From Acidobacteriota bacterium (GTDB lineage Bacteria; Acidobacteriota; Aminicenantia; UBA2199), in the NCBI GenBank assembly GCA_022711715.1, contig JAKLEC010000002.1, positions 5,881 to 69,880 of the forward strand: 64,000 nt of DNA, given 5' to 3'. Below the pieces are notes generated by a model. It made no database searches, was not told the origin of the DNA, and saw only the letters and a list, made by a program, of their open reading frames with translations. A program made the translations under genes and the position numbers. How positions within the stretch are numbered: the first letter of the stretch is position 1; every line of letters starts with the position of its first letter. Of this stretch, positions 1 to 64,000 are shown one piece after another.

Positions 1-2446
1 CCCTGTCGAGGCGGGCGCCGTATTCGGCGGCCCGCTCGTCGTCCAGCGTCGATCCCCGGTAGCGCCCTTCCTGGCGCCTGCGGGCCAGGCGCCGGCGCCG
101 GGCCAGCAGTCCCGCGGCCGTTGTCCCGGCAACGCCCAGCAGCAACAGGGCGACGCCGGCGCCGGAGAGAAGGGGCGGCGCGATCGCGAAGTGGTAGACG
201 GCTTCGTCCCGGCTCCAGCCGCCTCCTGCGCCGCGGGCGCGGACGCGGATGGCATACTCCCCGGAGGACATGCCGGACATGCTGCGCCCGCCCTGACGTG
301 CCGGCGCGCTCCAGTCCGTTTCGAGCCCCTCCAGCCGGGTGGCGAACTCCACCTGCTGCGGGTCGGCGAAGGACGCCGCGGAAAAGCGGAAATCGAGGCG
401 CCGGGTGCCGGCCGGCAGGAGAACCCCGTCCTCGGGGGCAAGGGTGATGCCGTCGGCCCGGACCGTCTCGATGCGCGGCACCGGCGGGGAAGGCGGGGCG
501 GCCAAGCCGGCCGGGTTTATCTCGACCAGGCCATTCTGCGTCGGGAACCACAGGCGGCCGCTTTTGTCGCGGCAGGCGGCGGGCTGGAAGCCGCCGGAGC
601 AGACGGTGCTCCTCAGCCCCGCCATCTCCCCGAAAAGGCGGCAGCGGACGCCGAGCCCCTCCCGCGCGGCGGCCGTCTCCAGTTCCCCGGCCCGGACGCT
701 GAGGATCCCGGTCAGCGTGCTCATCCACAGGCCTCCGCCGCCGTCCTCGAGGATCGCCAGGATGGAGCCATTCAGCGGGCCGCCGGCCCGGCGGAAGGAG
801 TGGAACCGCTCATGGCGGAAAAGCCCCAGCCCGTTGTCGGTTCCGAGCCAGACGTTGCCCCCGGTGTCGGCATGGACGGCGTAGACCGTGTCGCCGGCGA
901 GCCCGTCTGCGGCGGAAAAGCGGCGCCAGGCGCCGCGGTCAAGGACCTGGACCCCCTGGCGGACGCTGCCGGCCCACAGGCGCCCCCGGCGGTCCTCGGC
1001 CAGCGAGGTGATGATCTCCCCCCGCAGCCCCGAGACCGGCCCGTAATGCCGCCAGCTTCCGTCCTCCAGGCAGTCCAGGCCGCCGCCGTCCGTTCCCGCC
1101 CACAGCCGGCCCCGGCTGTCGCGGAGGAGCGACAGCACCGGCTTCCCGGCCGCGCCTCCGCGCGGGTCGCCGCGGATGAACTTCCCGTCCTCCATGAGCT
1201 GCAGCCCCGCCTCCATGGTGCCAATCCACAGCCGGCCGGGGCCGTCGGCCAGCAGGGAGGTGACGAAGCCGCCCGAAAGGCCGTCGCGCCCCAGGAAGGA
1301 GCGCCAGGCGTTGTTCTCGCGCCGGCCGAGGCCCTGGCCGCGCGTGCCGGCCCAGAAGCGGCCCTGGCCGTCCTGGCAGACGGCGGTGACCTGCGAGCCG
1401 GGCAGCCCCTCCTCGGGGCCGTGCACCCGGGCTTCGTTGCGCCGCCAGTAGCCCAGCCCGGCGGCGGCGAAACCGACCCACATGCCGTCCTCGCGGTCGC
1501 GGCAGATGGCCATGACGGCGCCGCGGTCCAGGCCCTCCGGGACGGCGCAGGCCGGCGCGCTTCCGGGCTCCATGACGGTCACTCCCTTGTCGGTGCCGAT
1601 CCAGATCCGTCCCAGCGGGTCCTCGTTGATGGTGCGCACCAGGTCTCCGGCCAGGCCGTCGGCAACGGTGAAGCGGCGGATGCCGGCGGCGTCCACCCGG
1701 CTCAGGCCGGTCGTGGTGCCCACCCACAGGCTGCCGCCTCGGTCGACGAACAGGCAATAGACGTCGTCGCCGGCCAGGCCGTCGCGGCGGCGGATGATGG
1801 CCTGCCGCCCGTTGCGGATGGCCGCCAGCCCGCCGTGCGTCCCGATCCATAGCACGTCCTTCTCGCTGCCGGCGATGGCTGTGACCCGCCCGCCGGGAAG
1901 GCCGTCGATGAGCGCCCGGGCCGGCGGCCGCCCCTCCTCCAGGAAGGATACTTCGCCCTCGGCCGATACGATCCATAGCGCTCCGCCGTCTTCGCGGTGC
2001 AGGCACCAGATGCGATCGGCGGCCAGGCCGGCGATGCGGGTGAAGCGCCCGCGGCGCTGCCGGGCAAGCCCGCCGCCGAACGTCCCCGCCCAGACGGAGC
2101 CATCGGGACCGGCGGCGAGGGCGGTGACCGAGTCGCTGGCCAGCCCAGGCGTCGTGCCCCGGCGGAAAGCCGTGAAGGCGGCGCCGTCGAAGCGCGCCAC
2201 GCCCCCCTCGCCGCCGATCCACAGGCAGCCGTCAACGGCCTGGGCCAGGGCATACACCGTGTCCTGCGGCAGGCCGTCGCGGGTGGTCCAGGCACGGCGC
2301 ACCCAGCGGTCGTATTCCGCCTTCAGCGCCGGGCTGGCGGCCGGGAACAGGGGGGCGGAGACCGCCAGCAGCAGCGACAGGACGGTCGCCGCCCCATGCG
2401 GACGGCGCGGGCGCGCGGGCGCCGGTACTGGTTTTCCCTTGGGCAT
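1..2446 (-). CDS. Beta-propeller (two-component regulator propeller / Y_Y_Y type) transmembrane sensor protein; C-terminal part cut by window edge
   Basis: Minus-strand frame is open from the ATG at 2446 to the window edge, so it is absent from the ORF track (no stop in window). My own translation starts MPKGKPVPAPARPRRPHGAATVLSLLLAV, which looks like a signal peptide. It continues with repeated blades (AVDGCLWIGG, GSVWAGTFGGG, DVLWIGTHGG, GSLWVGTTTG, GRIWIGTDKG). A hydrophobic helix (APPLLSGAGVALLLLGVAG) plus RRRR stop-transfer lies near 60-190. Paralogous to 44816..47956. Confidence 0.8.
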   Translation of the reverse strand, partial: MPKGKPVPAPARPRRPHGAATVLSLLLAVSAPLFPAASPALKAEYDRWVRRAWTTRDGLPQDTVYALAQAVDGCLWIGGEGGVARFDGAAFTAFRRGTTPGLASDSVTALAAGPDGSVWAGTFGGGLARQRRGRFTRIAGLAADRIWCLHREDGGALWIVSAEGEVSFLEEGRPPARALIDGLPGGRVTAIAGSEKDVLWIGTHGGLAAIRNGRQAIIRRRDGLAGDDVYCLFVDRGGSLWVGTTTGLSRVDAAGIRRFTVADGLAGDLVRTINEDPLGRIWIGTDKGVTVMEPGSAPACAVPEGLDRGAVMAICRDREDGMWVGFAAAGLGYWRRNEARVHGPEEGLPGSQVTAVCQDGQGRFWAGTRGQGLGRRENNAWRSFLGRDGLSGGFVTSLLADGPGRLWIGTMEAGLQLMEDGKFIRGDPRGGAAGKPVLSLLRDSRGRLWAGTDGGGLDCLEDGSWRHYGPVSGLRGEIITSLAEDRRGRLWAGSVRQGVQVLDRGAWRRFSAADGLAGDTVYAVHADTGGNVWLGTDNGLGLFRHERFHSFRRAGGPLNGSILAILEDGGGGLWMSTLTGILSVRAGELETAAAREGLGVRCRLFGEMAGLRSTVCSGGFQPAACRDKSGRLWFPTQNGLVEINPAGLAAPPSPPVPRIETVRADGITLAPEDGVLLPAGTRRLDFRFSAASFADPQQVEFATRLEGLETDWSAPARQGGRSMSGMSSGEYAIRVRARGAGGGWSRDEAVYHFAIAPPLLSGAGVALLLLGVAGTTAAGLLARRRRLARRRQEGRYRGSTLDDERAAEYGARLDR

Positions 2447-2493
2447 TTCCCTGTTTTTATAGTCGACGCGGACGGCGGTGTCAAGGAATCCTT

Positions 2494-2522
2494 TTGACAT
2501 GGTCGGCCCTCGTTGCTATCAT
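2494..2522 (+). promoter_or_regulatory. Sigma70-like promoter for the TMEM175-like gene
   Basis: TTGACA (2494-2499), 17-nt spacer, TATCAT (2517-2522) preceded by TGC; AGGAG Shine-Dalgarno before the ATG at 2570. Confidence 0.45.
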
Positions 2523-2569
2523 AATCCCGCGCCGTCCCGGGCCAGCGCGATCGCGAAAAGGAGCGGACC

Positions 2570-3142
2570 ATGACAGCCAAGGAAAAATCGCCTTTCGACA
2601 CGAACATCAGCAAGAACCGGCTTGAGTTCCTGTTCGACGGCATCTTCGCCATCGCCATGACCATCCTGGTTCTGGAGCTGAAGCTCCCCGAGCAGATCCA
2701 CGACAAGAGGTCGGTCGACGAACTGGGACAGGCCCTGCTGCACCATTGGCGTACCTTCCTGAGTTACATCATCAGCTTCGTCATCCTCAGCGGCTTCTGG
2801 ATCGGCCACAATACGCTGTACGCCAAGCTGGCGCGCATCACCAAGGCCATCCTGGCCATCCATGTCTGGCTTTTGGTCTGGGCCGCGTTCATCCCCTTCT
2901 GCGCCCATCTGCTGGGCCGCTACCCGAGCAACCCGGCCGCCTTCGCGGTCTACCTGTCGACGGCCTTCGCCTATGCCGTTGGGCTGCTGGCGCTGATCAT
3001 CACGGCGGACCGGCAGAAGGCGTTTGACGCCACGGTGTCGGCCGTCGACGTGCGCCGGCTGCGGCGCGGGCTCATCCGCTCGCTGATCGGCATGGTTTTT
3101 CTCATCCTGTACAACGTCTTCATCATGCCGGTCCTGAGGTAG
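2570..3142 (+). CDS. TMEM175/DUF1211-family membrane protein (putative K+ channel)
   Basis: 190 aa. N-terminal RLEFLFDGIFAIAMTILVLEL matches the family signature helix (RxxxFSDGxxAIxxTLLVLE); further hydrophobic helices follow. Confidence 0.8.
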   Translation: MTAKEKSPFDTNISKNRLEFLFDGIFAIAMTILVLELKLPEQIHDKRSVDELGQALLHHWRTFLSYIISFVILSGFWIGHNTLYAKLARITKAILAIHVWLLVWAAFIPFCAHLLGRYPSNPAAFAVYLSTAFAYAVGLLALIITADRQKAFDATVSAVDVRRLRRGLIRSLIGMVFLILYNVFIMPVLR

Positions 3143-3152
3143 GCGGCGCCCG

Positions 3153-4052
3153 ATGGTCGCCGTGATCCGCAGCGAGCGGCTGGCGAAGTGGTACGGCCGC
3201 CATCCCGGCATCATCGACGTCGACCTCGAGGTGAACGCCGGCGAAGTGTTCGGCTACCTGGGGCCGAACGGCGCCGGCAAGACCACCACCATCCGCCTGC
3301 TGATGGACTTCCTGCGCGCCGACGGGGGGAAGGCCGAGATCTTCGGCCTCGACTCGCGCCGGGACAGCGTCGCCATACGCCGGCGTACCGGCTTCCTGCC
3401 CGGCGACGTGCGGCTGTACGAGGGCCTGAAGGGGAGCGAGTACCTGCGGTTCTTCGCCGCCCTGCGCGGCGGGGTCGACCGGCCGTACGTCGCGGAGCTG
3501 GCCGAGCGCCTCTCCTGCCCGCTCGAGCGCCCGATCGGCTCCCTGTCGCAGGGCAACCGGCGCAAGATCGGCCTGATCCAGGCCTTCATGCACCGGCCGG
3601 ACCTGCTTATCCTCGACGAGCCCACCAGCGGCCTCGACCCCATCGTGCGCCATGAGTTCTTCGCGCTGATCGCCGAGGCCCGCGGGCGGGGCCGGACCGT
3701 CTTCTTCTCCTCGCACAACCTTCCCGAGGTGGAGCGCGCCTGCGACCGGGTGGCCATCATCCGCAGCGGGCGCATCGCCGCCGTCGAACGCATCGAGGCC
3801 CTCAAGGCCCGCTCGCTGCGCCGGCTGGAGATCCGTTTCGCCGAGGACGTCACGCCGGGCGCCTTCGCCGCCGTCGCCGGGCTGGAGATCGCCGCCCTGG
3901 ATGCACGCACGCTGAAGGGGAGACAGCGGGGGAGCATGGACTCCCTGCTGAAGGCGCTCTCGCGCTACCGGGTCGTCGACTTCCGCAGCCAGGAGCCCGA
4001 CCTGGAGGAGATTTTCCTCGCCTATTATGGGGAGGACGGCCATGCTCAATAG
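3153..4052 (+). CDS. ABC transporter ATP-binding protein (ABC-2 type)
   Basis: Walker A GPNGAGKTT, signature LSQGNRRKIGL, Walker B LLILDEPTSGLD. Confidence 0.92.
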   Translation: MVAVIRSERLAKWYGRHPGIIDVDLEVNAGEVFGYLGPNGAGKTTTIRLLMDFLRADGGKAEIFGLDSRRDSVAIRRRTGFLPGDVRLYEGLKGSEYLRFFAALRGGVDRPYVAELAERLSCPLERPIGSLSQGNRRKIGLIQAFMHRPDLLILDEPTSGLDPIVRHEFFALIAEARGRGRTVFFSSHNLPEVERACDRVAIIRSGRIAAVERIEALKARSLRRLEIRFAEDVTPGAFAAVAGLEIAALDARTLKGRQRGSMDSLLKALSRYRVVDFRSQEPDLEEIFLAYYGEDGHAQ

Positions 4053-4839
4053 CCTCTTCGGCAAGACCCTGCGTGACCAGCGCGGGGCCCTGCTGGGCTG
4101 GGCCGTCGGGCTGGCGCTGCTGGCGCTTTACCTGGCCTGGATTTTCCCTTTCGTCAACAAGGCCGCGGAGATGATGAAGGTGCTGGAGAAGCTCCCCCCG
4201 GTGCTCAAGAACCTGATCGGCAAGAACCAATTCATGGCCACGCCGGAAGGCTTCTTCAACCTGCAGCCCTTCTCCATCCTGCTGCCCCTGTTGTTCGTCG
4301 TCTTCGCCCTCGCCCGCGGCAGCGACGCCACCGCCGGCGAGGAGGAACGCGGCACGCTCGACCTGCTGCTGGCCAACCCGCTGCCGCGCTGGCGGCTGGT
4401 CGCGGAAAAGTCCCTGGCCCACGGCGCGGCGCTGCTGGCGCTGTCGGCCTGGTTCTGGCTGGCGCTGCTCGCCTCCACCCGCTCCTTCGGTATCGCCCTG
4501 GACGCCGGGCGACTTGCCGCCGTGACCTTCGGCTGCTGGCTGCTGGGCATGGTCTTCTATTCCCTGGCCCTGGCTTGGGGCTGCTGGCGGGGGAGCAAGA
4601 AATCCAGCATCGGCGTCGGCGGCGGCGTGGCGGTGGTGACGTTCCTGATCAATGCCTACGCGCCGATGGTGGAGCGTCTGCGGCCCTGGCGCGTCCTCTC
4701 CCCCTTCTACTACTACAACGGGAACAACGTCCTGAGCCGCGGCGCTGTCGCGGCCCACGTCCTCGTTCTGGCGGGGCTCACGGCGCTGCTGTTCGCCGTC
4801 GCCCTGGCCGTCTTCTCGCGGCGGGACCTGCGGGCGTAG
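4042..4839 (+). CDS. ABC-2 family transporter permease
   Basis: Polytopic hydrophobic protein directly coupled to the ATPase gene. I prefer the ATG at 4042 (MLNSLFGKTL), which has GGGGAGGA 6-7 nt upstream, over the track start at 4027. Confidence 0.75.
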   Translation: MLNSLFGKTLRDQRGALLGWAVGLALLALYLAWIFPFVNKAAEMMKVLEKLPPVLKNLIGKNQFMATPEGFFNLQPFSILLPLLFVVFALARGSDATAGEEERGTLDLLLANPLPRWRLVAEKSLAHGAALLALSAWFWLALLASTRSFGIALDAGRLAAVTFGCWLLGMVFYSLALAWGCWRGSKKSSIGVGGGVAVVTFLINAYAPMVERLRPWRVLSPFYYYNGNNVLSRGAVAAHVLVLAGLTALLFAVALAVFSRRDLRA

Positions 4840-4845
4840 CCCAGG

Positions 4846-5526
4846 CTATTTCTCGAGGGCGATCTTCAGCTCGGCTTTCTCCTGTTTCGGGACGGTGACC
4901 TCCCGGACGCAGGGGGCGTACCCCGGCTTGAAGGCGGCGAGGGCGTACTTCCCCGGCGGCAGGCGCAGCACCATGAACCGGCCCGCGGCCGGAGCCACTC
5001 CCCAGAAGCGCCCGTCGATATAGACCGCGGCCTCCTCCGGGATGACGGTCAGCGCCACCTCGACGAGAAAACGCTCCTCGCCGGCGGGGCGCGGCGGGGG
5101 CAGCGGCGGCAGGGGCTCGCTTTCGGCCTCGTAGGCCTGATCCTGCCCGGCGGCGGCGGGCGGCGTGCCGGGCGCCGCCGCCGCGGAGGGCGATGCCCCG
5201 GCCGCGGGCGCGAGCTCCACGCGCAGCGTGATGCGGCGCGAGGGATAGTCGCGCAGGTCGACGACCTTTTCGCTGAATCCCTTCCGGCGGAACGCCAGCT
5301 CGTTCGCCCGCGAGGCCAGGCGCAGGGCCGCGCGCGAGTCGGCGTACTCGTAGGCGGCGCCGATGAAGCGGCCGTTGAGCAGGACGTCGGCATCGTCGGG
5401 GGTGACCCGCATCACCACGCGCACGCCGTCATAGTCGTCCATGGTTTCCCAGGGGATGTGGAAGGCGCAGGCCGCGCCGGCCCCGGCCAGCAATGCGATG
5501 ACCAGTGCAAGTCGTATGCTTTTCAT
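4846..5526 (-). CDS. PEGA-domain secreted protein / possible lipoprotein
   Basis: Track ORF 4846..5664 trimmed to MKSIRLALVIALLAGAGAACAF (signal peptide with Cys). Two PEGA-like modules (ADVLLNGRFIGAAY...; AAVYIDGRFWGVAP...LPPGKYALAAFKPGYAP) are separated by an Ala/Pro-rich linker. Confidence 0.7.
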   Translation of the reverse strand: MKSIRLALVIALLAGAGAACAFHIPWETMDDYDGVRVVMRVTPDDADVLLNGRFIGAAYEYADSRAALRLASRANELAFRRKGFSEKVVDLRDYPSRRITLRVELAPAAGASPSAAAAPGTPPAAAGQDQAYEAESEPLPPLPPPRPAGEERFLVEVALTVIPEEAAVYIDGRFWGVAPAAGRFMVLRLPPGKYALAAFKPGYAPCVREVTVPKQEKAELKIALEK

Positions 5527-5624
5527 GCCCACATGGTAGCACAAACCGCGGGGCCCTGCACGCCGCCGCGGCGGCGCGCGGCGGTTGCGTGCACCGGCGA
5601 AACATGGTACATTGGGCCCTGGCA

Positions 5625-7787
5625 ATGAGAAGCGCAGCTTTTTTCTGCTTTTTCGCCCTGGCATTCGTCCCCACCGGGGCGCTGCCCGCCCGGAGCGGCA
5701 GCGACGACCCGGTGATCCTCGCCGACCAGAAAACCATCGGCGAGGAGTCCATGCGCGCCGCCGGCCACGTGGAGATCCTCTGGCAGGGCAGCGCGGTGTA
5801 CGCCGACGCCATCGACTTCAACCTGAAAACGCGCGAGTTGTTCGCCGAGGGGCGGGTGACCATGACCGATGGCGACATGGTCCTCAGCGGCGAAAAGCTG
5901 GTGTTCAACCTGAAGACGCAGAAGGGCGAGCTGCTCGACGCCTACGGCCTGGCGAGCCCCACCGTCCGCTACCAGACCGACCGGCTGCAACAGACCGACC
6001 GCGAAACGCTGGCCTTCCGCCGCCTGGAATTCTCCTCCTGCGCCCAGATCTTTCCGCGCTGGCGCATCAACGGCCGCTCCGGGCGCATCAAGAAGGACCG
6101 CTACATCGAGATCCGCGGAGCCGTGCTGCGCCTCAAGAGCGTGCCGGTCTTCTACCTGCCCTACCTGCGCTACCCGCTGCGCAAGGACGGACGGGCCACC
6201 GGGCTGCTCTTCCCCGGCATCGGCAGCTCGACCCTGCAGGGATTCTTCCTGAAGAACGCCTTCTTCTGGGCCGTCAAGCCCAACGTCGACACCACCCTGG
6301 GCCTCGATTACTTCTCCAAGCTGGGCTGGGGGATCAGCGACGAGCTGCGCTACCTTTTCCGCCGCGCCAGCGGCAGCGCCCGCTTCTACTACTTCCGCTA
6401 TCGCGCCGGCAACGGTGTCTACAACCTGACCGACTCCGACTACTACGTGGACGCCGAGCATCAGCAGGAGCTGCCCTTCCTGAACACGCGCCTGCTGCTG
6501 AACGTCAACCGCCAGAGCCGACCCGCCTTCCTGCGCCTGTTCGACAGCGCCTTCGACCGGGTCAAGTCGGCGAATTTCCAGACCGCCCTGACCCTCACCT
6601 CCTCTTTCCGCAATGTGCAGCTATCCGCCTCTGCCTCGCGGCGCGACACCTACTACGTGTTCAAGGACACGTCGCGGGTCGAAGAGCAGCTTCCTTCGCT
6701 CGCGCTGAGCTTGAACCAGCAGAAGCTCGGCCCGCTGCCCGGCTACCTGTCGCTGAACGCGGGTTTCCTGAGAACGAGGCTTGGCGGCGTGAGCTACGAT
6801 GAGGACCCTGAACTGATCGCCGGGCTGTGGAGCCAGCGCCTGTCTCTCACCCCCTCCTACCAGCTGCCGCTGCTGCGACTGCCCTGGCTGAGCGGCTCGC
6901 TTGACCTGAATTCCTTGAACGTCTTCTATGATCAGAGCCTCGACCCGAATACCAAGGAAATCGTCGACCAACCGGTCTATGTCCGCTCGCAGACGGTTTC
7001 CTTCAGCCTGACCGGGCCGATCTTCGGCCGCATATTCGGCTCCGGCCAGGGCCGATGGAAGCACGTCATCGAGCCGCAGTTCTTCGTCCGCTACGCCAGC
7101 GACTCCGTGAACATCGATCGCGTCGTCAAGGTGAGCAGCTCGGATTATCCTCCCTATTCCTACGCCGGCTTCCGGCTGACGACCCGGCTGCTGACCCGGG
7201 GCGGCAGCAACGCCGCCGGCGCCGCCGCCGGCGCCAGCGAGCTCCTCTCCTATACCATCGGCCAGCAGTACTATTTCGATCCCGCCGCCGCCAACCTGAA
7301 CCGCAAGATCAACGGCGAGTACCCGGTCTTCTCCGACCTGAACCAGACCCTGCGCCTGCGCCTCAGCTCCGCTTTCGTGCTGGATGCCAGCGCCGAATAC
7401 AACCACTATATCCGCGGCCTGAGGGTGTTCAACCTGCGCGCCGGCTATGACCGCCCGGGGGCGCCGCTGACCGGCTCGTTCTCCTACAACATCTACCGCA
7501 ACCCCTACCAGAGAGCCAACTTCGAGCTGAACCGCCGCCAGCTGGCGGGGACGCTGCGGCTCGACGTGGCGGGCTTCCCGCTGAAGCTCGACTCGCGCGT
7601 CGAGTACGATCTCACCGAGAAGCGCCTGCTGCTTGGCGCCCTGAACGTCGGCTTCGACTTCCAGTGTCTGCTGCTCAGGGCCGAGATCCGCTTCTATTCC
7701 TGGATGGGCCAGAACGAAACCCAGTTCCAGTTCGGCGTGTCGCTGGGCGAACTGGGCATGGTCGGCAATTTTTTCGGAGGCAAATGA
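5625..7787 (+). CDS. lptD: LPS-assembly outer-membrane protein LptD (OstA family)
   Basis: Signal peptide MRSAAFFCFFALAFVPTGALPA. OstA-like N-terminal domain (ADQKTIGEE...AAGHVEILWQGSAVYADAIDFNLKTRELFAEGRVTM) followed by a large beta-barrel-like region (FYLPYLRYPL..., aromatic-rich, ends ...GMVGNFFGGK). Confidence 0.85.
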   Translation: MRSAAFFCFFALAFVPTGALPARSGSDDPVILADQKTIGEESMRAAGHVEILWQGSAVYADAIDFNLKTRELFAEGRVTMTDGDMVLSGEKLVFNLKTQKGELLDAYGLASPTVRYQTDRLQQTDRETLAFRRLEFSSCAQIFPRWRINGRSGRIKKDRYIEIRGAVLRLKSVPVFYLPYLRYPLRKDGRATGLLFPGIGSSTLQGFFLKNAFFWAVKPNVDTTLGLDYFSKLGWGISDELRYLFRRASGSARFYYFRYRAGNGVYNLTDSDYYVDAEHQQELPFLNTRLLLNVNRQSRPAFLRLFDSAFDRVKSANFQTALTLTSSFRNVQLSASASRRDTYYVFKDTSRVEEQLPSLALSLNQQKLGPLPGYLSLNAGFLRTRLGGVSYDEDPELIAGLWSQRLSLTPSYQLPLLRLPWLSGSLDLNSLNVFYDQSLDPNTKEIVDQPVYVRSQTVSFSLTGPIFGRIFGSGQGRWKHVIEPQFFVRYASDSVNIDRVVKVSSSDYPPYSYAGFRLTTRLLTRGGSNAAGAAAGASELLSYTIGQQYYFDPAAANLNRKINGEYPVFSDLNQTLRLRLSSAFVLDASAEYNHYIRGLRVFNLRAGYDRPGAPLTGSFSYNIYRNPYQRANFELNRRQLAGTLRLDVAGFPLKLDSRVEYDLTEKRLLLGALNVGFDFQCLLLRAEIRFYSWMGQNETQFQFGVSLGELGMVGNFFGGK

Positions 7788-8800
7788 TGCAACGCGACGG
7801 CCGCGACGTGCGCCGGATCCTGGTCACCGGCGGGGCCGGCTTCATCGGCAGCAACTTCATCCGCCATGTCCATGAGCACCACCCGCACATCGAGCTGGTC
7901 AACCTGGACATGCTGACGTACGCCGGCAACCTGGAGAACCTGGAGGGGGTAGCGGGGCGCTACGCCTTCGTGCAGGGCGACATCCGCAATCCGCAGGACG
8001 CGGCCCGGGCCATGGCCGGCGTGGACGTCGTAGTCAACTTCGCCGCCGAGACGCACGTCGACCGCTCCATCCACGACCCCGGTGACTTTATCCTCACCGA
8101 CGTCTACGGCGTCTACGTCCTGCTGGAGGCGATGAAGGGCTGCGGCGTGCGGCTCTTCATCCACGTCTCCACCGACGAGGTCTACGGCAGTACCGCCGCG
8201 GGCCGCTTCGACGAGGAGAGCCCGCTGAACCCCTCGTCGCCCTACTCGGCTTCCAAGGCCGGCGGCGACCGCCTGGCCTACTCCTATTTCGTGACCTACG
8301 GCCTGCCGGTGCTCATCGCCCGGCCGGCCAACAATTACGGCCCCTACCAGTACCCGGAAAAGCTGATCCCCTTCTTTATCACCCGGGCGCTGCAGGACCA
8401 GCCGCTGCCGCTCTACGGCGACGGCGGCAACCGCCGCGACTGGCTCTTCGTCGAGGACACGGTGCGCGGGCTGCTGGCGCTCATGGAGCGAGGCGAACCC
8501 GGCCAGGCCTACAACCTGGGCGCCGGCCAGGAGCGCAGCAACCTTGAGGTGACCCGCGCCATCCTCACCCTGCTGGGCAAGCCCGAGTCGCTGGTGCAGC
8601 GGGTGGCCGACCGCAAGGGGCACGACTTCCGGTACGCCCTGGAGTGGGGGAAGATGCGCGCCCTGGGCTGGGAGCCGCGGGTGGAGTTCGACGCCGGCTT
8701 GCGCCGCACCGTCGAGTGGTACCGGCGGAACGAGGCTTGGTGGCGCAAGCTGATCGCCAAGAAGGATTACCTCGGTCACCTGAAAAAAAATTATGAGTAG
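7784..8800 (+). CDS. rfbB: dTDP-glucose 4,6-dehydratase
   Basis: Start MMQRDG overlaps the lptD stop. Motifs: ILVTGGAGFIGSNF Rossmann motif, NFAAETHVDRS, STDEVYG, YSASK (YxxxK). Confidence 0.9.
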   Translation: MMQRDGRDVRRILVTGGAGFIGSNFIRHVHEHHPHIELVNLDMLTYAGNLENLEGVAGRYAFVQGDIRNPQDAARAMAGVDVVVNFAAETHVDRSIHDPGDFILTDVYGVYVLLEAMKGCGVRLFIHVSTDEVYGSTAAGRFDEESPLNPSSPYSASKAGGDRLAYSYFVTYGLPVLIARPANNYGPYQYPEKLIPFFITRALQDQPLPLYGDGGNRRDWLFVEDTVRGLLALMERGEPGQAYNLGAGQERSNLEVTRAILTLLGKPESLVQRVADRKGHDFRYALEWGKMRALGWEPRVEFDAGLRRTVEWYRRNEAWWRKLIAKKDYLGHLKKNYE

Positions 8801-9728
8801 AGTGCTGGTCACCGGCTGCTCGGGTTTCCTGGCCTCGCACCTTCTGCCGCGGCTGCTGGAGGAGGGAACGAACAAGGTCTTCGGCATCACCGAGGTGCCC
8901 GGCTTCACCTATCCCGACGTCGAAGTGTTCCAGGTGGACATCCGCCGCCGCGACGACATCGCCCAGATGCTGGAGATCATCCGCCCCGATGTCACCTATC
9001 ACCTGGCAGCGGTGGCCAACGTCGGCTTCACCTGGAAGAACCCCGAGCTGACCTATGAGGTCAACTTCATGGGCACCTCGAACCTGCTGGAGGCGCTGCA
9101 GGCATCGGCGCCCGACTCGCGCCTGCTGCTGATGAGCTCGGCGGAGGTGTACCAGGCGGCCGGCGGCGAGCCCTTCCGCGAGTCGAGCCCCACCGCGCCG
9201 CAGAACCCCTATGCGCTGTCCAAGCTGGCCATGGAGATGCTGGGCGACCTCTACGGCCGGGCGTTCGCCATGAAGGCCTGCATGGTGCGCGCCTTCAACT
9301 TCACCGGCCCCGGCCAGGACCGGCGCTTCGTGGCCTCGGATTTCGCCAGCCAGGTGGCGGGCATCGAGCGCGGCGCGACGGCTCCCGTCATCCGCGTCGG
9401 CAACCTGGAGGCCGAGCGTGATTTTTCCGACGTGCGCGACGTGGCGCGCTGGCTGCCGGCCATCGCCGCCGGCGCCCGCCCCGGCGAGGTAGTCAACGCC
9501 TGCTCGGGGCGGGCCGTCTCCATCCGCCGCATCCTCGACATCCTGCTGGCGGCGGCGCGCGTCCCCATCCGCGTCGAGACAGACCCGGCCCGCTTCCGGC
9601 CGCTGGACAACCCGGTCCTGCGCGGCGACCCGGGGCGACTGCGCCGGCGCTTCGGACTGGGACCGGAGATCCCGCTCGAGCGCACCCTGGGCGACCTGCT
9701 GGAGTACTGGCGCGGGCAGACGGCATGA
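8793..9728 (+). CDS. NAD-dependent epimerase/dehydratase family protein (GDP-sugar reductase-like)
   Basis: VLVTGCSGFLASHL Rossmann motif, YALSK catalytic YxxxK; start overlaps the rfbB stop. Confidence 0.8.
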   Translation: MSRVLVTGCSGFLASHLLPRLLEEGTNKVFGITEVPGFTYPDVEVFQVDIRRRDDIAQMLEIIRPDVTYHLAAVANVGFTWKNPELTYEVNFMGTSNLLEALQASAPDSRLLLMSSAEVYQAAGGEPFRESSPTAPQNPYALSKLAMEMLGDLYGRAFAMKACMVRAFNFTGPGQDRRFVASDFASQVAGIERGATAPVIRVGNLEAERDFSDVRDVARWLPAIAAGARPGEVVNACSGRAVSIRRILDILLAAARVPIRVETDPARFRPLDNPVLRGDPGRLRRRFGLGPEIPLERTLGDLLEYWRGQTA

Positions 9729-10780
9729 AGGTCGTGGTGATCAAGATCGCCGCCATCGGCGACATCCTGATGGCCACGCCGGCGTTGCGCGCCCTGAAGC
9801 AAGAAGGCCAGGCGGAGGTCCTGGGCCTTCTGGCCGGCCGTTCGATGCGGGCGGTGGTCGAGGCCAATCCGCACCTGGACCGGATCCACTACATCGACGA
9901 TCGCCGCCTCTTCCGCGGCTCGTTCGCCGCCCGGGCCGCCGAGGTGCTGAAGGCCGCCTGGCGCCTGCGCCGCGAGCGCTATGACGTGGGGCTGAACTTC
10001 CACCGCGACTGGCGCTACAACCTCATCCTCTGGCTGGGGGGCTGCCGGCGGCGCATCGGCTTCGCCCGCGCCGGCGCCCGCCGCAGCCGGCGATTCCTGC
10101 TCACCGACGCCGAGCCGCTGCGCGGAGTCAAGCACAACATCTTCCGCTACTGCGACCTGGTCCGGCGCCTGGGCCCCTTCTGCCTGGACTTCCGCATGGT
10201 GTTTCCCCTTTCCCCCGGCGCCGCGGCGACGGCCGCCGCCAAGTTCCTCGGGCCAACGGCCTTGGACGAGGCGGTGGCGCTGGCGCCCGGCGGCGCCGCC
10301 AATGTCAAGCAGGAGATGAGCAGCCGGCGCTGGAGCGCGGAAAACTTCGCCGCCCTGGCCGGGATGCTGCTGCGCGCCGGCCGGCCGGTGCTGTTGCTGG
10401 GGGGCGACAACGACGCGGCCATCGCCGCCGTCATCCGCGCGGCTCAGCCCGGGGTCGTCGACCTGAGCGGCCGCACGACGCTGGCCGAGGCGGCCGCCCT
10501 GATGGGCGGGGCGCGGCTGGTCATCGCCAACGACTCGGGCCTGATGCACCTGGCGGCGGCGGTGAAGGCGCCGCTCATCGCCATCTTCGGCCCCACGCCG
10601 CCCGAGGAGCTGAAGCCCCTGACCGCCGGCAGCGTTACCGTCTGGAAGGGGGAGGGCCTGGGCTGCGCCCCCTGCTACCGCGACGGCGTCTTCCCCGACT
10701 GCCCGCGCCGCGAGTGCCTGGAGCGCATCACGCCGCGGGAGATCTTCGACCTGGCGCAGAGAATGATGGAGACAACGTAA
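9725..10780 (+). CDS. Glycosyltransferase family 9 (LPS heptosyltransferase-like)
   Basis: MKVVVIKIAAIGDILMATPALRALK N-terminus and C-terminal ...LVIANDSGLMHLAAAV motif typical of GT9; ATGA overlap with the previous gene. Confidence 0.85.
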   Translation: MKVVVIKIAAIGDILMATPALRALKQEGQAEVLGLLAGRSMRAVVEANPHLDRIHYIDDRRLFRGSFAARAAEVLKAAWRLRRERYDVGLNFHRDWRYNLILWLGGCRRRIGFARAGARRSRRFLLTDAEPLRGVKHNIFRYCDLVRRLGPFCLDFRMVFPLSPGAAATAAAKFLGPTALDEAVALAPGGAANVKQEMSSRRWSAENFAALAGMLLRAGRPVLLLGGDNDAAIAAVIRAAQPGVVDLSGRTTLAEAAALMGGARLVIANDSGLMHLAAAVKAPLIAIFGPTPPEELKPLTAGSVTVWKGEGLGCAPCYRDGVFPDCPRRECLERITPREIFDLAQRMMETT

Positions 10781-10783
10781 GCC

Positions 10784-10912
10784 GTGATTCGTAATTCGTG
10801 ATTCGTAGAGGGCACTGACCGATCCCTTTTCCCATCCGGGCAGGAGTACACGTGTTGGCGAAGCTCGATCTGCGCTCGCTTCGCGAATCACGAATTACGA
10901 GTCACGAATCAC
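10784..10912. repeat. Heptamer-array hairpin element R1
   Basis: Left arm GTGATTC GTAATTC GTGATTC (10784-10804). Right arm GAATCAC GAATTAC GAGTCAC GAATCAC (10885-10912). The arms are complementary (21 bp, 1 mismatch) around an 80-nt core. Lies between convergent stops at 10780 and 10932. Confidence 0.85.
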
Positions 10913-10931
10913 GTATCCTGACAGCCGAATT

Positions 10932-11333
10932 TTATTCTACTTTGAACAGCTTCCCCGTCGCCAGCGCCAGCTCCTGGCCGCTGCTGTCAACGATGCGCCC
11001 CTCGGCGAAGACAATGCGCCCGCGGGCGCCCGTCAACCGGGCCGATACCCGGCAGGGCTCGCCGGTCATGGCCGGCTTGCGGAACTTGACCGTGATCTCG
11101 GCGGTGACGCTCTTCAGGCCGGTGGCGGCGGCCGCCTGGACCATGGTTTCGTCGAGTACCGTGGCCAGCAGGCCGCCGTGGACGGTGCAGCGCCAGCCCT
11201 GGAACTGCACCGGGAAGGCCACGTCGGCCTCGGCGGCGCCGCCGGCGGCGTCGCGGCGGAACTCCAGCTGCAGGCCGGCGACGTTCTTGCGGCCGCACAC
11301 GAAGCAGTTCTGGTCGTCGTCGAATCGTTTCAT
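10932..11333 (-). CDS. PaaI/hotdog-fold thioesterase
   Basis: Track ORF trimmed to MKRFDDDQNCFVCG... Contains CFVCG...N..GL.L.F and HGGLLATVLDETM motifs typical of PaaI-type thioesterases. Confidence 0.8.
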   Translation of the reverse strand: MKRFDDDQNCFVCGRKNVAGLQLEFRRDAAGGAAEADVAFPVQFQGWRCTVHGGLLATVLDETMVQAAAATGLKSVTAEITVKFRKPAMTGEPCRVSARLTGARGRIVFAEGRIVDSSGQELALATGKLFKVE

Positions 11334-11418
11334 GAGGATGGTTATACTCCTTTTCCCCTGGCAAGGGAAGCCGGCGCCCGCCTTGACAGGAGGCGCGAAA
11401 TCGCATACCATCCTTCCC

Positions 11419-12618
11419 ATGTTCGACTTCAGCAACCTCCGGAAGGCGGCCATCCTGTTCTCGGGTGGGCCGGCGCCGTCGGCTAACGCCGTCATCTCCT
11501 CGGTGGCCCTCAACTTCATCAACGCCAAGGTGCCCATCATCGGCTTCTACTTCGGCTTCGAGTTCCTCGAGGACTACGACAAGGCCAACCGCTACTCGCT
11601 GTCGGCGGGCGTCCACTACCAGGCGCTCGACATCACCATCTCGCGCATCCGCAACCATCGCGGCGTTTACCTGAAGACCTCGCGGGCCAACCCCGGCCGC
11701 CTGATCAAGTCCCCCCAGGACCTGAACGATCCCGAGAAGAACCGGCGCTTGCTGCACATCCTCGAGGCGCTCCAGGCGTTGGGCGTCGGCTGCCTGATCA
11801 CCATCGGCGGCGACGACACGTTGAAGACGGCCAACTTCCTGAACCGCCTGGGGCTGCCGGTGATCCACATCCCCAAGACCATCGACAACGACTACTTCGG
11901 CATCGCCTGGACCTTCGGCTACTGGAGCAGCGTCCAGGCCAGCCAGGAGGCGCTGCTCAACCTCAAGGCCGACGCCGAGAGCACCGGCTCGTACTTCATC
12001 GCCGAGCTGATGGGCCGCAAGGCCGGCTGGCTGACGTATGCCGCCGGCATCGCCGGGGAGGCGGTGCAGATGATCTCCACCGAGGACGTCGACGAGGACG
12101 TGCTCGACCTGGACCAGCTGGCCGAGCGCATCGTGGACACCATGCTGCTGCGCGAGAAGAACGACAAGTACTACGGAGTGATCTGCGTGGCCGAAGGGCT
12201 GGCCGACCGCCTGCCGGACAAGTACCGGCCCACCGAGACCGACCGCCACGGCAACGTCATCCTGGGCACGGCCGAGGTCGGGCGCGTGCTGCGCGACGCC
12301 GCCGAGCGCCTGTACCACCAGCGCACCGGCCGCAAGAAAAAGATCATCTACAAGCAGATCGGCTACGAGACGCGCAACGCCCCGCCCATCAGCTTCGACG
12401 TGGTCATGTCCAGCATGCTCGGCTACGGAGCCTACAAGCTCTACAAGAACCGGCAGTTCGGCTGCATGGTCTCGGTGTCGGACAATTTCTCCATCGTCGG
12501 CGTCCCCTTCGAGCAGCTCATCGACCCGGAAACCCTGCTCACCAAACTGCGCAACGTGCCCAAGGGCAGCGACTTCTTCGAGCTGAAAGAGGCCCTGTCC
12601 TATAAATTAAGCGAATAA
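11419..12618 (+). CDS. pfp: 6-phosphofructokinase, predicted pyrophosphate-dependent (PfkA family)
   Basis: Track ORF 10852..12618 trimmed to MFDFSNLRKAAILFSGGPAP. Motifs: ITIGGDDTLKTA, IPKTIDNDY, MGRKAGWL. Confidence 0.85.
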   Translation: MFDFSNLRKAAILFSGGPAPSANAVISSVALNFINAKVPIIGFYFGFEFLEDYDKANRYSLSAGVHYQALDITISRIRNHRGVYLKTSRANPGRLIKSPQDLNDPEKNRRLLHILEALQALGVGCLITIGGDDTLKTANFLNRLGLPVIHIPKTIDNDYFGIAWTFGYWSSVQASQEALLNLKADAESTGSYFIAELMGRKAGWLTYAAGIAGEAVQMISTEDVDEDVLDLDQLAERIVDTMLLREKNDKYYGVICVAEGLADRLPDKYRPTETDRHGNVILGTAEVGRVLRDAAERLYHQRTGRKKKIIYKQIGYETRNAPPISFDVVMSSMLGYGAYKLYKNRQFGCMVSVSDNFSIVGVPFEQLIDPETLLTKLRNVPKGSDFFELKEALSYKLSE

Positions 12619-12626
12619 GGACTTGG

Positions 12627-12940
12627 CTGACGGTTGACGGCGTACGGCATACGGCAAGGCACTCGACGATCAAAATTCGGCCGCGATCAACCGCACAGGA
12701 TTTGAAACCCTCCTTTGCGGTTAGGTTTCAAAGGATTCCTTTTCTGGCAGCATGACAGGGCGCTTCTTCCCTGCGCCGTCCACCGGGCACCGGGTTTCGC
12801 TTCAATGCGGTTGCCGTGCGCCGTACGCCGTCAGCCGTACGCCGAGTTACGGTTTCGCGCTCTTGCCGAACACCGTCAACCGTATGCCGTATGCCGAGTT
12901 TCGCTTCAGTGCGGCTGCCGTACGCCGTCCGCCGCAGACC
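12627..12940. repeat. Composite heptamer-array element R2
   Basis: Reverse-orientation array GACGGTT GACGGCG TACGGCA TACGGCA (12629-12656). Then three tandem modules, each GTTTCGC-leader plus a CCGTNNG array, beginning at 12794, 12852 and 12898 (arrays 12814-12848, 12866-12900, 12918-12938). Also CACCGGG x2 (12781-12794) and a 9-bp hairpin TTTGAAACC/GGTTTCAAA (12701-12730). Confidence 0.85.
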
Positions 12941-12949
12941 TAGTTGCTG

Positions 12950-14257
12950 CTATTTGTATCTGACCCAGCGCAGCATCTCGCCCAGCGTCGGCTTCTTGCC
13001 GTACATCAGCATGCCGACGCGGAAGATCTTGGCGCCCAGCCAGGCCAGCCCCCAGATGGTCAGCAGGCACAAGCCGATGGCGGCCAGGATCTGCCACAAC
13101 GGCGGGATGGCGGTGGTGATGCGCATGAACATCAGGATGGGGGAGAAGAGCGGGAAGAGCGAGGCGCCCACGGTCAGGGCGGAATTGGGGTTCTGGATGG
13201 CCGAGATGCCCAGGATGTAGGGGACGATGATCAGCACCGACAGCACGCCGGCGAACTGCTGCGCCTCCTGGTCGGTGTTGACCGCGGCGCCGATGAAGGC
13301 GTAGGGGATGGCGTAGACGAAGAAGCCCAGCACGAAGAAGACGACGAAGTAGAGGGCGATCTCCGGGGTGAGGAAGGAGAGGATGCCCGCGTCGATGCTC
13401 CCCGAGAAGCGCGTGACCAGGAGGCCGGCCAGCACGATCCAGATGGCGACCTGGGTCAGGCCGGCCAGCCCGATGCCCAGCAGCTTGCCGTAGAAGATAT
13501 GGGCGGGCCGCGCCGAGGCGATCAGCAGCTCGGAGATGCGGCTGGTCTTCTCCTCCAGCACGCCGCGCATGATCATCTGCCCGTAGTTGATCAGGATCAT
13601 GAACAGGATGACGATCATGAACAGCGACATCATGTAGTCCATGCCCGAGTCGGACTTGGTGGTCCCCTCCTTCTTGACCTTGAAGGTCTCCATGTCGACT
13701 TCGCGCGTGGCCTCGTCGACCACCGCCGGGTCGATGCTCCTCTCCAGCAGCAGCTGCTTGGAGATGGCGGTGCGCAGGGTCGACTCGATGAATTTGAGGG
13801 TGGCGAAGTCGGAGACCGAGGTGGAGTAGTAGGCGAGCTGGCGCTTGGCCTTGACGTCGGCGGGGATGAGCAGCAGGCCGTCGACCTCCTTGCGGAGCAC
13901 TTTCTGCTCGTATTCCTTCACCAGCGCCGCGGCGTCGCGGCCGGCCAGCGGCACCGGCTGGAAGGTGATGCGGCCGCCCTGCTGCATGGCCTGCTGCTGG
14001 TCGGCGGCGTTGAGGTCGATGCCCTTTTTCTTCGCCTCCTTCGGCTTCGCCGGCCTGGCGTTCAGGGCATCGATGTAGCCGCCGGCGTAGTCGGCGACGG
14101 CAATGGTCTTGTCGGTGCGGCCCACCTTCATCAGCAGCACCGGCACGAACATCATGGCGGCCATCAGTACCGGCGTGAGCACGGTCATGATGATGAAGGA
14201 CTTCTTCTTGACGATGACCTTGTATTCCTTCTTGATGACGGCGAGGATCTTGTTCAT
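12950..14257 (-). CDS. ABC-2 type transporter permease (NatB/YhaP-like)
   Basis: Real start MNKILAVIKKEYKVIVKKKSF (ATGA overlap with the ATPase stop). Architecture: N-terminal TM, large extracytoplasmic loop, then 5-6 C-terminal TM helices. The 897-aa track ORF is an upstream read-through in another gene's shadow. Confidence 0.85.
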   Translation of the reverse strand: MNKILAVIKKEYKVIVKKKSFIIMTVLTPVLMAAMMFVPVLLMKVGRTDKTIAVADYAGGYIDALNARPAKPKEAKKKGIDLNAADQQQAMQQGGRITFQPVPLAGRDAAALVKEYEQKVLRKEVDGLLLIPADVKAKRQLAYYSTSVSDFATLKFIESTLRTAISKQLLLERSIDPAVVDEATREVDMETFKVKKEGTTKSDSGMDYMMSLFMIVILFMILINYGQMIMRGVLEEKTSRISELLIASARPAHIFYGKLLGIGLAGLTQVAIWIVLAGLLVTRFSGSIDAGILSFLTPEIALYFVVFFVLGFFVYAIPYAFIGAAVNTDQEAQQFAGVLSVLIIVPYILGISAIQNPNSALTVGASLFPLFSPILMFMRITTAIPPLWQILAAIGLCLLTIWGLAWLGAKIFRVGMLMYGKKPTLGEMLRWVRYK

Positions 14258-15165
14258 GCTCCGGCTCCTTCCTGGACCTTGCGGATGAAGATATTCTGCA
14301 GCGACGGCTCGCTGACCTGGAAGCCGCTCACAACGACGCGGCCCAGCAGGTCGCGCAGCAGCTGCTCGCGCTTGGAAAGGTCGGCGAGCTCGATCTCCAG
14401 CTCGCGCCCCGAATCGCGGCAGGAGGCGACATTGGGCAGGCCGGCGACGAAGCGGGCATCGCCCTCGTACTGCACCTTGATGGCGCGCTGGCCGTAGTCC
14501 GCCTTGACCGCCGCCAGGGCGCCGTCGAGCACCTTGCGCCCCTGGTGGATCATCACCAGCGAGTCCACCGTCTTCTCGGCGTACTCCATCAGGTGGGTGG
14601 AATAGATGATCGTCGTCCCCTGGCGCCGGCTCTCGAGCATGATATCCTTCACCAGCTCGATGTTCAGCGGGTCGAGGCCCGAGAAGGGCTCGTCTAAAAT
14701 GAGGAGCTCGGGATCGTGCAAAACGGTGACGATGAACTGCAGCTTCTGGGCCATGCCCTTGGAGAGCTCCTCGACCTTCTTTTCCTCGTAGCCGTCCAGC
14801 TGGAACCGCTTCAGCAGCATGCGGCCGCGCTCGCGCGCCGCCGCCGGCTTCATCCCCTTCAGCTCGGCGAAGAAGATCAGCGTGTCCATCACCTTCAGCT
14901 TGCGGTAGAGGCCGCGCTCCTCGGGAAGGAAACCGATGCGGTCCTTCACGCTTTCGCTCAGCGGCTGCCCCAGGACCTCGATGGTCCCGGCGTCGGGGGC
15001 GATGATGTCCATGATCATGCGCATGGTGGTCGACTTGCCGGCGCCGTTCGGGCCCAGCAGGCCGAGGATCTCGCCGCGCGGGACCGCGAAGCTGATGTGG
15101 TCGACGGCGCGCTTGCCGTCGAAGTCCTTGACCAGGTCCTGCAATGCCAATGCCATTTCGCTCAT
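14254..15165 (-). CDS. ABC transporter ATP-binding protein (NatA-like, with C-terminal extension)
   Basis: Walker A GPNGAGKST, signature LSKGMAQKLQF, Walker B LLILDEPFSGLD. Confidence 0.92.
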   Translation of the reverse strand: MSEMALALQDLVKDFDGKRAVDHISFAVPRGEILGLLGPNGAGKSTTMRMIMDIIAPDAGTIEVLGQPLSESVKDRIGFLPEERGLYRKLKVMDTLIFFAELKGMKPAAARERGRMLLKRFQLDGYEEKKVEELSKGMAQKLQFIVTVLHDPELLILDEPFSGLDPLNIELVKDIMLESRRQGTTIIYSTHLMEYAEKTVDSLVMIHQGRKVLDGALAAVKADYGQRAIKVQYEGDARFVAGLPNVASCRDSGRELEIELADLSKREQLLRDLLGRVVVSGFQVSEPSLQNIFIRKVQEGAGA

Positions 15166-15248
15166 GAGGTCTCCTTGTATTCACGGCGGCCCGGGACGGC
15201 AGGGAACCGCCGCTGTTTATACGCAGGGCGGCCGGCCAGGGTTTCCCC

Positions 15249-17123
15249 CTAACCGGCGACCCGCCGAAGCACGGCCCGGCGCAAGTGGTGCAGCCCGGCG
15301 TCCGCGACGGCCGCGGCGGCGGCGTGCAGCTCCAGGACGCCGCGGTAAATGCCGCGCTGCGCCTGGCGCGAGGCCAGGTAGACGCGGCGGATGCCCAGTC
15401 CCTCGCGGTGGCGCTGGAACAGGCCGCGCAGCGCCGCTCCCAGCTCGCGCAGGCTCGCGGCGCGCAGCTCCAGCTCGTAGACGCCGGCCAGCGGCGGCAG
15501 CTGGAACCAGCGCCGGTACTTGAGCTCGCGCTCAAAGAAACGCTCCTCGTCCGCCAGCAGCCGCAGCGCGTAATGGAAGTGGAAGACGGAGAAGGCGTGC
15601 AACTCGCCTCCCGGTTCCAGCGTGGCGGCGATCTCGGCGCCATAGGCGTGGATGCGCTCGGCGGCGTCGAACTCCTCCATGGGGGCGAAGCTCTCGGGCT
15701 TCACCCAGGCGGCGGCGGCGAACAGCCCGCGGAAACTGGGGTGGAGCACCGCCGGCGTGGCGATGACCAGGCCGCGCTGGCGGGCGGCGGCTGCGGCCGC
15801 CTGCGGGTCGCCGAGCTCGGCGGCGGTCAGGGCCAGTGCCGTCCCCTCGCCGCAGACGCGCTCCAGCGCCCGCTCCAGCGAGCCGATGCTGACGTCGTGC
15901 AGCGGTTCGAGCCCGCCTCCGCAGCGGCGGCAGCCGCCGGGGGCGTCGTCGCGGAAGGCGCAGCGCCGGCAGGAGACGCGGCCCTCCCCGTCGGCCTGCA
16001 GGGCGGCGCCGCAGCGCGGGCAGTCGGCGACGCGGCTGCAGGCCTCGCAGAACAGGTAGAGCGCCGGCTGCACGCGGTTCACCAGCACCAGCGTGCGCCG
16101 CCCCTCCTGGACGTTTTGCCGCGCCAGGTCCAGCAGCGCCGGGGGGATGCCGCGGTCGCCGCCGCGCAGGGGGTGGACCTGCACGACGGGGCGCTCCGGG
16201 CTGCGCCGGTCGTCGCCGCCGGGCTCCAGCCGCCGCTCCCAGGAGGCGCAGGTATGGGCGATGGCGCCGTTCAGCAGGGGAACGCCGGCGCCGCGCGCCC
16301 GCAGCCCGGCCATATGATCCAGGCGGAAGGGAGAACCCTGGACGCGGGCGTACAGGGGGGAGGAGGCGCGGTCGACGATCACCAGCCCCAGCGCCGGCAG
16401 CGGCAGGCACAGCGCCGCCAGGCCGCCGCAGACGATGCCCAACTTGCCGCAACGATACTCGCTCCAGGTGCGCTCGCGGTCCCGGGCGGCCATACGCGCC
16501 TGGTAGGGAGCGACGCCGGGAAGGCGCTCCTGCCAGTAGCGGGCGCCCGCCGCGTCGGGAACGACCAGGATGACGCTGCGCCCCCCGGCCAGCGACCGCT
16601 CGCAGGCGCGGCGGTACTCTTCCTCGCGGTCGGGCGCCAGCAGCCAGCGCCATTCGCCGCTGCCGGCCGCTGGCGGCGCCGCGGAGGAGGCCGCCGCCTC
16701 CGCCGCCGGCACGCGGAAGCGCAGGCGCGGCAGGCCGCCGGCGGCCAGGCGCTCGAGCTCGGCCAGGACCGGGGCGGCCGGCTTGCGGGCCTCCTCGCCG
16801 GCCAGGCGCAGGTTGCGCGGGCTCTTCTGGCTGGGCGGCAGCCCGTGATCGAGGATGACGCCGGCCGAAGTGAAGTAGGCCTCCGCCGCCAGGCGGGCGA
16901 ATTCGAGCATATCGGCGCCGGGGACGAACGGGTCGTCGATGACGGCCAGGACGCCCTTCAGCCGGCCGGCATAGGGCGAGTCCAGCCCCGTCACCCAGCC
17001 GACGACGGCGCGCCGGCCCAGCGGCACCAGCACCCGCGAGCCCAGGCCGATGCCGGCATCATCGGGAGCGCGATAGGTGAGTGGCTCGGGAAGATGGACG
17101 GACAGCGAGACGCTGATCTTCAA
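15249..17123 (-). CDS. priA: Primosomal protein N' (PriA) homologue with degenerate helicase ATPase motifs
   Basis: TTG start at 17123 overlaps the udg stop. PriA-like N-terminus (SVHLPEPLTYRAPDD...GSRVLVPLGRRAVVGWV). Four CxxC pairs (CEAC, CPRC, CRRC, CRRC). Walker A position reads LLAPDREEEY and the DEEH position reads VIVDRASS. Confidence 0.75.
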   Translation of the reverse strand: MKISVSLSVHLPEPLTYRAPDDAGIGLGSRVLVPLGRRAVVGWVTGLDSPYAGRLKGVLAVIDDPFVPGADMLEFARLAAEAYFTSAGVILDHGLPPSQKSPRNLRLAGEEARKPAAPVLAELERLAAGGLPRLRFRVPAAEAAASSAAPPAAGSGEWRWLLAPDREEEYRRACERSLAGGRSVILVVPDAAGARYWQERLPGVAPYQARMAARDRERTWSEYRCGKLGIVCGGLAALCLPLPALGLVIVDRASSPLYARVQGSPFRLDHMAGLRARGAGVPLLNGAIAHTCASWERRLEPGGDDRRSPERPVVQVHPLRGGDRGIPPALLDLARQNVQEGRRTLVLVNRVQPALYLFCEACSRVADCPRCGAALQADGEGRVSCRRCAFRDDAPGGCRRCGGGLEPLHDVSIGSLERALERVCGEGTALALTAAELGDPQAAAAAARQRGLVIATPAVLHPSFRGLFAAAAWVKPESFAPMEEFDAAERIHAYGAEIAATLEPGGELHAFSVFHFHYALRLLADEERFFERELKYRRWFQLPPLAGVYELELRAASLRELGAALRGLFQRHREGLGIRRVYLASRQAQRGIYRGVLELHAAAAAVADAGLHHLRRAVLRRVAG

Positions 17124-17773
17124 TGGCGCTCGCGGCCGGCCAGGGCCAGCACCTTCTGCATGTCCTCCCACACCTCCCATTTGGCCTTGGAGATCTCCTC
17201 CTGGTCGCGCTTGTGCAGGATGAAGGCCGGGTGATAGGTGGGAACGAGCGGGATGCCGGCGAACTCCAGCTGCTGGCCGCGGATGCGCCCCATGCTGTAG
17301 GCGGTGCCCAGCAGGTTGTTCAGCGCCACCTTGCCCAGGCAGACGATGACCCTGGGGCGCAGGACGGCGATCTGCCGCCGCAGGAAGGGCAGGCAGGCGT
17401 CGACCTCGTCCTTCAGCGGTTCGCGGTTGTTGGGCGGCCGGCACTTGACCACGTTGCCGATGAACACGTCCTGCCGCTCCAGCCCCATCTTCTGGATGAT
17501 CTTGTCCAGCAGCTGGCCGGCGCGGCCGATGAAGGGGCGGCCGAACTGGTCCTCGGTCTCGCCCGGCCCCTCGCCGACGAAGAGGATGCCGGGTCGCGGA
17601 TTGCCCTCGCCGGGCACGTAGTGCGTCTTGCTCTCGTGCAGCCGGCAGCGGCGGCACTGCAGGATCTCGCGGTTCAGCTCGGCCAGGTCGGCGCGCGGGT
17701 CGCTGACCGGCAGGTGGAGGAACTCGGCCCCCATCTCGCCGTAGAACTTCAGGATCTCGCGCAGATCGTTCAT
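17120..17773 (-). CDS. Uracil-DNA glycosylase, family 4
   Basis: CRRCRLHE..., FVGEGPGETEDQFGRPFIGRAGQLLD, TYHPAFIL motifs. Confidence 0.9.
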   Translation of the reverse strand: MNDLREILKFYGEMGAEFLHLPVSDPRADLAELNREILQCRRCRLHESKTHYVPGEGNPRPGILFVGEGPGETEDQFGRPFIGRAGQLLDKIIQKMGLERQDVFIGNVVKCRPPNNREPLKDEVDACLPFLRRQIAVLRPRVIVCLGKVALNNLLGTAYSMGRIRGQQLEFAGIPLVPTYHPAFILHKRDQEEISKAKWEVWEDMQKVLALAGRERH

Positions 17774-17787
17774 CGCCTGAATGCCGT

Positions 17788-18435
17788 TCAGCCGGAGCGG
17801 CCCGCCAGGGAGGCGATCTCGTCCCAGACCGCGGCGGCGACGCCCGCCTTGCCCATGCGCTCCAGGCGGCGTACGCCGTCGGGGCGCACGAGGTAGACCT
17901 GGTTCTCCACGTCGCCGAAGGCGGGGTTGTCGGCGGTGACCTCGTTCAGCACCAGCAGGTCCAGCCGCTTCGCCTCCAGCTTGCGCTGGGCGTTGGCGAA
18001 GATGTCCTCGGTCTCGGCGGCAAAGCCGACCAGCAGCTGGCCCGGGCCCTTGCGCCGCCCCAGGTCGAGGAGGATGTCGGGGTTCTTCACCAGCTCCAGG
18101 ACGATGCGCTCGCCGCTCTTCTTCAGCTTCTCGGGATAATACTTGAGGCTGCGGTAGTCGCTGACCGCGGCCGCCATGATCGTCACCGCGGCTTCCGCGA
18201 AGCGCGCGCGCATGGCGGCGCCCATCTCCTGGGCGCTCTCCACCGGGACGAGCTCGACGCCCTGGGGCCGGAACGCCGTCGGGCCGGTGACGAAGGTGAT
18301 CGGCCCCAGGCCGCGCTCGCGGGCCACGCCGGCCAGGTGGAAGCCGGTCAGGCCCGAGGAGCGGTTGGACAGGAAGCGCACCGGGTCGATGGCCTCGAGG
18401 GTGGGACCGGAGGCGATGAGAATGCGCTCAAACAT
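17788..18435 (-). CDS. coaB: Phosphopantothenate-cysteine ligase (CoaB domain as a separate ORF)
   Basis: ILIASGPTLEAIDPVRFLSNRSSGLTG, AAAVSDYR, GFAAET motifs; 8-nt overlap with coaC. Confidence 0.85.
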   Translation of the reverse strand: MFERILIASGPTLEAIDPVRFLSNRSSGLTGFHLAGVARERGLGPITFVTGPTAFRPQGVELVPVESAQEMGAAMRARFAEAAVTIMAAAVSDYRSLKYYPEKLKKSGERIVLELVKNPDILLDLGRRKGPGQLLVGFAAETEDIFANAQRKLEAKRLDLLVLNEVTADNPAFGDVENQVYLVRPDGVRRLERMGKAGVAAAVWDEIASLAGRSG

Positions 18436-18958
18436 GGGCCGCTCCCAGGCAGTGGGCGACGATCGCCTCGGCGTCGGCGAGGCGACCGCGCCCCGTTTCC
18501 AGATTGGCCAGCGGGCCCTCGTCCGCCTCGATGACCTCCACGCCGCGGCCGCGCAGCCGGGCCAGGTTGTCGGCGACGGCGGGGTTCTCCAGCATGTGGC
18601 GGTTCATGGCCGGGGCCACGACCACCCGCCTGGGGAAGGCGCAGAACACCGTCGACAGCAGGTCGTCGGCGATGCCGTTGGCCATCTTGCCGATCATGTC
18701 GGCCGAGGCCGGCGCCACCAGCAGCAGGTCGCTCTCCTGCGCCAGGCGGATGTGCAACAGCGGGTCCTGGCCGGGGGCGAACATCTCGCTGTAGACGCGC
18801 CCCGGGGCGAAGGTGGCGAAGGTGAGCGGCGCGATGAAGCGCGTGGCCGCCGCCGTCATCACCACCGTCGTCTCGTGCCCGTCCTTCTGGAAGCGGCGCA
18901 GGATGTCCACCGCCTTGTAGGCCGCGATCGAGCCGCTGACCCCGAGAACCAGTCTCAT
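18428..18958 (-). CDS. coaC: Phosphopantothenoylcysteine decarboxylase (CoaC flavoprotein domain as a separate ORF)
   Basis: LGVSGSIAAYKAVDILRR, VAPASADMIGKMANGIADDLL, PAMN motifs. Confidence 0.85.
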   Translation of the reverse strand: MRLVLGVSGSIAAYKAVDILRRFQKDGHETTVVMTAAATRFIAPLTFATFAPGRVYSEMFAPGQDPLLHIRLAQESDLLLVAPASADMIGKMANGIADDLLSTVFCAFPRRVVVAPAMNRHMLENPAVADNLARLRGRGVEVIEADEGPLANLETGRGRLADAEAIVAHCLGAAHV

Positions 18959-19578
18959 GTCGTCCTCCGCAGCAGCCGCGCCACTTTTGCCCCGCTGCGG
19001 CCGGCGCGCAGGCGGAAGGCAACGACCAGGCAGCGCAGGTCGGCCAGCGCCGCGGCCAGCTTGTCGTTGACCACGATGTAGTCGTACTCGCGCCAGGCGC
19101 GCAGCTCGCCGAGGGCGGCGGCGAGCCGCCGCCGCGCTTCGTCATCCAGCCGCTGCTGGCGCCGGCACAGCCGCTGCTTCAGGGCCGCCAGGGTGGGCGG
19201 GACGATGAAGACCGCCATGGCCTCGGGAAAGCGGCAACGGATGGCGCGAGCGCCCTGCACGTCGACATCGAGCAGCACGGTGCGGCGGAGGCGCGTGCGT
19301 TCGCGGATCTCCCGCCAGCTCGTGCCGTAGCGCTGGCCGTGCACCACCGCCCATTCGGCGAAGCGGCCGGCGCGGACCATGGCGGCGAAGCGCGCCGCGC
19401 TCACGAAGTGGTAGTCGCGCCCGTCCCGCTCGCCGGGGCGCGGCGCCCGCGTGGTGTGCGAGACCGAGAACTCCAGCTCGGGGAATTCCCGGCGCAGGCG
19501 GGCGATCAGGGTCGACTTGCCGCAGCCCGAGGGGCCGGAGACGATGATGATGTCGCGCACGGCCGGCGTCCTATTCAA
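18955..19578 (-). CDS. gmk: Guanylate kinase
   Basis: P-loop SGPSGCGKSTL, SHTTRAPRPGERDGRDYHFV. Confidence 0.92.
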   Translation of the reverse strand: MNRTPAVRDIIIVSGPSGCGKSTLIARLRREFPELEFSVSHTTRAPRPGERDGRDYHFVSAARFAAMVRAGRFAEWAVVHGQRYGTSWREIRERTRLRRTVLLDVDVQGARAIRCRFPEAMAVFIVPPTLAALKQRLCRRQQRLDDEARRRLAAALGELRAWREYDYIVVNDKLAAALADLRCLVVAFRLRAGRSGAKVARLLRRTT

Positions 19579-20449
19579 GGTTCTGCACCTGCTGGCGGAT
19601 CTTCTCGATCTCGCGGCGGATCAGCAGGATCAGCTGGTGGATCTCCAGGCTGGGGGTCTTGGCGGCGATGGTATGGGTTTCGCGCTGCATCTCCTGGGTG
19701 AGGAAGTCGGCCTCCTTGCCCTTGGCCGCCGGAACGCGCTCCTGCAGCAGGAGGCGCAGGCGCCGGGCATGCGCCTGCAGCCGGCTGATCTCCTCGGCGA
19801 TGCAGGACTTGTCGGCGCAGATGGCCGCCTCCTGGGCGAGGCGGCGCTCGTCCACGGGCAGGTCCTTGAGGAAGCGGGCGAGGCGCTGGCGGCAGCGGCG
19901 GAAGGCGTCGCGCTCCACCTCCTTCTCGCGCGCGCGCAGGGCCCGCACCTGGCGGTCGATGCGGGCCAGGGACGCCAGCAGGTCGCGGCGGATGGTCAGG
20001 CCCTCCCGGCGGCGGCTGCGCAGGAAGGCGGCGCAGACGGCCGTGACGGCGCGGCGCAGCGCCGCCTCGCCGCCGGCGCCCAGGCGCGCGGGGTCGTGGT
20101 CCAGGCGGAAGAGGGCGGGCAGCTTGAGCAGCGCGTCCAGCGCCGGGCCGGCGCCGTACTGGCGCTGCAGCGGCGCCAAACGGCGCAGCACCTCCGCGAT
20201 CAGGGGAACGTTCAGGCGGATGTCCCACTGGCCGGCCCCCTCGGGGAACAGGTCCAGCGTCACCTCCACCTTGCCGCGCTGCAGCTTGTCATTGAGCAGG
20301 TCGCGCAGGAAGCGCTCGCGGTCGGCCGTCAGGCCGCTGCCGCGGAAGCTGGTCTCCAGGTAGCGGTTGTTGTAGGACTTGAAGGAGACGAAAAGCGAAA
20401 AATCCCTATAACTATAGCGCCCCTGGGCGAATCCGGTCATGCTCTGCAT
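19571..20449 (-). CDS. yicC: YicC-family stress-induced protein (endoribonuclease YicC-like)
   Basis: MQSMTGFAQG...SYNNRYLE N-terminal YicC signature; C-terminal ...EMQRETHTIAAKT...IRQQVQNLE (DUF1732-like). Confidence 0.88.
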   Translation of the reverse strand: MQSMTGFAQGRYSYRDFSLFVSFKSYNNRYLETSFRGSGLTADRERFLRDLLNDKLQRGKVEVTLDLFPEGAGQWDIRLNVPLIAEVLRRLAPLQRQYGAGPALDALLKLPALFRLDHDPARLGAGGEAALRRAVTAVCAAFLRSRRREGLTIRRDLLASLARIDRQVRALRAREKEVERDAFRRCRQRLARFLKDLPVDERRLAQEAAICADKSCIAEEISRLQAHARRLRLLLQERVPAAKGKEADFLTQEMQRETHTIAAKTPSLEIHQLILLIRREIEKIRQQVQNLE

Positions 20450-20452
20450 GGC

Positions 20453-22255
20453 CTACATTATAATATTCATCTCCGGGAATTGCAAATTGTAGAGGGAGTA
20501 GTAGAGGCCGCGTTTCTTGAGCAGTTCGCGGTGGTCGCCGCATTCCTTGATCTCGCCGTTCTCGATGACCAGGATGCGGTCGGCCTCGATGATGGTGCTC
20601 AGGCGGTGGGCGATGACGAAGGTGGTGCGGTCCTTCATCACCTCGGCCATGGCTTCCTGGATGAGCTTCTCCGACTCGGAGTCCAGCGAGGAGGTGGCCT
20701 CGTCGAAGATCAGGATCGGCGGCTGCTTGAGCACGGCGCGGGCGATGGAGATGCGCTGGCGCTGGCCGTTGGAGAGGAAGATGCCGCGCTCGCCGACGAC
20801 GGTGTCGTAGCCCAGCGGCAGCTCGGCGATGAAGCCGTCGGCGCGGGCGACGGCGGCGGCGCGGCGCACGTCGTCCAGCGTGTAGCGCCGGCGGCCGTAG
20901 GCGATGTTGTTCAGGATGGAGTCGTTGAACAGGAACACGTCCTGGGTGACCAGGCCGATCTGCTCGCGCAGCGACTTCAGGGTGATGGCGCGGATGTCGC
21001 GGCCGTCCACCAGCACCTCGCCGCGCTCCGGCTCATAGAAGCGCAGCAGCATGTTCATGATGGTCGTCTTGCCCGAGCCGCTGGCGCCGACCAGCGCCAC
21101 CATCTCGCCGGCGCGGGCCTGGAAGGAGACGCTCTTCAGCACCGGCACCTGCGGCTGGTAGGAGAAGTGCACGTTCTGGAACTCGACCTCGCCGCGCACC
21201 GCCTTGACCTCCACCGCCGCGGCCCGGTCGCGGATGGGGTTGGCGGCCTGGATGATCTGCTTCACCCGCTCCCAGCCGGCCTTGCCCTGCTGGTAGTCGT
21301 TGTGGGCCAGGCTGAGGCGCTTGATGGGGGCGTACATCAGGAACAGCGCGGCCAGGAAGGAGGTGAATTGGCCGGGCGAGAGGGTGCCCTGCGAGATGCG
21401 GTGCATGCCCACGGTGAACAGCCCGGCCGCCACCAGGCCGCCGATGACGTCCATCACCGGCGAGGCCAGGGAGTAGGCCAGGGCGATCTTGGCGTTGATG
21501 CGGAAGTGCTTCTGGTTGAGCTGGCGGAACTTGTGGATCTCGAACTCCTCCATGTTGTAGGCCTTGACGATCTTGTGGCCCATGGCCGACTCGCTCATGA
21601 AGTTGCCCAGGTCGCCGATGGTCTCCTGCGATTGGATGCCGCGCTTCTTCACCTTGCGTCCGAAGTACGCCAGGGGCACGGCGGCCACCGGGATCAGCAC
21701 CAGCGACAGGGTGGCCATGCCCCAGTCCTGGTAGAAGATCACCGCCAGCAGGCAGGCCAGGGTCAGCGACTCACGGATGTACACCGCCAGGGTTTCGGCC
21801 ACGGCCAGCTTGATCTTCTCGATGTCGTTGGAGACGCGCGACACCAGGTCGCCGGTGCGCGCCTTGCTGAGGAAGTCCACCGACTGGTAGACCAGGCTGC
21901 GGTAGAGCTGGTCGCGGATGTTGCGCACCACCTTCAGCCCCAGCGTCTTCATCATGTACAGCGACAGGAAGGTGAAGACGGCCTGGCCGAGGAAGGTGGC
22001 CAGCAGCAGCTGCGGCAGGACCAGCACCAGCTGCTTCTGCTCGATGCCCAGCAGGCGCATGATGGCGGTGCGCACGACCTGGCCGCGCCCCGCCACCTGG
22101 CCGCCGCCCTGGATGAAGAGTTCGTCGATGACCGGCTGGATGATGAGGGCCAGGACGGCGGTGAACGCCGCCACCATCACCAGGAAGAACAGGGCCAGCA
22201 GGAAGCGGTTCAGGAAGGGCCGGAAATGGGAGTAGAGGGAGCGCTCCTCGGCCAT
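20453..22255 (-). CDS. msbA: Lipid A/lipid export ABC transporter, fused permease-ATPase (MsbA-like)
   Basis: Track ORF trimmed to MAEERSLYSHFRPFL. Six-TM ABC exporter domain, Walker A GASGSGKTT, signature LSNGQRQRISIARA, Walker B ILIFDEATSSLD. Confidence 0.88.
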   Translation of the reverse strand: MAEERSLYSHFRPFLNRFLLALFFLVMVAAFTAVLALIIQPVIDELFIQGGGQVAGRGQVVRTAIMRLLGIEQKQLVLVLPQLLLATFLGQAVFTFLSLYMMKTLGLKVVRNIRDQLYRSLVYQSVDFLSKARTGDLVSRVSNDIEKIKLAVAETLAVYIRESLTLACLLAVIFYQDWGMATLSLVLIPVAAVPLAYFGRKVKKRGIQSQETIGDLGNFMSESAMGHKIVKAYNMEEFEIHKFRQLNQKHFRINAKIALAYSLASPVMDVIGGLVAAGLFTVGMHRISQGTLSPGQFTSFLAALFLMYAPIKRLSLAHNDYQQGKAGWERVKQIIQAANPIRDRAAAVEVKAVRGEVEFQNVHFSYQPQVPVLKSVSFQARAGEMVALVGASGSGKTTIMNMLLRFYEPERGEVLVDGRDIRAITLKSLREQIGLVTQDVFLFNDSILNNIAYGRRRYTLDDVRRAAAVARADGFIAELPLGYDTVVGERGIFLSNGQRQRISIARAVLKQPPILIFDEATSSLDSESEKLIQEAMAEVMKDRTTFVIAHRLSTIIEADRILVIENGEIKECGDHRELLKKRGLYYSLYNLQFPEMNIIM

Positions 22256-22263
22256 GGGCCGGA

Positions 22264-23124
22264 TCAGGCCCTGCCCCGGGCCTCGGGGGCGGGCTCGGAC
22301 CGGCGCTCGGCGACGGGTGCGGCGGCGCGGGCGCGGCGGCCGAAGGCCAGGAAGAGCAGCGGCGAGATCACGTAGACCGAGGTGAGCAGCGGGATGGTGG
22401 TGTCGGGGAAGATGACCAGGCAGGCGATGACCAGCGCCAGCAGGAAGAGCATGCGCAGGCTGTTCTGGAGGGCGAACATCTTGACCGTGCGGTAGCGGAT
22501 GTTGGAGATCATCAGCAGCGACACCAGCAGCACCCACAGCGAGAAGAGCAGGCGGCCGAGGCGGCCGGCCGGCGGCGGCGCGCCGCCCAGCAGCAGCACC
22601 ACCGAGCAGACGGCCAGGGCGGCGATGGGGATGGGCAGGCCCACGAAGATGTTGGCCGGGACGGCCTGGGCCTCCTTGAAGACGTTGAAGCGGGCCAGGC
22701 GGATCAGGCCGGCGCTGAGGAAGACGAAGGCCACGATGCTGCCGGCCTGGGGGTTGCCCAGCTGGAAGCCCCACTTGAAGACCAGCATGGAGGTGACCAG
22801 GCCGAACGTGACGGCGTCGACCAGGGAGTCGAGCTGGACGCCGAAGTTGGATTCGGTCTTGGTCAGGCGGGCGATGGTGCCGTCGAAGCCGTCCATGACG
22901 ACGCTGGCGGTGATGAAGTAGATGGCGACCTTGAAGTCCGGCTGGGCGGCGACGATGCGGATCAGCGCCTGGTAGCCCAGGAACAGGTTGAGCAGGGTGA
23001 ATACCGACGGCAGGAACGAGATGCGCGTCAGCGACGACGCCTTGGCTTTCTTGACCTTCTTCTTTTTCATGTTCCTCGGCGGGGCGGAACTCGCCGCGCC
23101 CTCCAGCGGGTTTTCCCCGCCCAT
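22264..23124 (-). CDS. pssA: CDP-diacylglycerol-serine O-phosphatidyltransferase
   Basis: CDP-alcohol phosphatidyltransferase motif DGTIARLTKTESNFGVQLDSLVD (DGx2ARx8Gx3Dx3D). Start uncertain (ATG at 23124 or 23070). Confidence 0.85.
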   Translation of the reverse strand: MGGENPLEGAASSAPPRNMKKKKVKKAKASSLTRISFLPSVFTLLNLFLGYQALIRIVAAQPDFKVAIYFITASVVMDGFDGTIARLTKTESNFGVQLDSLVDAVTFGLVTSMLVFKWGFQLGNPQAGSIVAFVFLSAGLIRLARFNVFKEAQAVPANIFVGLPIPIAALAVCSVVLLLGGAPPPAGRLGRLLFSLWVLLVSLLMISNIRYRTVKMFALQNSLRMLFLLALVIACLVIFPDTTIPLLTSVYVISPLLFLAFGRRARAAAPVAERRSEPAPEARGRA

Positions 23125-23125
23125 G

Positions 23126-23350
23126 TCAGCCCGGCTGCCGGCGGAAGGCATCGATGCGCTTCTGCATGGCGTCCTTCAGGCGGAGCTTCTCCTTCTTGAG
23201 GTTCTTCTCGGCGACGCGCTCCTCGTCGCTCTTCTGGCGCTTCAGCAGGGAGCGCTGCAGCTGCTCCTCAAGCTCCTGGTGCTTGACGAACAGCATCTTG
23301 AACTCGCTGTCGCGCTCAATTAAGATCTCTTTTATTCTTTGTTCCTGCAT
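23126..23350 (-). CDS. DUF465 (YdcH-like) small coiled-coil protein
   Basis: 74 aa. EFKMLFVKHQELEEQL ... KKEKLRLKDAM pattern resembles E. coli YdcH. Overlaps the upstream gene end by 35 nt. Confidence 0.65.
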   Translation of the reverse strand: MQEQRIKEILIERDSEFKMLFVKHQELEEQLQRSLLKRQKSDEERVAEKNLKKEKLRLKDAMQKRIDAFRRQPG

Positions 23351-24164
23351 CCTTGGCCCCCTTGGCCTTGTTCTCCTTGTGGTTGCGGCAGTACTTCAGG
23401 TAGGCCTGGAGGTTGCGGTCCTTGCCGATGATCGACAGGGTGGTGATGATCGATTCGATGAAGTTCTCGTCCAGGACGTTGGTGACGATGTAGTCCAGCC
23501 CCTTGGCAATGGCCAGGGACACGAAGTAGGAGGCGATCAGCTGGCGCTTCGGCAGCCCATCAGCCAGCAGCGACACGTTGGCCATGGTCTTGACCTGGGG
23601 GAAATCCAGCTTGAACAGTTCCAGGGTGTCCAGGAAGACGCGGCCGCTGTTGAAGTCCTCCTCCAGCGGGCGGATCAGCGGGTCGAGCAGGATGTCCTGG
23701 CGCTTCATGCCGCGGTCGAGCAGGTAGTCGATGTATTTCTGGGCGATGAGCAGCGACTTCTCCGGGGTGTTGGAGTGGTTGTTGCGCTTGTCCTTGATCA
23801 GGGCGATGAGTTTGGCGTTCTTGGCCATCACCGTGTCGATGAGGTAGTCGATCTTCTCCAGGTCGTACTCCACGGCGCCGACGATGATGGGGCCCTTGGC
23901 GATCAGCAGGGCCTGCTTGAGCGCCTCGACGTTCTCGCTGACCACCACCAGCTTGGAGCCCAGCTTCTCCAGCATGGGGATGATCTCGCGCAGGAACGGC
24001 GTCTCGTTGTGCAGCAGCGAGAGCGCGTTGAGCTCGATGTACTCGGCGCCGGCCTCGATCTGCAGCTGCGCCTCCTTGCGGATGAACTCGAAGTCGCGCT
24101 TGTTCATCCGGTCCAGGACCTTCTTGTTGGCCGAGTTCAGCTTGTTGCCGACGATGGTTGTCAT
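23316..24164 (-). CDS. Pterin-binding (dihydropteroate synthase-like / MeTr-AcsE-like) domain protein
   Basis: 282 aa. Collinear by eye with methyltetrahydrofolate:corrinoid methyltransferase (IVGNKLN vs IIGERIN; LDPLIRP vs IDPLILP; ANVS vs SNVS; SLAIAKGLDYIVTN). Some canonical pterin-contact positions appear substituted. Confidence 0.6.
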   Translation of the reverse strand: MTTIVGNKLNSANKKVLDRMNKRDFEFIRKEAQLQIEAGAEYIELNALSLLHNETPFLREIIPMLEKLGSKLVVVSENVEALKQALLIAKGPIIVGAVEYDLEKIDYLIDTVMAKNAKLIALIKDKRNNHSNTPEKSLLIAQKYIDYLLDRGMKRQDILLDPLIRPLEEDFNSGRVFLDTLELFKLDFPQVKTMANVSLLADGLPKRQLIASYFVSLAIAKGLDYIVTNVLDENFIESIITTLSIIGKDRNLQAYLKYCRNHKENKAKGAKDAGTKNKRDLN

Positions 24165-24194
24165 GCGGATCCTTGTTCGCCTCCCAGTGGTGTT

Positions 24195-24521
24195 CTAGGC
24201 ATTGAAGAAGTCCTTCAGCAGGGCGATGGTCGAAAGCCCGCCGTCGCTGCGCCGCACCTCGACGCCGCGCTTGGCGGCCGCGGCGGGGACGGCGGCGGCG
24301 CCGCCGCAAACGACGACCAGACGCAGCTCGGGGGCCTGGGCCAGCGCCCTGCGGTTCAACTCGCGGGAGTCGGCGCACACCAGCGCCTCGGCCTCGCGCA
24401 TCTCGCCGCCCAGCCCGGCCAGGGCCGCGCCGGGATGAAAGCCCACTTCGAATTCCGGGATGGCGTTCAGCTGCTCGATGGCCTCGTTGGCGAGGAGGGC
24501 GGTGACCACGATGCGGATCAT
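24195..24521 (-). CDS. Small ORF resembling only the N-terminal substrate-binding lobe of D-3-phosphoglycerate dehydrogenase (SerA); possible remnant or stand-alone domain
   Basis: 108 aa. MIRIVVTALLANEAIEQL...AEALVCADSRELNRRALAQAPELRLVVVCGGAAAVPAAAAKRGVEVRRSDGG is collinear with the first ~100 aa of 2-hydroxyacid dehydrogenases. No NAD-binding GxGxxG domain follows. Sits directly after serC. Confidence 0.45.
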   Translation of the reverse strand: MIRIVVTALLANEAIEQLNAIPEFEVGFHPGAALAGLGGEMREAEALVCADSRELNRRALAQAPELRLVVVCGGAAAVPAAAAKRGVEVRRSDGGLSTIALLKDFFNA

Positions 24522-24638
24522 GGCTGTTCGCCGGGCGGTTGGCCGGAACGGCGGTTTTTTTCGCCCATGGCGGGCTTCAGGAGAAGAAAAACCGTCTTGG
24601 CCGCCAAATGCTTACCTCCCGTTCCGTTTCCAGTCGCC

Positions 24639-24667
24639 AGAATAGCAGATTTCGGCCTTTTTGTCAA
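24639..24667 (-). promoter_or_regulatory. Sigma70-like promoter for the 24521 ORF / pterin-binding gene
   Basis: On the minus strand: TTGACA (24667-24662), 17-nt spacer, TATTCT (24644-24639). Located just after the serC terminator. Confidence 0.45.
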
Positions 24668-24675
24668 CCGTCCGG

Positions 24676-24739
24676 CACAAAAATCCGTTCCCTTCGCCTT
24701 TCTTCCCGCGTTAGACGCGGGAAGAAAGGCGAAGGACGG
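24676..24739 (-). terminator. Rho-independent terminator after serC
   Basis: Perfect 20-bp stem CCTTCGCCTTTCTTCCCGCG / CGCGGGAAGAAAGGCGAAGG (24691-24710 / 24716-24735) with a 5-nt loop. On the minus strand it is followed by ATTTTTGTG. Confidence 0.8.
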
Positions 24740-24742
24740 CGG

Positions 24743-25819
24743 TTATTTGTTTTCGTTGGCGAATTTCTCCATGAACTGGACCAGGGCCTTGACCCCCTCC
24801 AGGCCCATGGCGTTGTAAATCGAGGCCCGGCAGCCGCCGACGCTGCGATGCCCCTTGAGGCCGATGAAGCCGGCCTTCTTGGCCTCGTTGACGAACTTTT
24901 CCTCCAGCTCCTCCGAAGGCAGGCGGAAGGTGACATTCATCCGCGAACGGTCCTTGGCATTGGCCGTGCCGCGGTAGTAGCCGTTGCTGCCGTCGATGGC
25001 GTCGTAGAGGGCCTTGGCCTTCTGCTCGTTGACCTTCTCGACCGCCGCCAGCCCGCCCTGCGCCTCGATCCAGTCCATGACCAGCTTGATGATGTAGATG
25101 GCGAAGCAGGGCGGGGTGTTGTAGAGCGACTTTTCCTTGGCGTGGGTCTTGTAGCTCAGCATGGTGGTCAGGCCGTCGGCGCAGGCCTCGATCAGGTCGT
25201 TGCGCATGATCACCAGCGTCACTCCCGCCGGGCCGATGTTCTTCTGGGCGCCGGCGTAGATCATGCCGACGTTCTTGAAGTCGATGCGGCGGCTGAAGAT
25301 GTCCGAGGACATGTCGATGACCAGCGGCACGCCGTTCGTCTCCGGGAACTTGGACCACTGGACGCCGCCGATGGTCTCGTTGGAGGTGACGTGCACGTAC
25401 TTGGCGTCGGCCGAGAAGCCGAATTTTTCCGGGATGTAGTTGAAATTCTTGTCCTCGGCGGAGGCGGCCACGTTCACCGTGCCGAACAGCTTGGCCTCCT
25501 TGATGGCTTTCTTGGCCCACTCGCCGGTGTGCACGTAGTCGGCCTTGCCGCCCTTGAGCAGGTTCATGGGGATCATGCCGAACTGCAGGCTGGCGCCGCC
25601 CTGCAGGAACATCACCGTGTAGTTCTCGGGCACGCCGAGCAGCGAGCGGATCTTGGCCTCGGCGGCGTTGATGACCGCCTCGAAGTCCTTGCTGCGGTGG
25701 CTGATCTCCAGGATCGACAGGCCGATGCCGTTCAGGTCCAGGAGCTCGGCCTGGGCCTTCTTCATCACCTCCTGGGGCAGGATGGCGGGACCGGCGTAGA
25801 AATTATACTTTTTGGCCAT
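24743..25819 (-). CDS. serC: Phosphoserine aminotransferase
   Basis: 358 aa. MAKKYNFYAGPAILPQEV, FLQGGASLQF, YAGAQKNIGPAGVT (PLP lysine) motifs. Confidence 0.93.
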   Translation of the reverse strand: MAKKYNFYAGPAILPQEVMKKAQAELLDLNGIGLSILEISHRSKDFEAVINAAEAKIRSLLGVPENYTVMFLQGGASLQFGMIPMNLLKGGKADYVHTGEWAKKAIKEAKLFGTVNVAASAEDKNFNYIPEKFGFSADAKYVHVTSNETIGGVQWSKFPETNGVPLVIDMSSDIFSRRIDFKNVGMIYAGAQKNIGPAGVTLVIMRNDLIEACADGLTTMLSYKTHAKEKSLYNTPPCFAIYIIKLVMDWIEAQGGLAAVEKVNEQKAKALYDAIDGSNGYYRGTANAKDRSRMNVTFRLPSEELEEKFVNEAKKAGFIGLKGHRSVGGCRASIYNAMGLEGVKALVQFMEKFANENK

Positions 25820-25942
25820 GGTGGAAGAACCTCCTCTTTCGTGTGTTGAACTTCCTGGATTCTACCGCGGGCGAAAGAAAAAAGCAATACGGGCCCGGCG
25901 GCCGCCCGGTGCGGGCCCCGGCCCGAGGCGGCGGGGCTGCCC

Positions 25943-25971
25943 TTGATTTTATTCCCGCGCTTGCCTACAAT
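25943..25971 (+). promoter_or_regulatory. Sigma70-like promoter for the GlpX-like gene
   Basis: TTGATT (25943-25948), 17-nt spacer, TACAAT (25966-25971); GAGGAGG Shine-Dalgarno before the ATG at 26023. Confidence 0.45.
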
Positions 25972-26022
25972 GAATGCCCGCCCGCCGGGGCGGACGGCAA
26001 TACGGCACCCGAGGAGGTTAGC

Positions 26023-27819
26023 ATGACGTCTCCCGCCCAGGAACAGCGCGACCTGATCGCCCAGTGGGCCTTCGATGCCCGCCCCATCCTCGGCCGCTTC
26101 CACCTCTGGCTGGAGAACGTCGAGGTCTCCTGGACGCGCGGCGAGCCGGCCAAGGAGTTCACCAGCGACATCTCCTTCATGGACGGCTCGATGGAGCGCC
26201 TCTTCGCCGTCACCGGCGCCGTGACCGCCCTGGGCACCCGCCTCTTCGGCCGCTACGGCGCCGGCAAGGGGCTCGACAAGGCCGGGCTCAACCAGGCCAA
26301 GAAGGAGGCCGACGCCATCTCGGCCTACGCCATGAGCGAGAGCCTGTGGTACCTGTCGCGCCAGCTGCCCGAGAACCACGCCATCATGGTCTGCGTGGGC
26401 GAGGGCCTGATGCCCAAGGCCGGCGAGACGCCGGAGATGGGCTCCAATCCCCAGCTGGGCTTCGGCCGCGTCTATGCCCGGCCCTCGGTGGCCCGCTGGC
26501 TCGACCGCCGCGTGGTGCGCCTGCTCAATGAGGATGGCTACGGCTGGGGCCAGTTCTACCGCGACATCAAGGCCGCGGGCATCACCGTCTGGGGGGCCGC
26601 CATCGACACCCTGGAGAACACCTCGCGCTTCTCCAAAGGTGCCCAGACCGGGCCGATGACCGTGCTCCATCTCTTTGACCAGCCGCTGGCCATCACCCGC
26701 CCCTACGAGGGCTACATGGGCAACCTGTTCCTGCCCAAGGCGGTGGCCGAGCGCGCCGCCGAGGAATCGATCCTCATCACCTTCCGCACGCCGCGCCACC
26801 AGGTACTGCAGGCCATCCGCCTGGCCTATCCCAACATCCCTCCCGAGCGCATCCATGTCTGGACCCTCGGCGGCAAGAGCCGCGAAGGGCGCATCGGCGG
26901 CCTGTGGAAGGAATGGACCGACCTGGGCGTCGACATCGTGGGCGACGAGTTCATGCTTCCTTCGGGGATGAAGGCCTTCAGCGAGTCGGGGACCTACGCC
27001 CCGACCTACCATATCGGGCCCTATGAACAGGACGGCGAGCGCCACCTGTTCCTCTGCGACGGTTACGCCGCCTCGGCCGAGGCCATCCAGGCCGCCAGCC
27101 TGGCGCCGATGCTGGGGCTGGCCGCCTACATCTGTCCCTTCACCTCGACCTTCGAGGTGGCCTACGACCGCGAGCGCCTGGTGATGGGACTCGATGCCGA
27201 AGCCGGCGACTTTGCGGAGCGTCTGGGCGATGTCCTGGGGCGAAGCGCCGACGCGGGCACGGCCGCCCGCTTCCGGGAAATGATCGCCGACGCCCGCGAT
27301 GCCGGCATCCCGGTGGGCAAGCCGTCCGTCGAGGCCGGCGACTTCTTTCCCGAGAAAAAGTGGGACGTGCTGGCCGTCTCGGGCTACATGTGCCCCGATC
27401 CCTATTCCGGGGCGCCGGGAGTGGAGGAAGCGGGCCCGGGACGCTACCGGGTGACGGTGCGCCTGGCCAGCGCCCGCGGCGACAAGCGCATCACCTTCAC
27501 GCTGCGGCTGATGGAGACCCTGGAGCAGAGCCGGCTGGTCTTCAACCCCCTGCTCAACCGCTTCATGGCCGGCGAGGACTACGAGCACCGGCCGGTGAAG
27601 ATCTCCGACTCGGGGCGCATCCGCAACGAACTGCAGACGCTTTGCTCGGAGGCGCTGGAGTTCCCGCAGCAGGACCATATCCGCGTCCTGTTCGACCGCA
27701 TCCCGGCCGAAGTGATCCCCCCCCCGGCGCAGGCCAAGCTGCTCGAGATCCTGCGCTGGTACAAGAAGCACCATCCCATCTGGTTCTCCTGGCTGGAGAT
27801 CGCCCCGCAAAAGCGGTGA
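26023..27819 (+). CDS. Large divergent GlpX-like (class II fructose-1,6-bisphosphatase fold) protein of unknown function
   Basis: Track ORF trimmed to MTSPAQEQRD (good SD). By eye collinear with E. coli GlpX blocks: VCVGEGL vs VIGEGE; AAIDTLENTS vs AVDPIEGT; FRTPRHQVL vs AKPRHDAV; DGYAASAEAIQAASL vs GIGGAPEGVVSAAVI. Carries large insertions, and the DGD position is not conserved. 598 aa versus ~330 aa. Confidence 0.5.
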   Translation: MTSPAQEQRDLIAQWAFDARPILGRFHLWLENVEVSWTRGEPAKEFTSDISFMDGSMERLFAVTGAVTALGTRLFGRYGAGKGLDKAGLNQAKKEADAISAYAMSESLWYLSRQLPENHAIMVCVGEGLMPKAGETPEMGSNPQLGFGRVYARPSVARWLDRRVVRLLNEDGYGWGQFYRDIKAAGITVWGAAIDTLENTSRFSKGAQTGPMTVLHLFDQPLAITRPYEGYMGNLFLPKAVAERAAEESILITFRTPRHQVLQAIRLAYPNIPPERIHVWTLGGKSREGRIGGLWKEWTDLGVDIVGDEFMLPSGMKAFSESGTYAPTYHIGPYEQDGERHLFLCDGYAASAEAIQAASLAPMLGLAAYICPFTSTFEVAYDRERLVMGLDAEAGDFAERLGDVLGRSADAGTAARFREMIADARDAGIPVGKPSVEAGDFFPEKKWDVLAVSGYMCPDPYSGAPGVEEAGPGRYRVTVRLASARGDKRITFTLRLMETLEQSRLVFNPLLNRFMAGEDYEHRPVKISDSGRIRNELQTLCSEALEFPQQDHIRVLFDRIPAEVIPPPAQAKLLEILRWYKKHHPIWFSWLEIAPQKR

Positions 27820-27834
27820 CGCGGCCGGATTCCT

Positions 27835-28215
27835 CTACTTGCGGACGCGGATGGCCAGGCCGCGCATCACCTTGTCGCTGGACACGACGCAGGGCGCGGC
27901 GGCACCGTTGACGCTCAGCCGGTCCTCCATTTCCCCCAGGATCAGGCCGTTGGCCCCCAACATCGCCGCCCTGGCTCGCAAACGGGCGACCAGGTCGGCG
28001 TAGTCCAGGTTCCCCCACACCTCCTCGGCGAAGACCAGGGCGAGCTTGTCAAAGGCGCCGGGTACGTCCTTCTCGCTGAGATAGACCTCCACGGTGCCGG
28101 GTTCGGCCGCCGGCAGGTCTCCAGCCCCCGACAAGCGGATGGAGCTGGTGCGCACCATGCAACCGGCTGCGGCCAGCGCGGCCAGGACCAGGACGAGGAT
28201 CGCCTTCCGTCTCAT
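27835..28215 (-). CDS. Small lipoprotein of unknown function
   Basis: MRRKAILVLVLAALAAAGC lipobox; 126 aa. Confidence 0.6.
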   Translation of the reverse strand: MRRKAILVLVLAALAAAGCMVRTSSIRLSGAGDLPAAEPGTVEVYLSEKDVPGAFDKLALVFAEEVWGNLDYADLVARLRARAAMLGANGLILGEMEDRLSVNGAAAPCVVSSDKVMRGLAIRVRK

Positions 28216-28330
28216 GTTTCCTCCTTGCCGGGCCTCCACGGGGAGCGCCCGAAATTGAACTGCAATTTCGCTGCCAGCAGGGAAGGGGACGGAGTGTCCT
28301 GAAAAGCGGACAGGCGTGGATGGCCGGCGG

Positions 28331-29329
28331 CTAAACCGACTTCAGCGACTGGACCGATTCTTCGGGGGAGATGGGGTTGATGTAGAAGCCGGTGCCCCAT
28401 TCGAAGCCGGCCACGCGCGCCAGCACCGGCATGAACTCGACGTGCCAGTGGTAGTAGTCGCCGACGTTGTTGCAGCACGGGGCGTTGTGGATGATCAGGT
28501 TGTAGTCGGGGCGGCTCAGCAGCCGGCCCACCCGGCCCAGGACCTCGCCCAGGATGGCGCTCAGGGCTTCCAGCTCGCCGTCAGGGGTGGCCTCGAAAGT
28601 CGGGTTGTGGCGCTTGGGGAAGACGGCCAGCTCGAAGGAGAAGCGCGGGGCATAGGGGGCCAGCACGATGAAATGCTCGTTCTCCACGAGAAGGCGGCGG
28701 TCGCTGTCGCTCTCGTACTGGATGATGTCGCAGAAGATGCAGCGCTCCTTCAACTCGAAGTGGGCGCGCGCCCCCTCGATCTCCTCCTGGACGCGCAGCG
28801 GCACCACCGGCAGGGCGATGAGCTGGGTGTGGGAATGGGAGAGGGTGGCGCCGGCGGTGGGGCCGAAGTTCTTGAAGACCATGATGTACTTGAAGCGCGT
28901 GTCCTTCTTCAGGTCCAGGACGCGGGCCTTGGCGGCCAGGAGCGAGTTGCGGATCACCGCCGTGTCGCCGTCGAACCAGGTGTGCTGGTGGCGCGGCGTC
29001 TCGATGAGCACCTCGTGGGCGCCGATGCCGCTGATCTTGTCGTAGAAGCCCTCGCCGCTCTTGCGCAGGCTCCCCTCGATCCTCAGGGCGGGAAACTTGT
29101 TGGGCACCACGCGCACGTCCCAGCCCGGGCCGTTGGCGGCCGAGTGCCCGGGGCGCAGGGCGAAGGTCTCGGGCGGGGTCATGGCCTCGTTGCCGGGACA
29201 GAAGGGGCAGTTCTCCGGGATGGAGATGTCCTTGTCGACCACGATCTGGTAGTACCGGGGCCGCTTCTTCCTCTCCTCGGAAATGATGACCCAGGTGCCG
29301 GTGATGGGGTCCTTGCGCAGCTCGGGCAT
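28331..29329 (-). CDS. galT: Galactose-1-phosphate uridylyltransferase-family (HIT superfamily) nucleotidyltransferase
   Basis: Track ORF trimmed to MPELRKDPITGTWVIIS. Zn site CPFCPGNE, active-site HSHTQL (HxHxQ), second half-domain ...HWHVEF. Confidence 0.85.
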   Translation of the reverse strand: MPELRKDPITGTWVIISEERKKRPRYYQIVVDKDISIPENCPFCPGNEAMTPPETFALRPGHSAANGPGWDVRVVPNKFPALRIEGSLRKSGEGFYDKISGIGAHEVLIETPRHQHTWFDGDTAVIRNSLLAAKARVLDLKKDTRFKYIMVFKNFGPTAGATLSHSHTQLIALPVVPLRVQEEIEGARAHFELKERCIFCDIIQYESDSDRRLLVENEHFIVLAPYAPRFSFELAVFPKRHNPTFEATPDGELEALSAILGEVLGRVGRLLSRPDYNLIIHNAPCCNNVGDYYHWHVEFMPVLARVAGFEWGTGFYINPISPEESVQSLKSV

Positions 29330-29331
29330 GG

Positions 29332-29688
29332 TCACTCCGTGAAGGCGCCCTCGATGTGGTCGCAAACCGGCCCGTCGCCGCCGGGCAGGACCGAGACCAC
29401 GTCGAAGCGCACGCGGTGGCCGCGCCAGGGCCGGCGCGCCGAAAAGACCCTGGCGGCGCGGATGATGCGCCGCTGCTTCGCCGGGGTGACGAACGCCACG
29501 GGCTCGCCGTGGTCGCAGGCCTTGCGCGTCTTGACCTCCACGAAGCACAGGATGTCGCCGATGCAGGCCACCAGGTCGACCTCGGCGCCGGCGGCGCGGA
29601 AGTTGGGCTGGACGATCTTGTAGCCCTTGGCCTTCAGGAAGGCGGCCGCCGCCTTTTCGCCGCTGAGCCCGACGTCCCGGCTGTCCAA
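29332..29688 (-). CDS. yraN: YraN-family (UPF0102) endonuclease-like protein
   Basis: GEKAAAAFLKAKGYKIVQPNFRAAGAEVDLVA...FVEVKTR pattern. Confidence 0.85.
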   Translation of the reverse strand: MDSRDVGLSGEKAAAAFLKAKGYKIVQPNFRAAGAEVDLVACIGDILCFVEVKTRKACDHGEPVAFVTPAKQRRIIRAARVFSARRPWRGHRVRFDVVSVLPGGDGPVCDHIEGAFTE

Positions 29689-29695
29689 TGGCCTC

Positions 29696-31021
29696 CTATT
29701 TCAGGCGGGAGCGCTTCTCCGCCATCTTGATGTTCAGGGTCTCCAGCTCGGCCAGGACCGGCAGGTAGACGTCGGGGGTGACGGGGATGAACACGCCCTG
29801 GCGGGTGATGCGGCCCTCGGCGATCAGGCGCGTGCCGATGGCCATGGGCAGGCTGACGGTGCGCGCCATGGAGCTGTCGCCGAAGGGGATGCCGAAGTCG
29901 ATCAGCGTCGAGGTGATCAGGTCGCGGGTCTTGTCCTTGTTCTCGACCACGAAGCGGTGGCGCAGCAGCAGCAGGTCCTTCTCGCCCTCCTTGAAGAAGA
30001 GCTTCTTCTGCAGCTGGGCGCTCAGAACGTCGAGATAGTTGCCGGCCTCGGGGATCGTCTCGCCGGAAAACAGCCCCAGCCACTCGAGGCGCTTCATGAC
30101 CGCCGATGAGGCCGCGATGCCCAGTTTCCTGGCCGTCTCCTTCTTGACGTCCTGGCCGGGGGCGGCGCCGACCAGTCCGGCGGTCATCTGCTTGAAGGAG
30201 ATGCCCTTCAGCCCGGCCTGCGGGGTCTCGTCGACCAGCCCCAGCTCGACGATCTTCTTCAGCGTCTCGCACCAGCCGATGTTGCGGTAGGTGCCGCGGA
30301 TGACGGTCAGGGCGTCCTTCAGTCCGTACAGCTCCTTGTAGGGCACCGAGTCGCGGTTGGGGTAGACCTCGAACTTGCCCAGCCCCTCGACCTCCTCCAC
30401 CTTGGGGGCGGCGAACAGATCTTTGCCCGGGATCTCGACGATCCTGCCGTCCTCGAGGAAGCGGGCCGAGTTGCGCGAGGCCAGCACGACGCCGCGCGGG
30501 CTCCAGGAGAACTTGTAGCCGAACGGGTTGTCGTTGTGCTCGGGGGCCGGCAGGCCGCCGCAGTAGGAGTGGAAATGCAGCACCTTGCCGCCCTCGGCCT
30601 CGACCTGGTGGATGATCTTCATGGCCGACATGTGGTCGATGCCGGGGTCGACGCCGATCTCGTTGAGGAAGATGAGGCCCTTGGCCAGGACGGCGGGGGC
30701 CAGCTTCTTCATCCCCTCGGAGACGTAGGAGGTGGTCACCATGTTCTTGCCGTGCTCCAGGCACAGGCCGGCCACCTTGACGTGGTGGATCCAGGGCAGC
30801 AGGCTGATGACGATGTCGTTTTGGGCGATCAGTCCGGCCAGCTGCTTCTCGTTTTCCACGTCGACGGGCAGGGCGCGGCCGTTGGCGAAGCCCTTGACCA
30901 GGTTCTCGGCCTTGCTGACGGTGCGCGAGGCGACGGTGACCTGCAGTCCCTTCTGCTCCAGCAGGTAATGGACCCCGGGGCGGCTGACCAGCCCGGCTCC
31001 CAGCACCAGTATCTTATTCAT
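29696..31021 (-). CDS. Saccharopine dehydrogenase (NADP+, L-glutamate-forming; LYS9 type)
   Basis: ILVLGAGLVSRP Rossmann motif, IGVDPGIDHM, YCGGLPAPEHNDNPFGYKFSWSPRGVVLA. Nearly collinear with yeast Lys9 / the animal AASS SDH domain as I recall them. Confidence 0.85.
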   Translation of the reverse strand: MNKILVLGAGLVSRPGVHYLLEQKGLQVTVASRTVSKAENLVKGFANGRALPVDVENEKQLAGLIAQNDIVISLLPWIHHVKVAGLCLEHGKNMVTTSYVSEGMKKLAPAVLAKGLIFLNEIGVDPGIDHMSAMKIIHQVEAEGGKVLHFHSYCGGLPAPEHNDNPFGYKFSWSPRGVVLASRNSARFLEDGRIVEIPGKDLFAAPKVEEVEGLGKFEVYPNRDSVPYKELYGLKDALTVIRGTYRNIGWCETLKKIVELGLVDETPQAGLKGISFKQMTAGLVGAAPGQDVKKETARKLGIAASSAVMKRLEWLGLFSGETIPEAGNYLDVLSAQLQKKLFFKEGEKDLLLLRHRFVVENKDKTRDLITSTLIDFGIPFGDSSMARTVSLPMAIGTRLIAEGRITRQGVFIPVTPDVYLPVLAELETLNIKMAEKRSRLK

Positions 31022-32339
31022 GCGTTCCTCCTTTTCGCAGGAAATCCTTCATGTAGGCGTAGTCGGCGGTGAACTCCCCCCGGTGCAGCAGCAGCGCCTG
31101 GCGGACGGGGAAAGGCAGCCCCAGAGCGTCAATCGGCCGGCCGAAGTCGGCGCCGGCGATGGCCGGCACGAAGTCGCGCAGCACCCGCGAGAACTCCAGC
31201 GATGACTCGCGCGGGAACTCGCAGGGCAGGTTGTCCACGGCCATGACCGTCGTCCCCAGCGCCTCGACGCCGTCGGCGAAGCGGTCCTCGCCGGCGAAGT
31301 AGGTGAAGAAGGCGTGGTCGGGCTTGGTGGCCTTGTGGGTGATCTCGATGGAGCCGTCGATGTCGCAGGAGATGTCGCCGATCACCTGCAGGCGGGGCGT
31401 CGATTCCAGCACCGTGCGCTGCTTCAGGTAGGACTTGGTCACCAGGCGCGGGTATTTTTCGGTCCAGTAGATGCAGTTGACCAGCAACGAGAGCTGCGGC
31501 AGGTAGTTCTCGAACTTGCTCTCGTAGCGCTCGGGGTGGGCGTAGTATTCCTGCAGGTCGAAGGCGCCCTGGAGCGGCCGCACCATGTCGTCCTCGCCGA
31601 ACACCACTTTGACCAGGTTGAGGGTGTCGCTGCTGAAGTTGTCGATCATCTCCAGCAGCGCCTCGGCCGAGAGCACCTTGTGCGGCAGCAGGTCGAAGAT
31701 CTCCTGGGCGCCGCGCGATACGTTGCCGTAGCCGGCGAAGCCCACCACCAGCGGGCACAGCTCCTCGGGGAATCCCTTGCCGTCGATCTCGGCGCCGACG
31801 GCCTCGACCGCCGCCTTGGCCTCCTCGAGGGTGGCATAGCGGTAGGCCTGCTGGATGCGGGCGAAGGGGCTGGCGATGCCGCGGGCCTGCAGCTTCAGGC
31901 CGAAGCCGTGCAGGGTGTCGAGCATGCCGGCCAGGCCGGCGAAGCGGCCGAAAAAGATCAGGCGCCGGTTCTTCTCGTCGATGACGCGCTCGTAGTCGAT
32001 CAGGCTGCAGCGCCGCTCCACCATGGTGCGCAGCATGTCCATGTTGTAGGGCTGGCCCTTGATGGTGTGCGAGAAGAAGACATAGGTGCGGTCCGGGCGG
32101 AACATGGCCGCGGGGATCTCCTTGACGGCGAAGACGGTGCCGGCGCCGCCGATGTCCTCGCTGACCTCGGCGCCGGCGGCGCGGTACTCGTCGTCGCGGA
32201 ACACGCGGATGGGGGAGGGCTGGACGACGGTGCGGATGCCGTGCTTCTCACGCAGCCAGCGCACGTCGTCGGGGACCAGGGGAACCCGCCGTTCCCACTC
32301 GTTCTTGTCTTCCCTGCGGATGCCGATGATATTGTCCAT
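31014..32339 (-). CDS. Lysine-ketoglutarate reductase-like protein (LKR/LOR domain; alanine dehydrogenase/PNT-type N-terminus)
   Basis: Track ORF trimmed to MDNIIGIRREDKNEWERRVPLVP. SHTIKGQPYNM and IGDISCDIDGSIE motifs as in the LKR half of bifunctional AASS. 8-nt overlap with the SDH gene. Confidence 0.75.
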   Translation of the reverse strand: MDNIIGIRREDKNEWERRVPLVPDDVRWLREKHGIRTVVQPSPIRVFRDDEYRAAGAEVSEDIGGAGTVFAVKEIPAAMFRPDRTYVFFSHTIKGQPYNMDMLRTMVERRCSLIDYERVIDEKNRRLIFFGRFAGLAGMLDTLHGFGLKLQARGIASPFARIQQAYRYATLEEAKAAVEAVGAEIDGKGFPEELCPLVVGFAGYGNVSRGAQEIFDLLPHKVLSAEALLEMIDNFSSDTLNLVKVVFGEDDMVRPLQGAFDLQEYYAHPERYESKFENYLPQLSLLVNCIYWTEKYPRLVTKSYLKQRTVLESTPRLQVIGDISCDIDGSIEITHKATKPDHAFFTYFAGEDRFADGVEALGTTVMAVDNLPCEFPRESSLEFSRVLRDFVPAIAGADFGRPIDALGLPFPVRQALLLHRGEFTADYAYMKDFLRKGGTHE

Positions 32340-32449
32340 GGGTTCCTCTGGATCGCTGCTTGGCTTAGTTTGTACTTTAACAAAATATCGGCGGCGAGTC
32401 AACCGCTGCCGCTGCCGCAGCGGCTGAGAAAAAGTCCTGCCCGAGCTTC

Positions 32450-32592
32450 AAGGTTCGACGTTCGAGGTTCGACGTTCGACGTAACGAAGGCCAATTCGCT
32501 TAGGTGCTAAGGATTTCTAGATCAGGTACTGATCGCACAAACGCCTTTACCGTAAGCCGTGCGCCGTGCGCCGTATGCCGAGTATCGAGTAT
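32450..32592. repeat. Modular repeat element R3 (GTTCGAC array + core + CCGTNNG array)
   Basis: GTTCGAC GTTCGAG GTTCGAC GTTCGAC GTAACGA (32453-32487). Core AGGCCAATTCGCTTAGGTGCTAAGG... Then CCGTAAG CCGTGCG CCGTGCG CCGTATG CCGAGTA TCGAGTA (32550-32591). Homologous to 39753-39941. Confidence 0.9.
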
Positions 32593-32593
32593 G

Positions 32594-34273
32594 TCAGTAA
32601 AAGCCCAGCTGCCGGACTTCCAGCCATCCCGCGGCGCCGTCCTCGGCGATGCCGCCGTCGACGAGGATGAACAGGGCGTCGACGTCGCGGCGCCCCTCCG
32701 CCGTTCCCGTCCCGTAGAGGCGGTGGCAGCGCGCGAAGGGGATGGCCAGGCGCCGCCACTGGACGTCGGCGCGGAAGGAGTGCTGGAATGCCGACCCGGC
32801 CCCCGGCCCGGCGGCGCGCACCTGCAGCCAGGCGCGCAGGGGCCGGCTGGAGCGGGTCTCCAGCACGATGCCGCGGTAAGCGGAGAGGTCGAGGCGGCCG
32901 CGCCGGGCCAGGGCCACCCAGAAGTCAGGCGAGGAGGGCGTCTCGCGGCGCAGGACGAAATCCAGGCGGGCGTGGGGCGGGCCGTCGGCGCCGGCGACGG
33001 CCGTCGCCGCGCCCTGCGAGCGGCGGTTCTTTTCCAGCTGGAAGCGCGGCGCGCCGCCGTCGAGGAGCGCCCGCGCCGGCGGCGGCGGGGAGACCTGCGG
33101 CGCCGGAGTCTCCGGCCGCGCGACGAACAGCGGGTTGGCCAGGATCCAGGGCAGGCGGCGGAGGCGGCCGGAATGGAGGTACACCTCGCAGCGGTAGACG
33201 CCCGGAGCGTCCACCGCGACCTCGATCTTGGAGCGGGTGCTGTCCGTGAAGGAGCGGAACGCCGCGCCGTCGCGCAGCAGGCGCACGTCGACCGCGAAGG
33301 GGAAGGGCAGGCGGATGACCAGCGCGCCGCCGGCGCGCTCGGCGCTGCCGCCCATCTCGACGCGGCGGCCGTCCGGCTCGCGGTAGTAGAACTCGAAGCC
33401 GTTGGCCGCGGCCAGCGACTCGATGGCCGAAAAGAAGTCGCCGCGGCGCAGGGCGGCGATGACGGCGCCGGCGGCCGCGTTGGCGTCGGCGGCCGGCTCA
33501 CCGCCCGTGTGGGCGTAGACGCGCAGGATGCGGAACATGGCGGCATAGGAGGGGAAGCCCAGCCGGGCCTTGTCGCCCAGCTCGATCTTGGCGTGGGCGT
33601 CGAGGGCGTAGATGCCGTAATAGCGGCCTTCGCGGCAGAGGCGGTCCCAGAGGGCGAGCTCGCGCCGCGGGGATGAGATCACGGCGGTCAGGGCGTAGTC
33701 GGGGCTCAGCAGGTACTGCAGCGGGAACAGGGTCAGGACGTAGGCCATGTTCCTCTTGGCCATCTGGTAGAGGCTGACGACTTCGAGGCCGGTGAAGCCG
33801 CGCGCCGCTTCGTCGGTCCAGGGGATGCGGCCGTCGAAGGGATGGGAGAGGAAGGTCACGCCGCCGTCATGCCGCACTTCGTCGATCGCCTCCTGGGCCT
33901 CGGGCGGGTAGCGGAAGGCGGGGAGGCGGTAACCGGCGGCGGCCAGGTGGCCGGCATGGAGGGAGAACTCCGAGCCGCCGATGAGCAGCACGTCCCGGCG
34001 CCAGGCGGTGGCGGCGCTGGCGGCGCGGTTGGGCCGGCCGTGGTCGGTGAGGAGCACGAAGTCCAGCCCCTGGCCGGCGGCGGCGCGGCAGATCTCGTCC
34101 ACGCCGCCCAGGCCGTCGGAGAAGGTCGAGTGCAGGTGGAACACGCCCTTCAGCCAGCCGGAGGGCAGGGGGCGGTTGTTGACGCGCTTCTGGAAGGAGA
34201 GGCCGTTGTAGGCCACGACCGCCAGGACGGCGGCCGCCAGCAGGGCGACCCCCCTGGCGATGCGCCTCAGCAA
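32594..34273 (-). CDS. Membrane-anchored PHP-domain (CehA/McbA-like) metallohydrolase with uncharacterised C-terminal half
   Basis: N-terminal TM helix GVALLAAAVLAVVAY; PHP motifs GVFHLHSTFSDG, LTDHG, SHP; ~300 C-terminal residues without a motif I recognise. Confidence 0.7.
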   Translation of the reverse strand: MLRRIARGVALLAAAVLAVVAYNGLSFQKRVNNRPLPSGWLKGVFHLHSTFSDGLGGVDEICRAAAGQGLDFVLLTDHGRPNRAASAATAWRRDVLLIGGSEFSLHAGHLAAAGYRLPAFRYPPEAQEAIDEVRHDGGVTFLSHPFDGRIPWTDEAARGFTGLEVVSLYQMAKRNMAYVLTLFPLQYLLSPDYALTAVISSPRRELALWDRLCREGRYYGIYALDAHAKIELGDKARLGFPSYAAMFRILRVYAHTGGEPAADANAAAGAVIAALRRGDFFSAIESLAAANGFEFYYREPDGRRVEMGGSAERAGGALVIRLPFPFAVDVRLLRDGAAFRSFTDSTRSKIEVAVDAPGVYRCEVYLHSGRLRRLPWILANPLFVARPETPAPQVSPPPPARALLDGGAPRFQLEKNRRSQGAATAVAGADGPPHARLDFVLRRETPSSPDFWVALARRGRLDLSAYRGIVLETRSSRPLRAWLQVRAAGPGAGSAFQHSFRADVQWRRLAIPFARCHRLYGTGTAEGRRDVDALFILVDGGIAEDGAAGWLEVRQLGFY

Positions 34274-34980
34274 GCGAGAAGCTCCTTCATGCGCGCCACC
34301 GCCTCCTTCATGCCGACGAAGGCGGCGTTGGCCACGATGGAGTGGCCGATGTTGAGCTCGGCGATCTCGCGCATGGCGGCGATGGGGCCGATGTTTTGGT
34401 AGGTCAGGCCATGACCGGCCAGCACCGTGAAGCCGAGCTTGCGGGCATAGGCCACCGCCTTGGAAATCTTCTCCAGCTCCAGCTGGGCGTAGCTGTTGGC
34501 GCAGTTCACGGCATAGTCGCCGGTGTTCAGCTCCACGGCGCGGATGCCCAGGCGATGGCAGGCCTTCACCTGCTCGACGCCGGGGTCGATGAAGATCGAT
34601 ACGCCGATGCCGGCGGCCATGAGGTTGCCGGACACTTCCTGCACCTTCTCGGCGAACATGATGACGTCCAGGCCGCCGCTGGTGGTGACCTCGTCCTTGC
34701 TTTCCGGCACCAGGGTGCAGACGTCGGGCTTGTACTTGAGGGCGACCTTGACCATCTCCATGGAAACGGCCATCTCCATGTTCAGCTTGGTCTTGATCAC
34801 GCGGCGCAGGATCTCGACGTCGCGCTCCTGGATGTGGCGGCGGTCCTGGCGCAGGTGCACGGTGATGCCGTCGGCGCCGCCCATCTCGGCCAGGGCGGCG
34901 GCGTACACCGGGTCGGGCTCGTTGGCCATGCGCGCCTGGCGGATGGTGGCGATGTGGTCGATGTTGACGCTGAGTTTCAT
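34267..34980 (-). CDS. pdxJ: Pyridoxine 5'-phosphate synthase
   Basis: LSVNIDHIATIRQAR, ITVHLRQDRRHI, ELNIGHSI motifs. Confidence 0.93.
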   Translation of the reverse strand: MKLSVNIDHIATIRQARMANEPDPVYAAALAEMGGADGITVHLRQDRRHIQERDVEILRRVIKTKLNMEMAVSMEMVKVALKYKPDVCTLVPESKDEVTTSGGLDVIMFAEKVQEVSGNLMAAGIGVSIFIDPGVEQVKACHRLGIRAVELNTGDYAVNCANSYAQLELEKISKAVAYARKLGFTVLAGHGLTYQNIGPIAAMREIAELNIGHSIVANAAFVGMKEAVARMKELLAC

Positions 34981-34981
34981 G

Positions 34982-36304
34982 TCATTCTCCGATCTCGTTC
35001 TCCACCAGGGACTGGAAGACGGGCATGCTCTTCTCGATCGTCCCCGGATCGCGGGCCTCGATCATGACCCGCAGCTTGGGTTCGGTCCCCGAGTAGCGGA
35101 CCAGCAGCCGCGCCCGGCCGCCGTGGGCGCGGGCGAAGCGGGCGGCCTCGGCCTGGAGGGCCGGCCAGCGCGACAGCGCGGGCTTGCGGCGCACGCGGAT
35201 GCTGAGCGTCCGCTGCGGGAACAGGCGCAGGCGCCGGCCCAGCTCGGCCGCGTCCCAGGCGAAATGGCGCAGGGCGCGCAGCACGTACAGGGCGGTGAGC
35301 AGGCCGTCGCCGCTGCTGTGGCGGTGGCGCAGGATGACGTGCCCCGACGGCTCGCCGCCCAGGATGGCGCCGCAGCGGACCATCAGCTGGAAGACGTGCT
35401 TGTCGCCGACGTCGGCGCGGCGGAAGCCGATGCCGGCCCGGCGCAGCGCCTGCTCCAGCCCCAGGTTGCTCATCACCGTCCCCACCACCGTGCGGTTGAA
35501 GCGCGGCTCGCGGTCGCGCAGGTACAGGGCCAGCAGGTACAGGACGTGATCGCCGTCGAGCAGGCCGCCGCCGGCGTCGCAGAAGACGGCGCGGTCGGCG
35601 TCGCCGTCGAGGGCCAGCCCCAGCGCGGCCCGACGCCGCCCGACCAGCCGCTGCAGGGCGGCGGGGGCGGTCGAGCCGCAGCCGGCGTTGATGTTGCGGC
35701 CGTCGGGCCGGGCGTGGCCGACGACGGCGTCCAGCCCCAGGCGGCGGAACAGGGCGGGCGCCCAGCGCGAGGCGGCGCCGTTGGCGCAGTCGACGGCCAG
35801 GCGCCCCCGGCCCGGCGTGAGCAGACCCTCGCCCTGGAGCGCCAGGAAGTCGAGGTAGGGGGCGGTATCGACGGGCGCCGGCGCGCAGCGCGAGCGATGC
35901 GCGCGCGGCGCGGCGCCGAGGACTTCACGGCCGATGTGCGCCTCCAGCCGGGCGGACAGCTTGCGGCCGCCGGCGTCGAAGACCTTGATGCCGTTGTCCT
36001 GCCAGGGGTTGTGCGAGGCCGAGACCATGACCCCGAGATCGAAGCCCAGGGCGCGGGTCAGGTAGGCCAGCCCCGGCGTGGGCACGACGCCGGCGCTGAA
36101 GGCGCGCGCCCGCGCCCCCATGCCGGCGGCCAGCTGGCGCTCGATCGCAGGCCCGGACTCGCGCGTGTCGCGGCCGATGAGGACGCGCGGCCGGTCACGG
36201 AGCCCGGCGATGGCGGCGCCGATGCGCGCCAGCGTGTCGGGATCGAGAGGGGGCGCGCCGGCGCGGCCGCGGATGCCGTCGGTGCCGAAGAGGGCCGCGC
36301 TCAT
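34982..36304 (-). CDS. glmM: Phosphoglucosamine mutase
   Basis: Track ORF trimmed to MSAALFGTDGIRG. Phosphoserine loop SASHNPWQDNGIK, metal loop DGDADR, GGEPSGH. ATGA overlap with cdaR. Confidence 0.9.
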   Translation of the reverse strand: MSAALFGTDGIRGRAGAPPLDPDTLARIGAAIAGLRDRPRVLIGRDTRESGPAIERQLAAGMGARARAFSAGVVPTPGLAYLTRALGFDLGVMVSASHNPWQDNGIKVFDAGGRKLSARLEAHIGREVLGAAPRAHRSRCAPAPVDTAPYLDFLALQGEGLLTPGRGRLAVDCANGAASRWAPALFRRLGLDAVVGHARPDGRNINAGCGSTAPAALQRLVGRRRAALGLALDGDADRAVFCDAGGGLLDGDHVLYLLALYLRDREPRFNRTVVGTVMSNLGLEQALRRAGIGFRRADVGDKHVFQLMVRCGAILGGEPSGHVILRHRHSSGDGLLTALYVLRALRHFAWDAAELGRRLRLFPQRTLSIRVRRKPALSRWPALQAEAARFARAHGGRARLLVRYSGTEPKLRVMIEARDPGTIEKSMPVFQSLVENEIGE

Positions 36305-36975
36305 TTGCGGGTGCCGCGCTCCTCGATCTCCAGCTGCAGCTCCACGTCGCGGCGATCGCGGAACTTCAGGATGTCGGGCGTCTGCTGCAGGCCCAGCCGG
36401 CGGGTCAGGCTGGCCCCCGCCGTCCCCAGGTCGAACTCCTCGGTCTGCACGGCGTCGATGCGTTCGATGCGCGACTTGTAGCCCATGATGGCGATGCGGT
36501 CGGGCACCACCCGCGCCGCGAGCAACCGCAGGCGGGCCGGCAGCCGGCCGCGCAGCTGCAGCCGCACCGGCACCTCGCGGGTGACGAACTCCTCGACGAA
36601 GACCTCGATCATCTTGGGGTGGATGGAGACGACCTGTACCCCCTCGGGAAGGTCCAGGTAGTCCTCGGCGAAGTAGTTCAGCTTGCCGGTCTCCTTGACG
36701 TTGGCCAGGTCGATGCGGATGGCGTTGGCCTCGGCGCCGACGGCGGCCACGAACTTCGAGGCCCCCTTCAGCGACACGGTCACCTCCTCCGGCCGCAGGC
36801 CCGACACCTCGAGGTTCTCCGAGACGTGGACCACCTCCACCGGCAGCTTCAGCGTCTTCTCGGAATAGGCGCGCTCGCCGCCGCTGATCACCGCCCACAC
36901 CAGCAGCGCCAGCGCCAGGGCGCTGGCCTTGAGGCCCAGGTTGCGGAACAGGAGATTCTTCAGCGGGTCGGCCAT
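36301..36975 (-). CDS. cdaR: YbbR-domain protein (CdaR, regulator of CdaA)
   Basis: N-terminal TM anchor followed by YbbR-like repeats; conserved position between cdaA and glmM. Confidence 0.75.
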   Translation of the reverse strand: MADPLKNLLFRNLGLKASALALALLVWAVISGGERAYSEKTLKLPVEVVHVSENLEVSGLRPEEVTVSLKGASKFVAAVGAEANAIRIDLANVKETGKLNYFAEDYLDLPEGVQVVSIHPKMIEVFVEEFVTREVPVRLQLRGRLPARLRLLAARVVPDRIAIMGYKSRIERIDAVQTEEFDLGTAGASLTRRLGLQQTPDILKFRDRRDVELQLEIEERGTRK

Positions 36976-36976
36976 G

Positions 36977-37735
36977 TCACACCTTCAGGAAGCGCAGGCG
37001 GTTCTTCAGGCCCTCGCGGTCCAGGCCGCGGATCAGCTCGCCCTTGACGGCCAGCGAGATCTTGCCGGTCTGCTCGGAGACGACGATGGCCACGCAGTCG
37101 GTCTCCTGGCTGATGCCGATGGCCGCCAGGTGGCGTCCGCCTGCCGGGGTCAGTTCCAGCAGCGGCGGGTAGGGGAAGAAGCAGTTGGCGGCGGCGATGC
37201 GCCCGGCGGAGATGATCACCGCCCCGTCGTGCAGCGGCGTGTTGGGCGAGAAGATGGTCAGCAGCATGTCCTTGGAAACCACGGCGTCGATGCGGATGTG
37301 CTTGTCGATGTAGGACTTCAGCTTGATCTCGCGCTCGACGGCGATCAGGGCGCCGACCTTGCCCAGCGACATGGCCACGGCGGCGTTGACGATCTCGTCG
37401 CGGATGCGCGAGACGTCGGCGGGGACGAAGGCGCTGCGCATCTTGCCGCCGATCTCGGCCAGGATCTTGCGGAACTCGCCCTGGAACAGCACGATGATGG
37501 CGAAGACCAGGTAGGCGAAGAAGTTGTTCAGCACGTAGGAGAAGGCGGTCAGCTTGAGCAGGCCGGACAGCAGGGCCAGGAAGCCGATGAGCATCAGCCC
37601 CAGCGCCATCTGGTAGGACTTGGTGCCCTTGATCAGCAGCAGGACGTAGTAGAAGAGCAGAAAGAGCAGGAAGATGTCGAGGATGTCCTTGGGCGTGATC
37701 TTGGCGAAGGCGCCGAGGACGTTCTCGATGACCAT
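36977..37735 (-). CDS. cdaA: Diadenylate cyclase CdaA (DAC domain, membrane-anchored)
   Basis: Three N-terminal TM helices. DAC motifs LHDGAVII and GGRHLAAIGISQETD (the canonical RHR reads RHL here). Confidence 0.88.
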   Translation of the reverse strand: MVIENVLGAFAKITPKDILDIFLLFLLFYYVLLLIKGTKSYQMALGLMLIGFLALLSGLLKLTAFSYVLNNFFAYLVFAIIVLFQGEFRKILAEIGGKMRSAFVPADVSRIRDEIVNAAVAMSLGKVGALIAVEREIKLKSYIDKHIRIDAVVSKDMLLTIFSPNTPLHDGAVIISAGRIAAANCFFPYPPLLELTPAGGRHLAAIGISQETDCVAIVVSEQTGKISLAVKGELIRGLDREGLKNRLRFLKV

Positions 37736-39610
37736 TTACTTGGCTTCGGCGGCGGCGCCGTTGCGCGGCTTGCGGCGCTTGGCCTGGCTGGCATCGGGCT
37801 TGCGCGGCGTGCCCAGGATGAGGGCGATGTCGTCCGAGGTCAGCGATTCCCGCTCCAGCAGCTGCTGGGCGATGGTCTCCAGCTGGGCGCGATGATCGAG
37901 GATGATCTGCCGGGCGTGGGCGTAGGCCTGGTCGATGATCTTGCGGATTTCGGCGTCGATCTTGCGCGCCGTTTCCTCGGAGTACTCGTTGTGCGACATC
38001 ATGTCGCGGCCGAGGAAGATCATGTCCTCCTTGCGGCCCAGGGCGATGGGGCCGAGGTCGGACATGCCCCACTCGCAGACCATCTTGCGGGCGATGGAGG
38101 TGGCGTTCTCGATGTCGCTGCGGGCGCCGTTGGTGGTGGTCTTGAGGAATTCCTCCTCGGCGATGCGCCCGGCCATGGAGACCGACAGCTGCGCCATCAG
38201 GTAGGACTTGGAATAGGTGTACTTGTCGTCCAGCGGCAGTTGCTGGGTGACGCCCAGGGCCATGCCGCGCGGGATGATGGAGACCTTGTGCAGCGGGTCG
38301 GCCTCCTTTTCCATGGCGGCGATCAGGGCGTGGCCGGCCTCGTGGTAGGCGGTGTTGCGCTTCTCGTCGTCGGAGATGATCATGCTGCGGCGCTCGCTGC
38401 CCATCAGCACCTTGTCCTTGGCGTACTCGAAGTCCTCCATGGCGATGCTCTTCTTGCCGTTGCGCGAGGCGTACAGGGCCGCCTCGTTGACCATGTTGGC
38501 GATGTCGGCGCCGGTGAAGCCGGGGGTGGAGCGGGCCAGCACCGGCAGGTCGACGTCCTTGGCCAGCGGCGTGCTGCGCGTGTGCACCTTGAGGATCTCC
38601 TCGCGCCCCTTGACGTCGGGGGTGGAGACGACGATGCGGCGGTCGAAGCGGCCGGGGCGCAGCAGCGCCGAGTCCAGGATGTCGGGGCGGTTGGTGGCGG
38701 CGATGATGATCACGCCCTCGTTGGCGTCGAAGCCGTCCATCTCCACCAGCAGCTGGTTCAGCGTCTGCTCGCGCTCGTCGTGGCCGCCGCCCAGGCCGGT
38801 GCCGCGCTGCCGGCCCACGGCGTCGATCTCGTCGATGAAGATCAGGCAGGGGGCGTGCTTCTTGCCCTCGTCGAACAGGTCGCGCACCCGCGAGGCGCCG
38901 ACGCCGACGAAGAGCTCGACGAAGTCGGAGCCGGAGATGGAAAAGAAGGGGACGTTGGCCTCGCCGGCGATGGCCTTGGCCAGCAGGGTCTTGCCCGTTC
39001 CCGGCGGGCCGATCAGCAGCACGCCCTTGGGGATCTTGCCGCCCAGGCGCTGGAACTTCTTCGGCTCCTTGAGGAACTCGATGATCTCCTCCAGCTCCTC
39101 CTTGGCCTCCTCGACGCCGGCCACGTCCTTGAAGGTGAACTTGTTGCGGTCGCCGGTGAACATGCGCGCCTTGCTCTTGCCGAAGGTGAAGGCCTTGTTG
39201 CCGCCCTGCTGGCGCATGATCATCACCCAGAAGGCGATGAGGATGACGAACGGCGCCCAGGAGAGCAGGATGCCCAGCCACTCGTTCTTGTTCAGCTTCT
39301 CCACCTCGATGTTGACCTTGTGCTGGCGCAGCTTGTTGATCAGGTCGGGATAGTCCAGCGGGATGGTCGACTCGTAGCGCGTGTAGTCGCTGCCGTCCTC
39401 CAGGTTCATGTCGCCGTTGATGACGTTGCCGGCGATGCGGGCGCTGGAGATCTGGTCGTTCTCGACCTTGTCCATGAACTCGGAGAATGTCAGGGCCTTG
39501 GTCTTGCCGCTGGCGACGTGGTTCAGCGTGTTCCACAGCAGCACCAGGATGATCACCGAAACGATCCAGAAGAAGATGCCCTTCGGGGCCTTGGCTTTGA
39601 TCATGTTCAT
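37736..39610 (-). CDS. ftsH: ATP-dependent zinc metalloprotease FtsH
   Basis: Walker [14 protein letters not shown], Walker [13 protein letters not shown] region, zinc site HEAGHAL. Confidence 0.95.
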
Positions 39611-39642
39611 GACTTCAGTTTTCCCTTGTGATTGATTTGCCC

Positions 39643-39651
39643 TTCATTATA
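39643..39651 (-). promoter_or_regulatory. Extended -10 promoter element upstream of ftsH
   Basis: On the minus strand: TGCTATAAT (TATAAT = 39651-39646), ~35 nt before the ftsH ATG. Preceded by a 9-bp hairpin CCCGGGGCG/CGCCCCGGG. Confidence 0.4.
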
Positions 39652-39752
39652 GCACAAACGGCGCCCGGGGCGAAGACGCCCCGGGAACGATAAGAACCAG
39701 GAGCCGCTGACATGCGGCTGACGGTGGACTGGAAATCAGCTAAAAGATCTTC

Positions 39753-39941
39753 AAGGTTCGACGTTCGAGGTTCGACGCTGCCGGCCCCGCCAGGGGCGGC
39801 GTCCCCGAGGAGGGCTCGTTCCGAGTGGGGTTCGACGTAACGAAGGCCAATTCGCTTGGGTGCTGAAGATTCCTAAATTGGATGCTGATCGTCCGATTGC
39901 CTTTGCCGTAAACCGTATGCCGTACACCGTATGCCGAGTGC
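39753..39941. repeat. Modular repeat element R4 (copy of R3 with a 53-nt insertion)
   Basis: GTTCGAC GTTCGAG GTTCGAC (39756-39776), then a 53-nt GC-rich insertion (39777-39829), then GTTCGAC GTAACGA (39830-39843). Core AGGCCAATTCGCTTGGGTGCTGAAG... Then CCGTAAA CCGTATG CCGTACA CCGTATG CCGAGTG (39906-39940). Confidence 0.9.
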
Positions 39942-39978
39942 AAGTTGCCATCACGATCACGGAGAGATCGCCTGGTTC

Positions 39979-41241
39979 CTAGATGACCTTGTGCTCCTTC
40001 CCCACCTTGGCGAAGGCGGCGATCGCCTTCTCCAGGTGCTCGCGGGTGTGCGCCGCCGAGACCTGCACGCGGATGCGCGACTGGCCGCGCGGCACCACCG
40101 GGAAGAAGAAGCCCACGACGTAGATGCCCTCGGCGTAGAGGTCGCGGGCGAACTGCTGCGAGAGCTGAGCGTCGTTGGCGAACTTGCGGAACAGGACGGG
40201 GACGATGGGGTGGATGCCCTCGTTGATGTCGAAGCCCAGGCGCGTCATCTCCGAGCGGAAGAACGCCGTGTTCTCCATCAGCCGCTGGCGCAGGTCGTCG
40301 CTCTTCTCCAGCAGGTCGAAGGCGGCGATGCCGGCGGCGGCGATCGACGGCGCCAGGGTGTTGGAGAAGAGGTAGGGGCGCGACTTCTGGCGCAGGATCT
40401 CGATCATCTCGCGGCGGCCGGTGGTGAAGCCGCCGGTGGCGCCGCCCATGGCCTTGCCCAGGGTGGAGGTGATCAGGTCCACCTGGCCGAGGGCGTCGTG
40501 CACCTCGACCGAGCCGCGGCCCCGGCGGCCCAGGAAGCCGGTGGCGTGCGACTCGTCGACCATGACCAGCGCGTCATAGCGGTTGGCCAGCTCGATGATG
40601 CCGCGCACGTTGGCGATGTCGCCGTCCATGGAGAACACCCCGTCGGTGGCGATGACGATGTTGCGCGCCGGGACCGGCTCCTTGTCCAGGCCCGGCCCGT
40701 CCCAGACGTCCGCGCCCTCGCGGGCCTTGCGCAGGACGCTTTCCAGCGAGTCCATGTCGGAGTGCTCGTAGATGAAGCGCTTGGCCTTGCACAGGCGGAT
40801 GCCGTCGATGATGCTGGCATGGTTCAGGGCGTCGGTGACGATGGCGTCCTCCGCCCCCAGCAGGCTCTCGAACAGCCCGCCGTTGGCGTCGAAGCACGAG
40901 GAATAGAGGATGGTGTCCTCGGCCTGGTAGAACTGCGAGATGCGCTCCTCCAGGCGCTTGTGCAGGTCCTGGGTGCCGCAGATGAAGCGCACCGAGGCCA
41001 GGCCGAAGCCGTAGCGGTCGAGCGCCTCGTGGGCGGCGTGCACGATGTCGGGGTGGTTGGCCAGCCCCAGGTAGTTGTTGGAGCAGAAGTTCAGCACCTC
41101 GCGGGGCTCCGAGCCGGCGGGGAACTGGACGTGGATCTCGGGCTTCTGGCTGGAGAGGATGGTGCGCTCCTCCTTGAACAGGCCCGCGTCCTTGATCTTG
41201 ATGATCTCCTGCTTGAAGTCGTATTTCACTCGCTGGTACAT
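39979..41241 (-). CDS. kbl: Glycine C-acetyltransferase (2-amino-3-ketobutyrate CoA ligase)
   Basis: Very close by eye to E. coli Kbl: NNYLGLANHPD, SVRFICGTQD, YSSCFDANGGLFESLLGAEDAI, DESHATGF, TLGKA (PLP Lys). Has a ~20-aa insertion (REGADVWDGPGLDKEPVPARN). Confidence 0.88.
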   Translation of the reverse strand: MYQRVKYDFKQEIIKIKDAGLFKEERTILSSQKPEIHVQFPAGSEPREVLNFCSNNYLGLANHPDIVHAAHEALDRYGFGLASVRFICGTQDLHKRLEERISQFYQAEDTILYSSCFDANGGLFESLLGAEDAIVTDALNHASIIDGIRLCKAKRFIYEHSDMDSLESVLRKAREGADVWDGPGLDKEPVPARNIVIATDGVFSMDGDIANVRGIIELANRYDALVMVDESHATGFLGRRGRGSVEVHDALGQVDLITSTLGKAMGGATGGFTTGRREMIEILRQKSRPYLFSNTLAPSIAAAGIAAFDLLEKSDDLRQRLMENTAFFRSEMTRLGFDINEGIHPIVPVLFRKFANDAQLSQQFARDLYAEGIYVVGFFFPVVPRGQSRIRVQVSAAHTREHLEKAIAAFAKVGKEHKVI

Positions 41242-41354
41242 GGGTCTCTCCTTAGGCGCCTCATTCTACACCCAAACGGCGGCGACGCCAAACCCCTGGC
41301 CCGGCGCGGTTCGGATCCGCCCCGTTTTTTGCTATAATCGGCCCGCGGGATCCC

Positions 41355-44300
41355 ATGAGCAGCGAGCGAGCAACGAAGAAAGCAGCGGTCGCCGGCGCGG
41401 CGCTGGCCGCCGCCCTGCTGGCGGCCCTGGCCCTGGTGCAGTCGTCGTCGCGCCATCACGCCGGCCCGGCGCCGGTCCTGTACACCGTGGCCTCCGCCCA
41501 TCTGGACAGCCAGTGGCGGTGGGCCTACCCGGCGACCATCTCCGAGTACCTGCCGCGGACCGTGCGCCTCAACCTCGGGCTCATCCGCCGCTACCCGCGC
41601 TACGTCTTCAACTTCGGCGGCGCCAACCGCTACCGCCTGCTGGCCGAGTACCACCCGGAGCTGCTGGCCGAGGTGCGGCGGCAGGTCGCCGCCGGCCGCT
41701 GGTTCCCCAGCGGCGCCCTCTTCGAGGAGTGCGACGTGAACCTCGCTGCCCCCGAGTCGGTCATCCGCCAGGTCCTGTACGGCGGGCGCGTCTTCCGCTC
41801 CCTGCTCGGCCGCAGCAGCGCCGAGCTCATGCTCCCCGACGACTTCGGCTTCCCGGCCAGCCTGCCCACGGTCATCGCCCACTGCGGCCTGCGCGGCTTC
41901 TCCACCCAGAAGCTGACCTGGGGATCGAGCGCCGCGGCCGGCGGGCCCGGCTCGCCCCAGGACACCCCGCCGGGCATCCCGTTCAACGTCGGGTTCTGGG
42001 AGGGGGTGGACGGCCGGGGCGTGGTGGCCGCGCTGAACCCGGGCCCGTACGACGGCCGGATCTGGTACGACCTGAGCCGCAGCCCGCGCGCGGCCGGCTA
42101 CTCCGCCCGGGCGGCGGCGCGCATGGTCGACTGGCCCCGGCGCATCACGCGCAACGGCGCCGGCAGCGGCCTGTTCGCCGACTTTATGTACCACGGGGCC
42201 GGCGACCGCGGCGGCGCCCCGCCTCCCGCGTCGCTGGCCCTGCTGGAGGCGATCGTCGGCAAGCGCAACGCCAGGCTGCCGTTGCCGCCGCGGCGCCTCG
42301 GCCTGGAGGCGGGTGAGGCGCTCCCCGCTGGCGGCGCCGTGGCCGCGGTCGGCGGCGGGCCGGTGCGCGTGCTGCCCGCCAGCGCCGAGCGCATGTTCCT
42401 GGACATCGACGCGCGCCAGGCGGCGCGGCTGCCGCGCTACCGCGGCGAGATGCAGCTGCGCGAGCATTCGGCCGGCGTCCTGACCTCGCAGGGCTATGTC
42501 AAGCGCTGGAACCGCCGCAACGAGGCCATGGCCGACGCCGCCGAGCGGGCCGCGCTGGCCGGCGAATGGCTGGGCGGCCTGGACTATCCGCGCCGCGAGC
42601 TGGCCGATGCCTGGGCGCTGGCGCTGGCCGCCCAGTCCCACGACATCCTGGCCGGCACCTGCCTGCCCGAGGCCTATGAATACTCCTGGAACGACCAGCT
42701 GCTGGCCCTGAACCGCTTCCGCTCGCTGCTGGCCGGGGGGGCGGCGGCGGTGGCGGCGGCGCTGGACACCCGCACCGCGGGCGTCCCCGTCGTCGTCTTC
42801 AACCCGCTGGAGACCGAGCGCGAGGACCTGGTGGAGGCGGATGCGCCCTTCGGCGACCGTGCGCCGCCGGCGGTGCGCGTGTTCGATCCCGACGGCCGCG
42901 AGGTGCCGGCGCAGCGCAACGACGACGGCCGCGTCGTCTTCCTGGCCCGCGTGCCCGCCGTCGGCTTCGCGGTCTTCGACCTGCGCCCGGCCGCGGCGCC
43001 GGCCGGCGCCGGCACGCTGCGGGCGGAGCCCGGTGCGCTGGAGAACGGCTTCTACCGCGTGCGCCTGGACGGCAACGGTGACGTGGCCTCCGTCTTCGCC
43101 AAGGAGCTCGGCCGCGAGCTGCTGGCGGCGCCGCTGCGCCTGGAGATCAAGACCGACGCCCCGCGCGCTTTCCCGGCCTGGAACATGGAGTGGCGGGACC
43201 AGGCGCGGCCGCCGCGCCATCTCGTCTCCGCCCCGGCGCGGGTGCGGCTGCGCGAGCGCGGCCCGGCGCGCGTCGCCCTGGAGATCGAGCGCCGGGGCGA
43301 GGGATCGCGCTTCGTGCAGACCGTCCGCCTGGCGGCGGGGGAGGCGGGCCGGCGCCTGGAGTTCGCCGACGCGGTCGACTGGCGCACCGCTGCCGCCCAC
43401 CTGAAGGCCGTGTTCCCGCTGACGGCCGGCAACCGCCTGGCGGACTACAATCTCGACGTCGGCGTCGTCCGCCGGCCGGTCAACGGCCCCGGCATGTTCG
43501 AAATGGCGGCCCAGCGCTGGTTCGACCTGAGCGACGCCGGCGGCGCCTTCGGCGTGACCGTGCTGAGCGGGAGCAAGTACGGCTCCGACCGCCCCGACGA
43601 GCACACCCTGCGCCTGACCCTGCTGCGCACCCCGGCCGCCGCCGGGATCCACGCCCATGAGGCGACCCAGGACTGGGGCCGCCACGAGTTCGCCTATGCC
43701 CTGGCCGCCCACGCCGGCGACTGGCGCCGCGGCGGCAGCGACCGCCAGGCATACCGCCTCGACCAGCCGCTGCTGCCGTTTCGGGCCCGCCGCCACGCCG
43801 GCTTCCTGGGGCGGCGCTTCTCGTTCATGCGCCTGAGCCACCCTGGAGTGCGCGTCCTGGCCCTGAAAAAGGCCGAGGAGGGCCAGGAGATCATCGTCCG
43901 CCTCGTCGAGTCCTGGGGCCGGGGGGCGGCGGGGGCACGGCTGGCATTCGCCGCGCCGCTGCTCGCCGCGCGCGAGGTCGACGGCCAGGAGCGGCCGCTG
44001 GCCGGCAGCGGGGCGCGGCTGGAGCGCGGCGAGCTTGTCGTCGACCTTCCTCCTTTCGGGCTGCGGGCCTTCGCCGTGACCCTCGCCCCGCCGCCGCGGG
44101 CCGTCGGCCGGCCGCCCCAGAAGCCGCTGCCCCTGCCTGCCGACGCGCGCATCGTCAGCCGCAACGGCGAAGCGAACGCGGGCGGTTTCGACGGCCTGGG
44201 CCGGAGCGTGCCGGCCGAGCTCCTCCCGGCTGCGGTCGAATTCCAGGGCGTGACGTTCCGGCTGCGGGCGGCGGGCGACCCGGCCGGCCAGGCCGTCGCC

Positions 44301-44759
44301 TGCCGCGGCCAGGAGATCGCCCTGCCCGCCGGCGATCATGCCAGCCTCCTCGTCCTGGCCGCCGCCGTCGGCGACCGCAGGGCCGTGTTCCGCGTCGACG
44401 GCCGGCCCAGCGAGCTGCGGGTTCAGGACTGGGGAGGCTTCATCGGCCAGTGGGAGCGGCGGGTATGGACGCCGGACAACTCCGCTCAGCCGGCCCGTGC
44501 CGGGCTGGAGCCCGGATTCGTCAAGCCGGCGCCGGTGGCCTGGTTCGCCACGCACCGGCACGCCGCCGGCGGCGGGGACGAGCCGTACGCCTACGCCTAT
44601 GCGTTCGCCTTCGCCATCGACCTGCCCGGCCGGGCGCGCACCCTTCGCCTGCCCGACGATCCCCGCGTCCGCGTGCTGGCCGTCACCGCGGTCGGGGAGG
44701 ACCGGGCCCTGCTTCCCCTGTGGCCGGCCGCCGACGGGCTGCCGCCGGGCAGGCCATGA
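41355..44759 (+). CDS. Glycoside hydrolase family 38 alpha-mannosidase (secreted)
   Basis: Signal/TM-like N-terminus. GH38 N-domain motifs SAHLDSQWRW, MLPDDFGF. ~1130 aa multi-domain size typical of GH38. Confidence 0.8.
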   Translation: MSSERATKKAAVAGAALAAALLAALALVQSSSRHHAGPAPVLYTVASAHLDSQWRWAYPATISEYLPRTVRLNLGLIRRYPRYVFNFGGANRYRLLAEYHPELLAEVRRQVAAGRWFPSGALFEECDVNLAAPESVIRQVLYGGRVFRSLLGRSSAELMLPDDFGFPASLPTVIAHCGLRGFSTQKLTWGSSAAAGGPGSPQDTPPGIPFNVGFWEGVDGRGVVAALNPGPYDGRIWYDLSRSPRAAGYSARAAARMVDWPRRITRNGAGSGLFADFMYHGAGDRGGAPPPASLALLEAIVGKRNARLPLPPRRLGLEAGEALPAGGAVAAVGGGPVRVLPASAERMFLDIDARQAARLPRYRGEMQLREHSAGVLTSQGYVKRWNRRNEAMADAAERAALAGEWLGGLDYPRRELADAWALALAAQSHDILAGTCLPEAYEYSWNDQLLALNRFRSLLAGGAAAVAAALDTRTAGVPVVVFNPLETEREDLVEADAPFGDRAPPAVRVFDPDGREVPAQRNDDGRVVFLARVPAVGFAVFDLRPAAAPAGAGTLRAEPGALENGFYRVRLDGNGDVASVFAKELGRELLAAPLRLEIKTDAPRAFPAWNMEWRDQARPPRHLVSAPARVRLRERGPARVALEIERRGEGSRFVQTVRLAAGEAGRRLEFADAVDWRTAAAHLKAVFPLTAGNRLADYNLDVGVVRRPVNGPGMFEMAAQRWFDLSDAGGAFGVTVLSGSKYGSDRPDEHTLRLTLLRTPAAAGIHAHEATQDWGRHEFAYALAAHAGDWRRGGSDRQAYRLDQPLLPFRARRHAGFLGRRFSFMRLSHPGVRVLALKKAEEGQEIIVRLVESWGRGAAGARLAFAAPLLAAREVDGQERPLAGSGARLERGELVVDLPPFGLRAFAVTLAPPPRAVGRPPQKPLPLPADARIVSRNGEANAGGFDGLGRSVPAELLPAAVEFQGVTFRLRAAGDPAGQAVACRGQEIALPAGDHASLLVLAAAVGDRRAVFRVDGRPSELRVQDWGGFIGQWERRVWTPDNSAQPARAGLEPGFVKPAPVAWFATHRHAAGGGDEPYAYAYAFAFAIDLPGRARTLRLPDDPRVRVLAVTAVGEDRALLPLWPAADGLPPGRP

Positions 44760-44779
44760 GCGCGTTTCGCGATTTTGCT

Positions 44780-44807
44780 TTGCAATCGGTCATTTTTACG
44801 CTATATT
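44780..44807 (+). promoter_or_regulatory. Sigma70-like promoter for the sensor kinase (near-leaderless)
   Basis: TTGCAA (44780-44785), 16-nt spacer, TATATT (44802-44807); ATG 8 nt further on, no Shine-Dalgarno. Confidence 0.4.
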
Positions 44808-44815
44808 GTTCCCTG

Positions 44816-47800
44816 ATGAACAAAGGTGCGGCCGGCAACCTCCGCCGCGGAGCGGCGGCGCTGAGGCGTTTCCTGCTCGCGGCGTGGCTCTGCGCCATCG
44901 TGGCAACGCCGGCGCCGGCCCTCGATCCCCAGAAGCGCATCGACCACTACATTATCGACTTCTGGGGCACCGACAACAGCGACCTGTCCCAGAACTCCGT
45001 CCTGTGCATCGTGCAGACGCGCGACGGCTACCTATGGCTGGGCACCTACGAGGGGCTGTGCCGCTTCGACGGCCTGAGCTTCACGGTCTTCGACAAGTCG
45101 ACTAACCGCGAGATCGCCAGCAACGGCATGCTGGCCATGGCCGAAGGCGCCGACGGCACGCTGTGGATCGGCACGGCCAACGGCCTCTTGTGCCGCCGCG
45201 ACGGCCGCTTCCGCCTCTATACCTCCGCCGACGGGCTGCCGGGCGACTTCGTGCAGGCGCTGTGCTTCGACGCCGGCGGCACGCTGTGGATCGGCACCAC
45301 CTTGGGCCTGGGTCGCCGGCGCGACGGCCGCTTCGAGCGCGTGCCGGCGCCGGCCGGCGGCGAGCTGCATTATGTCTCGGCGCTGAGCGCCGACCGCGAG
45401 GGGACGCTGTGGGTCGGCTGCGACAACGGCCTGTTCTCGCTGCGCGCCGGGCGCTGGGACGCGCTGCCCCTGCCGGGCGGCCGGGCCGACAACACCATCT
45501 GGTCGCTGTGCGCCGCCCGCGACGGCACCCTGTGGATCGGTACGGCCGGCGAGCGCCTCTTTGCCCGGCGCGGCGCGGCGCTGCAGTCCTACGGCGGCGA
45601 GGACGGCATCGCCGGCGGCCGCTTCCGCGTGCTGTATGAGGATAGCCGCGGCACCCTCTGGGCCGGCACCGACAACGGCGGCCTGAACCGCTTCGAGGGC
45701 AGGAAGTTCAGCGCCATCGGCCTGGCCCACGGCCTGAGCAACGACTCGGTGCGCTCCCTGGCCGAGGACCACGAGGGCAGCCTGTGGATCGGCACCTTCG
45801 GCGGCGGCCTGAACCGGCTCAAGGACGACCGCTACCTCTTCTACAATTCGCGCAACGGGCTGCCGGTGGACATGACCCGCGCGGTCTTCCAGGACCGCGA
45901 GGGCGATTTCTGGGTCGGCACCATCGGCGGCGGCCTGGCGCGGTTCCGCGACGGCCGCTTCCACATCTACGGCGAACGCGACGGGCTGGCCAACCTGCGG
46001 GTCTGGTCCATCGCCCAGGGGCTCGACGGCGCCATCTGGTTCGGCACTTACGGCGGCGGCCTGCACCGCCTGCAGAACGAGCGCATCACCCACTATTCGA
46101 CGCGCAACGGCCTGGCCAACGACATCGTGCGCGCCGTGCTTGCCGCCCGCGACGGCGCGATCTGGGCCGGCAGCAACGGCGGCGGCATCGACATCCTGCA
46201 TGCCGACGGCCGGATCGAGAATATCAACCGGCGCAACGGCCTGCACGACGACTTCATCTACGCCCTGGCCCAGGACGCCCAGGGCGACGTCTGGGCCGGC
46301 TCCTACAACGGCGACCTGTACCGCATCCGCGGCCGCCAGGTCACGGTCTTCCAGCCCAGCGCCGGCGGCATGCAGAACGCCGTCTGGTGCATCCGCCCCG
46401 ACGAGGGCGGCGTGCTCTGGCTGGGCACCAACAGCGGCGGCCTGATCCGCTTCAAGGACGGCCGCTTCCGCGCCATCACCTCCCGCGACGGCCTCTACAA
46501 CGACGTGGCCTTTCAGATCCTGGAGGACGACCACGGCTACCTGTGGATGAACTGCAACAAGGGAGTCTACCGCGCCGAGAAGCGCGAGCTGAACGAGTTC
46601 GCCGACGGCCGCCTGGCGCGGGTGCACTCCCTCTCCTTCGGCGTCTCCGAGGGGGTGCGCGGGGTCGAGAGCACCGGGCCGGCGCAGCCGGCGGGCTGGA
46701 AGGGGCGCGACGGCCGGCTGTGGTTCCCGACCATCAAGGGCGTGGCCGTGGTCGATCCCGACTACCGCAAGCGCAACGAGCGCGTGCCGCCGGTGCTCAT
46801 CGAGCGCCTGGCCGTCAACGGCGAGCCGGTCGACCTCTCCGCCCCGCCGGTCATCGGTCCCGGCCGCCGCAAGCTCGAGTTCACCTTCACTGCCCTCAGC
46901 TTCCTGGTGCCCGAGAAGAACCGCTTCCGCACGATGCTGCGCGGCTTCGACCGCGACTGGAGCCCCGAGAGCGGCCAGCGCCAGGTCTCCTACACCAACC
47001 TGCCGCCGGGAAAGTACGTCTTCTGCGTGGTCGCCTGCAACAACGACGGCGAGTGGAACCTCCAGGGCGCCAGCCTGGGGTTCACGCTGCGCCCCTTCTT
47101 CTTCCAGACGACGTGGTTCTGGGCCGTGGTCTTCCTCGCCTTCTCGCTGCTGGCCGTCCTGGCCTACCGCTGGCGCTTCCGCAGCCTGCAGCGGCGCGAG
47201 CGGCAGCTGCAGGCGCTGGTACGCGAGCGCACCGGCGAGCTGTCGCGGCTGAACGAGGAACTGCTCAAGGCCAACCACATGCAGGACGAGCTGCAGCGCA
47301 TCGCCGTTCACGACCTGAAGAACCCCCTGCAGGCCATCATGGGGGCCGCCGACCTGATCCAGCGCCAGGGGCGCGAGGCGACCGGCGGCGCCATGCTGGC
47401 CGAGAAGATCACCCTGGCCGGCAAGCGCATGCTGAACCTGATCAACGAGATGCTGGAGATCTCGCGCTTCGAGCGCGGCGACGTCAAGCTCGAGCTCCAG
47501 GTCCTCGACCTGGGCGAGCTGATCGCCCTGGCCGCCGACGGCTTCGCCGAGCCGATGCGCCAGAAAGGGCAGCGGCTCCAGCTTGAGCTGGAGCCGGGCT
47601 CCCGGGTCGAGGGCGACCTGGAGTGGCTGAAGGAGGTCTTCGACAACCTGATCAGCAACGCCGTGAAATACTCCCCGCTGGGAACGGTGATTACGCTGCG
47701 CACACGGCGGATGGAGGCGACGGTGCGCGCCGAGGTGAGCGACCAGGGCCCGGGGCTCACCGCCGCCGACCAGGAGAACCTGTTCAAGAAGTTCCAGCGC

Positions 47801-47956
47801 CTGAGCGCCAGGCCCACCGGCGGCGAGTCTTCGACCGGCCTGGGGCTTTCCATCGCCGAGATGCTGGTGCGCAAGCACGGCGGGCGCATCTGGGCCGAGA
47901 GCGCGCCGGGGCGGGGCAGCACCTTCTGCGTCGAGATGCCCGCCGCCCGCTCCTAG
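44816..47956 (+). CDS. Sensor histidine kinase with periplasmic beta-propeller + Y_Y_Y domains
   Basis: Track ORF trimmed to MNKGAAGNLRR. Many GTLWIGT/LWAGT propeller blades, a Y_Y_Y-like region (YTNLPPGKYVFCV), one TM helix, H-box IAVHDLKNPL, N-box NLISNAVKYS, G-boxes DQGPGL and GLGLSI. No receiver domain. Confidence 0.9.
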   Translation: MNKGAAGNLRRGAAALRRFLLAAWLCAIVATPAPALDPQKRIDHYIIDFWGTDNSDLSQNSVLCIVQTRDGYLWLGTYEGLCRFDGLSFTVFDKSTNREIASNGMLAMAEGADGTLWIGTANGLLCRRDGRFRLYTSADGLPGDFVQALCFDAGGTLWIGTTLGLGRRRDGRFERVPAPAGGELHYVSALSADREGTLWVGCDNGLFSLRAGRWDALPLPGGRADNTIWSLCAARDGTLWIGTAGERLFARRGAALQSYGGEDGIAGGRFRVLYEDSRGTLWAGTDNGGLNRFEGRKFSAIGLAHGLSNDSVRSLAEDHEGSLWIGTFGGGLNRLKDDRYLFYNSRNGLPVDMTRAVFQDREGDFWVGTIGGGLARFRDGRFHIYGERDGLANLRVWSIAQGLDGAIWFGTYGGGLHRLQNERITHYSTRNGLANDIVRAVLAARDGAIWAGSNGGGIDILHADGRIENINRRNGLHDDFIYALAQDAQGDVWAGSYNGDLYRIRGRQVTVFQPSAGGMQNAVWCIRPDEGGVLWLGTNSGGLIRFKDGRFRAITSRDGLYNDVAFQILEDDHGYLWMNCNKGVYRAEKRELNEFADGRLARVHSLSFGVSEGVRGVESTGPAQPAGWKGRDGRLWFPTIKGVAVVDPDYRKRNERVPPVLIERLAVNGEPVDLSAPPVIGPGRRKLEFTFTALSFLVPEKNRFRTMLRGFDRDWSPESGQRQVSYTNLPPGKYVFCVVACNNDGEWNLQGASLGFTLRPFFFQTTWFWAVVFLAFSLLAVLAYRWRFRSLQRRERQLQALVRERTGELSRLNEELLKANHMQDELQRIAVHDLKNPLQAIMGAADLIQRQGREATGGAMLAEKITLAGKRMLNLINEMLEISRFERGDVKLELQVLDLGELIALAADGFAEPMRQKGQRLQLELEPGSRVEGDLEWLKEVFDNLISNAVKYSPLGTVITLRTRRMEATVRAEVSDQGPGLTAADQENLFKKFQRLSARPTGGESSTGLGLSIAEMLVRKHGGRIWAESAPGRGSTFCVEMPAARS

Positions 47957-48984
47957 CTCCGCCCCTGCTTCAGCCGGCGCACCCGCTGCCAGGCCTCGTC
48001 CACGCGCGCGGCCGGCACGCGCCCGCCGCGCACCAGGGCGACGACGGCCGCGTGCGCCCGCTCGGCGGCGTCGCGGCGGAATTCCAGGTTGTTGGCGATC
48101 AGCAGCATGTCGTTGCCGGCGTTCAGCGCCAGCTCCAGCGCATGCTCGCGGGAGTACTCGCTGCGGATGGCGCCCATGTCCAGGTCGTCGGAGAGCACCG
48201 CGCCGGCGAAGCCGATATCGCGCCGCAGCAGCCCCTCGACGGTCGGCCGCGAGAGGGAGGCGGGATGCTCGGGATCGAGGCGGAGGTTGAAGACGTGGGC
48301 GGTCATGACGGCCTCGACGCCGCCGGCGGCGATGAGTTCGCGATAGGGCTTGAGCTCGGCCGGCGTCCAGGTGTCGCTGACGTCGGTGAATCCCTGGTGC
48401 GAGTCGCCGCGCGAGCTGCCATGGCCGGGAAAGTGCTTCAGGCAGCAGGCGATGCCCCGGGCGGCGTGGGCGGCGATCACCTCGCGGGCGTGGCGCGCCA
48501 CCACGGCCGGGTCGGCCGAGTAGCTGCGCCCGAAGCGGCCGATGATCGGGTTGTCGGGAAATACGTCCAGGTCGACCACCGGCGCGAAGTTGAGGTTGAC
48601 GCCGGCGGCGGCCAGGGCGGCGGCGGTGGCCTCGGCGTGACGGCGGGTGAGCGCCGGGTCGTCCTCAGCCCCCAGCTCGCGCGCCGGCGGCGTCTCCGGG
48701 AAGCCGTGGCGACGCTGCAGCCGCGCCACCCGCCCCCCTTCCTGGTCGACCGCCACCAGCAGCGGCAGGGGGGCGGCGCGCTGCAGCCGCGCGATCAGCC
48801 GGCGCACCTGGCCGGCGTCGCGGACGTTGCGGCCGTCACGGCCCAGCTTCACGTCGCGGTCGAAGAGGACCACGCCGCCGATCCGCCCGGCTTCGACGGC
48901 GCGCAGGATGGGGGAGCGCGGGCCGGCCTCCAGGCCGCGGAAGCCGACCATCAGCAGCTGGCCGACCTTCTCCTCGAGGGTCAC
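47953..48984 (-). CDS. nagZ: Beta-N-acetylhexosaminidase NagZ (GH3)
   Basis: LEEKVGQLLMVGF, AVDQEGGRV, KHFPGHG motifs; no signal peptide. Confidence 0.88.
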   Translation of the reverse strand: MTLEEKVGQLLMVGFRGLEAGPRSPILRAVEAGRIGGVVLFDRDVKLGRDGRNVRDAGQVRRLIARLQRAAPLPLLVAVDQEGGRVARLQRRHGFPETPPARELGAEDDPALTRRHAEATAAALAAAGVNLNFAPVVDLDVFPDNPIIGRFGRSYSADPAVVARHAREVIAAHAARGIACCLKHFPGHGSSRGDSHQGFTDVSDTWTPAELKPYRELIAAGGVEAVMTAHVFNLRLDPEHPASLSRPTVEGLLRRDIGFAGAVLSDDLDMGAIRSEYSREHALELALNAGNDMLLIANNLEFRRDAAERAHAAVVALVRGGRVPAARVDEAWQRVRRLKQGRS

Positions 48985-48988
48985 CCCG

Positions 48989-50236
48989 TCACATTCCGTA
49001 GCGCTCGATGATCTCCTGCTTGGTCTTGTGCAGGATCTCGAACTTCTTGCCGACCTTGGCGAAGGCGGCCAGGGCCTTGTCCAGGTGCTTCTGCTCGTGG
49101 GCGGCGGAGAGCTGGGTGCGGATGCGCGCCTGGCCCTTGGCCACCACCGGGAAGAAGAAGCCCACGGCGTAGATCCCCTCCCCGTACAGTTCCTTGGCGA
49201 AGTCCTGCGAGAGCTTGGCGTTGAAGAGCATCACCGGCACGATCGGCGTCTCCCCCTCCTTGATGATCAGGCCGGCGTCGGTCAGCCCTTTCCGCCAGAA
49301 GGCGGTGTTGCGCTCCAGCTTGTCGCGGCGCTCGGTCGTGCGCGCGATGATGTCCAGCACGGCGTTGGCGCCGGAGACCACCACCGGCGGGATGGTGTTG
49401 GAGAAGAGGTAGGGGCGCGCCTTCTGGCGGCACATCTCCACCAGCTCGCGCCGCCCCGAGACGCAGCCGCCGGAGGCCCCGCCCAGGGCCTTGCCCAGGG
49501 TGGTGGTGATGATGTCGATCCTGCCCAGCACGCCGCAGTGCTCGTGGGTGCCGCGGCCGGTCCTGCCGATGAAGCCCGAGGCGTGCGAGTCGTCGACGAA
49601 GACCAGGGCGCCGTACTTCTCGGCCAGCGCCACGATCTGGTCCAGCTTGGCCAGGTCGCCGTCCATGGAGAAGGCGCCGTCGGTGATGATCACGCGCACG
49701 CGCGCCTTGGCGTGCAGTTGCAGCTTCTCCTCCAGGTGGCCCATGTCGGAGTGCTTGAAGGTGTCCTGCTGGGCCTTGCACAGGCGCATGCCGTCCACGA
49801 TCGAGGCGTGCACCAGGCGGTCGGAGATCATCACGTCCTGCTCGTTGAGGACGGCCTCGAACACGCCGGCGTTGGCGTCCATGCACGAGGGGAAGAGGAT
49901 GGTGTCCTCGGTGCCCAGGAACTTCGTCAGCTTGCCCTCCAGCTCCTTGTGGATGTCCTGGGTGCCGCAGATGAAGCGCACCGAGGACATGCCGTAGCCG
50001 CGGTGGTCGAGCCCCTTGCGCGCCGCCTCCACCACCTCGGGGTGCGAGGACAGCCCCAGGTAGTTGTTGGCGCACATGTTGATCACGTGCTTCATCTCGG
50101 CGCCGGCGGGGAACTGCACCTCGATCTCGGAGTCCTGCGGGGCGCAGATGATGCGCTCCTCCTTGAAGATGCCGGCCGAGCGGATGTCGCCCAGCTCTTT
50201 CTGGTAGATGGCGCGGACGTCGTCGGTGAATGCCAT
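48989..50236 (-). CDS. Alpha-oxoamine synthase, diverged Kbl paralogue coupled to an ACP gene (Spt-like candidate)
   Basis: NNYLGLSSHPE, SVRFICGTQD, DDSHASGF, TLGKA (PLP Lys). Diverges from the 39979..41241 copy in the substrate-pocket blocks (FPSCMDANAGVFEAVLNEQDVMISDRLVHASIVDG). 7-nt gap to the upstream ACP gene. Confidence 0.8.
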   Translation of the reverse strand: MAFTDDVRAIYQKELGDIRSAGIFKEERIICAPQDSEIEVQFPAGAEMKHVINMCANNYLGLSSHPEVVEAARKGLDHRGYGMSSVRFICGTQDIHKELEGKLTKFLGTEDTILFPSCMDANAGVFEAVLNEQDVMISDRLVHASIVDGMRLCKAQQDTFKHSDMGHLEEKLQLHAKARVRVIITDGAFSMDGDLAKLDQIVALAEKYGALVFVDDSHASGFIGRTGRGTHEHCGVLGRIDIITTTLGKALGGASGGCVSGRRELVEMCRQKARPYLFSNTIPPVVVSGANAVLDIIARTTERRDKLERNTAFWRKGLTDAGLIIKEGETPIVPVMLFNAKLSQDFAKELYGEGIYAVGFFFPVVAKGQARIRTQLSAAHEQKHLDKALAAFAKVGKKFEILHKTKQEIIERYGM

Positions 50237-50243
50237 GGGACGC

Positions 50244-50495
50244 CTACCGAACGTTGAACTCGGCGAGCATCTTGAGGATGTTGTTCACCGAGTCGAAGGC
50301 CTCGGGGGTGGCCTTGGCGTCGGGGATCTGGAGGGCGTACTTCGTCTCCAGGAAGCGCTTCAGCGAGACCATGGAGAAGGAGTCGACGATGCCGCCCGAG
50401 ATCAGCGGCGTGTCGTAGGTGATCTCGCGGTCGTCGTCTTCTTCCAGGTATTCCTTTTTCACGTAATCGAGAATGACGTCTTTCAGTTCGGCCAT
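50244..50495 (-). CDS. Acyl carrier protein (stand-alone)
   Basis: Track ORF trimmed to MAELKDVILDYVKK (AAGGAG SD). 83 aa, acidic, phosphopantetheine-site-like GGIVDSFSMVSL. Confidence 0.8.
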   Translation of the reverse strand: MAELKDVILDYVKKEYLEEDDDREITYDTPLISGGIVDSFSMVSLKRFLETKYALQIPDAKATPEAFDSVNNILKMLAEFNVR

Positions 50496-50538
50496 GGTGT
50501 TCTCCTTGGTGGATTGGCGATAACTTTCTATTACTATG

Positions 50539-50713
50539 GAAGGGGAGGGAAAGTCAATAGAGCCGGATCCTGGCGTACGGCATACGGCGTACGGCGGGAC
50601 GAAGCTCAGGGAAGACGGAGGGAAGAGAGAGTGGGACAAAGCCATCCCAGTGCATCTTTCTCAATATTTCTTCCCTCTGCCTTTCCCTTTTTCCTTCCCT
50701 CTCTCTTCCCTGG
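50539..50713. repeat. Repeat element R5 (GGCRTAC array plus complementary purine and pyrimidine arrays)
   Basis: GGCGTAC GGCATAC GGCGTAC GGCGGGA (50572-50599), the reverse complement of the CCGTAYG arrays. Purine run AGGGAAG ACGGAGG GAAGAGA GAGTGGG (50608-50635). Pyrimidine run CTTCCCT CTGCCTT TCCCTTT TTCCTTC CCTCTCT CTTCCCT (50670-50711). Confidence 0.85.
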
Positions 50714-50730
50714 AGCACCAGGACACCTTC

Positions 50731-50739
50731 TGCTATAAT
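50731..50739 (+). promoter_or_regulatory. Extended -10 promoter element; HAD gene apparently leaderless
   Basis: TGCTATAAT (TATAAT = 50734-50739), 5 nt, then the ATG at 50745; no Shine-Dalgarno. Confidence 0.45.
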
Positions 50740-50744
50740 AATAA

Positions 50745-51434
50745 ATGCTCCAAAAAACGCACCGGCGCCCGTCCGCCCTGATCTTCGACATGGACGGTTT
50801 GATGATCGACTCCGAGCGCCTCTATTTCGCCGCCGAGCGCGAGATGGCCGCGCAGTTCGGCAAGGAGCTCCGCGACGAGCAATTATGGCCGCTGATGGGG
50901 CGCAAGCCCATCGAGTCGCTGCGCCTGTTGCGCGGCATCCTGGGGATCGATCCCCCCGCCGAGGAGCTCCTCGAATGGCGTAACCGGCTGATGCTCGCGA
51001 AGATGCGGCGTGAGCTGGGCGCCATGCCCGGGCTGCACGAGATCCTGGAGGCCTTTCATGGCCGGCTGAAGCTGGCCGTGGCCACCGGCGCCCAGCGGGA
51101 GTTCCTGGACATCGCCCTCGACACGCTGCGCATCCGCGGCTACTTCGCCGTGCTGCAGACCGCCGACGGCCTGGAGCGCGGCAAGCCTGACCCGGAAATT
51201 TATCGCCTCGCCTGCAGCCGCCTGGGTCTGCCGCCGGCGGCGTGCATCGTGCTCGAGGACGCGCGCAACGGCGTGCTGGCCGGCAGGGCCGCCGGCTGCC
51301 CGGTCGTCGCCGTGCCCAACGACTACACCCGCGGCCAGGATTTCAGCGAAGCCGACTGGGTCGAGCCCGACCTCTTCGCCGCGGCGCGCCGGATCGAGAA
51401 GCTGCTGGACGCCAGGAATGGAGCCAATCAATGA
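50745..51434 (+). CDS. HAD-superfamily hydrolase (beta-phosphoglucomutase/phosphatase-like)
   Basis: Motif I FDMDGLMIDSE, motif II VATG, motif III/IV GKPDPEIY...LEDARNGVLAG. Confidence 0.88.
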   Translation: MLQKTHRRPSALIFDMDGLMIDSERLYFAAEREMAAQFGKELRDEQLWPLMGRKPIESLRLLRGILGIDPPAEELLEWRNRLMLAKMRRELGAMPGLHEILEAFHGRLKLAVATGAQREFLDIALDTLRIRGYFAVLQTADGLERGKPDPEIYRLACSRLGLPPAACIVLEDARNGVLAGRAAGCPVVAVPNDYTRGQDFSEADWVEPDLFAAARRIEKLLDARNGANQ

Positions 51435-52054
51435 AATCCTTTGGAGATTTTCAAGAAGCGGCCATCACGGGAAAAGGACGCATCGGCCTGTGTTTCCAGG
51501 AACTTGGCGTTCGCTCCCTGCGCGATGCCTGCCGCTGGGTCCAGGAACTGCCCTACGGGTACAACTCGAATCCCGACGACGCCTTCTAGCTGTTCGCCGA
51601 CGGCATGGGCACCTGCTCGTCCAAGCACGGCGTCATCGCCGAGCTGGCGGAGGAGCTCGGGGTCCCCATTTTCAAGTACATCGGGTTTTACCGGCTCGAC
51701 GAAAGCATCGTCGAAGGGGTGGAGCGGATCCTGGCGTTCCACGGGCTGAGCTTCATCCCGCAGACCCATTGCGTCCTCGGTTTCCACGCGACTTTCGTTG
51801 ACCTCACGGCGGGCAATTGCCACGGCAAGAAAAAGGACGTCGTGGACATGGATCTCCTGGTTCGGGTCCCGCCCAGCCCCAACCGGAAGCTGAAGGAGGA
51901 AATCTATTTGTTCGGATTGGCATTTTACAAAAGAAACGACCCGGCGCTCGCCCGCCTTAGCGACTGCGAATGCCTGGAGATCCTCAGGCAGTGCGACGAG
52001 GCGCATCGTTTCATGTGTGCGCTCCTCCCGCGTTCCGAATCGGTCATCCTCTGA
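51431..52054 (+). pseudogene. Uncharacterised gene interrupted by an in-frame TAG (possible transglutaminase/papain-like fold)
   Basis: 51431..51586 (MKSFGDFQEAAITGKG...YGYNSNPDDAF) and 51605..52054 (MGTCSSKHGVIAELAEELGVP...) are in the same frame. They are separated only by the TAG at 51587-51589 plus 5 sense codons. Lower GC than the surroundings. Confidence 0.6.
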
Positions 52055-52106
52055 AGGAAATCTACTGCCAATCCTCCCACCCTGTTCTTGTGTGCGGAAC
52101 GAATTG

Positions 52107-53125
52107 GGGTCGGTACTTTAATTCTTGTATTTGATCTCCTCCCGCTGGAAAGTCACAAGATCCTGACTGCTCTCCCCATTTCTGCTGTGGTAGAATCGGG
52201 CCATGAGATTTCCCAGGCTGACATACCCCGGGGCATTCCATCATGCGACAAGCCGGGGGATCAATGGAGAGAGTATTTTCGCCAATGAAGGGGACAAGAG
52301 CACTTTTCTGGAATTGCTGAGGAAAAAAGCGCGGGTGAACGGCGTACGGATCATTGCCTATTGCGTGATGGACAACCATTATCACCTCATCTTGGAAAAC
52401 ATGTCGGGCCGGCTGTCCCAGTTTTTCAAGCAGTTGAACGGCCAGTACGGGCTGCTCTACCGGAAAAAATCCGGGAGCAAAGGGTACGTATTCCAGGACC
52501 GGTTCCACTCGTCTCTGATCCAAGACGATTCCTATCTGATCCTGGCGATCCGCTATGTTCTCCAGAATCCGGTCAAGGCCGGGCTGGCGCGAGCGGCAAT
52601 TTCCTATCCCTGGTCAAGCGCCAGGTTGTATTTTGATGGATTCAAGCAAGATTGGCTGGCCACGGACATCGTCGAGGGACTGTTCAGGACACGGAAAAAG
52701 TTTCTCGAAACCCTGGGCGATGTTTCCGACGTGGCATTGCCCTTAATAAAGACGAGGCTGGGCCCTGTCATCGGCCAAGAGGATGCGATTGAAGATGCTT
52801 TGCCCAAATTCGAGCGCAGGAAAACAGAGGCGGACGCAAAGCGCATGCGGAGCGAGGACCATTTTTTCGAGCCTGAGGCGAAAGTGATCCAGGAATTTGA
52901 ACGCAAGCATACGATCAAGATCGATCGGATTGACTGCGACACATATTCCGGCAAGCGCCTGAGAGGTGAGCTGCTCGTTTGGCTGCATGATTTCGCAGGC
53001 TCGACATACGCGCAGATCGTCGAGATCCCACTGTTTTACGATCTGAAACCCCAATCGCTGGGGCATCTATATAAAAACGCCAAAAGGAGAGCCGGTGAAG
53101 AATACAAGAATTAAAGTACCGGCCC
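52107..53125 (+). mobile_element. RAYT-type (IS200-like Y1 transposase) unit bracketed by inverted repeats
   Basis: CGGTACTTTAATTCTTGTATT (52111-52131) is the perfect reverse complement of 53101-53121; the match extends to 25 bp with one mismatch (52107-52131 / 53101-53125). The enclosed DNA is visibly AT-richer (by eye ~50% GC). Confidence 0.75.
52203..53114 (+). CDS. REP-associated tyrosine transposase-like protein (Y1/HUH, IS200-like) with C-terminal DnaA-C-like HTH
   Basis: HUH motif MDNHYHLILE, catalytic Tyr region AIRYVLQNPVKAGL, N-terminal YHATSRG. C-terminal LRGELLVWLHDFAGSTYAQIVE resembles the DnaA domain IV helix-turn-helix. Confidence 0.8.
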   Translation: MRFPRLTYPGAFHHATSRGINGESIFANEGDKSTFLELLRKKARVNGVRIIAYCVMDNHYHLILENMSGRLSQFFKQLNGQYGLLYRKKSGSKGYVFQDRFHSSLIQDDSYLILAIRYVLQNPVKAGLARAAISYPWSSARLYFDGFKQDWLATDIVEGLFRTRKKFLETLGDVSDVALPLIKTRLGPVIGQEDAIEDALPKFERRKTEADAKRMRSEDHFFEPEAKVIQEFERKHTIKIDRIDCDTYSGKRLRGELLVWLHDFAGSTYAQIVEIPLFYDLKPQSLGHLYKNAKRRAGEEYKN

Positions 53126-53149
53126 TCACGCTTTAGGAGGTTTTCTGCA

Positions 53150-53899
53150 ATGGATATTCCACGGATATTCAACATCAGCGAAAGCGCTCACCGCATCCAC
53201 GATCCGTTCACGCCCGAAAAGCTCGCCACTCTCGGCGCGGCGCTGCGTCTGGAAAAGGGCACGCGGATTCTCGACCTCGCCAGCGGCTCGGGCGAAATGC
53301 TATGCACCTGGGCACGCGATTACGGAGTCCTCGGCACCGGCGTCGACATGAGCCAGTTGTTCACCGAACAGGCGAAAGTACGCGCTGAAAAGCTCGGCGT
53401 CGCCGGTCAAGTCAAGTTCATCCATGGCGAGGCGGCCGGCTTCATCTCGGACGAGAAGGTCGGCGTGGCCGCCTGTCTCGGCGCCACCTGGATCGGCGGG
53501 GGAGTCGCCGGCACCATCGAGCTTCTGGGGCGGAGTCTCCGCCCCGGAGGGATCATCCTCATCGGCGAGCCCTACTGGCGGCAGCTGCCGCCGACGGAAG
53601 ATGTCGCCAAGGGGTGTCTGGCCGGCGCCATCTCCGATTTTCTCCCGCTTCCGGAACTTCTCGCGTCTTTCGGCCGCCTCGGCTACGATGTCGTGGAGAT
53701 GGTCCTGGCGGACCAGGACAGCTGGGACCGATACGAGGCGGCCAAGTGGCTCACCATGCGCCGATGGCTTGAAGCCTATCCCGCCGACGAGTTGGCGGAC
53801 GAAGTGCGGGCCAAGCTCACCTCGGAACCCGAGCGCTACGCCGCTTACACGCGTGAATACCTGGGCTGGGGCGCGTTCGCGCTGATGACGCGGCGATGA
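53150..53899 (+). CDS. Class I SAM-dependent methyltransferase
   Basis: Motif I ILDLASGSGEM, post-I GVDMS, motif II/III ...LRPGGIILIGEP. Confidence 0.85.
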   Translation: MDIPRIFNISESAHRIHDPFTPEKLATLGAALRLEKGTRILDLASGSGEMLCTWARDYGVLGTGVDMSQLFTEQAKVRAEKLGVAGQVKFIHGEAAGFISDEKVGVAACLGATWIGGGVAGTIELLGRSLRPGGIILIGEPYWRQLPPTEDVAKGCLAGAISDFLPLPELLASFGRLGYDVVEMVLADQDSWDRYEAAKWLTMRRWLEAYPADELADEVRAKLTSEPERYAAYTREYLGWGAFALMTRR

Positions 53900-53939
53900 G
53901 GGGATGAACGAGCAGCTCGGGAAGTAGGAAAAATCCGAT

Positions 53940-55643
<1,704 letters not shown>

Positions 55644-55732
55644 GCAATCCTCCCGGTGGCGCGGCGTCGGCGCGATCGTTGAAGTACAGTTATACAATGA
55701 ACGGGGCCCCGTTTGTCAAGGAACAGAAGCCA

Positions 55733-55918
55733 AGTGATAGTGATCGTGGTAGTGATGGTAGCAAGCAATCGATCGACCTATTGCCTTTCCTTTTCGCCTT
55801 TTACCTTTCGCTTTTCACGATGGTTCGATCCATTGCTGCTTCTCGTCACGCGTCACGCGTTACGCGTTACGATAGCTCGATTGCGTTTCACCGTATGCCG
55901 TACGCCGTATGCCGAGCT
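55733..55918. repeat. Repeat element R6: four different short tandem arrays in series
   Basis: AGTGAT-type hexamers (55733-55762). CCTTTCC TTTTCGC CTTTTAC CTTTCGC TTTTCAC (55784-55818). GTCACGC GTCACGC GTTACGC GTTACGA (55845-55872). CCGTATG CCGTACG CCGTATG CCGAGCT (55891-55918). An imperfect inverted repeat, 55761-55778 / 55822-55839, brackets the second array. Confidence 0.85.
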
Positions 55919-55930
55919 CATCTAATCTGT

Positions 55931-55959
55931 TTGACTGGCAGGTGCCCCTGTCCTACAAT
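55931..55959 (+). promoter_or_regulatory. Sigma70-like promoter; pseudouridine synthase gene apparently leaderless
   Basis: TTGACT (55931-55936), 17-nt spacer, TACAAT (55954-55959), 6 nt, then the ATG at 55966; no Shine-Dalgarno. Confidence 0.5.
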
Positions 55960-55965
55960 CGGGTC

Positions 55966-56847
55966 ATGTCTGGCTCCGCTCCCGGCTACCGCAACATGGA
56001 CCGCTTCTTCATCCAGCTGAAGGCCGGGGAAAGCCTCGCCCTCTCCGCGGCGCTGCAGCGGCACCTGCGGGTGACGCCGGAGGAGGCGGAGCGGCTGCTG
56101 CGACAGGGGAGCGTCTGGGACCACGGCCGCCAGGAGCGGTTGCGGGACGGGAACGCCCTCCTCCATGACCGGCTGCTGCGCGTTGACCGGCCGAAGTTCG
56201 TGATCCGGGAATATGTCCTGGACCCGGCCGACGTGAAGCACGAGGACGAGCACCTGCTGGTGGTCTTCAAGCGCGGCGGGGTGCCGACTCAGCCCACTCC
56301 CTACAGCGACGTCTCCGACCTGCTGCACGGCGTGCAGGGCTACCTGGCGAGCCGGGGCGTCGCCTACCGGCCGGCGCCGGTCAACCGCCTCGACCTGCCG
56401 GCCCAGGGGCTGGTCCTGTTCGCCAAGAGCAAGCGCTGCGAGACGGCGCTACACCGCCTCTTTGACGGGCGGCATGTCCGCAAGCGCTACCTGGCCGCCA
56501 CCGCCCCCTTTGCCGGCGCGCCGGCGTCCTGCGTCATCCGCTCCCGCCTCGAGTGGCAGGGCAAGGAGAAGGAGGCGCTGACGTACGTCCGCTTCTGCCG
56601 AGAGCATGGGGGCCGCTTCTTCTTTCTGGCCCTGCCGCAGAGCGGGCGCACCCACCAGATCCGCCGCCACTTCCGCGAGCGCCTGGCGCCGCTGCTGGGC
56701 GATGTACGCTACGGAGGCGCCGCTCCCGGCGGAGACCTGTGGCTCCTCTGCTTCCAGTACGCCTTTCCCCACCCCTTTTCCAGGGAGCGCTTTTCCGTGC
56801 GCTACGTCCCTCCCGCCTGGCAGGAGGCCATGGGGCTGGAAAAGTAA
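55966..56847 (+). CDS. RluA-family pseudouridine synthase
   Basis: Track ORF trimmed to MSGSAPGYRNMDRFF (alternative start ATG 55996). Catalytic-Asp block PVNRLDLPAQGLVLFAK, GRTHQIRRH. Confidence 0.8.
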   Translation: MSGSAPGYRNMDRFFIQLKAGESLALSAALQRHLRVTPEEAERLLRQGSVWDHGRQERLRDGNALLHDRLLRVDRPKFVIREYVLDPADVKHEDEHLLVVFKRGGVPTQPTPYSDVSDLLHGVQGYLASRGVAYRPAPVNRLDLPAQGLVLFAKSKRCETALHRLFDGRHVRKRYLAATAPFAGAPASCVIRSRLEWQGKEKEALTYVRFCREHGGRFFFLALPQSGRTHQIRRHFRERLAPLLGDVRYGGAAPGGDLWLLCFQYAFPHPFSRERFSVRYVPPAWQEAMGLEK

Positions 56848-56947
56848 ACGAGTAAACGGGTAGAAGGGACAACGGCACTGACAGTGAACTCTTGCCCGTG
56901 TCCTGCCCCGTCAGCTCTTTTACCCTTCCACTCGTTTACTCGTCAAC
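56843..56947. repeat. Repeat element R7: hairpin with AGTAAACG-type arms
   Basis: AGTAAACG AGTAAACG GGTAGAAGGG (56843-56868) is complementary to CCCTTCCA CTCGTTTA CTCGTCAA (56923-56946), ~18/20. The first unit contains the TAA stop of the preceding gene. Confidence 0.8.
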
Positions 56948-56955
56948 CAGTCGCG

Positions 56956-56997
56956 TTGACAAACATAATAACATATGTTAATATATTAATATGTTAG
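56956..56997 (+). promoter_or_regulatory. Promoter plus AT-rich palindromic operator region of the arsR-trx operon (leaderless arsR)
   Basis: TTGACA (56956-56961), 17-nt spacer, TAATAT (56979-56984), 6 nt, ATG at 56991. Palindromes AACATATGTT (56970-56979) and TTAATATATTAA (56978-56989). ATATGTTA repeated at 56973 and 56989. Confidence 0.5.
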
Positions 56998-57395
56998 CCG
57001 ATGTGCTGGTCCTCAAGACCCTGGCCGACGAGAACCGCCTGCGCCTGATGGTCCTGCTGCGCCGGCGCGAGCTGTTCGTCTGCCAGCTCATGGCCGTCAC
57101 CGGCCTCTCGCAGCCGCTGATCTCGCGCAGCCTGGCGCTCCTCGAGCGCGCCGGGCTCCTGGTGTCGCGGCGGCAGGGCAAGCACGTCTTCTACCGCGTC
57201 AGCCCGGCCATGCCGGCCGTGGCCCGGGCGGCGCTGGGGGCGATGGACGCCGCCGCCCCCGGCTCGCTCCTCGCCCGCGACCGCTCCAGCCTGGAGCTGT
57301 TCTGCCGGCGCTTCCGCGGCGAAGGGGCCTGCGACATGGCGGTGGTGCGGCGTTTCATGCAGTATCGCGAAAAAAATCAACCCAAGGAGACATGA
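56991..57395 (+). CDS. ArsR/SmtB-family transcriptional regulator
   Basis: LKTLADENRLRLMVLLRRRELFVCQLMAVTGLSQPLISRSLALLERAGLL winged-helix core. Confidence 0.88.
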   Translation: MLADVLVLKTLADENRLRLMVLLRRRELFVCQLMAVTGLSQPLISRSLALLERAGLLVSRRQGKHVFYRVSPAMPAVARAALGAMDAAAPGSLLARDRSSLELFCRRFRGEGACDMAVVRRFMQYREKNQPKET

Positions 57396-57772
57396 CCATG
57401 GAAAAACTGGACAAGAAGGCGTTCACCGAGAAGATCTTCGACTTCGAGAAGGAAAAGGAGTGGAAATACCTGGGCGCCCGGCCGGCCATCATCGACTTCT
57501 ACGCCGACTGGTGCGGCCCGTGCAAGATGGTCGCCCCGATCCTGGAAAAGATCGCCGCCGAGTACGGCGGCAAGCTGGACGTCTACAAGGTCGACACCGA
57601 CAAGGAGCAGGAGCTGGCCGGCGCCTTCGGCATCCAGAGCATCCCCAGCCTGCTGTTCATCCCCGCCAGCGGCCAGCCGCAGATGGCGCGCGGCGCCCTG
57701 GACCGCGCCGGCTTCGACAAGGTCATTGCCGACGTGCTGCAGGTGAAGAAAGACGAGCCGAAGCAATCGTGA
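57392..57772 (+). CDS. trxA: Thioredoxin
   Basis: WCGPC active site, ...FGIQSIPSLLF; ATGA overlap with arsR. Confidence 0.92.
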   Translation: MTMEKLDKKAFTEKIFDFEKEKEWKYLGARPAIIDFYADWCGPCKMVAPILEKIAAEYGGKLDVYKVDTDKEQELAGAFGIQSIPSLLFIPASGQPQMARGALDRAGFDKVIADVLQVKKDEPKQS

Positions 57773-58021
57773 CGCGTAACGCGTAACGCGTGACGCGGAA
57801 CCGCAAGGAAACGAAACGAATAAAAACAGCGGGCTTCCGAGTCGCTGCCGTTTCAATGCTCGAGTGTTCTGCCATGAACAATTGGGGGGACGTTGACCGC
57901 TCATGCGGAGGCACAAGACGCTCATTGCCTTTTACCCTGGAGCCTGATCATCTCGTTATGGCTGGACTGTGCCTGGGCTGTTACTCGTCATGCTTTACGC
58001 GTCACGCGTGACGATAGTTCG
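57769..58021. repeat. Repeat element R8: GTRACGC arrays flanking a ~190-nt non-coding core
   Basis: GTGACGC GTAACGC GTAACGC GTGACGC (57769-57796; the first unit contains the trxA TGA stop). Right-hand TTTACGC GTCACGC GTGACGA TAGTTCG (57994-58021). The tail ACGATAGTTCG... is homologous to ACGATAGCTCG at 55869-55880. Confidence 0.85.
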
Positions 58022-58045
58022 TCGGTTTACTAAGCCGGTTATTTA

Positions 58046-58054
58046 TGCTATTTA
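58046..58054 (+). promoter_or_regulatory. Extended -10-like element; helicase gene apparently leaderless
   Basis: TGCTATTTA (58046-58054), 7 nt, ATG at 58062; no Shine-Dalgarno. Confidence 0.35.
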
Positions 58055-58061
58055 ACTGGGC

Positions 58062-60422
58062 ATGGACGGCGGCAAGAACTTCCAGGTCGAGGAGGCGCTC
58101 AAGGAGCTGTTCCGGCTGCGCAGCGACGTCGCCAGCGAGCTGCGGCTGATCAAGCTCGACGCCTACAGCGGCGAGTTCGCCGACTTCCCGGCGGCGCTGG
58201 CGCCCGAGATCGCGGCCATCTACAGGAAACGCGGCATCGACAAGCTCTTCTCCCACCAGGCCGAGGCGCTGGCGAACGTCCTGGCCGGCCGGCACACGGT
58301 GGTGGCCACGCCGACCGCCTCGGGCAAGACGCTGATCTACAACGCCGCCGCCCTCGACGCTCTGCGGCGCGACCCCCAGGCCAAGTCGCTCTACCTCTTC
58401 CCGACCAAGGCCCTGTCGCAGGACCAGCTGGCCGAGCTCTTCGACCTGAACAAGGCGCTGGGCGACACGCTGGGGCTCTTCACCTACGACGGCGACACGC
58501 CGACCAGCATGCGCCAGGCCATCCGCCGCCGGGCGCAGATCGTCATCAGCAACCCCTACATGCTGCACTCGGGCATCCTGCCGCACCACACCAAGTGGGC
58601 CACGCTCTTCGAGAACCTGAAGTACGTGGTCATCGACGAGCTGCACTACTACACCGGCGTGTTCGGCTCGCACGTGGCCAACGTGCTGCGCCGCCTGAAG
58701 CGGATCTGCGCCTTCTACGGCACCAAGCCGGTCTTCATCATGAGCTCGGCCACCATCGCCAACCCCGCCGAGCTGGCCGCCAAGCTGATCGAGGAGGAGG
58801 TGGCGCTGGTCGACCGCAGCGGCGCCCCGCGCGGCGAAAAGTTCCTGGTCTTCTTCAACCCGCCGGTGGTCAACCGGCAGCTGGGCATCCGCCGCTCCTA
58901 CGTGTCGATGGCCCGCGAGATCGCCGGCGTTTTGCTGCGCCACGGGCTGCAGGCGATCGTCTTCGCCAACTCGCGGCTGATCACCGAGATTCTGGTCAAG
59001 TACCTGAAGAGCGACTTCGAGAAGACGGTGCAGGAGCGGGGCACGGTGCGCGGCTACCGCGGCGGCTACCTGCCCGCCCAGCGCCGCGAGATCGAGCGCC
59101 AGCTGCGCGCCGGCAGGATCCGCGCCGTGGTGGCCACCAACGCCCTGGAGCTGGGCATCGACATCGGCGCGCTCGACGCCGCCGTCCTCGCCTCCTATCC
59201 CGGCTCCATCGCCTCGACCTGGCAGCGCCTGGGCCGCGCCGGCCGCCGCGGCAGCCCGGCGCTGGGAGTGCTGGTCGCCTCCTCGCTGCCCATCGACCAG
59301 TACATCGTCAGCCACCCCGAGTACTTCTCCGGCCAGTCGCCCGAGGTGGGGCGCATCAACCCCGACAACCTGACGCTGCTGGTCGACCACGTCAAGTGCG
59401 CCGCCTTCGAGCTGCCCTTCGCCCGCGGCGACCGCTTCGGCAACGAGGAGCTGGGGGAGATCCTCTCCTACCTGGCCGAGCAGCAGCTGCTGCTGGCCAA
59501 GGACGGCAAGTGGTTCTGGACGGCCGAGGGCTACCCGGCCGACGCCGTCAGCCTGAACCGCGTCACCTCCGACAACTTCGTGGTCGTCGACCGCACGGCA
59601 GGGGAGCGGGTGATCGCCGAGGTCGGCTTCAGCGACGCCCTGGAGACGCTGCACCCCAAGGCCATCTACATCCTGGAGGGCGAGCAGTACGTGGTCGAGG
59701 AGCTGGATTACGACAATCGCAAGGCCTTCCTGACGCGCTCCAACGCCGACTACTACACCGATTCCATCACCTACACCAAGATCCAGGTGCTCGACGTCTT
59801 CGACGAGACGCGGCGCAAGAACGTGAACTTTTCCTGCGGCGACGTGCACGTCTTCTCCCAGGTGGTGGGCTTCAAGAAGCTGAAGTTCTTCACCATGGAG
59901 AACGTCGGCGCCGGCGAGCTGCAGCTGCCGCAGCAGGAGATGCACACCACCGGCTTCTGGCTGACGGTCAGGAACGACGTGCTGCGCAGCCTCGACTTCG
60001 CCAACGAGGAGAAGATCGAGGCGGTGGCGGGCATCGCCTACCTGGTGCGGCAGATCAGCCCGGTGATCCTGCTCTGCGACGCCCGCGACGTCGGCGTGGC
60101 CATCGAGGACAACCTGACCAAGGAGCCGCTGCACCCCGGCGCGCTGAAGGCGCAGCTGGCCGCCCCGGCGGGCGCCGACTTCGCCGACCGCTTCGAGCCC
60201 AACATCTTCATCTTCGACCGCTACCCGGGCGGCGTGGGCTTTTCCGCGACCCTGTACGAAAAGGCCGAGCCGCTGCTGGAGAAGGCGCTGGAGATCATCG
60301 AGGGCTGCCCCTGCCCCAACGGCTGCCCCTCCTGCGTCGGCCCGGCCATCCGCAGCGGCACCGATCCCAAGGCGGCGGCGCGCTTCATCCTCAAGCTGCT
60401 GCTGGAGCGGCTGGATAACTGA
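58062..60422 (+). CDS. DEAD/DEAH-box helicase with C-terminal DUF1998 zinc module (MrfA/YprA-like)
   Basis: Walker A TPTASGKTL, DExH box VIDELHYY, motif III SSAT, motif VI QRLGRAGRRG, C-terminal Cys cluster CPCPNGCPSC. Confidence 0.88.
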   Translation: MDGGKNFQVEEALKELFRLRSDVASELRLIKLDAYSGEFADFPAALAPEIAAIYRKRGIDKLFSHQAEALANVLAGRHTVVATPTASGKTLIYNAAALDALRRDPQAKSLYLFPTKALSQDQLAELFDLNKALGDTLGLFTYDGDTPTSMRQAIRRRAQIVISNPYMLHSGILPHHTKWATLFENLKYVVIDELHYYTGVFGSHVANVLRRLKRICAFYGTKPVFIMSSATIANPAELAAKLIEEEVALVDRSGAPRGEKFLVFFNPPVVNRQLGIRRSYVSMAREIAGVLLRHGLQAIVFANSRLITEILVKYLKSDFEKTVQERGTVRGYRGGYLPAQRREIERQLRAGRIRAVVATNALELGIDIGALDAAVLASYPGSIASTWQRLGRAGRRGSPALGVLVASSLPIDQYIVSHPEYFSGQSPEVGRINPDNLTLLVDHVKCAAFELPFARGDRFGNEELGEILSYLAEQQLLLAKDGKWFWTAEGYPADAVSLNRVTSDNFVVVDRTAGERVIAEVGFSDALETLHPKAIYILEGEQYVVEELDYDNRKAFLTRSNADYYTDSITYTKIQVLDVFDETRRKNVNFSCGDVHVFSQVVGFKKLKFFTMENVGAGELQLPQQEMHTTGFWLTVRNDVLRSLDFANEEKIEAVAGIAYLVRQISPVILLCDARDVGVAIEDNLTKEPLHPGALKAQLAAPAGADFADRFEPNIFIFDRYPGGVGFSATLYEKAEPLLEKALEIIEGCPCPNGCPSCVGPAIRSGTDPKAAARFILKLLLERLDN

Positions 60423-60439
60423 GGCTCGCGCCGGCCCCC

Positions 60440-60468
60440 TTGTAATTTCTTTCTCTCCCCTCTACAAT
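60440..60468 (+). promoter_or_regulatory. Sigma70-like promoter for the small OMP gene
   Basis: TTGTAA (60440-60445), 17-nt spacer, TACAAT (60463-60468); AAGGAGG Shine-Dalgarno before the ATG at 60497. Confidence 0.45.
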
Positions 60469-60496
60469 CTTCTCGCTTTCGCCAAGGAGGAATCCC

Positions 60497-60964
60497 ATGA
60501 AAAAAGCGATCGTCCTCGTTTCCCTGCTGCTGCTGGCCTCGGGCCTGTGCGCCGCCGGCACCGGATCGAACCTGGTCCTGAACCTCGGCGTCATGACCGA
60601 CGACGGCCTTTCCTTCAGCCCGTTCATCTGGACGGCCGGGCTCGAGCTGGACCTGCAGCTCGGCAAATACCTGATGCTCAGCCCTGAGGCGACGCTGGCG
60701 CAGAACGGCTTCAAGTTCAAGGAATTCCTGCTCTTTCCCGGCGCCGTCCTGAACTTCACCCCCGGCAGCTTCTTCGTTGGCGGCGGACTGGTGAAAGGCA
60801 TCTACATCGGCAGCGGCCAGGCCTTCGTCTCCGACGACTTCTCGCTGAAGCTCAACGCCGGCTTCCTCACCGAGAACCTGAAGCTGACCGCCTACGCCAT
60901 CACCAGTTTCGACAACCTGTTCAGCGACATGCTGGTCGGGGCCTCGCTGGGCTTCCGCTTCTAG
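60497..60964 (+). CDS. Small outer-membrane beta-barrel protein
   Basis: Signal peptide MKKAIVLVSLLLLASGLCAAG, alternating hydrophobic beta-strand pattern, C-terminal ...SLGFRF (terminal Phe). Confidence 0.7.
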   Translation: MKKAIVLVSLLLLASGLCAAGTGSNLVLNLGVMTDDGLSFSPFIWTAGLELDLQLGKYLMLSPEATLAQNGFKFKEFLLFPGAVLNFTPGSFFVGGGLVKGIYIGSGQAFVSDDFSLKLNAGFLTENLKLTAYAITSFDNLFSDMLVGASLGFRF

Positions 60965-61201
60965 GCGCCGGCGGCCGGCGGGCCGCCGGCATCCTCCGGC
61001 ATGGGGCGACGGCCGCCGGGCGGCGTCCGTTTCCCTTGACCAGTTTTCATCGAGCCGAACGTAATCCGAACGCCGAGACAACGGAGGGGAGGTCAATTCG
61101 CGTAGAAGCGGTTCTCCTTTCGCCTCCGACGTGAGAAAAGCGCGCTATCTCGCGCGCAGGATCGGCTGATCCACGGCAATTCGGAATTTTTTGTGAAATT
61201 G

Positions 61202-61260
61202 TTGACAGGGATGAAGAACGACGTTATATTAACCATATGGTTAAACCAAACGGTTGGTTA
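61202..61260 (+). promoter_or_regulatory. Promoter and palindromic operator(s) upstream of the TetR gene
   Basis: TTGACA (61202-61207), 17-nt spacer, TATATT (61225-61230). Perfect 16-bp palindrome TTAACCATATGGTTAA (61229-61244) overlaps the -10. Second inverted repeat AACCAA-ACGG-TTGGTT (61244-61259). Confidence 0.55.
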
Positions 61261-61261
61261 A

Positions 61262-61882
61262 ATGAAAAAAGATAAAAATCCTGGCCGGGAAAAGATCCTC
61301 AAGGCGGCGCAAAATGAGTTCGCGGCACGAGGCTTTGCCGGCGCCCGCATGGAAGCCATCGCCCGCTCGGCCGGCTGCAACAAGGCCATGCTCTTCTATT
61401 ACTTTTCCTCCAAGGAGGGCCTTTACCAGACTATCCTGAAGGAGGTCATGGGCGAGTTCTTCACCAAGATCAACGGCGTTCTCACGCCGGACCTGACCCC
61501 GGCGGCGCTGATGGAAAAATTCCCCGAGCTGTACATCCAGCTCTTTGCCAGGCACCCCGAGTTCGTGCGCATCGTGGCATTCGACCTCATCCACGACCCG
61601 GACAACCTCTGCGGCATCATGGGCGGGATCATCTCCCAGATGACCCATTTCGGTCCCCATCCGCTCTTCGAGCGGATCCGCCGCTGGCACGAGCAGGGGC
61701 TGACCTCGGAGCCCGATCCGCTCCACTTCATGATGAACATCGTCGCCCTCTCCATCTTTTCCTTCATCGGCAAGCCCATGGTGGAGGCCATCTCGGGGAT
61801 CCGCGTGGCCAGCGACGAGGAGTTCTATCGCCGGCGCGTCGCCAGCGTGGTCAATGTCCTGAAAAGGGGGATGCTGAAATGA
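61262..61882 (+). CDS. TetR/AcrR-family transcriptional regulator
   Basis: N-terminal HTH ILKAAQNEFAARGFAGARMEAIARSAGCNKAMLFYYFSSKEGLY. Confidence 0.9.
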   Translation: MKKDKNPGREKILKAAQNEFAARGFAGARMEAIARSAGCNKAMLFYYFSSKEGLYQTILKEVMGEFFTKINGVLTPDLTPAALMEKFPELYIQLFARHPEFVRIVAFDLIHDPDNLCGIMGGIISQMTHFGPHPLFERIRRWHEQGLTSEPDPLHFMMNIVALSIFSFIGKPMVEAISGIRVASDEEFYRRRVASVVNVLKRGMLK

Positions 61883-63186
61883 AACGGATGACGTTCATGC
61901 TGCTCATGGCCCAGGTGTGCCTCCTGCCGGCCAAGGTGCCGCTCTCCCAGGCCGTGCGCGACGCCTGGACGCTCAGCGGCGCCCTCGACAGCCAGAAGCT
62001 GCAGGAGCGGGCGGCCGCGGTGGCCCGGGAGACGGCGCTGCGGCAGAAGTACTTCTCCGCCGTTTTCGGCGCCGGCTACCGTTACAGCACCGACCAGGTG
62101 GAGGTCACGGCCGGAACCTTCCCGTTCCCGCTGGGCCCCGGCGTTCCGGCCGGCACGGTCATCTTGTCGGCCCCGAGCCACGCTTTCGACCTCAAGCTGT
62201 CGCTGCAGCAACCGCTCTATTCCGGCGGGGCATTGAGCCGCGCCGCCCGCATCGAGGCGGCGCGGGAGCTGTCGGAGCGGGAACTAACGCGGCTGAAGCG
62301 GATCGAGCTGGCCGGGATCGTCAAGGCATCCTATTTCAATTACCTGTTATACAGCCGGAAGCGCGACTCGCTGAATTCCCTCCTGGCCAGCCTGGACATC
62401 CACCTGAAAAAGCTGGCAAACCTTTTCGCCGAGGATCTGGTGAGCAGATCGGACCTCCTGGAAACCGAGGCCAAGGCCGACGAGGCGCGGCTGGGCCTGG
62501 AGGACATCGAGCAGCTGATCGCAAGCGAAACGGTCCGCTTCCGCAGCCTCTGCGGCCATGACCCCGGCGACATCGACTTGCAGGCGGGCACCCGCCCGGG
62601 TTCGTACGCCGCGGCCTGGGAGTCCTTCCTGGCGGGCCATCCGCTGCTGCGCTCCCTCGACGAGAAGGCGCGCATGCTCCGCGACCAGAAAAAGGCGATC
62701 GCCGGCGCCTACCGGCCCCAGGTCGGCGCCTTCGCCGAGCTGCATTACGGCCGGCCGGGCCAGAACTTTTTCAAAGACCGCTGGACCTTCTACGCCGCCG
62801 GCGGGGTCAACGTCTCCCTGCCGGTCTTCAACTGGAACAAGCGCGGGCGCGACCTCGAGCTGGCCGACATCGCCCTGCGCCAGCTGGAGGACCGGCGCGC
62901 CGACTTCCTGCGCGAGAGCGAGCGGGCCTTGAGCCAGCTGTTCCTCCAGCGCGACAGCCTGGAGCGGAAGCGCTCGCTGCTCGACCGCCTGGAGGCCAAC
63001 GCCCGCGAGGACGTCCGCCTGAAGGAAGGCCTGTACGAGGAGAGCCAGATCGCCCATTCCGACCTGCTGGCGGCCATGACCAGCCAGGAGCGGTACCGCG
63101 CCGACCGCGGCGGGCTGGACGCGCAGCTGCAACTGCTGGCGGCAGGAATCGACGCGCTGGTCGGGGCGTGCGAGGAGGGACAATGA
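61879..63186 (+). CDS. TolC-family outer-membrane efflux protein
   Basis: Signal-like N-terminus and two tandem OEP-type coiled-coil repeats (...LSLQQPLYSGG..., ...VSLPVFNWNKRG...); ATGA overlaps on both sides. Confidence 0.8.
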   Translation: MKRMTFMLLMAQVCLLPAKVPLSQAVRDAWTLSGALDSQKLQERAAAVARETALRQKYFSAVFGAGYRYSTDQVEVTAGTFPFPLGPGVPAGTVILSAPSHAFDLKLSLQQPLYSGGALSRAARIEAARELSERELTRLKRIELAGIVKASYFNYLLYSRKRDSLNSLLASLDIHLKKLANLFAEDLVSRSDLLETEAKADEARLGLEDIEQLIASETVRFRSLCGHDPGDIDLQAGTRPGSYAAAWESFLAGHPLLRSLDEKARMLRDQKKAIAGAYRPQVGAFAELHYGRPGQNFFKDRWTFYAAGGVNVSLPVFNWNKRGRDLELADIALRQLEDRRADFLRESERALSQLFLQRDSLERKRSLLDRLEANAREDVRLKEGLYEESQIAHSDLLAAMTSQERYRADRGGLDAQLQLLAAGIDALVGACEEGQ

Positions 63187-64000
63187 AACGGACGGCGGCG
63201 CTGTTTTTCGGGATCCTGCTGCTGTGGGCCTGCGGCAGCGGCGGCCGGGAGATCCGCGTCCCCGGCGTGGTGGACGGCGAGATCGCCAGCGTCAAGGCGC
63301 TGGCCGGCGGCACGCTGGAGCGGCTGCTGGTGCGGGAGGGACAGGAGCTGAAGCGGGGGGAGTTGGTGGCCGAGATGAACCGCGACAAGGTGCGCAACGG
63401 CCTGGAGGGGTTGGCCCTGGCCGAGAAGGAGATCGCCAACGGCGAGACCCGCGCCCGCGAGAAGCGCAAACTGCTGGCGGCCAACCTCGACTTCTGGCGG
63501 AAGCAGGCGCAGCGCCTCGAGCGCCTGAAAAAGAGCCAGGCGGTCTCGGGCGAGCAGGCCGAGAAGTCGCAGCTGCAGATGCAGGACGCCCGGACCGCCC
63601 TGTTCGAGCTGGACCGGTCGCTGGAGGCCCTGCAGATCCAGAGGGAGCGCTTGGCCAACCAGCGCCAGGCGCTGGAGCTGGCCGACCGCGACCTGCTCCT
63701 GGCATCGCCGGTCGGCGGCGTGGTGCTGGAAACCTTCGCCGACCCCGGGGAGAACGTTCTGCCGGGCGCGGCGCTGGCCGACATCCTCGACCTCTCGAGC
63801 CTCTTCGTCGACGTGTTCGTCGAGGAGCGCGAGATCGCCGGGCTGAAGCTGGGCCAGGCGGTCGAGGTGAGCGTGGACGGCCTGGAGGGGCGCATCTTCC
63901 GCGGCCGCATCTCCTACTTCGGCCGCAAGGCCGAGTTCTCGCCCAAGTACGTGGTGGCCGAGAGGGAGCGCCAGGCGCTGCTCTACCAGGTGAAGGTGCG
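63183..64000 (+). CDS. HlyD/RND-adaptor-family periplasmic membrane-fusion protein (3' end cut by window edge)
   Basis: Absent from the ORF track (no stop in window). My own translation: MKRTAALFFGILLLWACGSGG (lipobox). Lipoyl-like hairpin GTLERLLVREGQELKRGELVAEM, long coiled coil, ...ASPVGGVVLE..., GRISYFGRKAEFSPKYV. Confidence 0.8.
   Translation, partial: MKRTAALFFGILLLWACGSGGREIRVPGVVDGEIASVKALAGGTLERLLVREGQELKRGELVAEMNRDKVRNGLEGLALAEKEIANGETRAREKRKLLAANLDFWRKQAQRLERLKKSQAVSGEQAEKSQLQMQDARTALFELDRSLEALQIQRERLANQRQALELADRDLLLASPVGGVVLETFADPGENVLPGAALADILDLSSLFVDVFVEEREIAGLKLGQAVEVSVDGLEGRIFRGRISYFGRKAEFSPKYVVAERERQALLYQVKV

Follow-up and report, generated by a model that had tools for sequence, protein, structure and literature searches.

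Short tandem arrays, mostly of 7-bp units, in the intergenic DNA of an Aminicenantia contig: a candidate superfamily of dispersed repeats

In many bacteria, heptanucleotide repeats are the commonest class among the long SSRs with 5–11-nt units, and they have been ascribed to polymerase slippage, to judge by the account of Mrazek (2007) given in PMC4679880 and PMC4692102. Arrays of the heptamer GGGAATC occur in Xanthomonas as inverted pairs, in intergenic DNA (PMC4692102), and provide a closer precedent still for the elements described here than the STRR repeats of cyanobacteria or the REP/BIME repeats. Cyanobacterial STRR and heptanucleotide LSSRs also number among the closest precedents, and an earlier note on this DNA was apt in comparing the elements with STRR heptanucleotide repeats and with REP/BIME mosaics. 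REP doublets (REPINs) form hairpins from inverted pairs, much as inverted copies of the arrays do here. Classical MITEs and REPINs differ from the arrays, however, in that the cores of the array hairpins are mostly unique in the DNA that could be searched (~2 Mb from many species).

On balance, and with some reserve, we read the loci as members of a superfamily of REP/BIME-like DNA repeats that is dispersed, non-coding and specific to the lineage. The elements are confined to intergenic DNA and are multi-copy at unrelated sites; they can be nested or flipped, and at the DNA level they are symmetric.

Arrays and modules in the window

Intergenic DNA makes up ~5% of the window—the whole 64-kb stretch of DNA that was analysed—but holds 15 of its 17 period-7 TRF rows. 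In our own scan, 3,080 nt of intergenic DNA contained 10 period-7 arrays of at least three copies and coding DNA contained none; 200 dinucleotide-preserving shuffles gave a mean of 0.03 and a maximum of 1. A stricter scan returned six intergenic arrays and no coding ones, and the same shuffle comparison revealed no enrichment in intergenic DNA for periods 5, 6, 8 or 9. About half of the non-coding DNA in this contig, which comes from an uncultured member of the Aminicenantes (Acidobacteriota), is made up of tandem arrays with 7-base units, and these are often the inverted arms of long hairpins. Their density per 100 kb is 21.9 in the window, 16.3 in close relatives (399 kb) and 2.3 in more distant ones (642 kb). 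At least eight unrelated unit sequences are present within the window, sister species carry different sets, and about two-thirds of the arrays stand without a partner arm. Spacers of every type (divergent, convergent, tandem) are occupied.

The earlier note had reported eight intergenic loci with tandem arrays, and TRF found arrays with the listed units at all eight (Table 1). Its generalization that two-armed loci have complementary arms holds for the five loci with long inverted-arm hairpins (76–89% complementary; folding z-scores of –2.9 to –5.0); the other three, at 32453, 39756 and 55733, lack complementary arms, and are solitary arrays or mosaics. Five plus-strand CCGTAYG arrays are closed by CCGAG, as it had said (12848, 12898, 32590, 39938 and 55918), but there is also a sixth (12916-12936), with a different ending. 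Its finer readings were borne out: the two reverse-oriented CCGT arrays, the ACGATAGYTCG tail at two loci (55870-55880 and 58011-58021), the GTTTCRC leaders before CCGT arrays at the positions it gave, the stop codons inside first units (TAA at 56845, TGA at 57770), and the non-coding, non-CRISPR character of the elements, for which Rfam and tRNA searches gave no match.

Table 1. Array elements of the window and their parts
Feature	Position	Strand	TRF array spans	Inverted repeat (length, complementarity)	RNA fold	Details
Hairpin element	10775..10917	.		10775-10805 / 10884-10914 (31 nt, 87%)	-61 kcal/mol, z = -5.0	Directly 3' of stop codon 10778-10780
Left arm	10783-10807		10783-10807			(GTGATTC/GTAATTC)x3.6
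Core	10808-10883					Unique
Right arm	10884-10917		10884-10917			(GAATCAC/GAATTAC)x4.9
Composite element	12621..12936	.	12637-12656, 12813-12844, 12880-12896	12621-12657 / 12811-12847 (37 nt, 84%)	z = -4.4	Fills convergent spacer; period-7 arrays plus 52-nt higher-order period x2.7; arms multi-copy at other loci
Reverse-oriented M1 module	12621-12657					ACTTGG-(TGACGGY/RTACGGC)n
Core	12658-12810					Unique
Three tandem plus-strand M1 modules	12790-12936					Each with leader GTTTCGC..GCGGTTG, (CCGTNNG)3-4 and CCGAG; last ends CCGCAG
Dispersed element, copy 1	32442..32590	+	32453-32482, 32550-32580			(GTTCGAC)n, conserved core ~62 nt (GTAACGAAGGCCAATTCGCTT..GATTTCTAGATCAGGTACTGATCG), (CCGTRYG)4-CCGAG; arms not complementary
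Dispersed element, copy 2	39750..39940	+	39756-39777, 39904-39936			Same element as copy 1; secondary insert inside GTTCGAC array
Insert in copy 2	39778-39830					~53 nt (GCTGCCGGCCCCGCCAGGGGCGGCGTCCCCGAGG...)
Element between divergent promoters	50568..50712	.	50572-50596, 50669-50711	50607-50625 / 50694-50712 (19 nt, 89%)
Reverse-oriented M1 array	50572-50599					(GGCGTAC)x3.6
Hairpin (module M3)	50607-50712					Arms GGGAAGA-like / CTTCCCT-like, terminating in CTTCCCTGGAG
Mosaic between divergent genes	55733..55918	+	55733-55756, 55783-55816, 55844-55871, 55891-55914			TRF and inverted repeats
Array	55733-55762					(AGTGAT)x4
Hairpin	55764-55837					CCTTTCG-like array as loop
Module M2	55843-55880					(GTCACGC/GTTACGC)x4 + GATAGCTCG
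Module M1	55885-55918					GTTTCA-(CCGTAYG)3-CCGAG; abuts -35 box at 55931 (TTGACT-17-TACAAT, 55931-55959, promoter scan)
Hairpin with 8-nt unit	56843..56943	.	56843-56862	56843-56875 / 56908-56940 (33 nt, 76%); also 21 nt, 90%	z = -4.35	Begins at stop codon TAA 56845-56847; left arm AGTAAACG AGTAAACG GGTAGAAGGG, right arm CCCTTCCACTCGTTTACTCGT
Hairpin	57766..58021	.	57768-57801	57766-57804 / 57977-58015 (39 nt, 82%)	z = -2.9	Begins at stop codon TGA 57770-57772; left arm (GTGACGC/GTAACGC)x4.9, unique core ~170 nt, right arm (GCGTCAC) units + tail GATAGTTCG; ends ~5 nt before helicase -35 box TTTACT
Possible additional member	60967..61025	.		13 nt, 85-92%		GC-rich (GCCGGCG)x3.3 (TRF period 7) plus partial complement; directly after stop codon 60962-60964

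The elements are assembled from modules of ~30–50 bp. In each, a short tandem array whose units are mostly 7 bp long is bounded by a leader on the inner side and an end motif on the outer side, both specific to the family: GTTTCGC..GCGGTTG-(CCGTNNG)n-CCGAG, for example, or (GCGTYAC)n-GATAGTTCG, (CTTCCCT)n-CTGGAG and (GTTCGAC)n-GTAACGAAGGCCAATTCGCTT. Modules can be solitary, lie side by side, or occur as two inverted copies flanking unrelated DNA, and it is because of these inverted pairs that long hairpins arise. As the earlier note proposed, modules recombine: the same ones are found at unrelated intergenic sites here and in sister genomes, juxtaposed or nested in varied combinations. The CTTCCCT..CCCTGGAG module of 50568..50712 adjoins M1 in L099 and L101, and its complement, GGGAAGAGAGAGTGGGAGAAGCC, is found in a different spacer of L272. 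One inner AAATTCC/GGAATTT hairpin, with an identical core, lies within GTGACGC arms in L140 and within CATACGG arms in L198. The insert in copy 2 of the dispersed element is present in L002, L003 and L004 (alignment A1), and four contigs of a sister MAG yielded the core of copy 1, in three of them no more than ~90 nt from a contig end and in the fourth ~1 kb from one.

A search of 185,579 species genomes with the strict 19-nt pattern CCGTAYGCCGTAYGCCGAG gave 85 matching stretches. Thirty-seven of these are Aminicenantes loci, from a handful of close MAGs (21 from the nearest, sister MAG), with unrelated flanks and varied neighboring modules; the rest are singletons in unrelated taxa.

Orthologous spacers in relatives

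In relatives, orthologous spacers are empty, or contain a different heptamer hairpin, or a GTAG-type REP hairpin, instead, so that presence comes and goes at orthologous sites. The convergent spacer 3' of gene 10954-12618 is empty (20–50 nt) in seven relatives, has GTAG-REP-like hairpins in five, and heptamer hairpins of three unit types in four. No element occurs in the PsiU-to-ArsR spacer of L275, L016 or L017. Homologs of the 8-mer hairpin at 56843..56943 are present in L272 and, with a flipped loop, in L023, L032 and L273; L275, L016 and L017 have nothing at this site. Copy number changes in 7-nt steps: L273, L272 and L275 display, at 55733..55918, a 7-nt unit indel (window versus L273), module loss and module replacement. 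L272 has a palindrome without a core. In L275 the left arm bears its own canonical M1 leader and closure, and was therefore not copied from the right arm. Entire elements, cores included, are common to separate clades.

The thioredoxin-to-helicase (Trx-to-helicase) spacer has an array hairpin in 17 of 22 related species or genomes, with the architecture of 57766..58021 and five unit types, and a REP-like hairpin in another four. Unit varies by species, but left and right arms match each other in every case. The earlier note concluded that structure rather than sequence is retained, and to this extent it was right; unit type, however, ignores host phylogeny, being discordant with the helicase tree—sister species have A, B, C or a REP—and what is conserved and dispersed are sequence modules with fixed ends. 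The arms match because both copy one module, swapped as a block, and stepwise compensatory change need not be invoked. Exchange of alleles through homologous recombination, and not transposition, could also be the reason why unit types recur at one site.

Origin and possible roles

Repeats of this superfamily would spread as DNA, via some trans-acting enzyme or via recombination between copies; arrays would lengthen and shrink by replication slippage, with the 7-nt preference already noted for bacterial long SSRs, and would be retained where harmless. Those at coding ends would be the ones with TGA, TAA or TAG in their units: repetition every 7 nt puts a stop in each of the three frames, so that insertion into a gene's last codons might be tolerated. 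Effects on transcripts, such as a 3' hairpin or insulation of the next promoter, would be by-products, possibly co-opted at some sites, and any putative part as terminator or insulator would be secondary. No mobilizing enzyme was identified. The one Y1/HUH gene that the window contains (52203-53114) has 25-bp inverted repeats of its own on either side instead of arrays, and relatives of it turned up in a single other assembly of the close clade (L169). No sign of target-site duplication was seen.

The earlier note's candidate functions were mRNA hairpins, protein-binding arrays and slippage products, and each has lost ground. Hairpins co-transcribed with the upstream gene might be selected by the host as RNA punctuation: U-tract-independent terminators, barriers to 3'-exonucleases, or insulators before the next, often leaderless, promoter, with the stop-rich left arm as a second safeguard, stopping ribosomes that have frameshifted or read through before they can melt the stem. 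Arms do begin in or beside stop codons and stop 5–40 nt short of –35 boxes, the 24–39 bp stems fold strongly, and arms, tail and promoter are conserved across relatives while the cores are unalignable. All three frames are closed within 17–19 nt at only three of 48 gene ends, exactly those with GTRA-type arrays (17 nt at 10775..10917 and 57766..58021, 19 nt at 56843..56943), against a window median of 628 nt. A hairpin in 21 of 22 Trx-to-helicase spacers, despite swapped sequence, hints at a host requirement there. Canonical terminators are not in excess in the genome (15 found, 10.5 +/- 3.4 expected), so another kind of signal may be operating; yet taken together with the absence of U-tracts 3' of the arms and of sense/antisense asymmetry (sense more stable in 8 of 16; 52 G-U pairs versus 65 in antisense), the same figure weakens the idea. 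Similar elements lie between divergent promoters (50568-50712 and 55733-55918), where no 3' end is expected, empty orthologous spacers are numerous, most arrays lack a partner arm, and the two copies of the GTTCGAC-core-CCGTAYG element have no significant fold on either strand (z about 0). We think punctuation of this kind unlikely, then, though deserving of attention.

It is improbable that the arrays are simply heptanucleotide microsatellites, formed by slippage in place in unconstrained DNA, with intramolecular template switching (quasi-palindrome correction) as the source of the inverted arms and of their lasting complementarity. The commonness of heptanucleotide long SSRs in bacteria, the unit indel in L273, the inability of coding DNA to sustain period 7, and the preponderance of transitions within arrays all accord with such local mutation. 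It leaves unexplained, however, why the same leaders and end motifs (CCGAG, GATAGTTCG, CTGGAG) recur at dozens of unrelated sites, and the fixed end motifs argue against pure slippage in situ; nor does it account for the shared cores of nested elements, the leader and closure of the L275 left arm, or the constant length of arrays among strains 99.9% identical. From this constancy, too, the arrays are not hypermutable contingency loci.

Rather less probable again are iterated DNA or RNA sites for a lineage-specific multimeric protein, whether a nucleoid-associated protein, a TRAP- or HutP-like ring, or a transposase that binds subterminal repeats. In other mobile elements, transposases are known to bind iterated subterminal motifs; the period here is regular, arrays adjoin promoters and gene ends, and a clade-restricted protein would suit their clade-restricted abundance. 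But the diversity of units, in the window and between sister species, implies many proteins or none and argues against one single binder, units 7 bp apart do not keep helical phase along duplex DNA, and no candidate protein is encoded beside the arrays.

Contigs of short-read MAGs are prone to end at the elements. In a fragmented sister MAG repeats are often at contig ends, as assembly or sequencing error might produce. That explanation is refuted: over 1.7–18 kb, six assemblies made independently (JGI, ENA, NCBI, Logan) agree with the window to 99.93–100%, without an indel or any difference inside an array, and dozens of other MAGs carry homologous elements, also on long contigs. We give it practically no weight.

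Variation within arrays, read directly from the sequences, consists mostly of transitions. The GC-rich repeat at 60967..61025, which the earlier note did not list, is a possible, if weak, candidate for a further family member, and could be an ordinary GC-rich terminator hairpin, instead.

Arrays in the spacers of the window

Arrays of the units that the earlier note listed are present at all eight of its loci, with TRF rows at each coordinate and the same result on reading the sequence. The window, from an uncultured bacterium, has a GC content of 67.6%, and its gene map, made by GC3 frame analysis and gene calls, leaves ~3.1 kb (5%) intergenic; by coordinates the elements occupy ~1.5 kb, roughly half of this. 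They had been described as intergenic, and so they are: 3,080 nt of spacers hold 10 period-7 arrays of at least three copies, against a mean of 0.03 and a maximum of 1 in 200 dinucleotide-preserving shuffles, and ~61 kb of coding DNA holds none. For periods 5, 6, 8 and 9 the window spacers show no excess over the shuffles. The finer details reported for the arrays—the ACGATAGYTCG tail, the GTTTCRC leader before CCGT arrays, and the stop codons inside first units—are likewise found on reading the sequence, and two others need qualification. Plus-strand CCGT arrays close with CCGAG, as claimed, except for a sixth one, and complementary arms occur at five loci (19–39 nt, 76–89% complementary, with folding z-scores of -2.9 to -5.0), the other three of the eight lacking them.

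Six independent assemblies (JGI, ENA, NCBI GCA_035913195.1, Logan) match the window at 99.93–100%, gap-free, over 1.7–18 kb, and in strains that differ by 4–13 substitutions over 13–18 kb every array is unchanged. The arrays are therefore neither artefacts of assembly, an explanation so improbable that it can be laid aside, nor hypermutable, and the constancy of their lengths rules out the idea that they are contingency loci for phase variation. CRISPR had been excluded from the outset, correctly: the units are 6–8 nt and directly abutting, whereas CRISPRs consist of 23–50-nt repeats and unique spacers of similar length. Neither the window nor any of four related loci yielded a match to a known RNA family or a tRNA.

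The closest named relatives of the contig are Candidatus Aminicenantes MAGs (Acidobacteriota), and 71 related loci were retrieved using the helicase gene of the window as query. The density of period-7 arrays per 100 kb is 21.9 for the window, 16.3 for species of at least 83% helicase identity (399 kb, GC 52–68%), and 2.3 for Aminicenantes of greater distance together with other Acidobacteriota (642 kb); the close clade exceeds the sister clade about 7-fold. Seven is the clear mode among array periods in the window and the related loci. The architecture recurs with other units, CCTTAAA and TAACTGAC, in a 41%-GC Aminicenantes MAG; the TAACTGAC array directly follows a stop codon in one Aminicenantes locus (L042). 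Two Acidobacteria gp5 MAGs have a GGATTTC/GAAATCC hairpin, directly after a TGA, and a TGGTCCA/TGGACCA hairpin. These occurrences suggest that array hairpins are more widespread than the close clade.

Modules, copies and turnover

These arrays are modules rather than random microsatellites. Every array type has its own fixed flanking motifs, most clearly the type termed M1: a leader, GTTTCGC..GCGGTTG, then (CCGTNNG)3–5, then CCGAG, often with TTC next. Complete M1 modules also stand in tandem. The proposal that modules recombine is borne out, inasmuch as M1 in Aminicenantes loci sits among unrelated DNA and other modules in varying order. A scan with the 19-nt pattern CCGTAYGCCGTAYGCCGAG against one genome per species, 185,579 species in all, returned 85 matching stretches. 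Of the loci hit by this strict CCGTAYG..CCGAG pattern, 37 belong to a few related Aminicenantes MAGs (21 of the 37 to the nearest relative, DAHVOV01), and the remaining matches are single and mostly in unrelated taxa. Module families are narrower in range than period-7 arrays as a whole, and M1 was not found in 378 kb of unbiased close-clade loci. A few of the matches outside Aminicenantes, in Xanthomonas campestris (L100), Streptomyces (L086) and Vicinamibacteraceae (L090), are genuine CCGTACG arrays of at least four units, that of X. campestris being followed by a CGCCGGG array; the CCGTACG unit has therefore been amplified independently outside Aminicenantes.

Hairpins can be nested. The same inner AAATTCC/GGAATTT hairpin, with the same core, lies within GTGACGC arms at one locus (L140) and within CATACGG arms at another (L198), in a different genome. 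Two of the window elements are copies of one dispersed element, the conserved core of which also occurs on four DAHVOV01 contigs, three times within ~90 nt of the contig end and once ~1 kb away. This GTTCGAC-core element has no significant fold, and its small internal stem is without covariation, which disposes of the idea that it is an sRNA. Its second copy carries a secondary insert, bounded on both sides by TTCGACG, which represents either a target duplication or mere array units.

In a blastn survey of ~2 Mb of related DNA, arms are multi-copy and most hairpin cores unique; copies of whole elements were found for the inner AAATTCC hairpin, the type-B element of the thioredoxin (Trx)-to-helicase spacer, and the hairpin of M3, the (CTTCCCT)n type. 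Filled and empty sites, compared by eye and not exhaustively, revealed no flanking direct repeat of the target-site-duplication kind. An inverted partner lies within 400 nt of 29 of 95 arrays (about 30%), versus 11 of 95 in the best of five controls.

Orthologous spacers show how such elements come and go. In 17 of 22 species the Trx-to-helicase spacer is laid out alike: the stop codon lies in or beside a left (GTRAYNN)n array, after which come an unalignable core, a complementary right array, the tail (T)AGNTCG, and the promoter TTTACTAAT..TGCTATTTT. Five unit types are used, and left arms pair best with same-type right arms from other species (13.6–23.4 on the diagonal versus 6–12.4 off it) in a matrix of arm groups. 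A comparison of own with cross arms is confounded by shared unit types. The matrix demonstrates matching arms, but the helicase tree attributes this to block replacement, not to stepwise compensatory covariation. Unit type is discordant with that tree, such that one tight clade has types A, B and C as well as a REP-like hairpin, and type B, core included, turns up in three clades that are separate from one another. Whole-element replacement, or allele exchange, thus accounts for the matching arms better than stepwise compensatory change does. In four species, GTAG...CTAC REP-like hairpins take the place of array hairpins here. The convergent spacer after gene 10954–12618, compared across 27 metagenomic relatives, is empty (20–50 nt) in seven, holds REP-like hairpins in five, and holds heptamer hairpins of three unit types in four.

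Relatives at ~88% protein identity (loci L272, L273 and L275) show changes as well. L273 has the window mosaic 55733–55918 minus one GTTACGC unit. In L272 two modules are missing, and a core-less palindrome, ATCGTGACGCGT-T-ACGCGTCACGAT, is present. M1 forms an inverted pair in L275, the left copy with a canonical leader and closure of its own, and in L275 the spacer equivalent to window 56848–56990 is empty. Relative to the window and L272, the loop of an 8-mer hairpin is reverse-complemented in L273 and in two further loci, L023 and L032. Classical-looking GTAG...CTAC REP hairpins, such as GTAGGGGCGACC..GGTCGCCCCTAC and GTAGGGACAGGTCGCGACCTGTCCCTAC, occur in sister-genome spacers where the window has heptamer hairpins. 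The PsiU-ArsR spacer of six relatives contains, in either orientation, a conserved element that is absent from the window and unmatched in Rfam, a structured RNA or else a further mobile repeat.

Positions of the features discussed, with related loci from other assemblies (L handles)
Feature	Window position or locus	Detail
GTRA-type arrays after gene ends	10780, 56847, 57772	
Tandem complete M1 modules	12790-12929	period 52 nt (TRF)
Sixth plus-strand CCGT array	12916-12936	ends CCGCAG
Perfect hairpin	24691-24735	CCTTCGCCTTTCTTCCCGCGT / ACGCGGGAAGAAAGGCGAAGG; 21 bp, 3-nt loop
GTTCGAC-core element, two copies	32442-32590, 39750-39940	conserved core ~62 nt
Insert between two GTTCGAC units	39778-39830; L002, L003, L004	~53 nt; GCTGCCGGCCCCGCCAGGGGCGGCGTCCCCGAGG..CCGAGTGGG
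Module beside M1	50669-50712 (identical module)	(CTTCCCT)n-CTGGAG
Module beside M1	Aminicenantes pattern-scan loci	(GCGTYAC)n-GATAGTTCG
Module beside M1	Aminicenantes pattern-scan loci	(GTGGTAC)n-GTGGAACCTCGACG
Modules beside M1	Aminicenantes pattern-scan loci	(TTTGGAA)n and (AATCACT)n
Low-GC segment	51431-53899	57.6% GC for 52001-54000
Y1 (HUH) element	52105-53127	single-gene
Inverted repeats of Y1 element	52112-52131 / 53101-53120	GGTACTTTAATTCTTGTATT; perfect, 20 bp; GGGGTC before them
Y1_Tnp gene	52203-53114	303 aa
Operator-like palindrome	56956-56996	AACATAATAACATATGTTAATATATTAATATGTT; AT-rich
Trx-to-helicase spacer	57773-58061	
Helicase gene	58062-60422	
REP hairpins, Trx-helicase spacer	L013, L014, L019, L029	
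REP hairpins, PsiU-ArsR spacer	L015, L019, L024, L025	
REP hairpins, further loci	L192, L196, L203-L205	
Element in PsiU-ArsR spacer	L012 (reversed), L013, L020, L021, L028, L075	~200 nt; ..CGCTCACCACTCCGGCGCAGACCCATCAC..GACATGACCAACTCGCCCCGG..CAGTGGTCATGT..

One lead to a mobilizing enzyme proved unrewarding. The Y1_Tnp protein of the window finds its best match in the model for REP-associated tyrosine transposases (RAYTs), at 70 bits, below the cutoff of 80. Its gene is flanked by inverted repeats, the right one overlapping the stop codon, and its relatives (at most 50% identity, several phyla) have similar GGGGACGG-type TIRs, which measure ~25 bp in the window gene and in the relatives alike. 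The gene was found in one other close-clade assembly only. The segment around it, which also contains a methyltransferase gene and two small ORFs, is missing in relatives, whose HAD hydrolase and AMP-binding genes are adjacent, and is probably an insertion. With TIRs of its own rather than arrays, and in a low-GC insertion lacking counterparts in relatives, this gene is for now rejected as the mobilizer of the arrays. The element corresponds to what Di Nocera et al. 2013 (PMC3733652) describe as a 'TIRtron/TIRYT' and does not serve the arrays as a REPtron would, and no RAYT flanked by array modules was found in the window.

Comparison with known repeats

Heptanucleotide arrays in intergenic DNA are a long-standing observation, made over decades in cyanobacteria, Xanthomonas, Burkholderia and Beggiatoaceae, and we know of no agreed origin or function for them. 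The STRR heptanucleotides of heterocystous cyanobacteria, the subject of work by Mazel and colleagues in 1990, are said to comprise several tandem units per genome, intergenic and lineage-specific. The window elements share these STRR/LSSR traits, and the analogy drawn in the earlier note is a fair one insofar as the descriptive definition of heptanucleotide intergenic repeats (iteration, non-coding position, recurrent lineage-specific units) describes them. Their fixed end motifs, systematic inverted pairing (24–39-bp stems), nesting and stop-codon placement, however, fall outside it.

Heptanucleotides are the commonest of the 5–11-nt long SSRs in many bacteria and have been attributed to slippage, as Mrazek et al. 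2007 is summarized in two later papers (PMC4692102, PMC4679880). Xanthomonas has ~186 intergenic GGGAATC arrays per genome, 70–75 of them as two convergent (inverted) arrays able to form stem-loops or cruciforms; 83% have the same gene context in two species, where lengths differ and the singular or paired type is kept, and their function is not established (Rehm et al. 2015, PMC4692102). The likeness is evident: tandem 7-nt intergenic units, inverted pairs, and a high-GC genome. Xanthomonas, however, has in essence a single unit, which is rich in G and has been considered as a G-quadruplex former, whereas the 64 kb of the window contain at least eight units that are unrelated and for the most part not G-rich. 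Each array type has a fixed leader and closure, and modules combine in mosaics and nested hairpins. The Aminicenantes elements also turn over faster between sister species.

The TAACTGA direct repeats of marine Beggiatoaceae, cyanobacteria and Bacteroidetes (2–6 copies, intergenic) contain stop codons in the unit, so that arrays can overlap a coding end by a few nt at most, and their possible spread via mobile DNA has been discussed (MacGregor 2015, PMC4679880). They, too, are heptamer arrays of stop-containing units, but those of Beggiatoaceae consist of one unit, lie for the most part immediately before start codons, and include only one reported inverted repeat, whereas the window has many units, frequent inverted pairs, and arrays that mostly stand at the ends of genes and before promoters.

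REP/BIME sequences are short intergenic repeats scattered over the genome, for the most part downstream of genes, and one genome may harbor several species-specific families of them; they often form head-to-head dimers that fold into larger hairpins, and mosaic clusters (Di Nocera et al. 2013, PMC3733652). A REP is a 20–40-bp imperfect palindrome (stem 5–13 bp, short loop) with an unpaired GTAG or CGTC tag (PMC3733652). The window elements resemble these in being dispersed and intergenic, and in their inverted dimers and mosaics, and this analogy of the earlier note is apt; the self-palindrome and, within the window, the REPtron are wanting. Modules are internally tandem rather than palindromic, and make a stem only with a second, inverted copy 30–190 nt away. 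CGTC is present within every GCGTCAC unit, and GTAG within 8-mer units (GTAGAYGG, GGTAGAAGGG), neither as a single terminal unpaired tag. As for MITEs, the elements have multi-copy arms around cores that are mostly unique in the related DNA compared, and target-site duplications were not seen. The literature searched contained no publication on repeats in Aminicenantes, and as far as it shows, Acidobacteriota/Aminicenantes are a new phylum for the phenomenon.

Gene ends and competing explanations

On balance we lean toward regarding the elements as a clade-specific superfamily of DNA-level, REP/BIME-like dispersed repeats made of heptamer-array modules. The modules would be copied as DNA from spacer to spacer, and slippage would alter the lengths of the arrays. 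That host-selected RNA punctuation accounts for them seems to us unlikely. When 16 orthologous hairpins were folded on both strands, the sense strand was the more stable in 8, and G-U pairs numbered 52 versus 65; neither energy nor G-U counts reveal an RNA-strand asymmetry. Arms at window loci are not followed by T-runs, and loops are 30–190 nt, such that GC-rich short-loop hairpins with an immediate U-tract, as intrinsic terminators require, are not what is found. A canonical promoter or terminator explanation fails as well, terminator-like sites being neither enriched in a scan of the window nor present on arms. Elements occupy spacers of every type in the window (tandem five, convergent one, divergent two, assigned by hand). 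Together with the inverted pairing, these observations point to symmetric DNA-level repeats, and use of the elements as RNA hairpins at some sites may be compatible with them.

Gene ends supply a new feature. All three reading frames are closed within 17–19 nt of the stop at three of 48 window genes (window median 628 nt), exactly the three that are followed by GTRA-type arrays, and likewise in 12 of 17 thioredoxin orthologues. This is a matter of arithmetic, because the 7- or 8-nt unit contains a stop codon. Closure could act as a filter that makes insertions into gene ends tolerable, the argument that MacGregor put forward for TAACTGA repeats (PMC4679880), or as a selected back-up stop. A more elaborate version, which we rate as a long shot, would have array hairpins be host-maintained punctuation in a high-GC, largely leaderless-mRNA lineage: the array would close frames within ~20 nt, the stem with its inverted partner would end transcription or insulate the next promoter without a U-tract, and dedicated machinery would copy modules between spacers. 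Purely local slippage, by which each array would have arisen where it now stands, is just as doubtful, and protein-binding arrays are more improbable still.

This clade is well placed to show how such arrays behave. It has many families of units, modules with fixed ends, hairpins within hairpins and, at graded divergence, dozens of sister genomes, so that copying, slippage, replacement and inversion can be distinguished. It offers a test case for whether arrays are selfish DNA comparable to REPINs with a different architecture, and for whether it matters to high-GC genomes that genes end in three-frame stop pads. On the practical side, arrays break short-read assemblies and mislead gene callers; annotators of Acidobacteriota MAGs should therefore know of them.

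An example of such misleading is the pseudouridine synthase of the window, the called start of which, ATG 55909, is the ATG of a CCGTATG unit. The real start is probably ATG 55966, 7 nt past a TTGACT-17-TACAAT promoter, giving a leaderless mRNA, and array-internal start calls are the reason that homologues are called at 309–335 aa. Other window genes also look leaderless, for example with TATAAT 6 nt before ATG 50745.

Some minor observations remain. The palindrome ACGCGT occurs nine times in the window, seven of these inside arrays; base composition would predict ~22, and coding DNA thus contains few. Its concentration in arrays raised the idea of restriction sites, on which such low counts allow no conclusion. 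CGTACG shows a weaker form of the pattern (16 in the window, seven in spacers). The perfect hairpin just downstream of the minus-strand gene 24743–25819 has an arm similar to CCTTTCG/CTTCCCT units, and no match in the other related loci searched. The operator-like palindrome AACATAATAACATATGTTAATATATTAATATGTT, listed by TRF as a period-8 repeat, is unrelated to the array family; it overlaps the promoter of the ArsR/HTH_5 gene, is kept in every relative, and probably serves that gene as its site of autoregulation.
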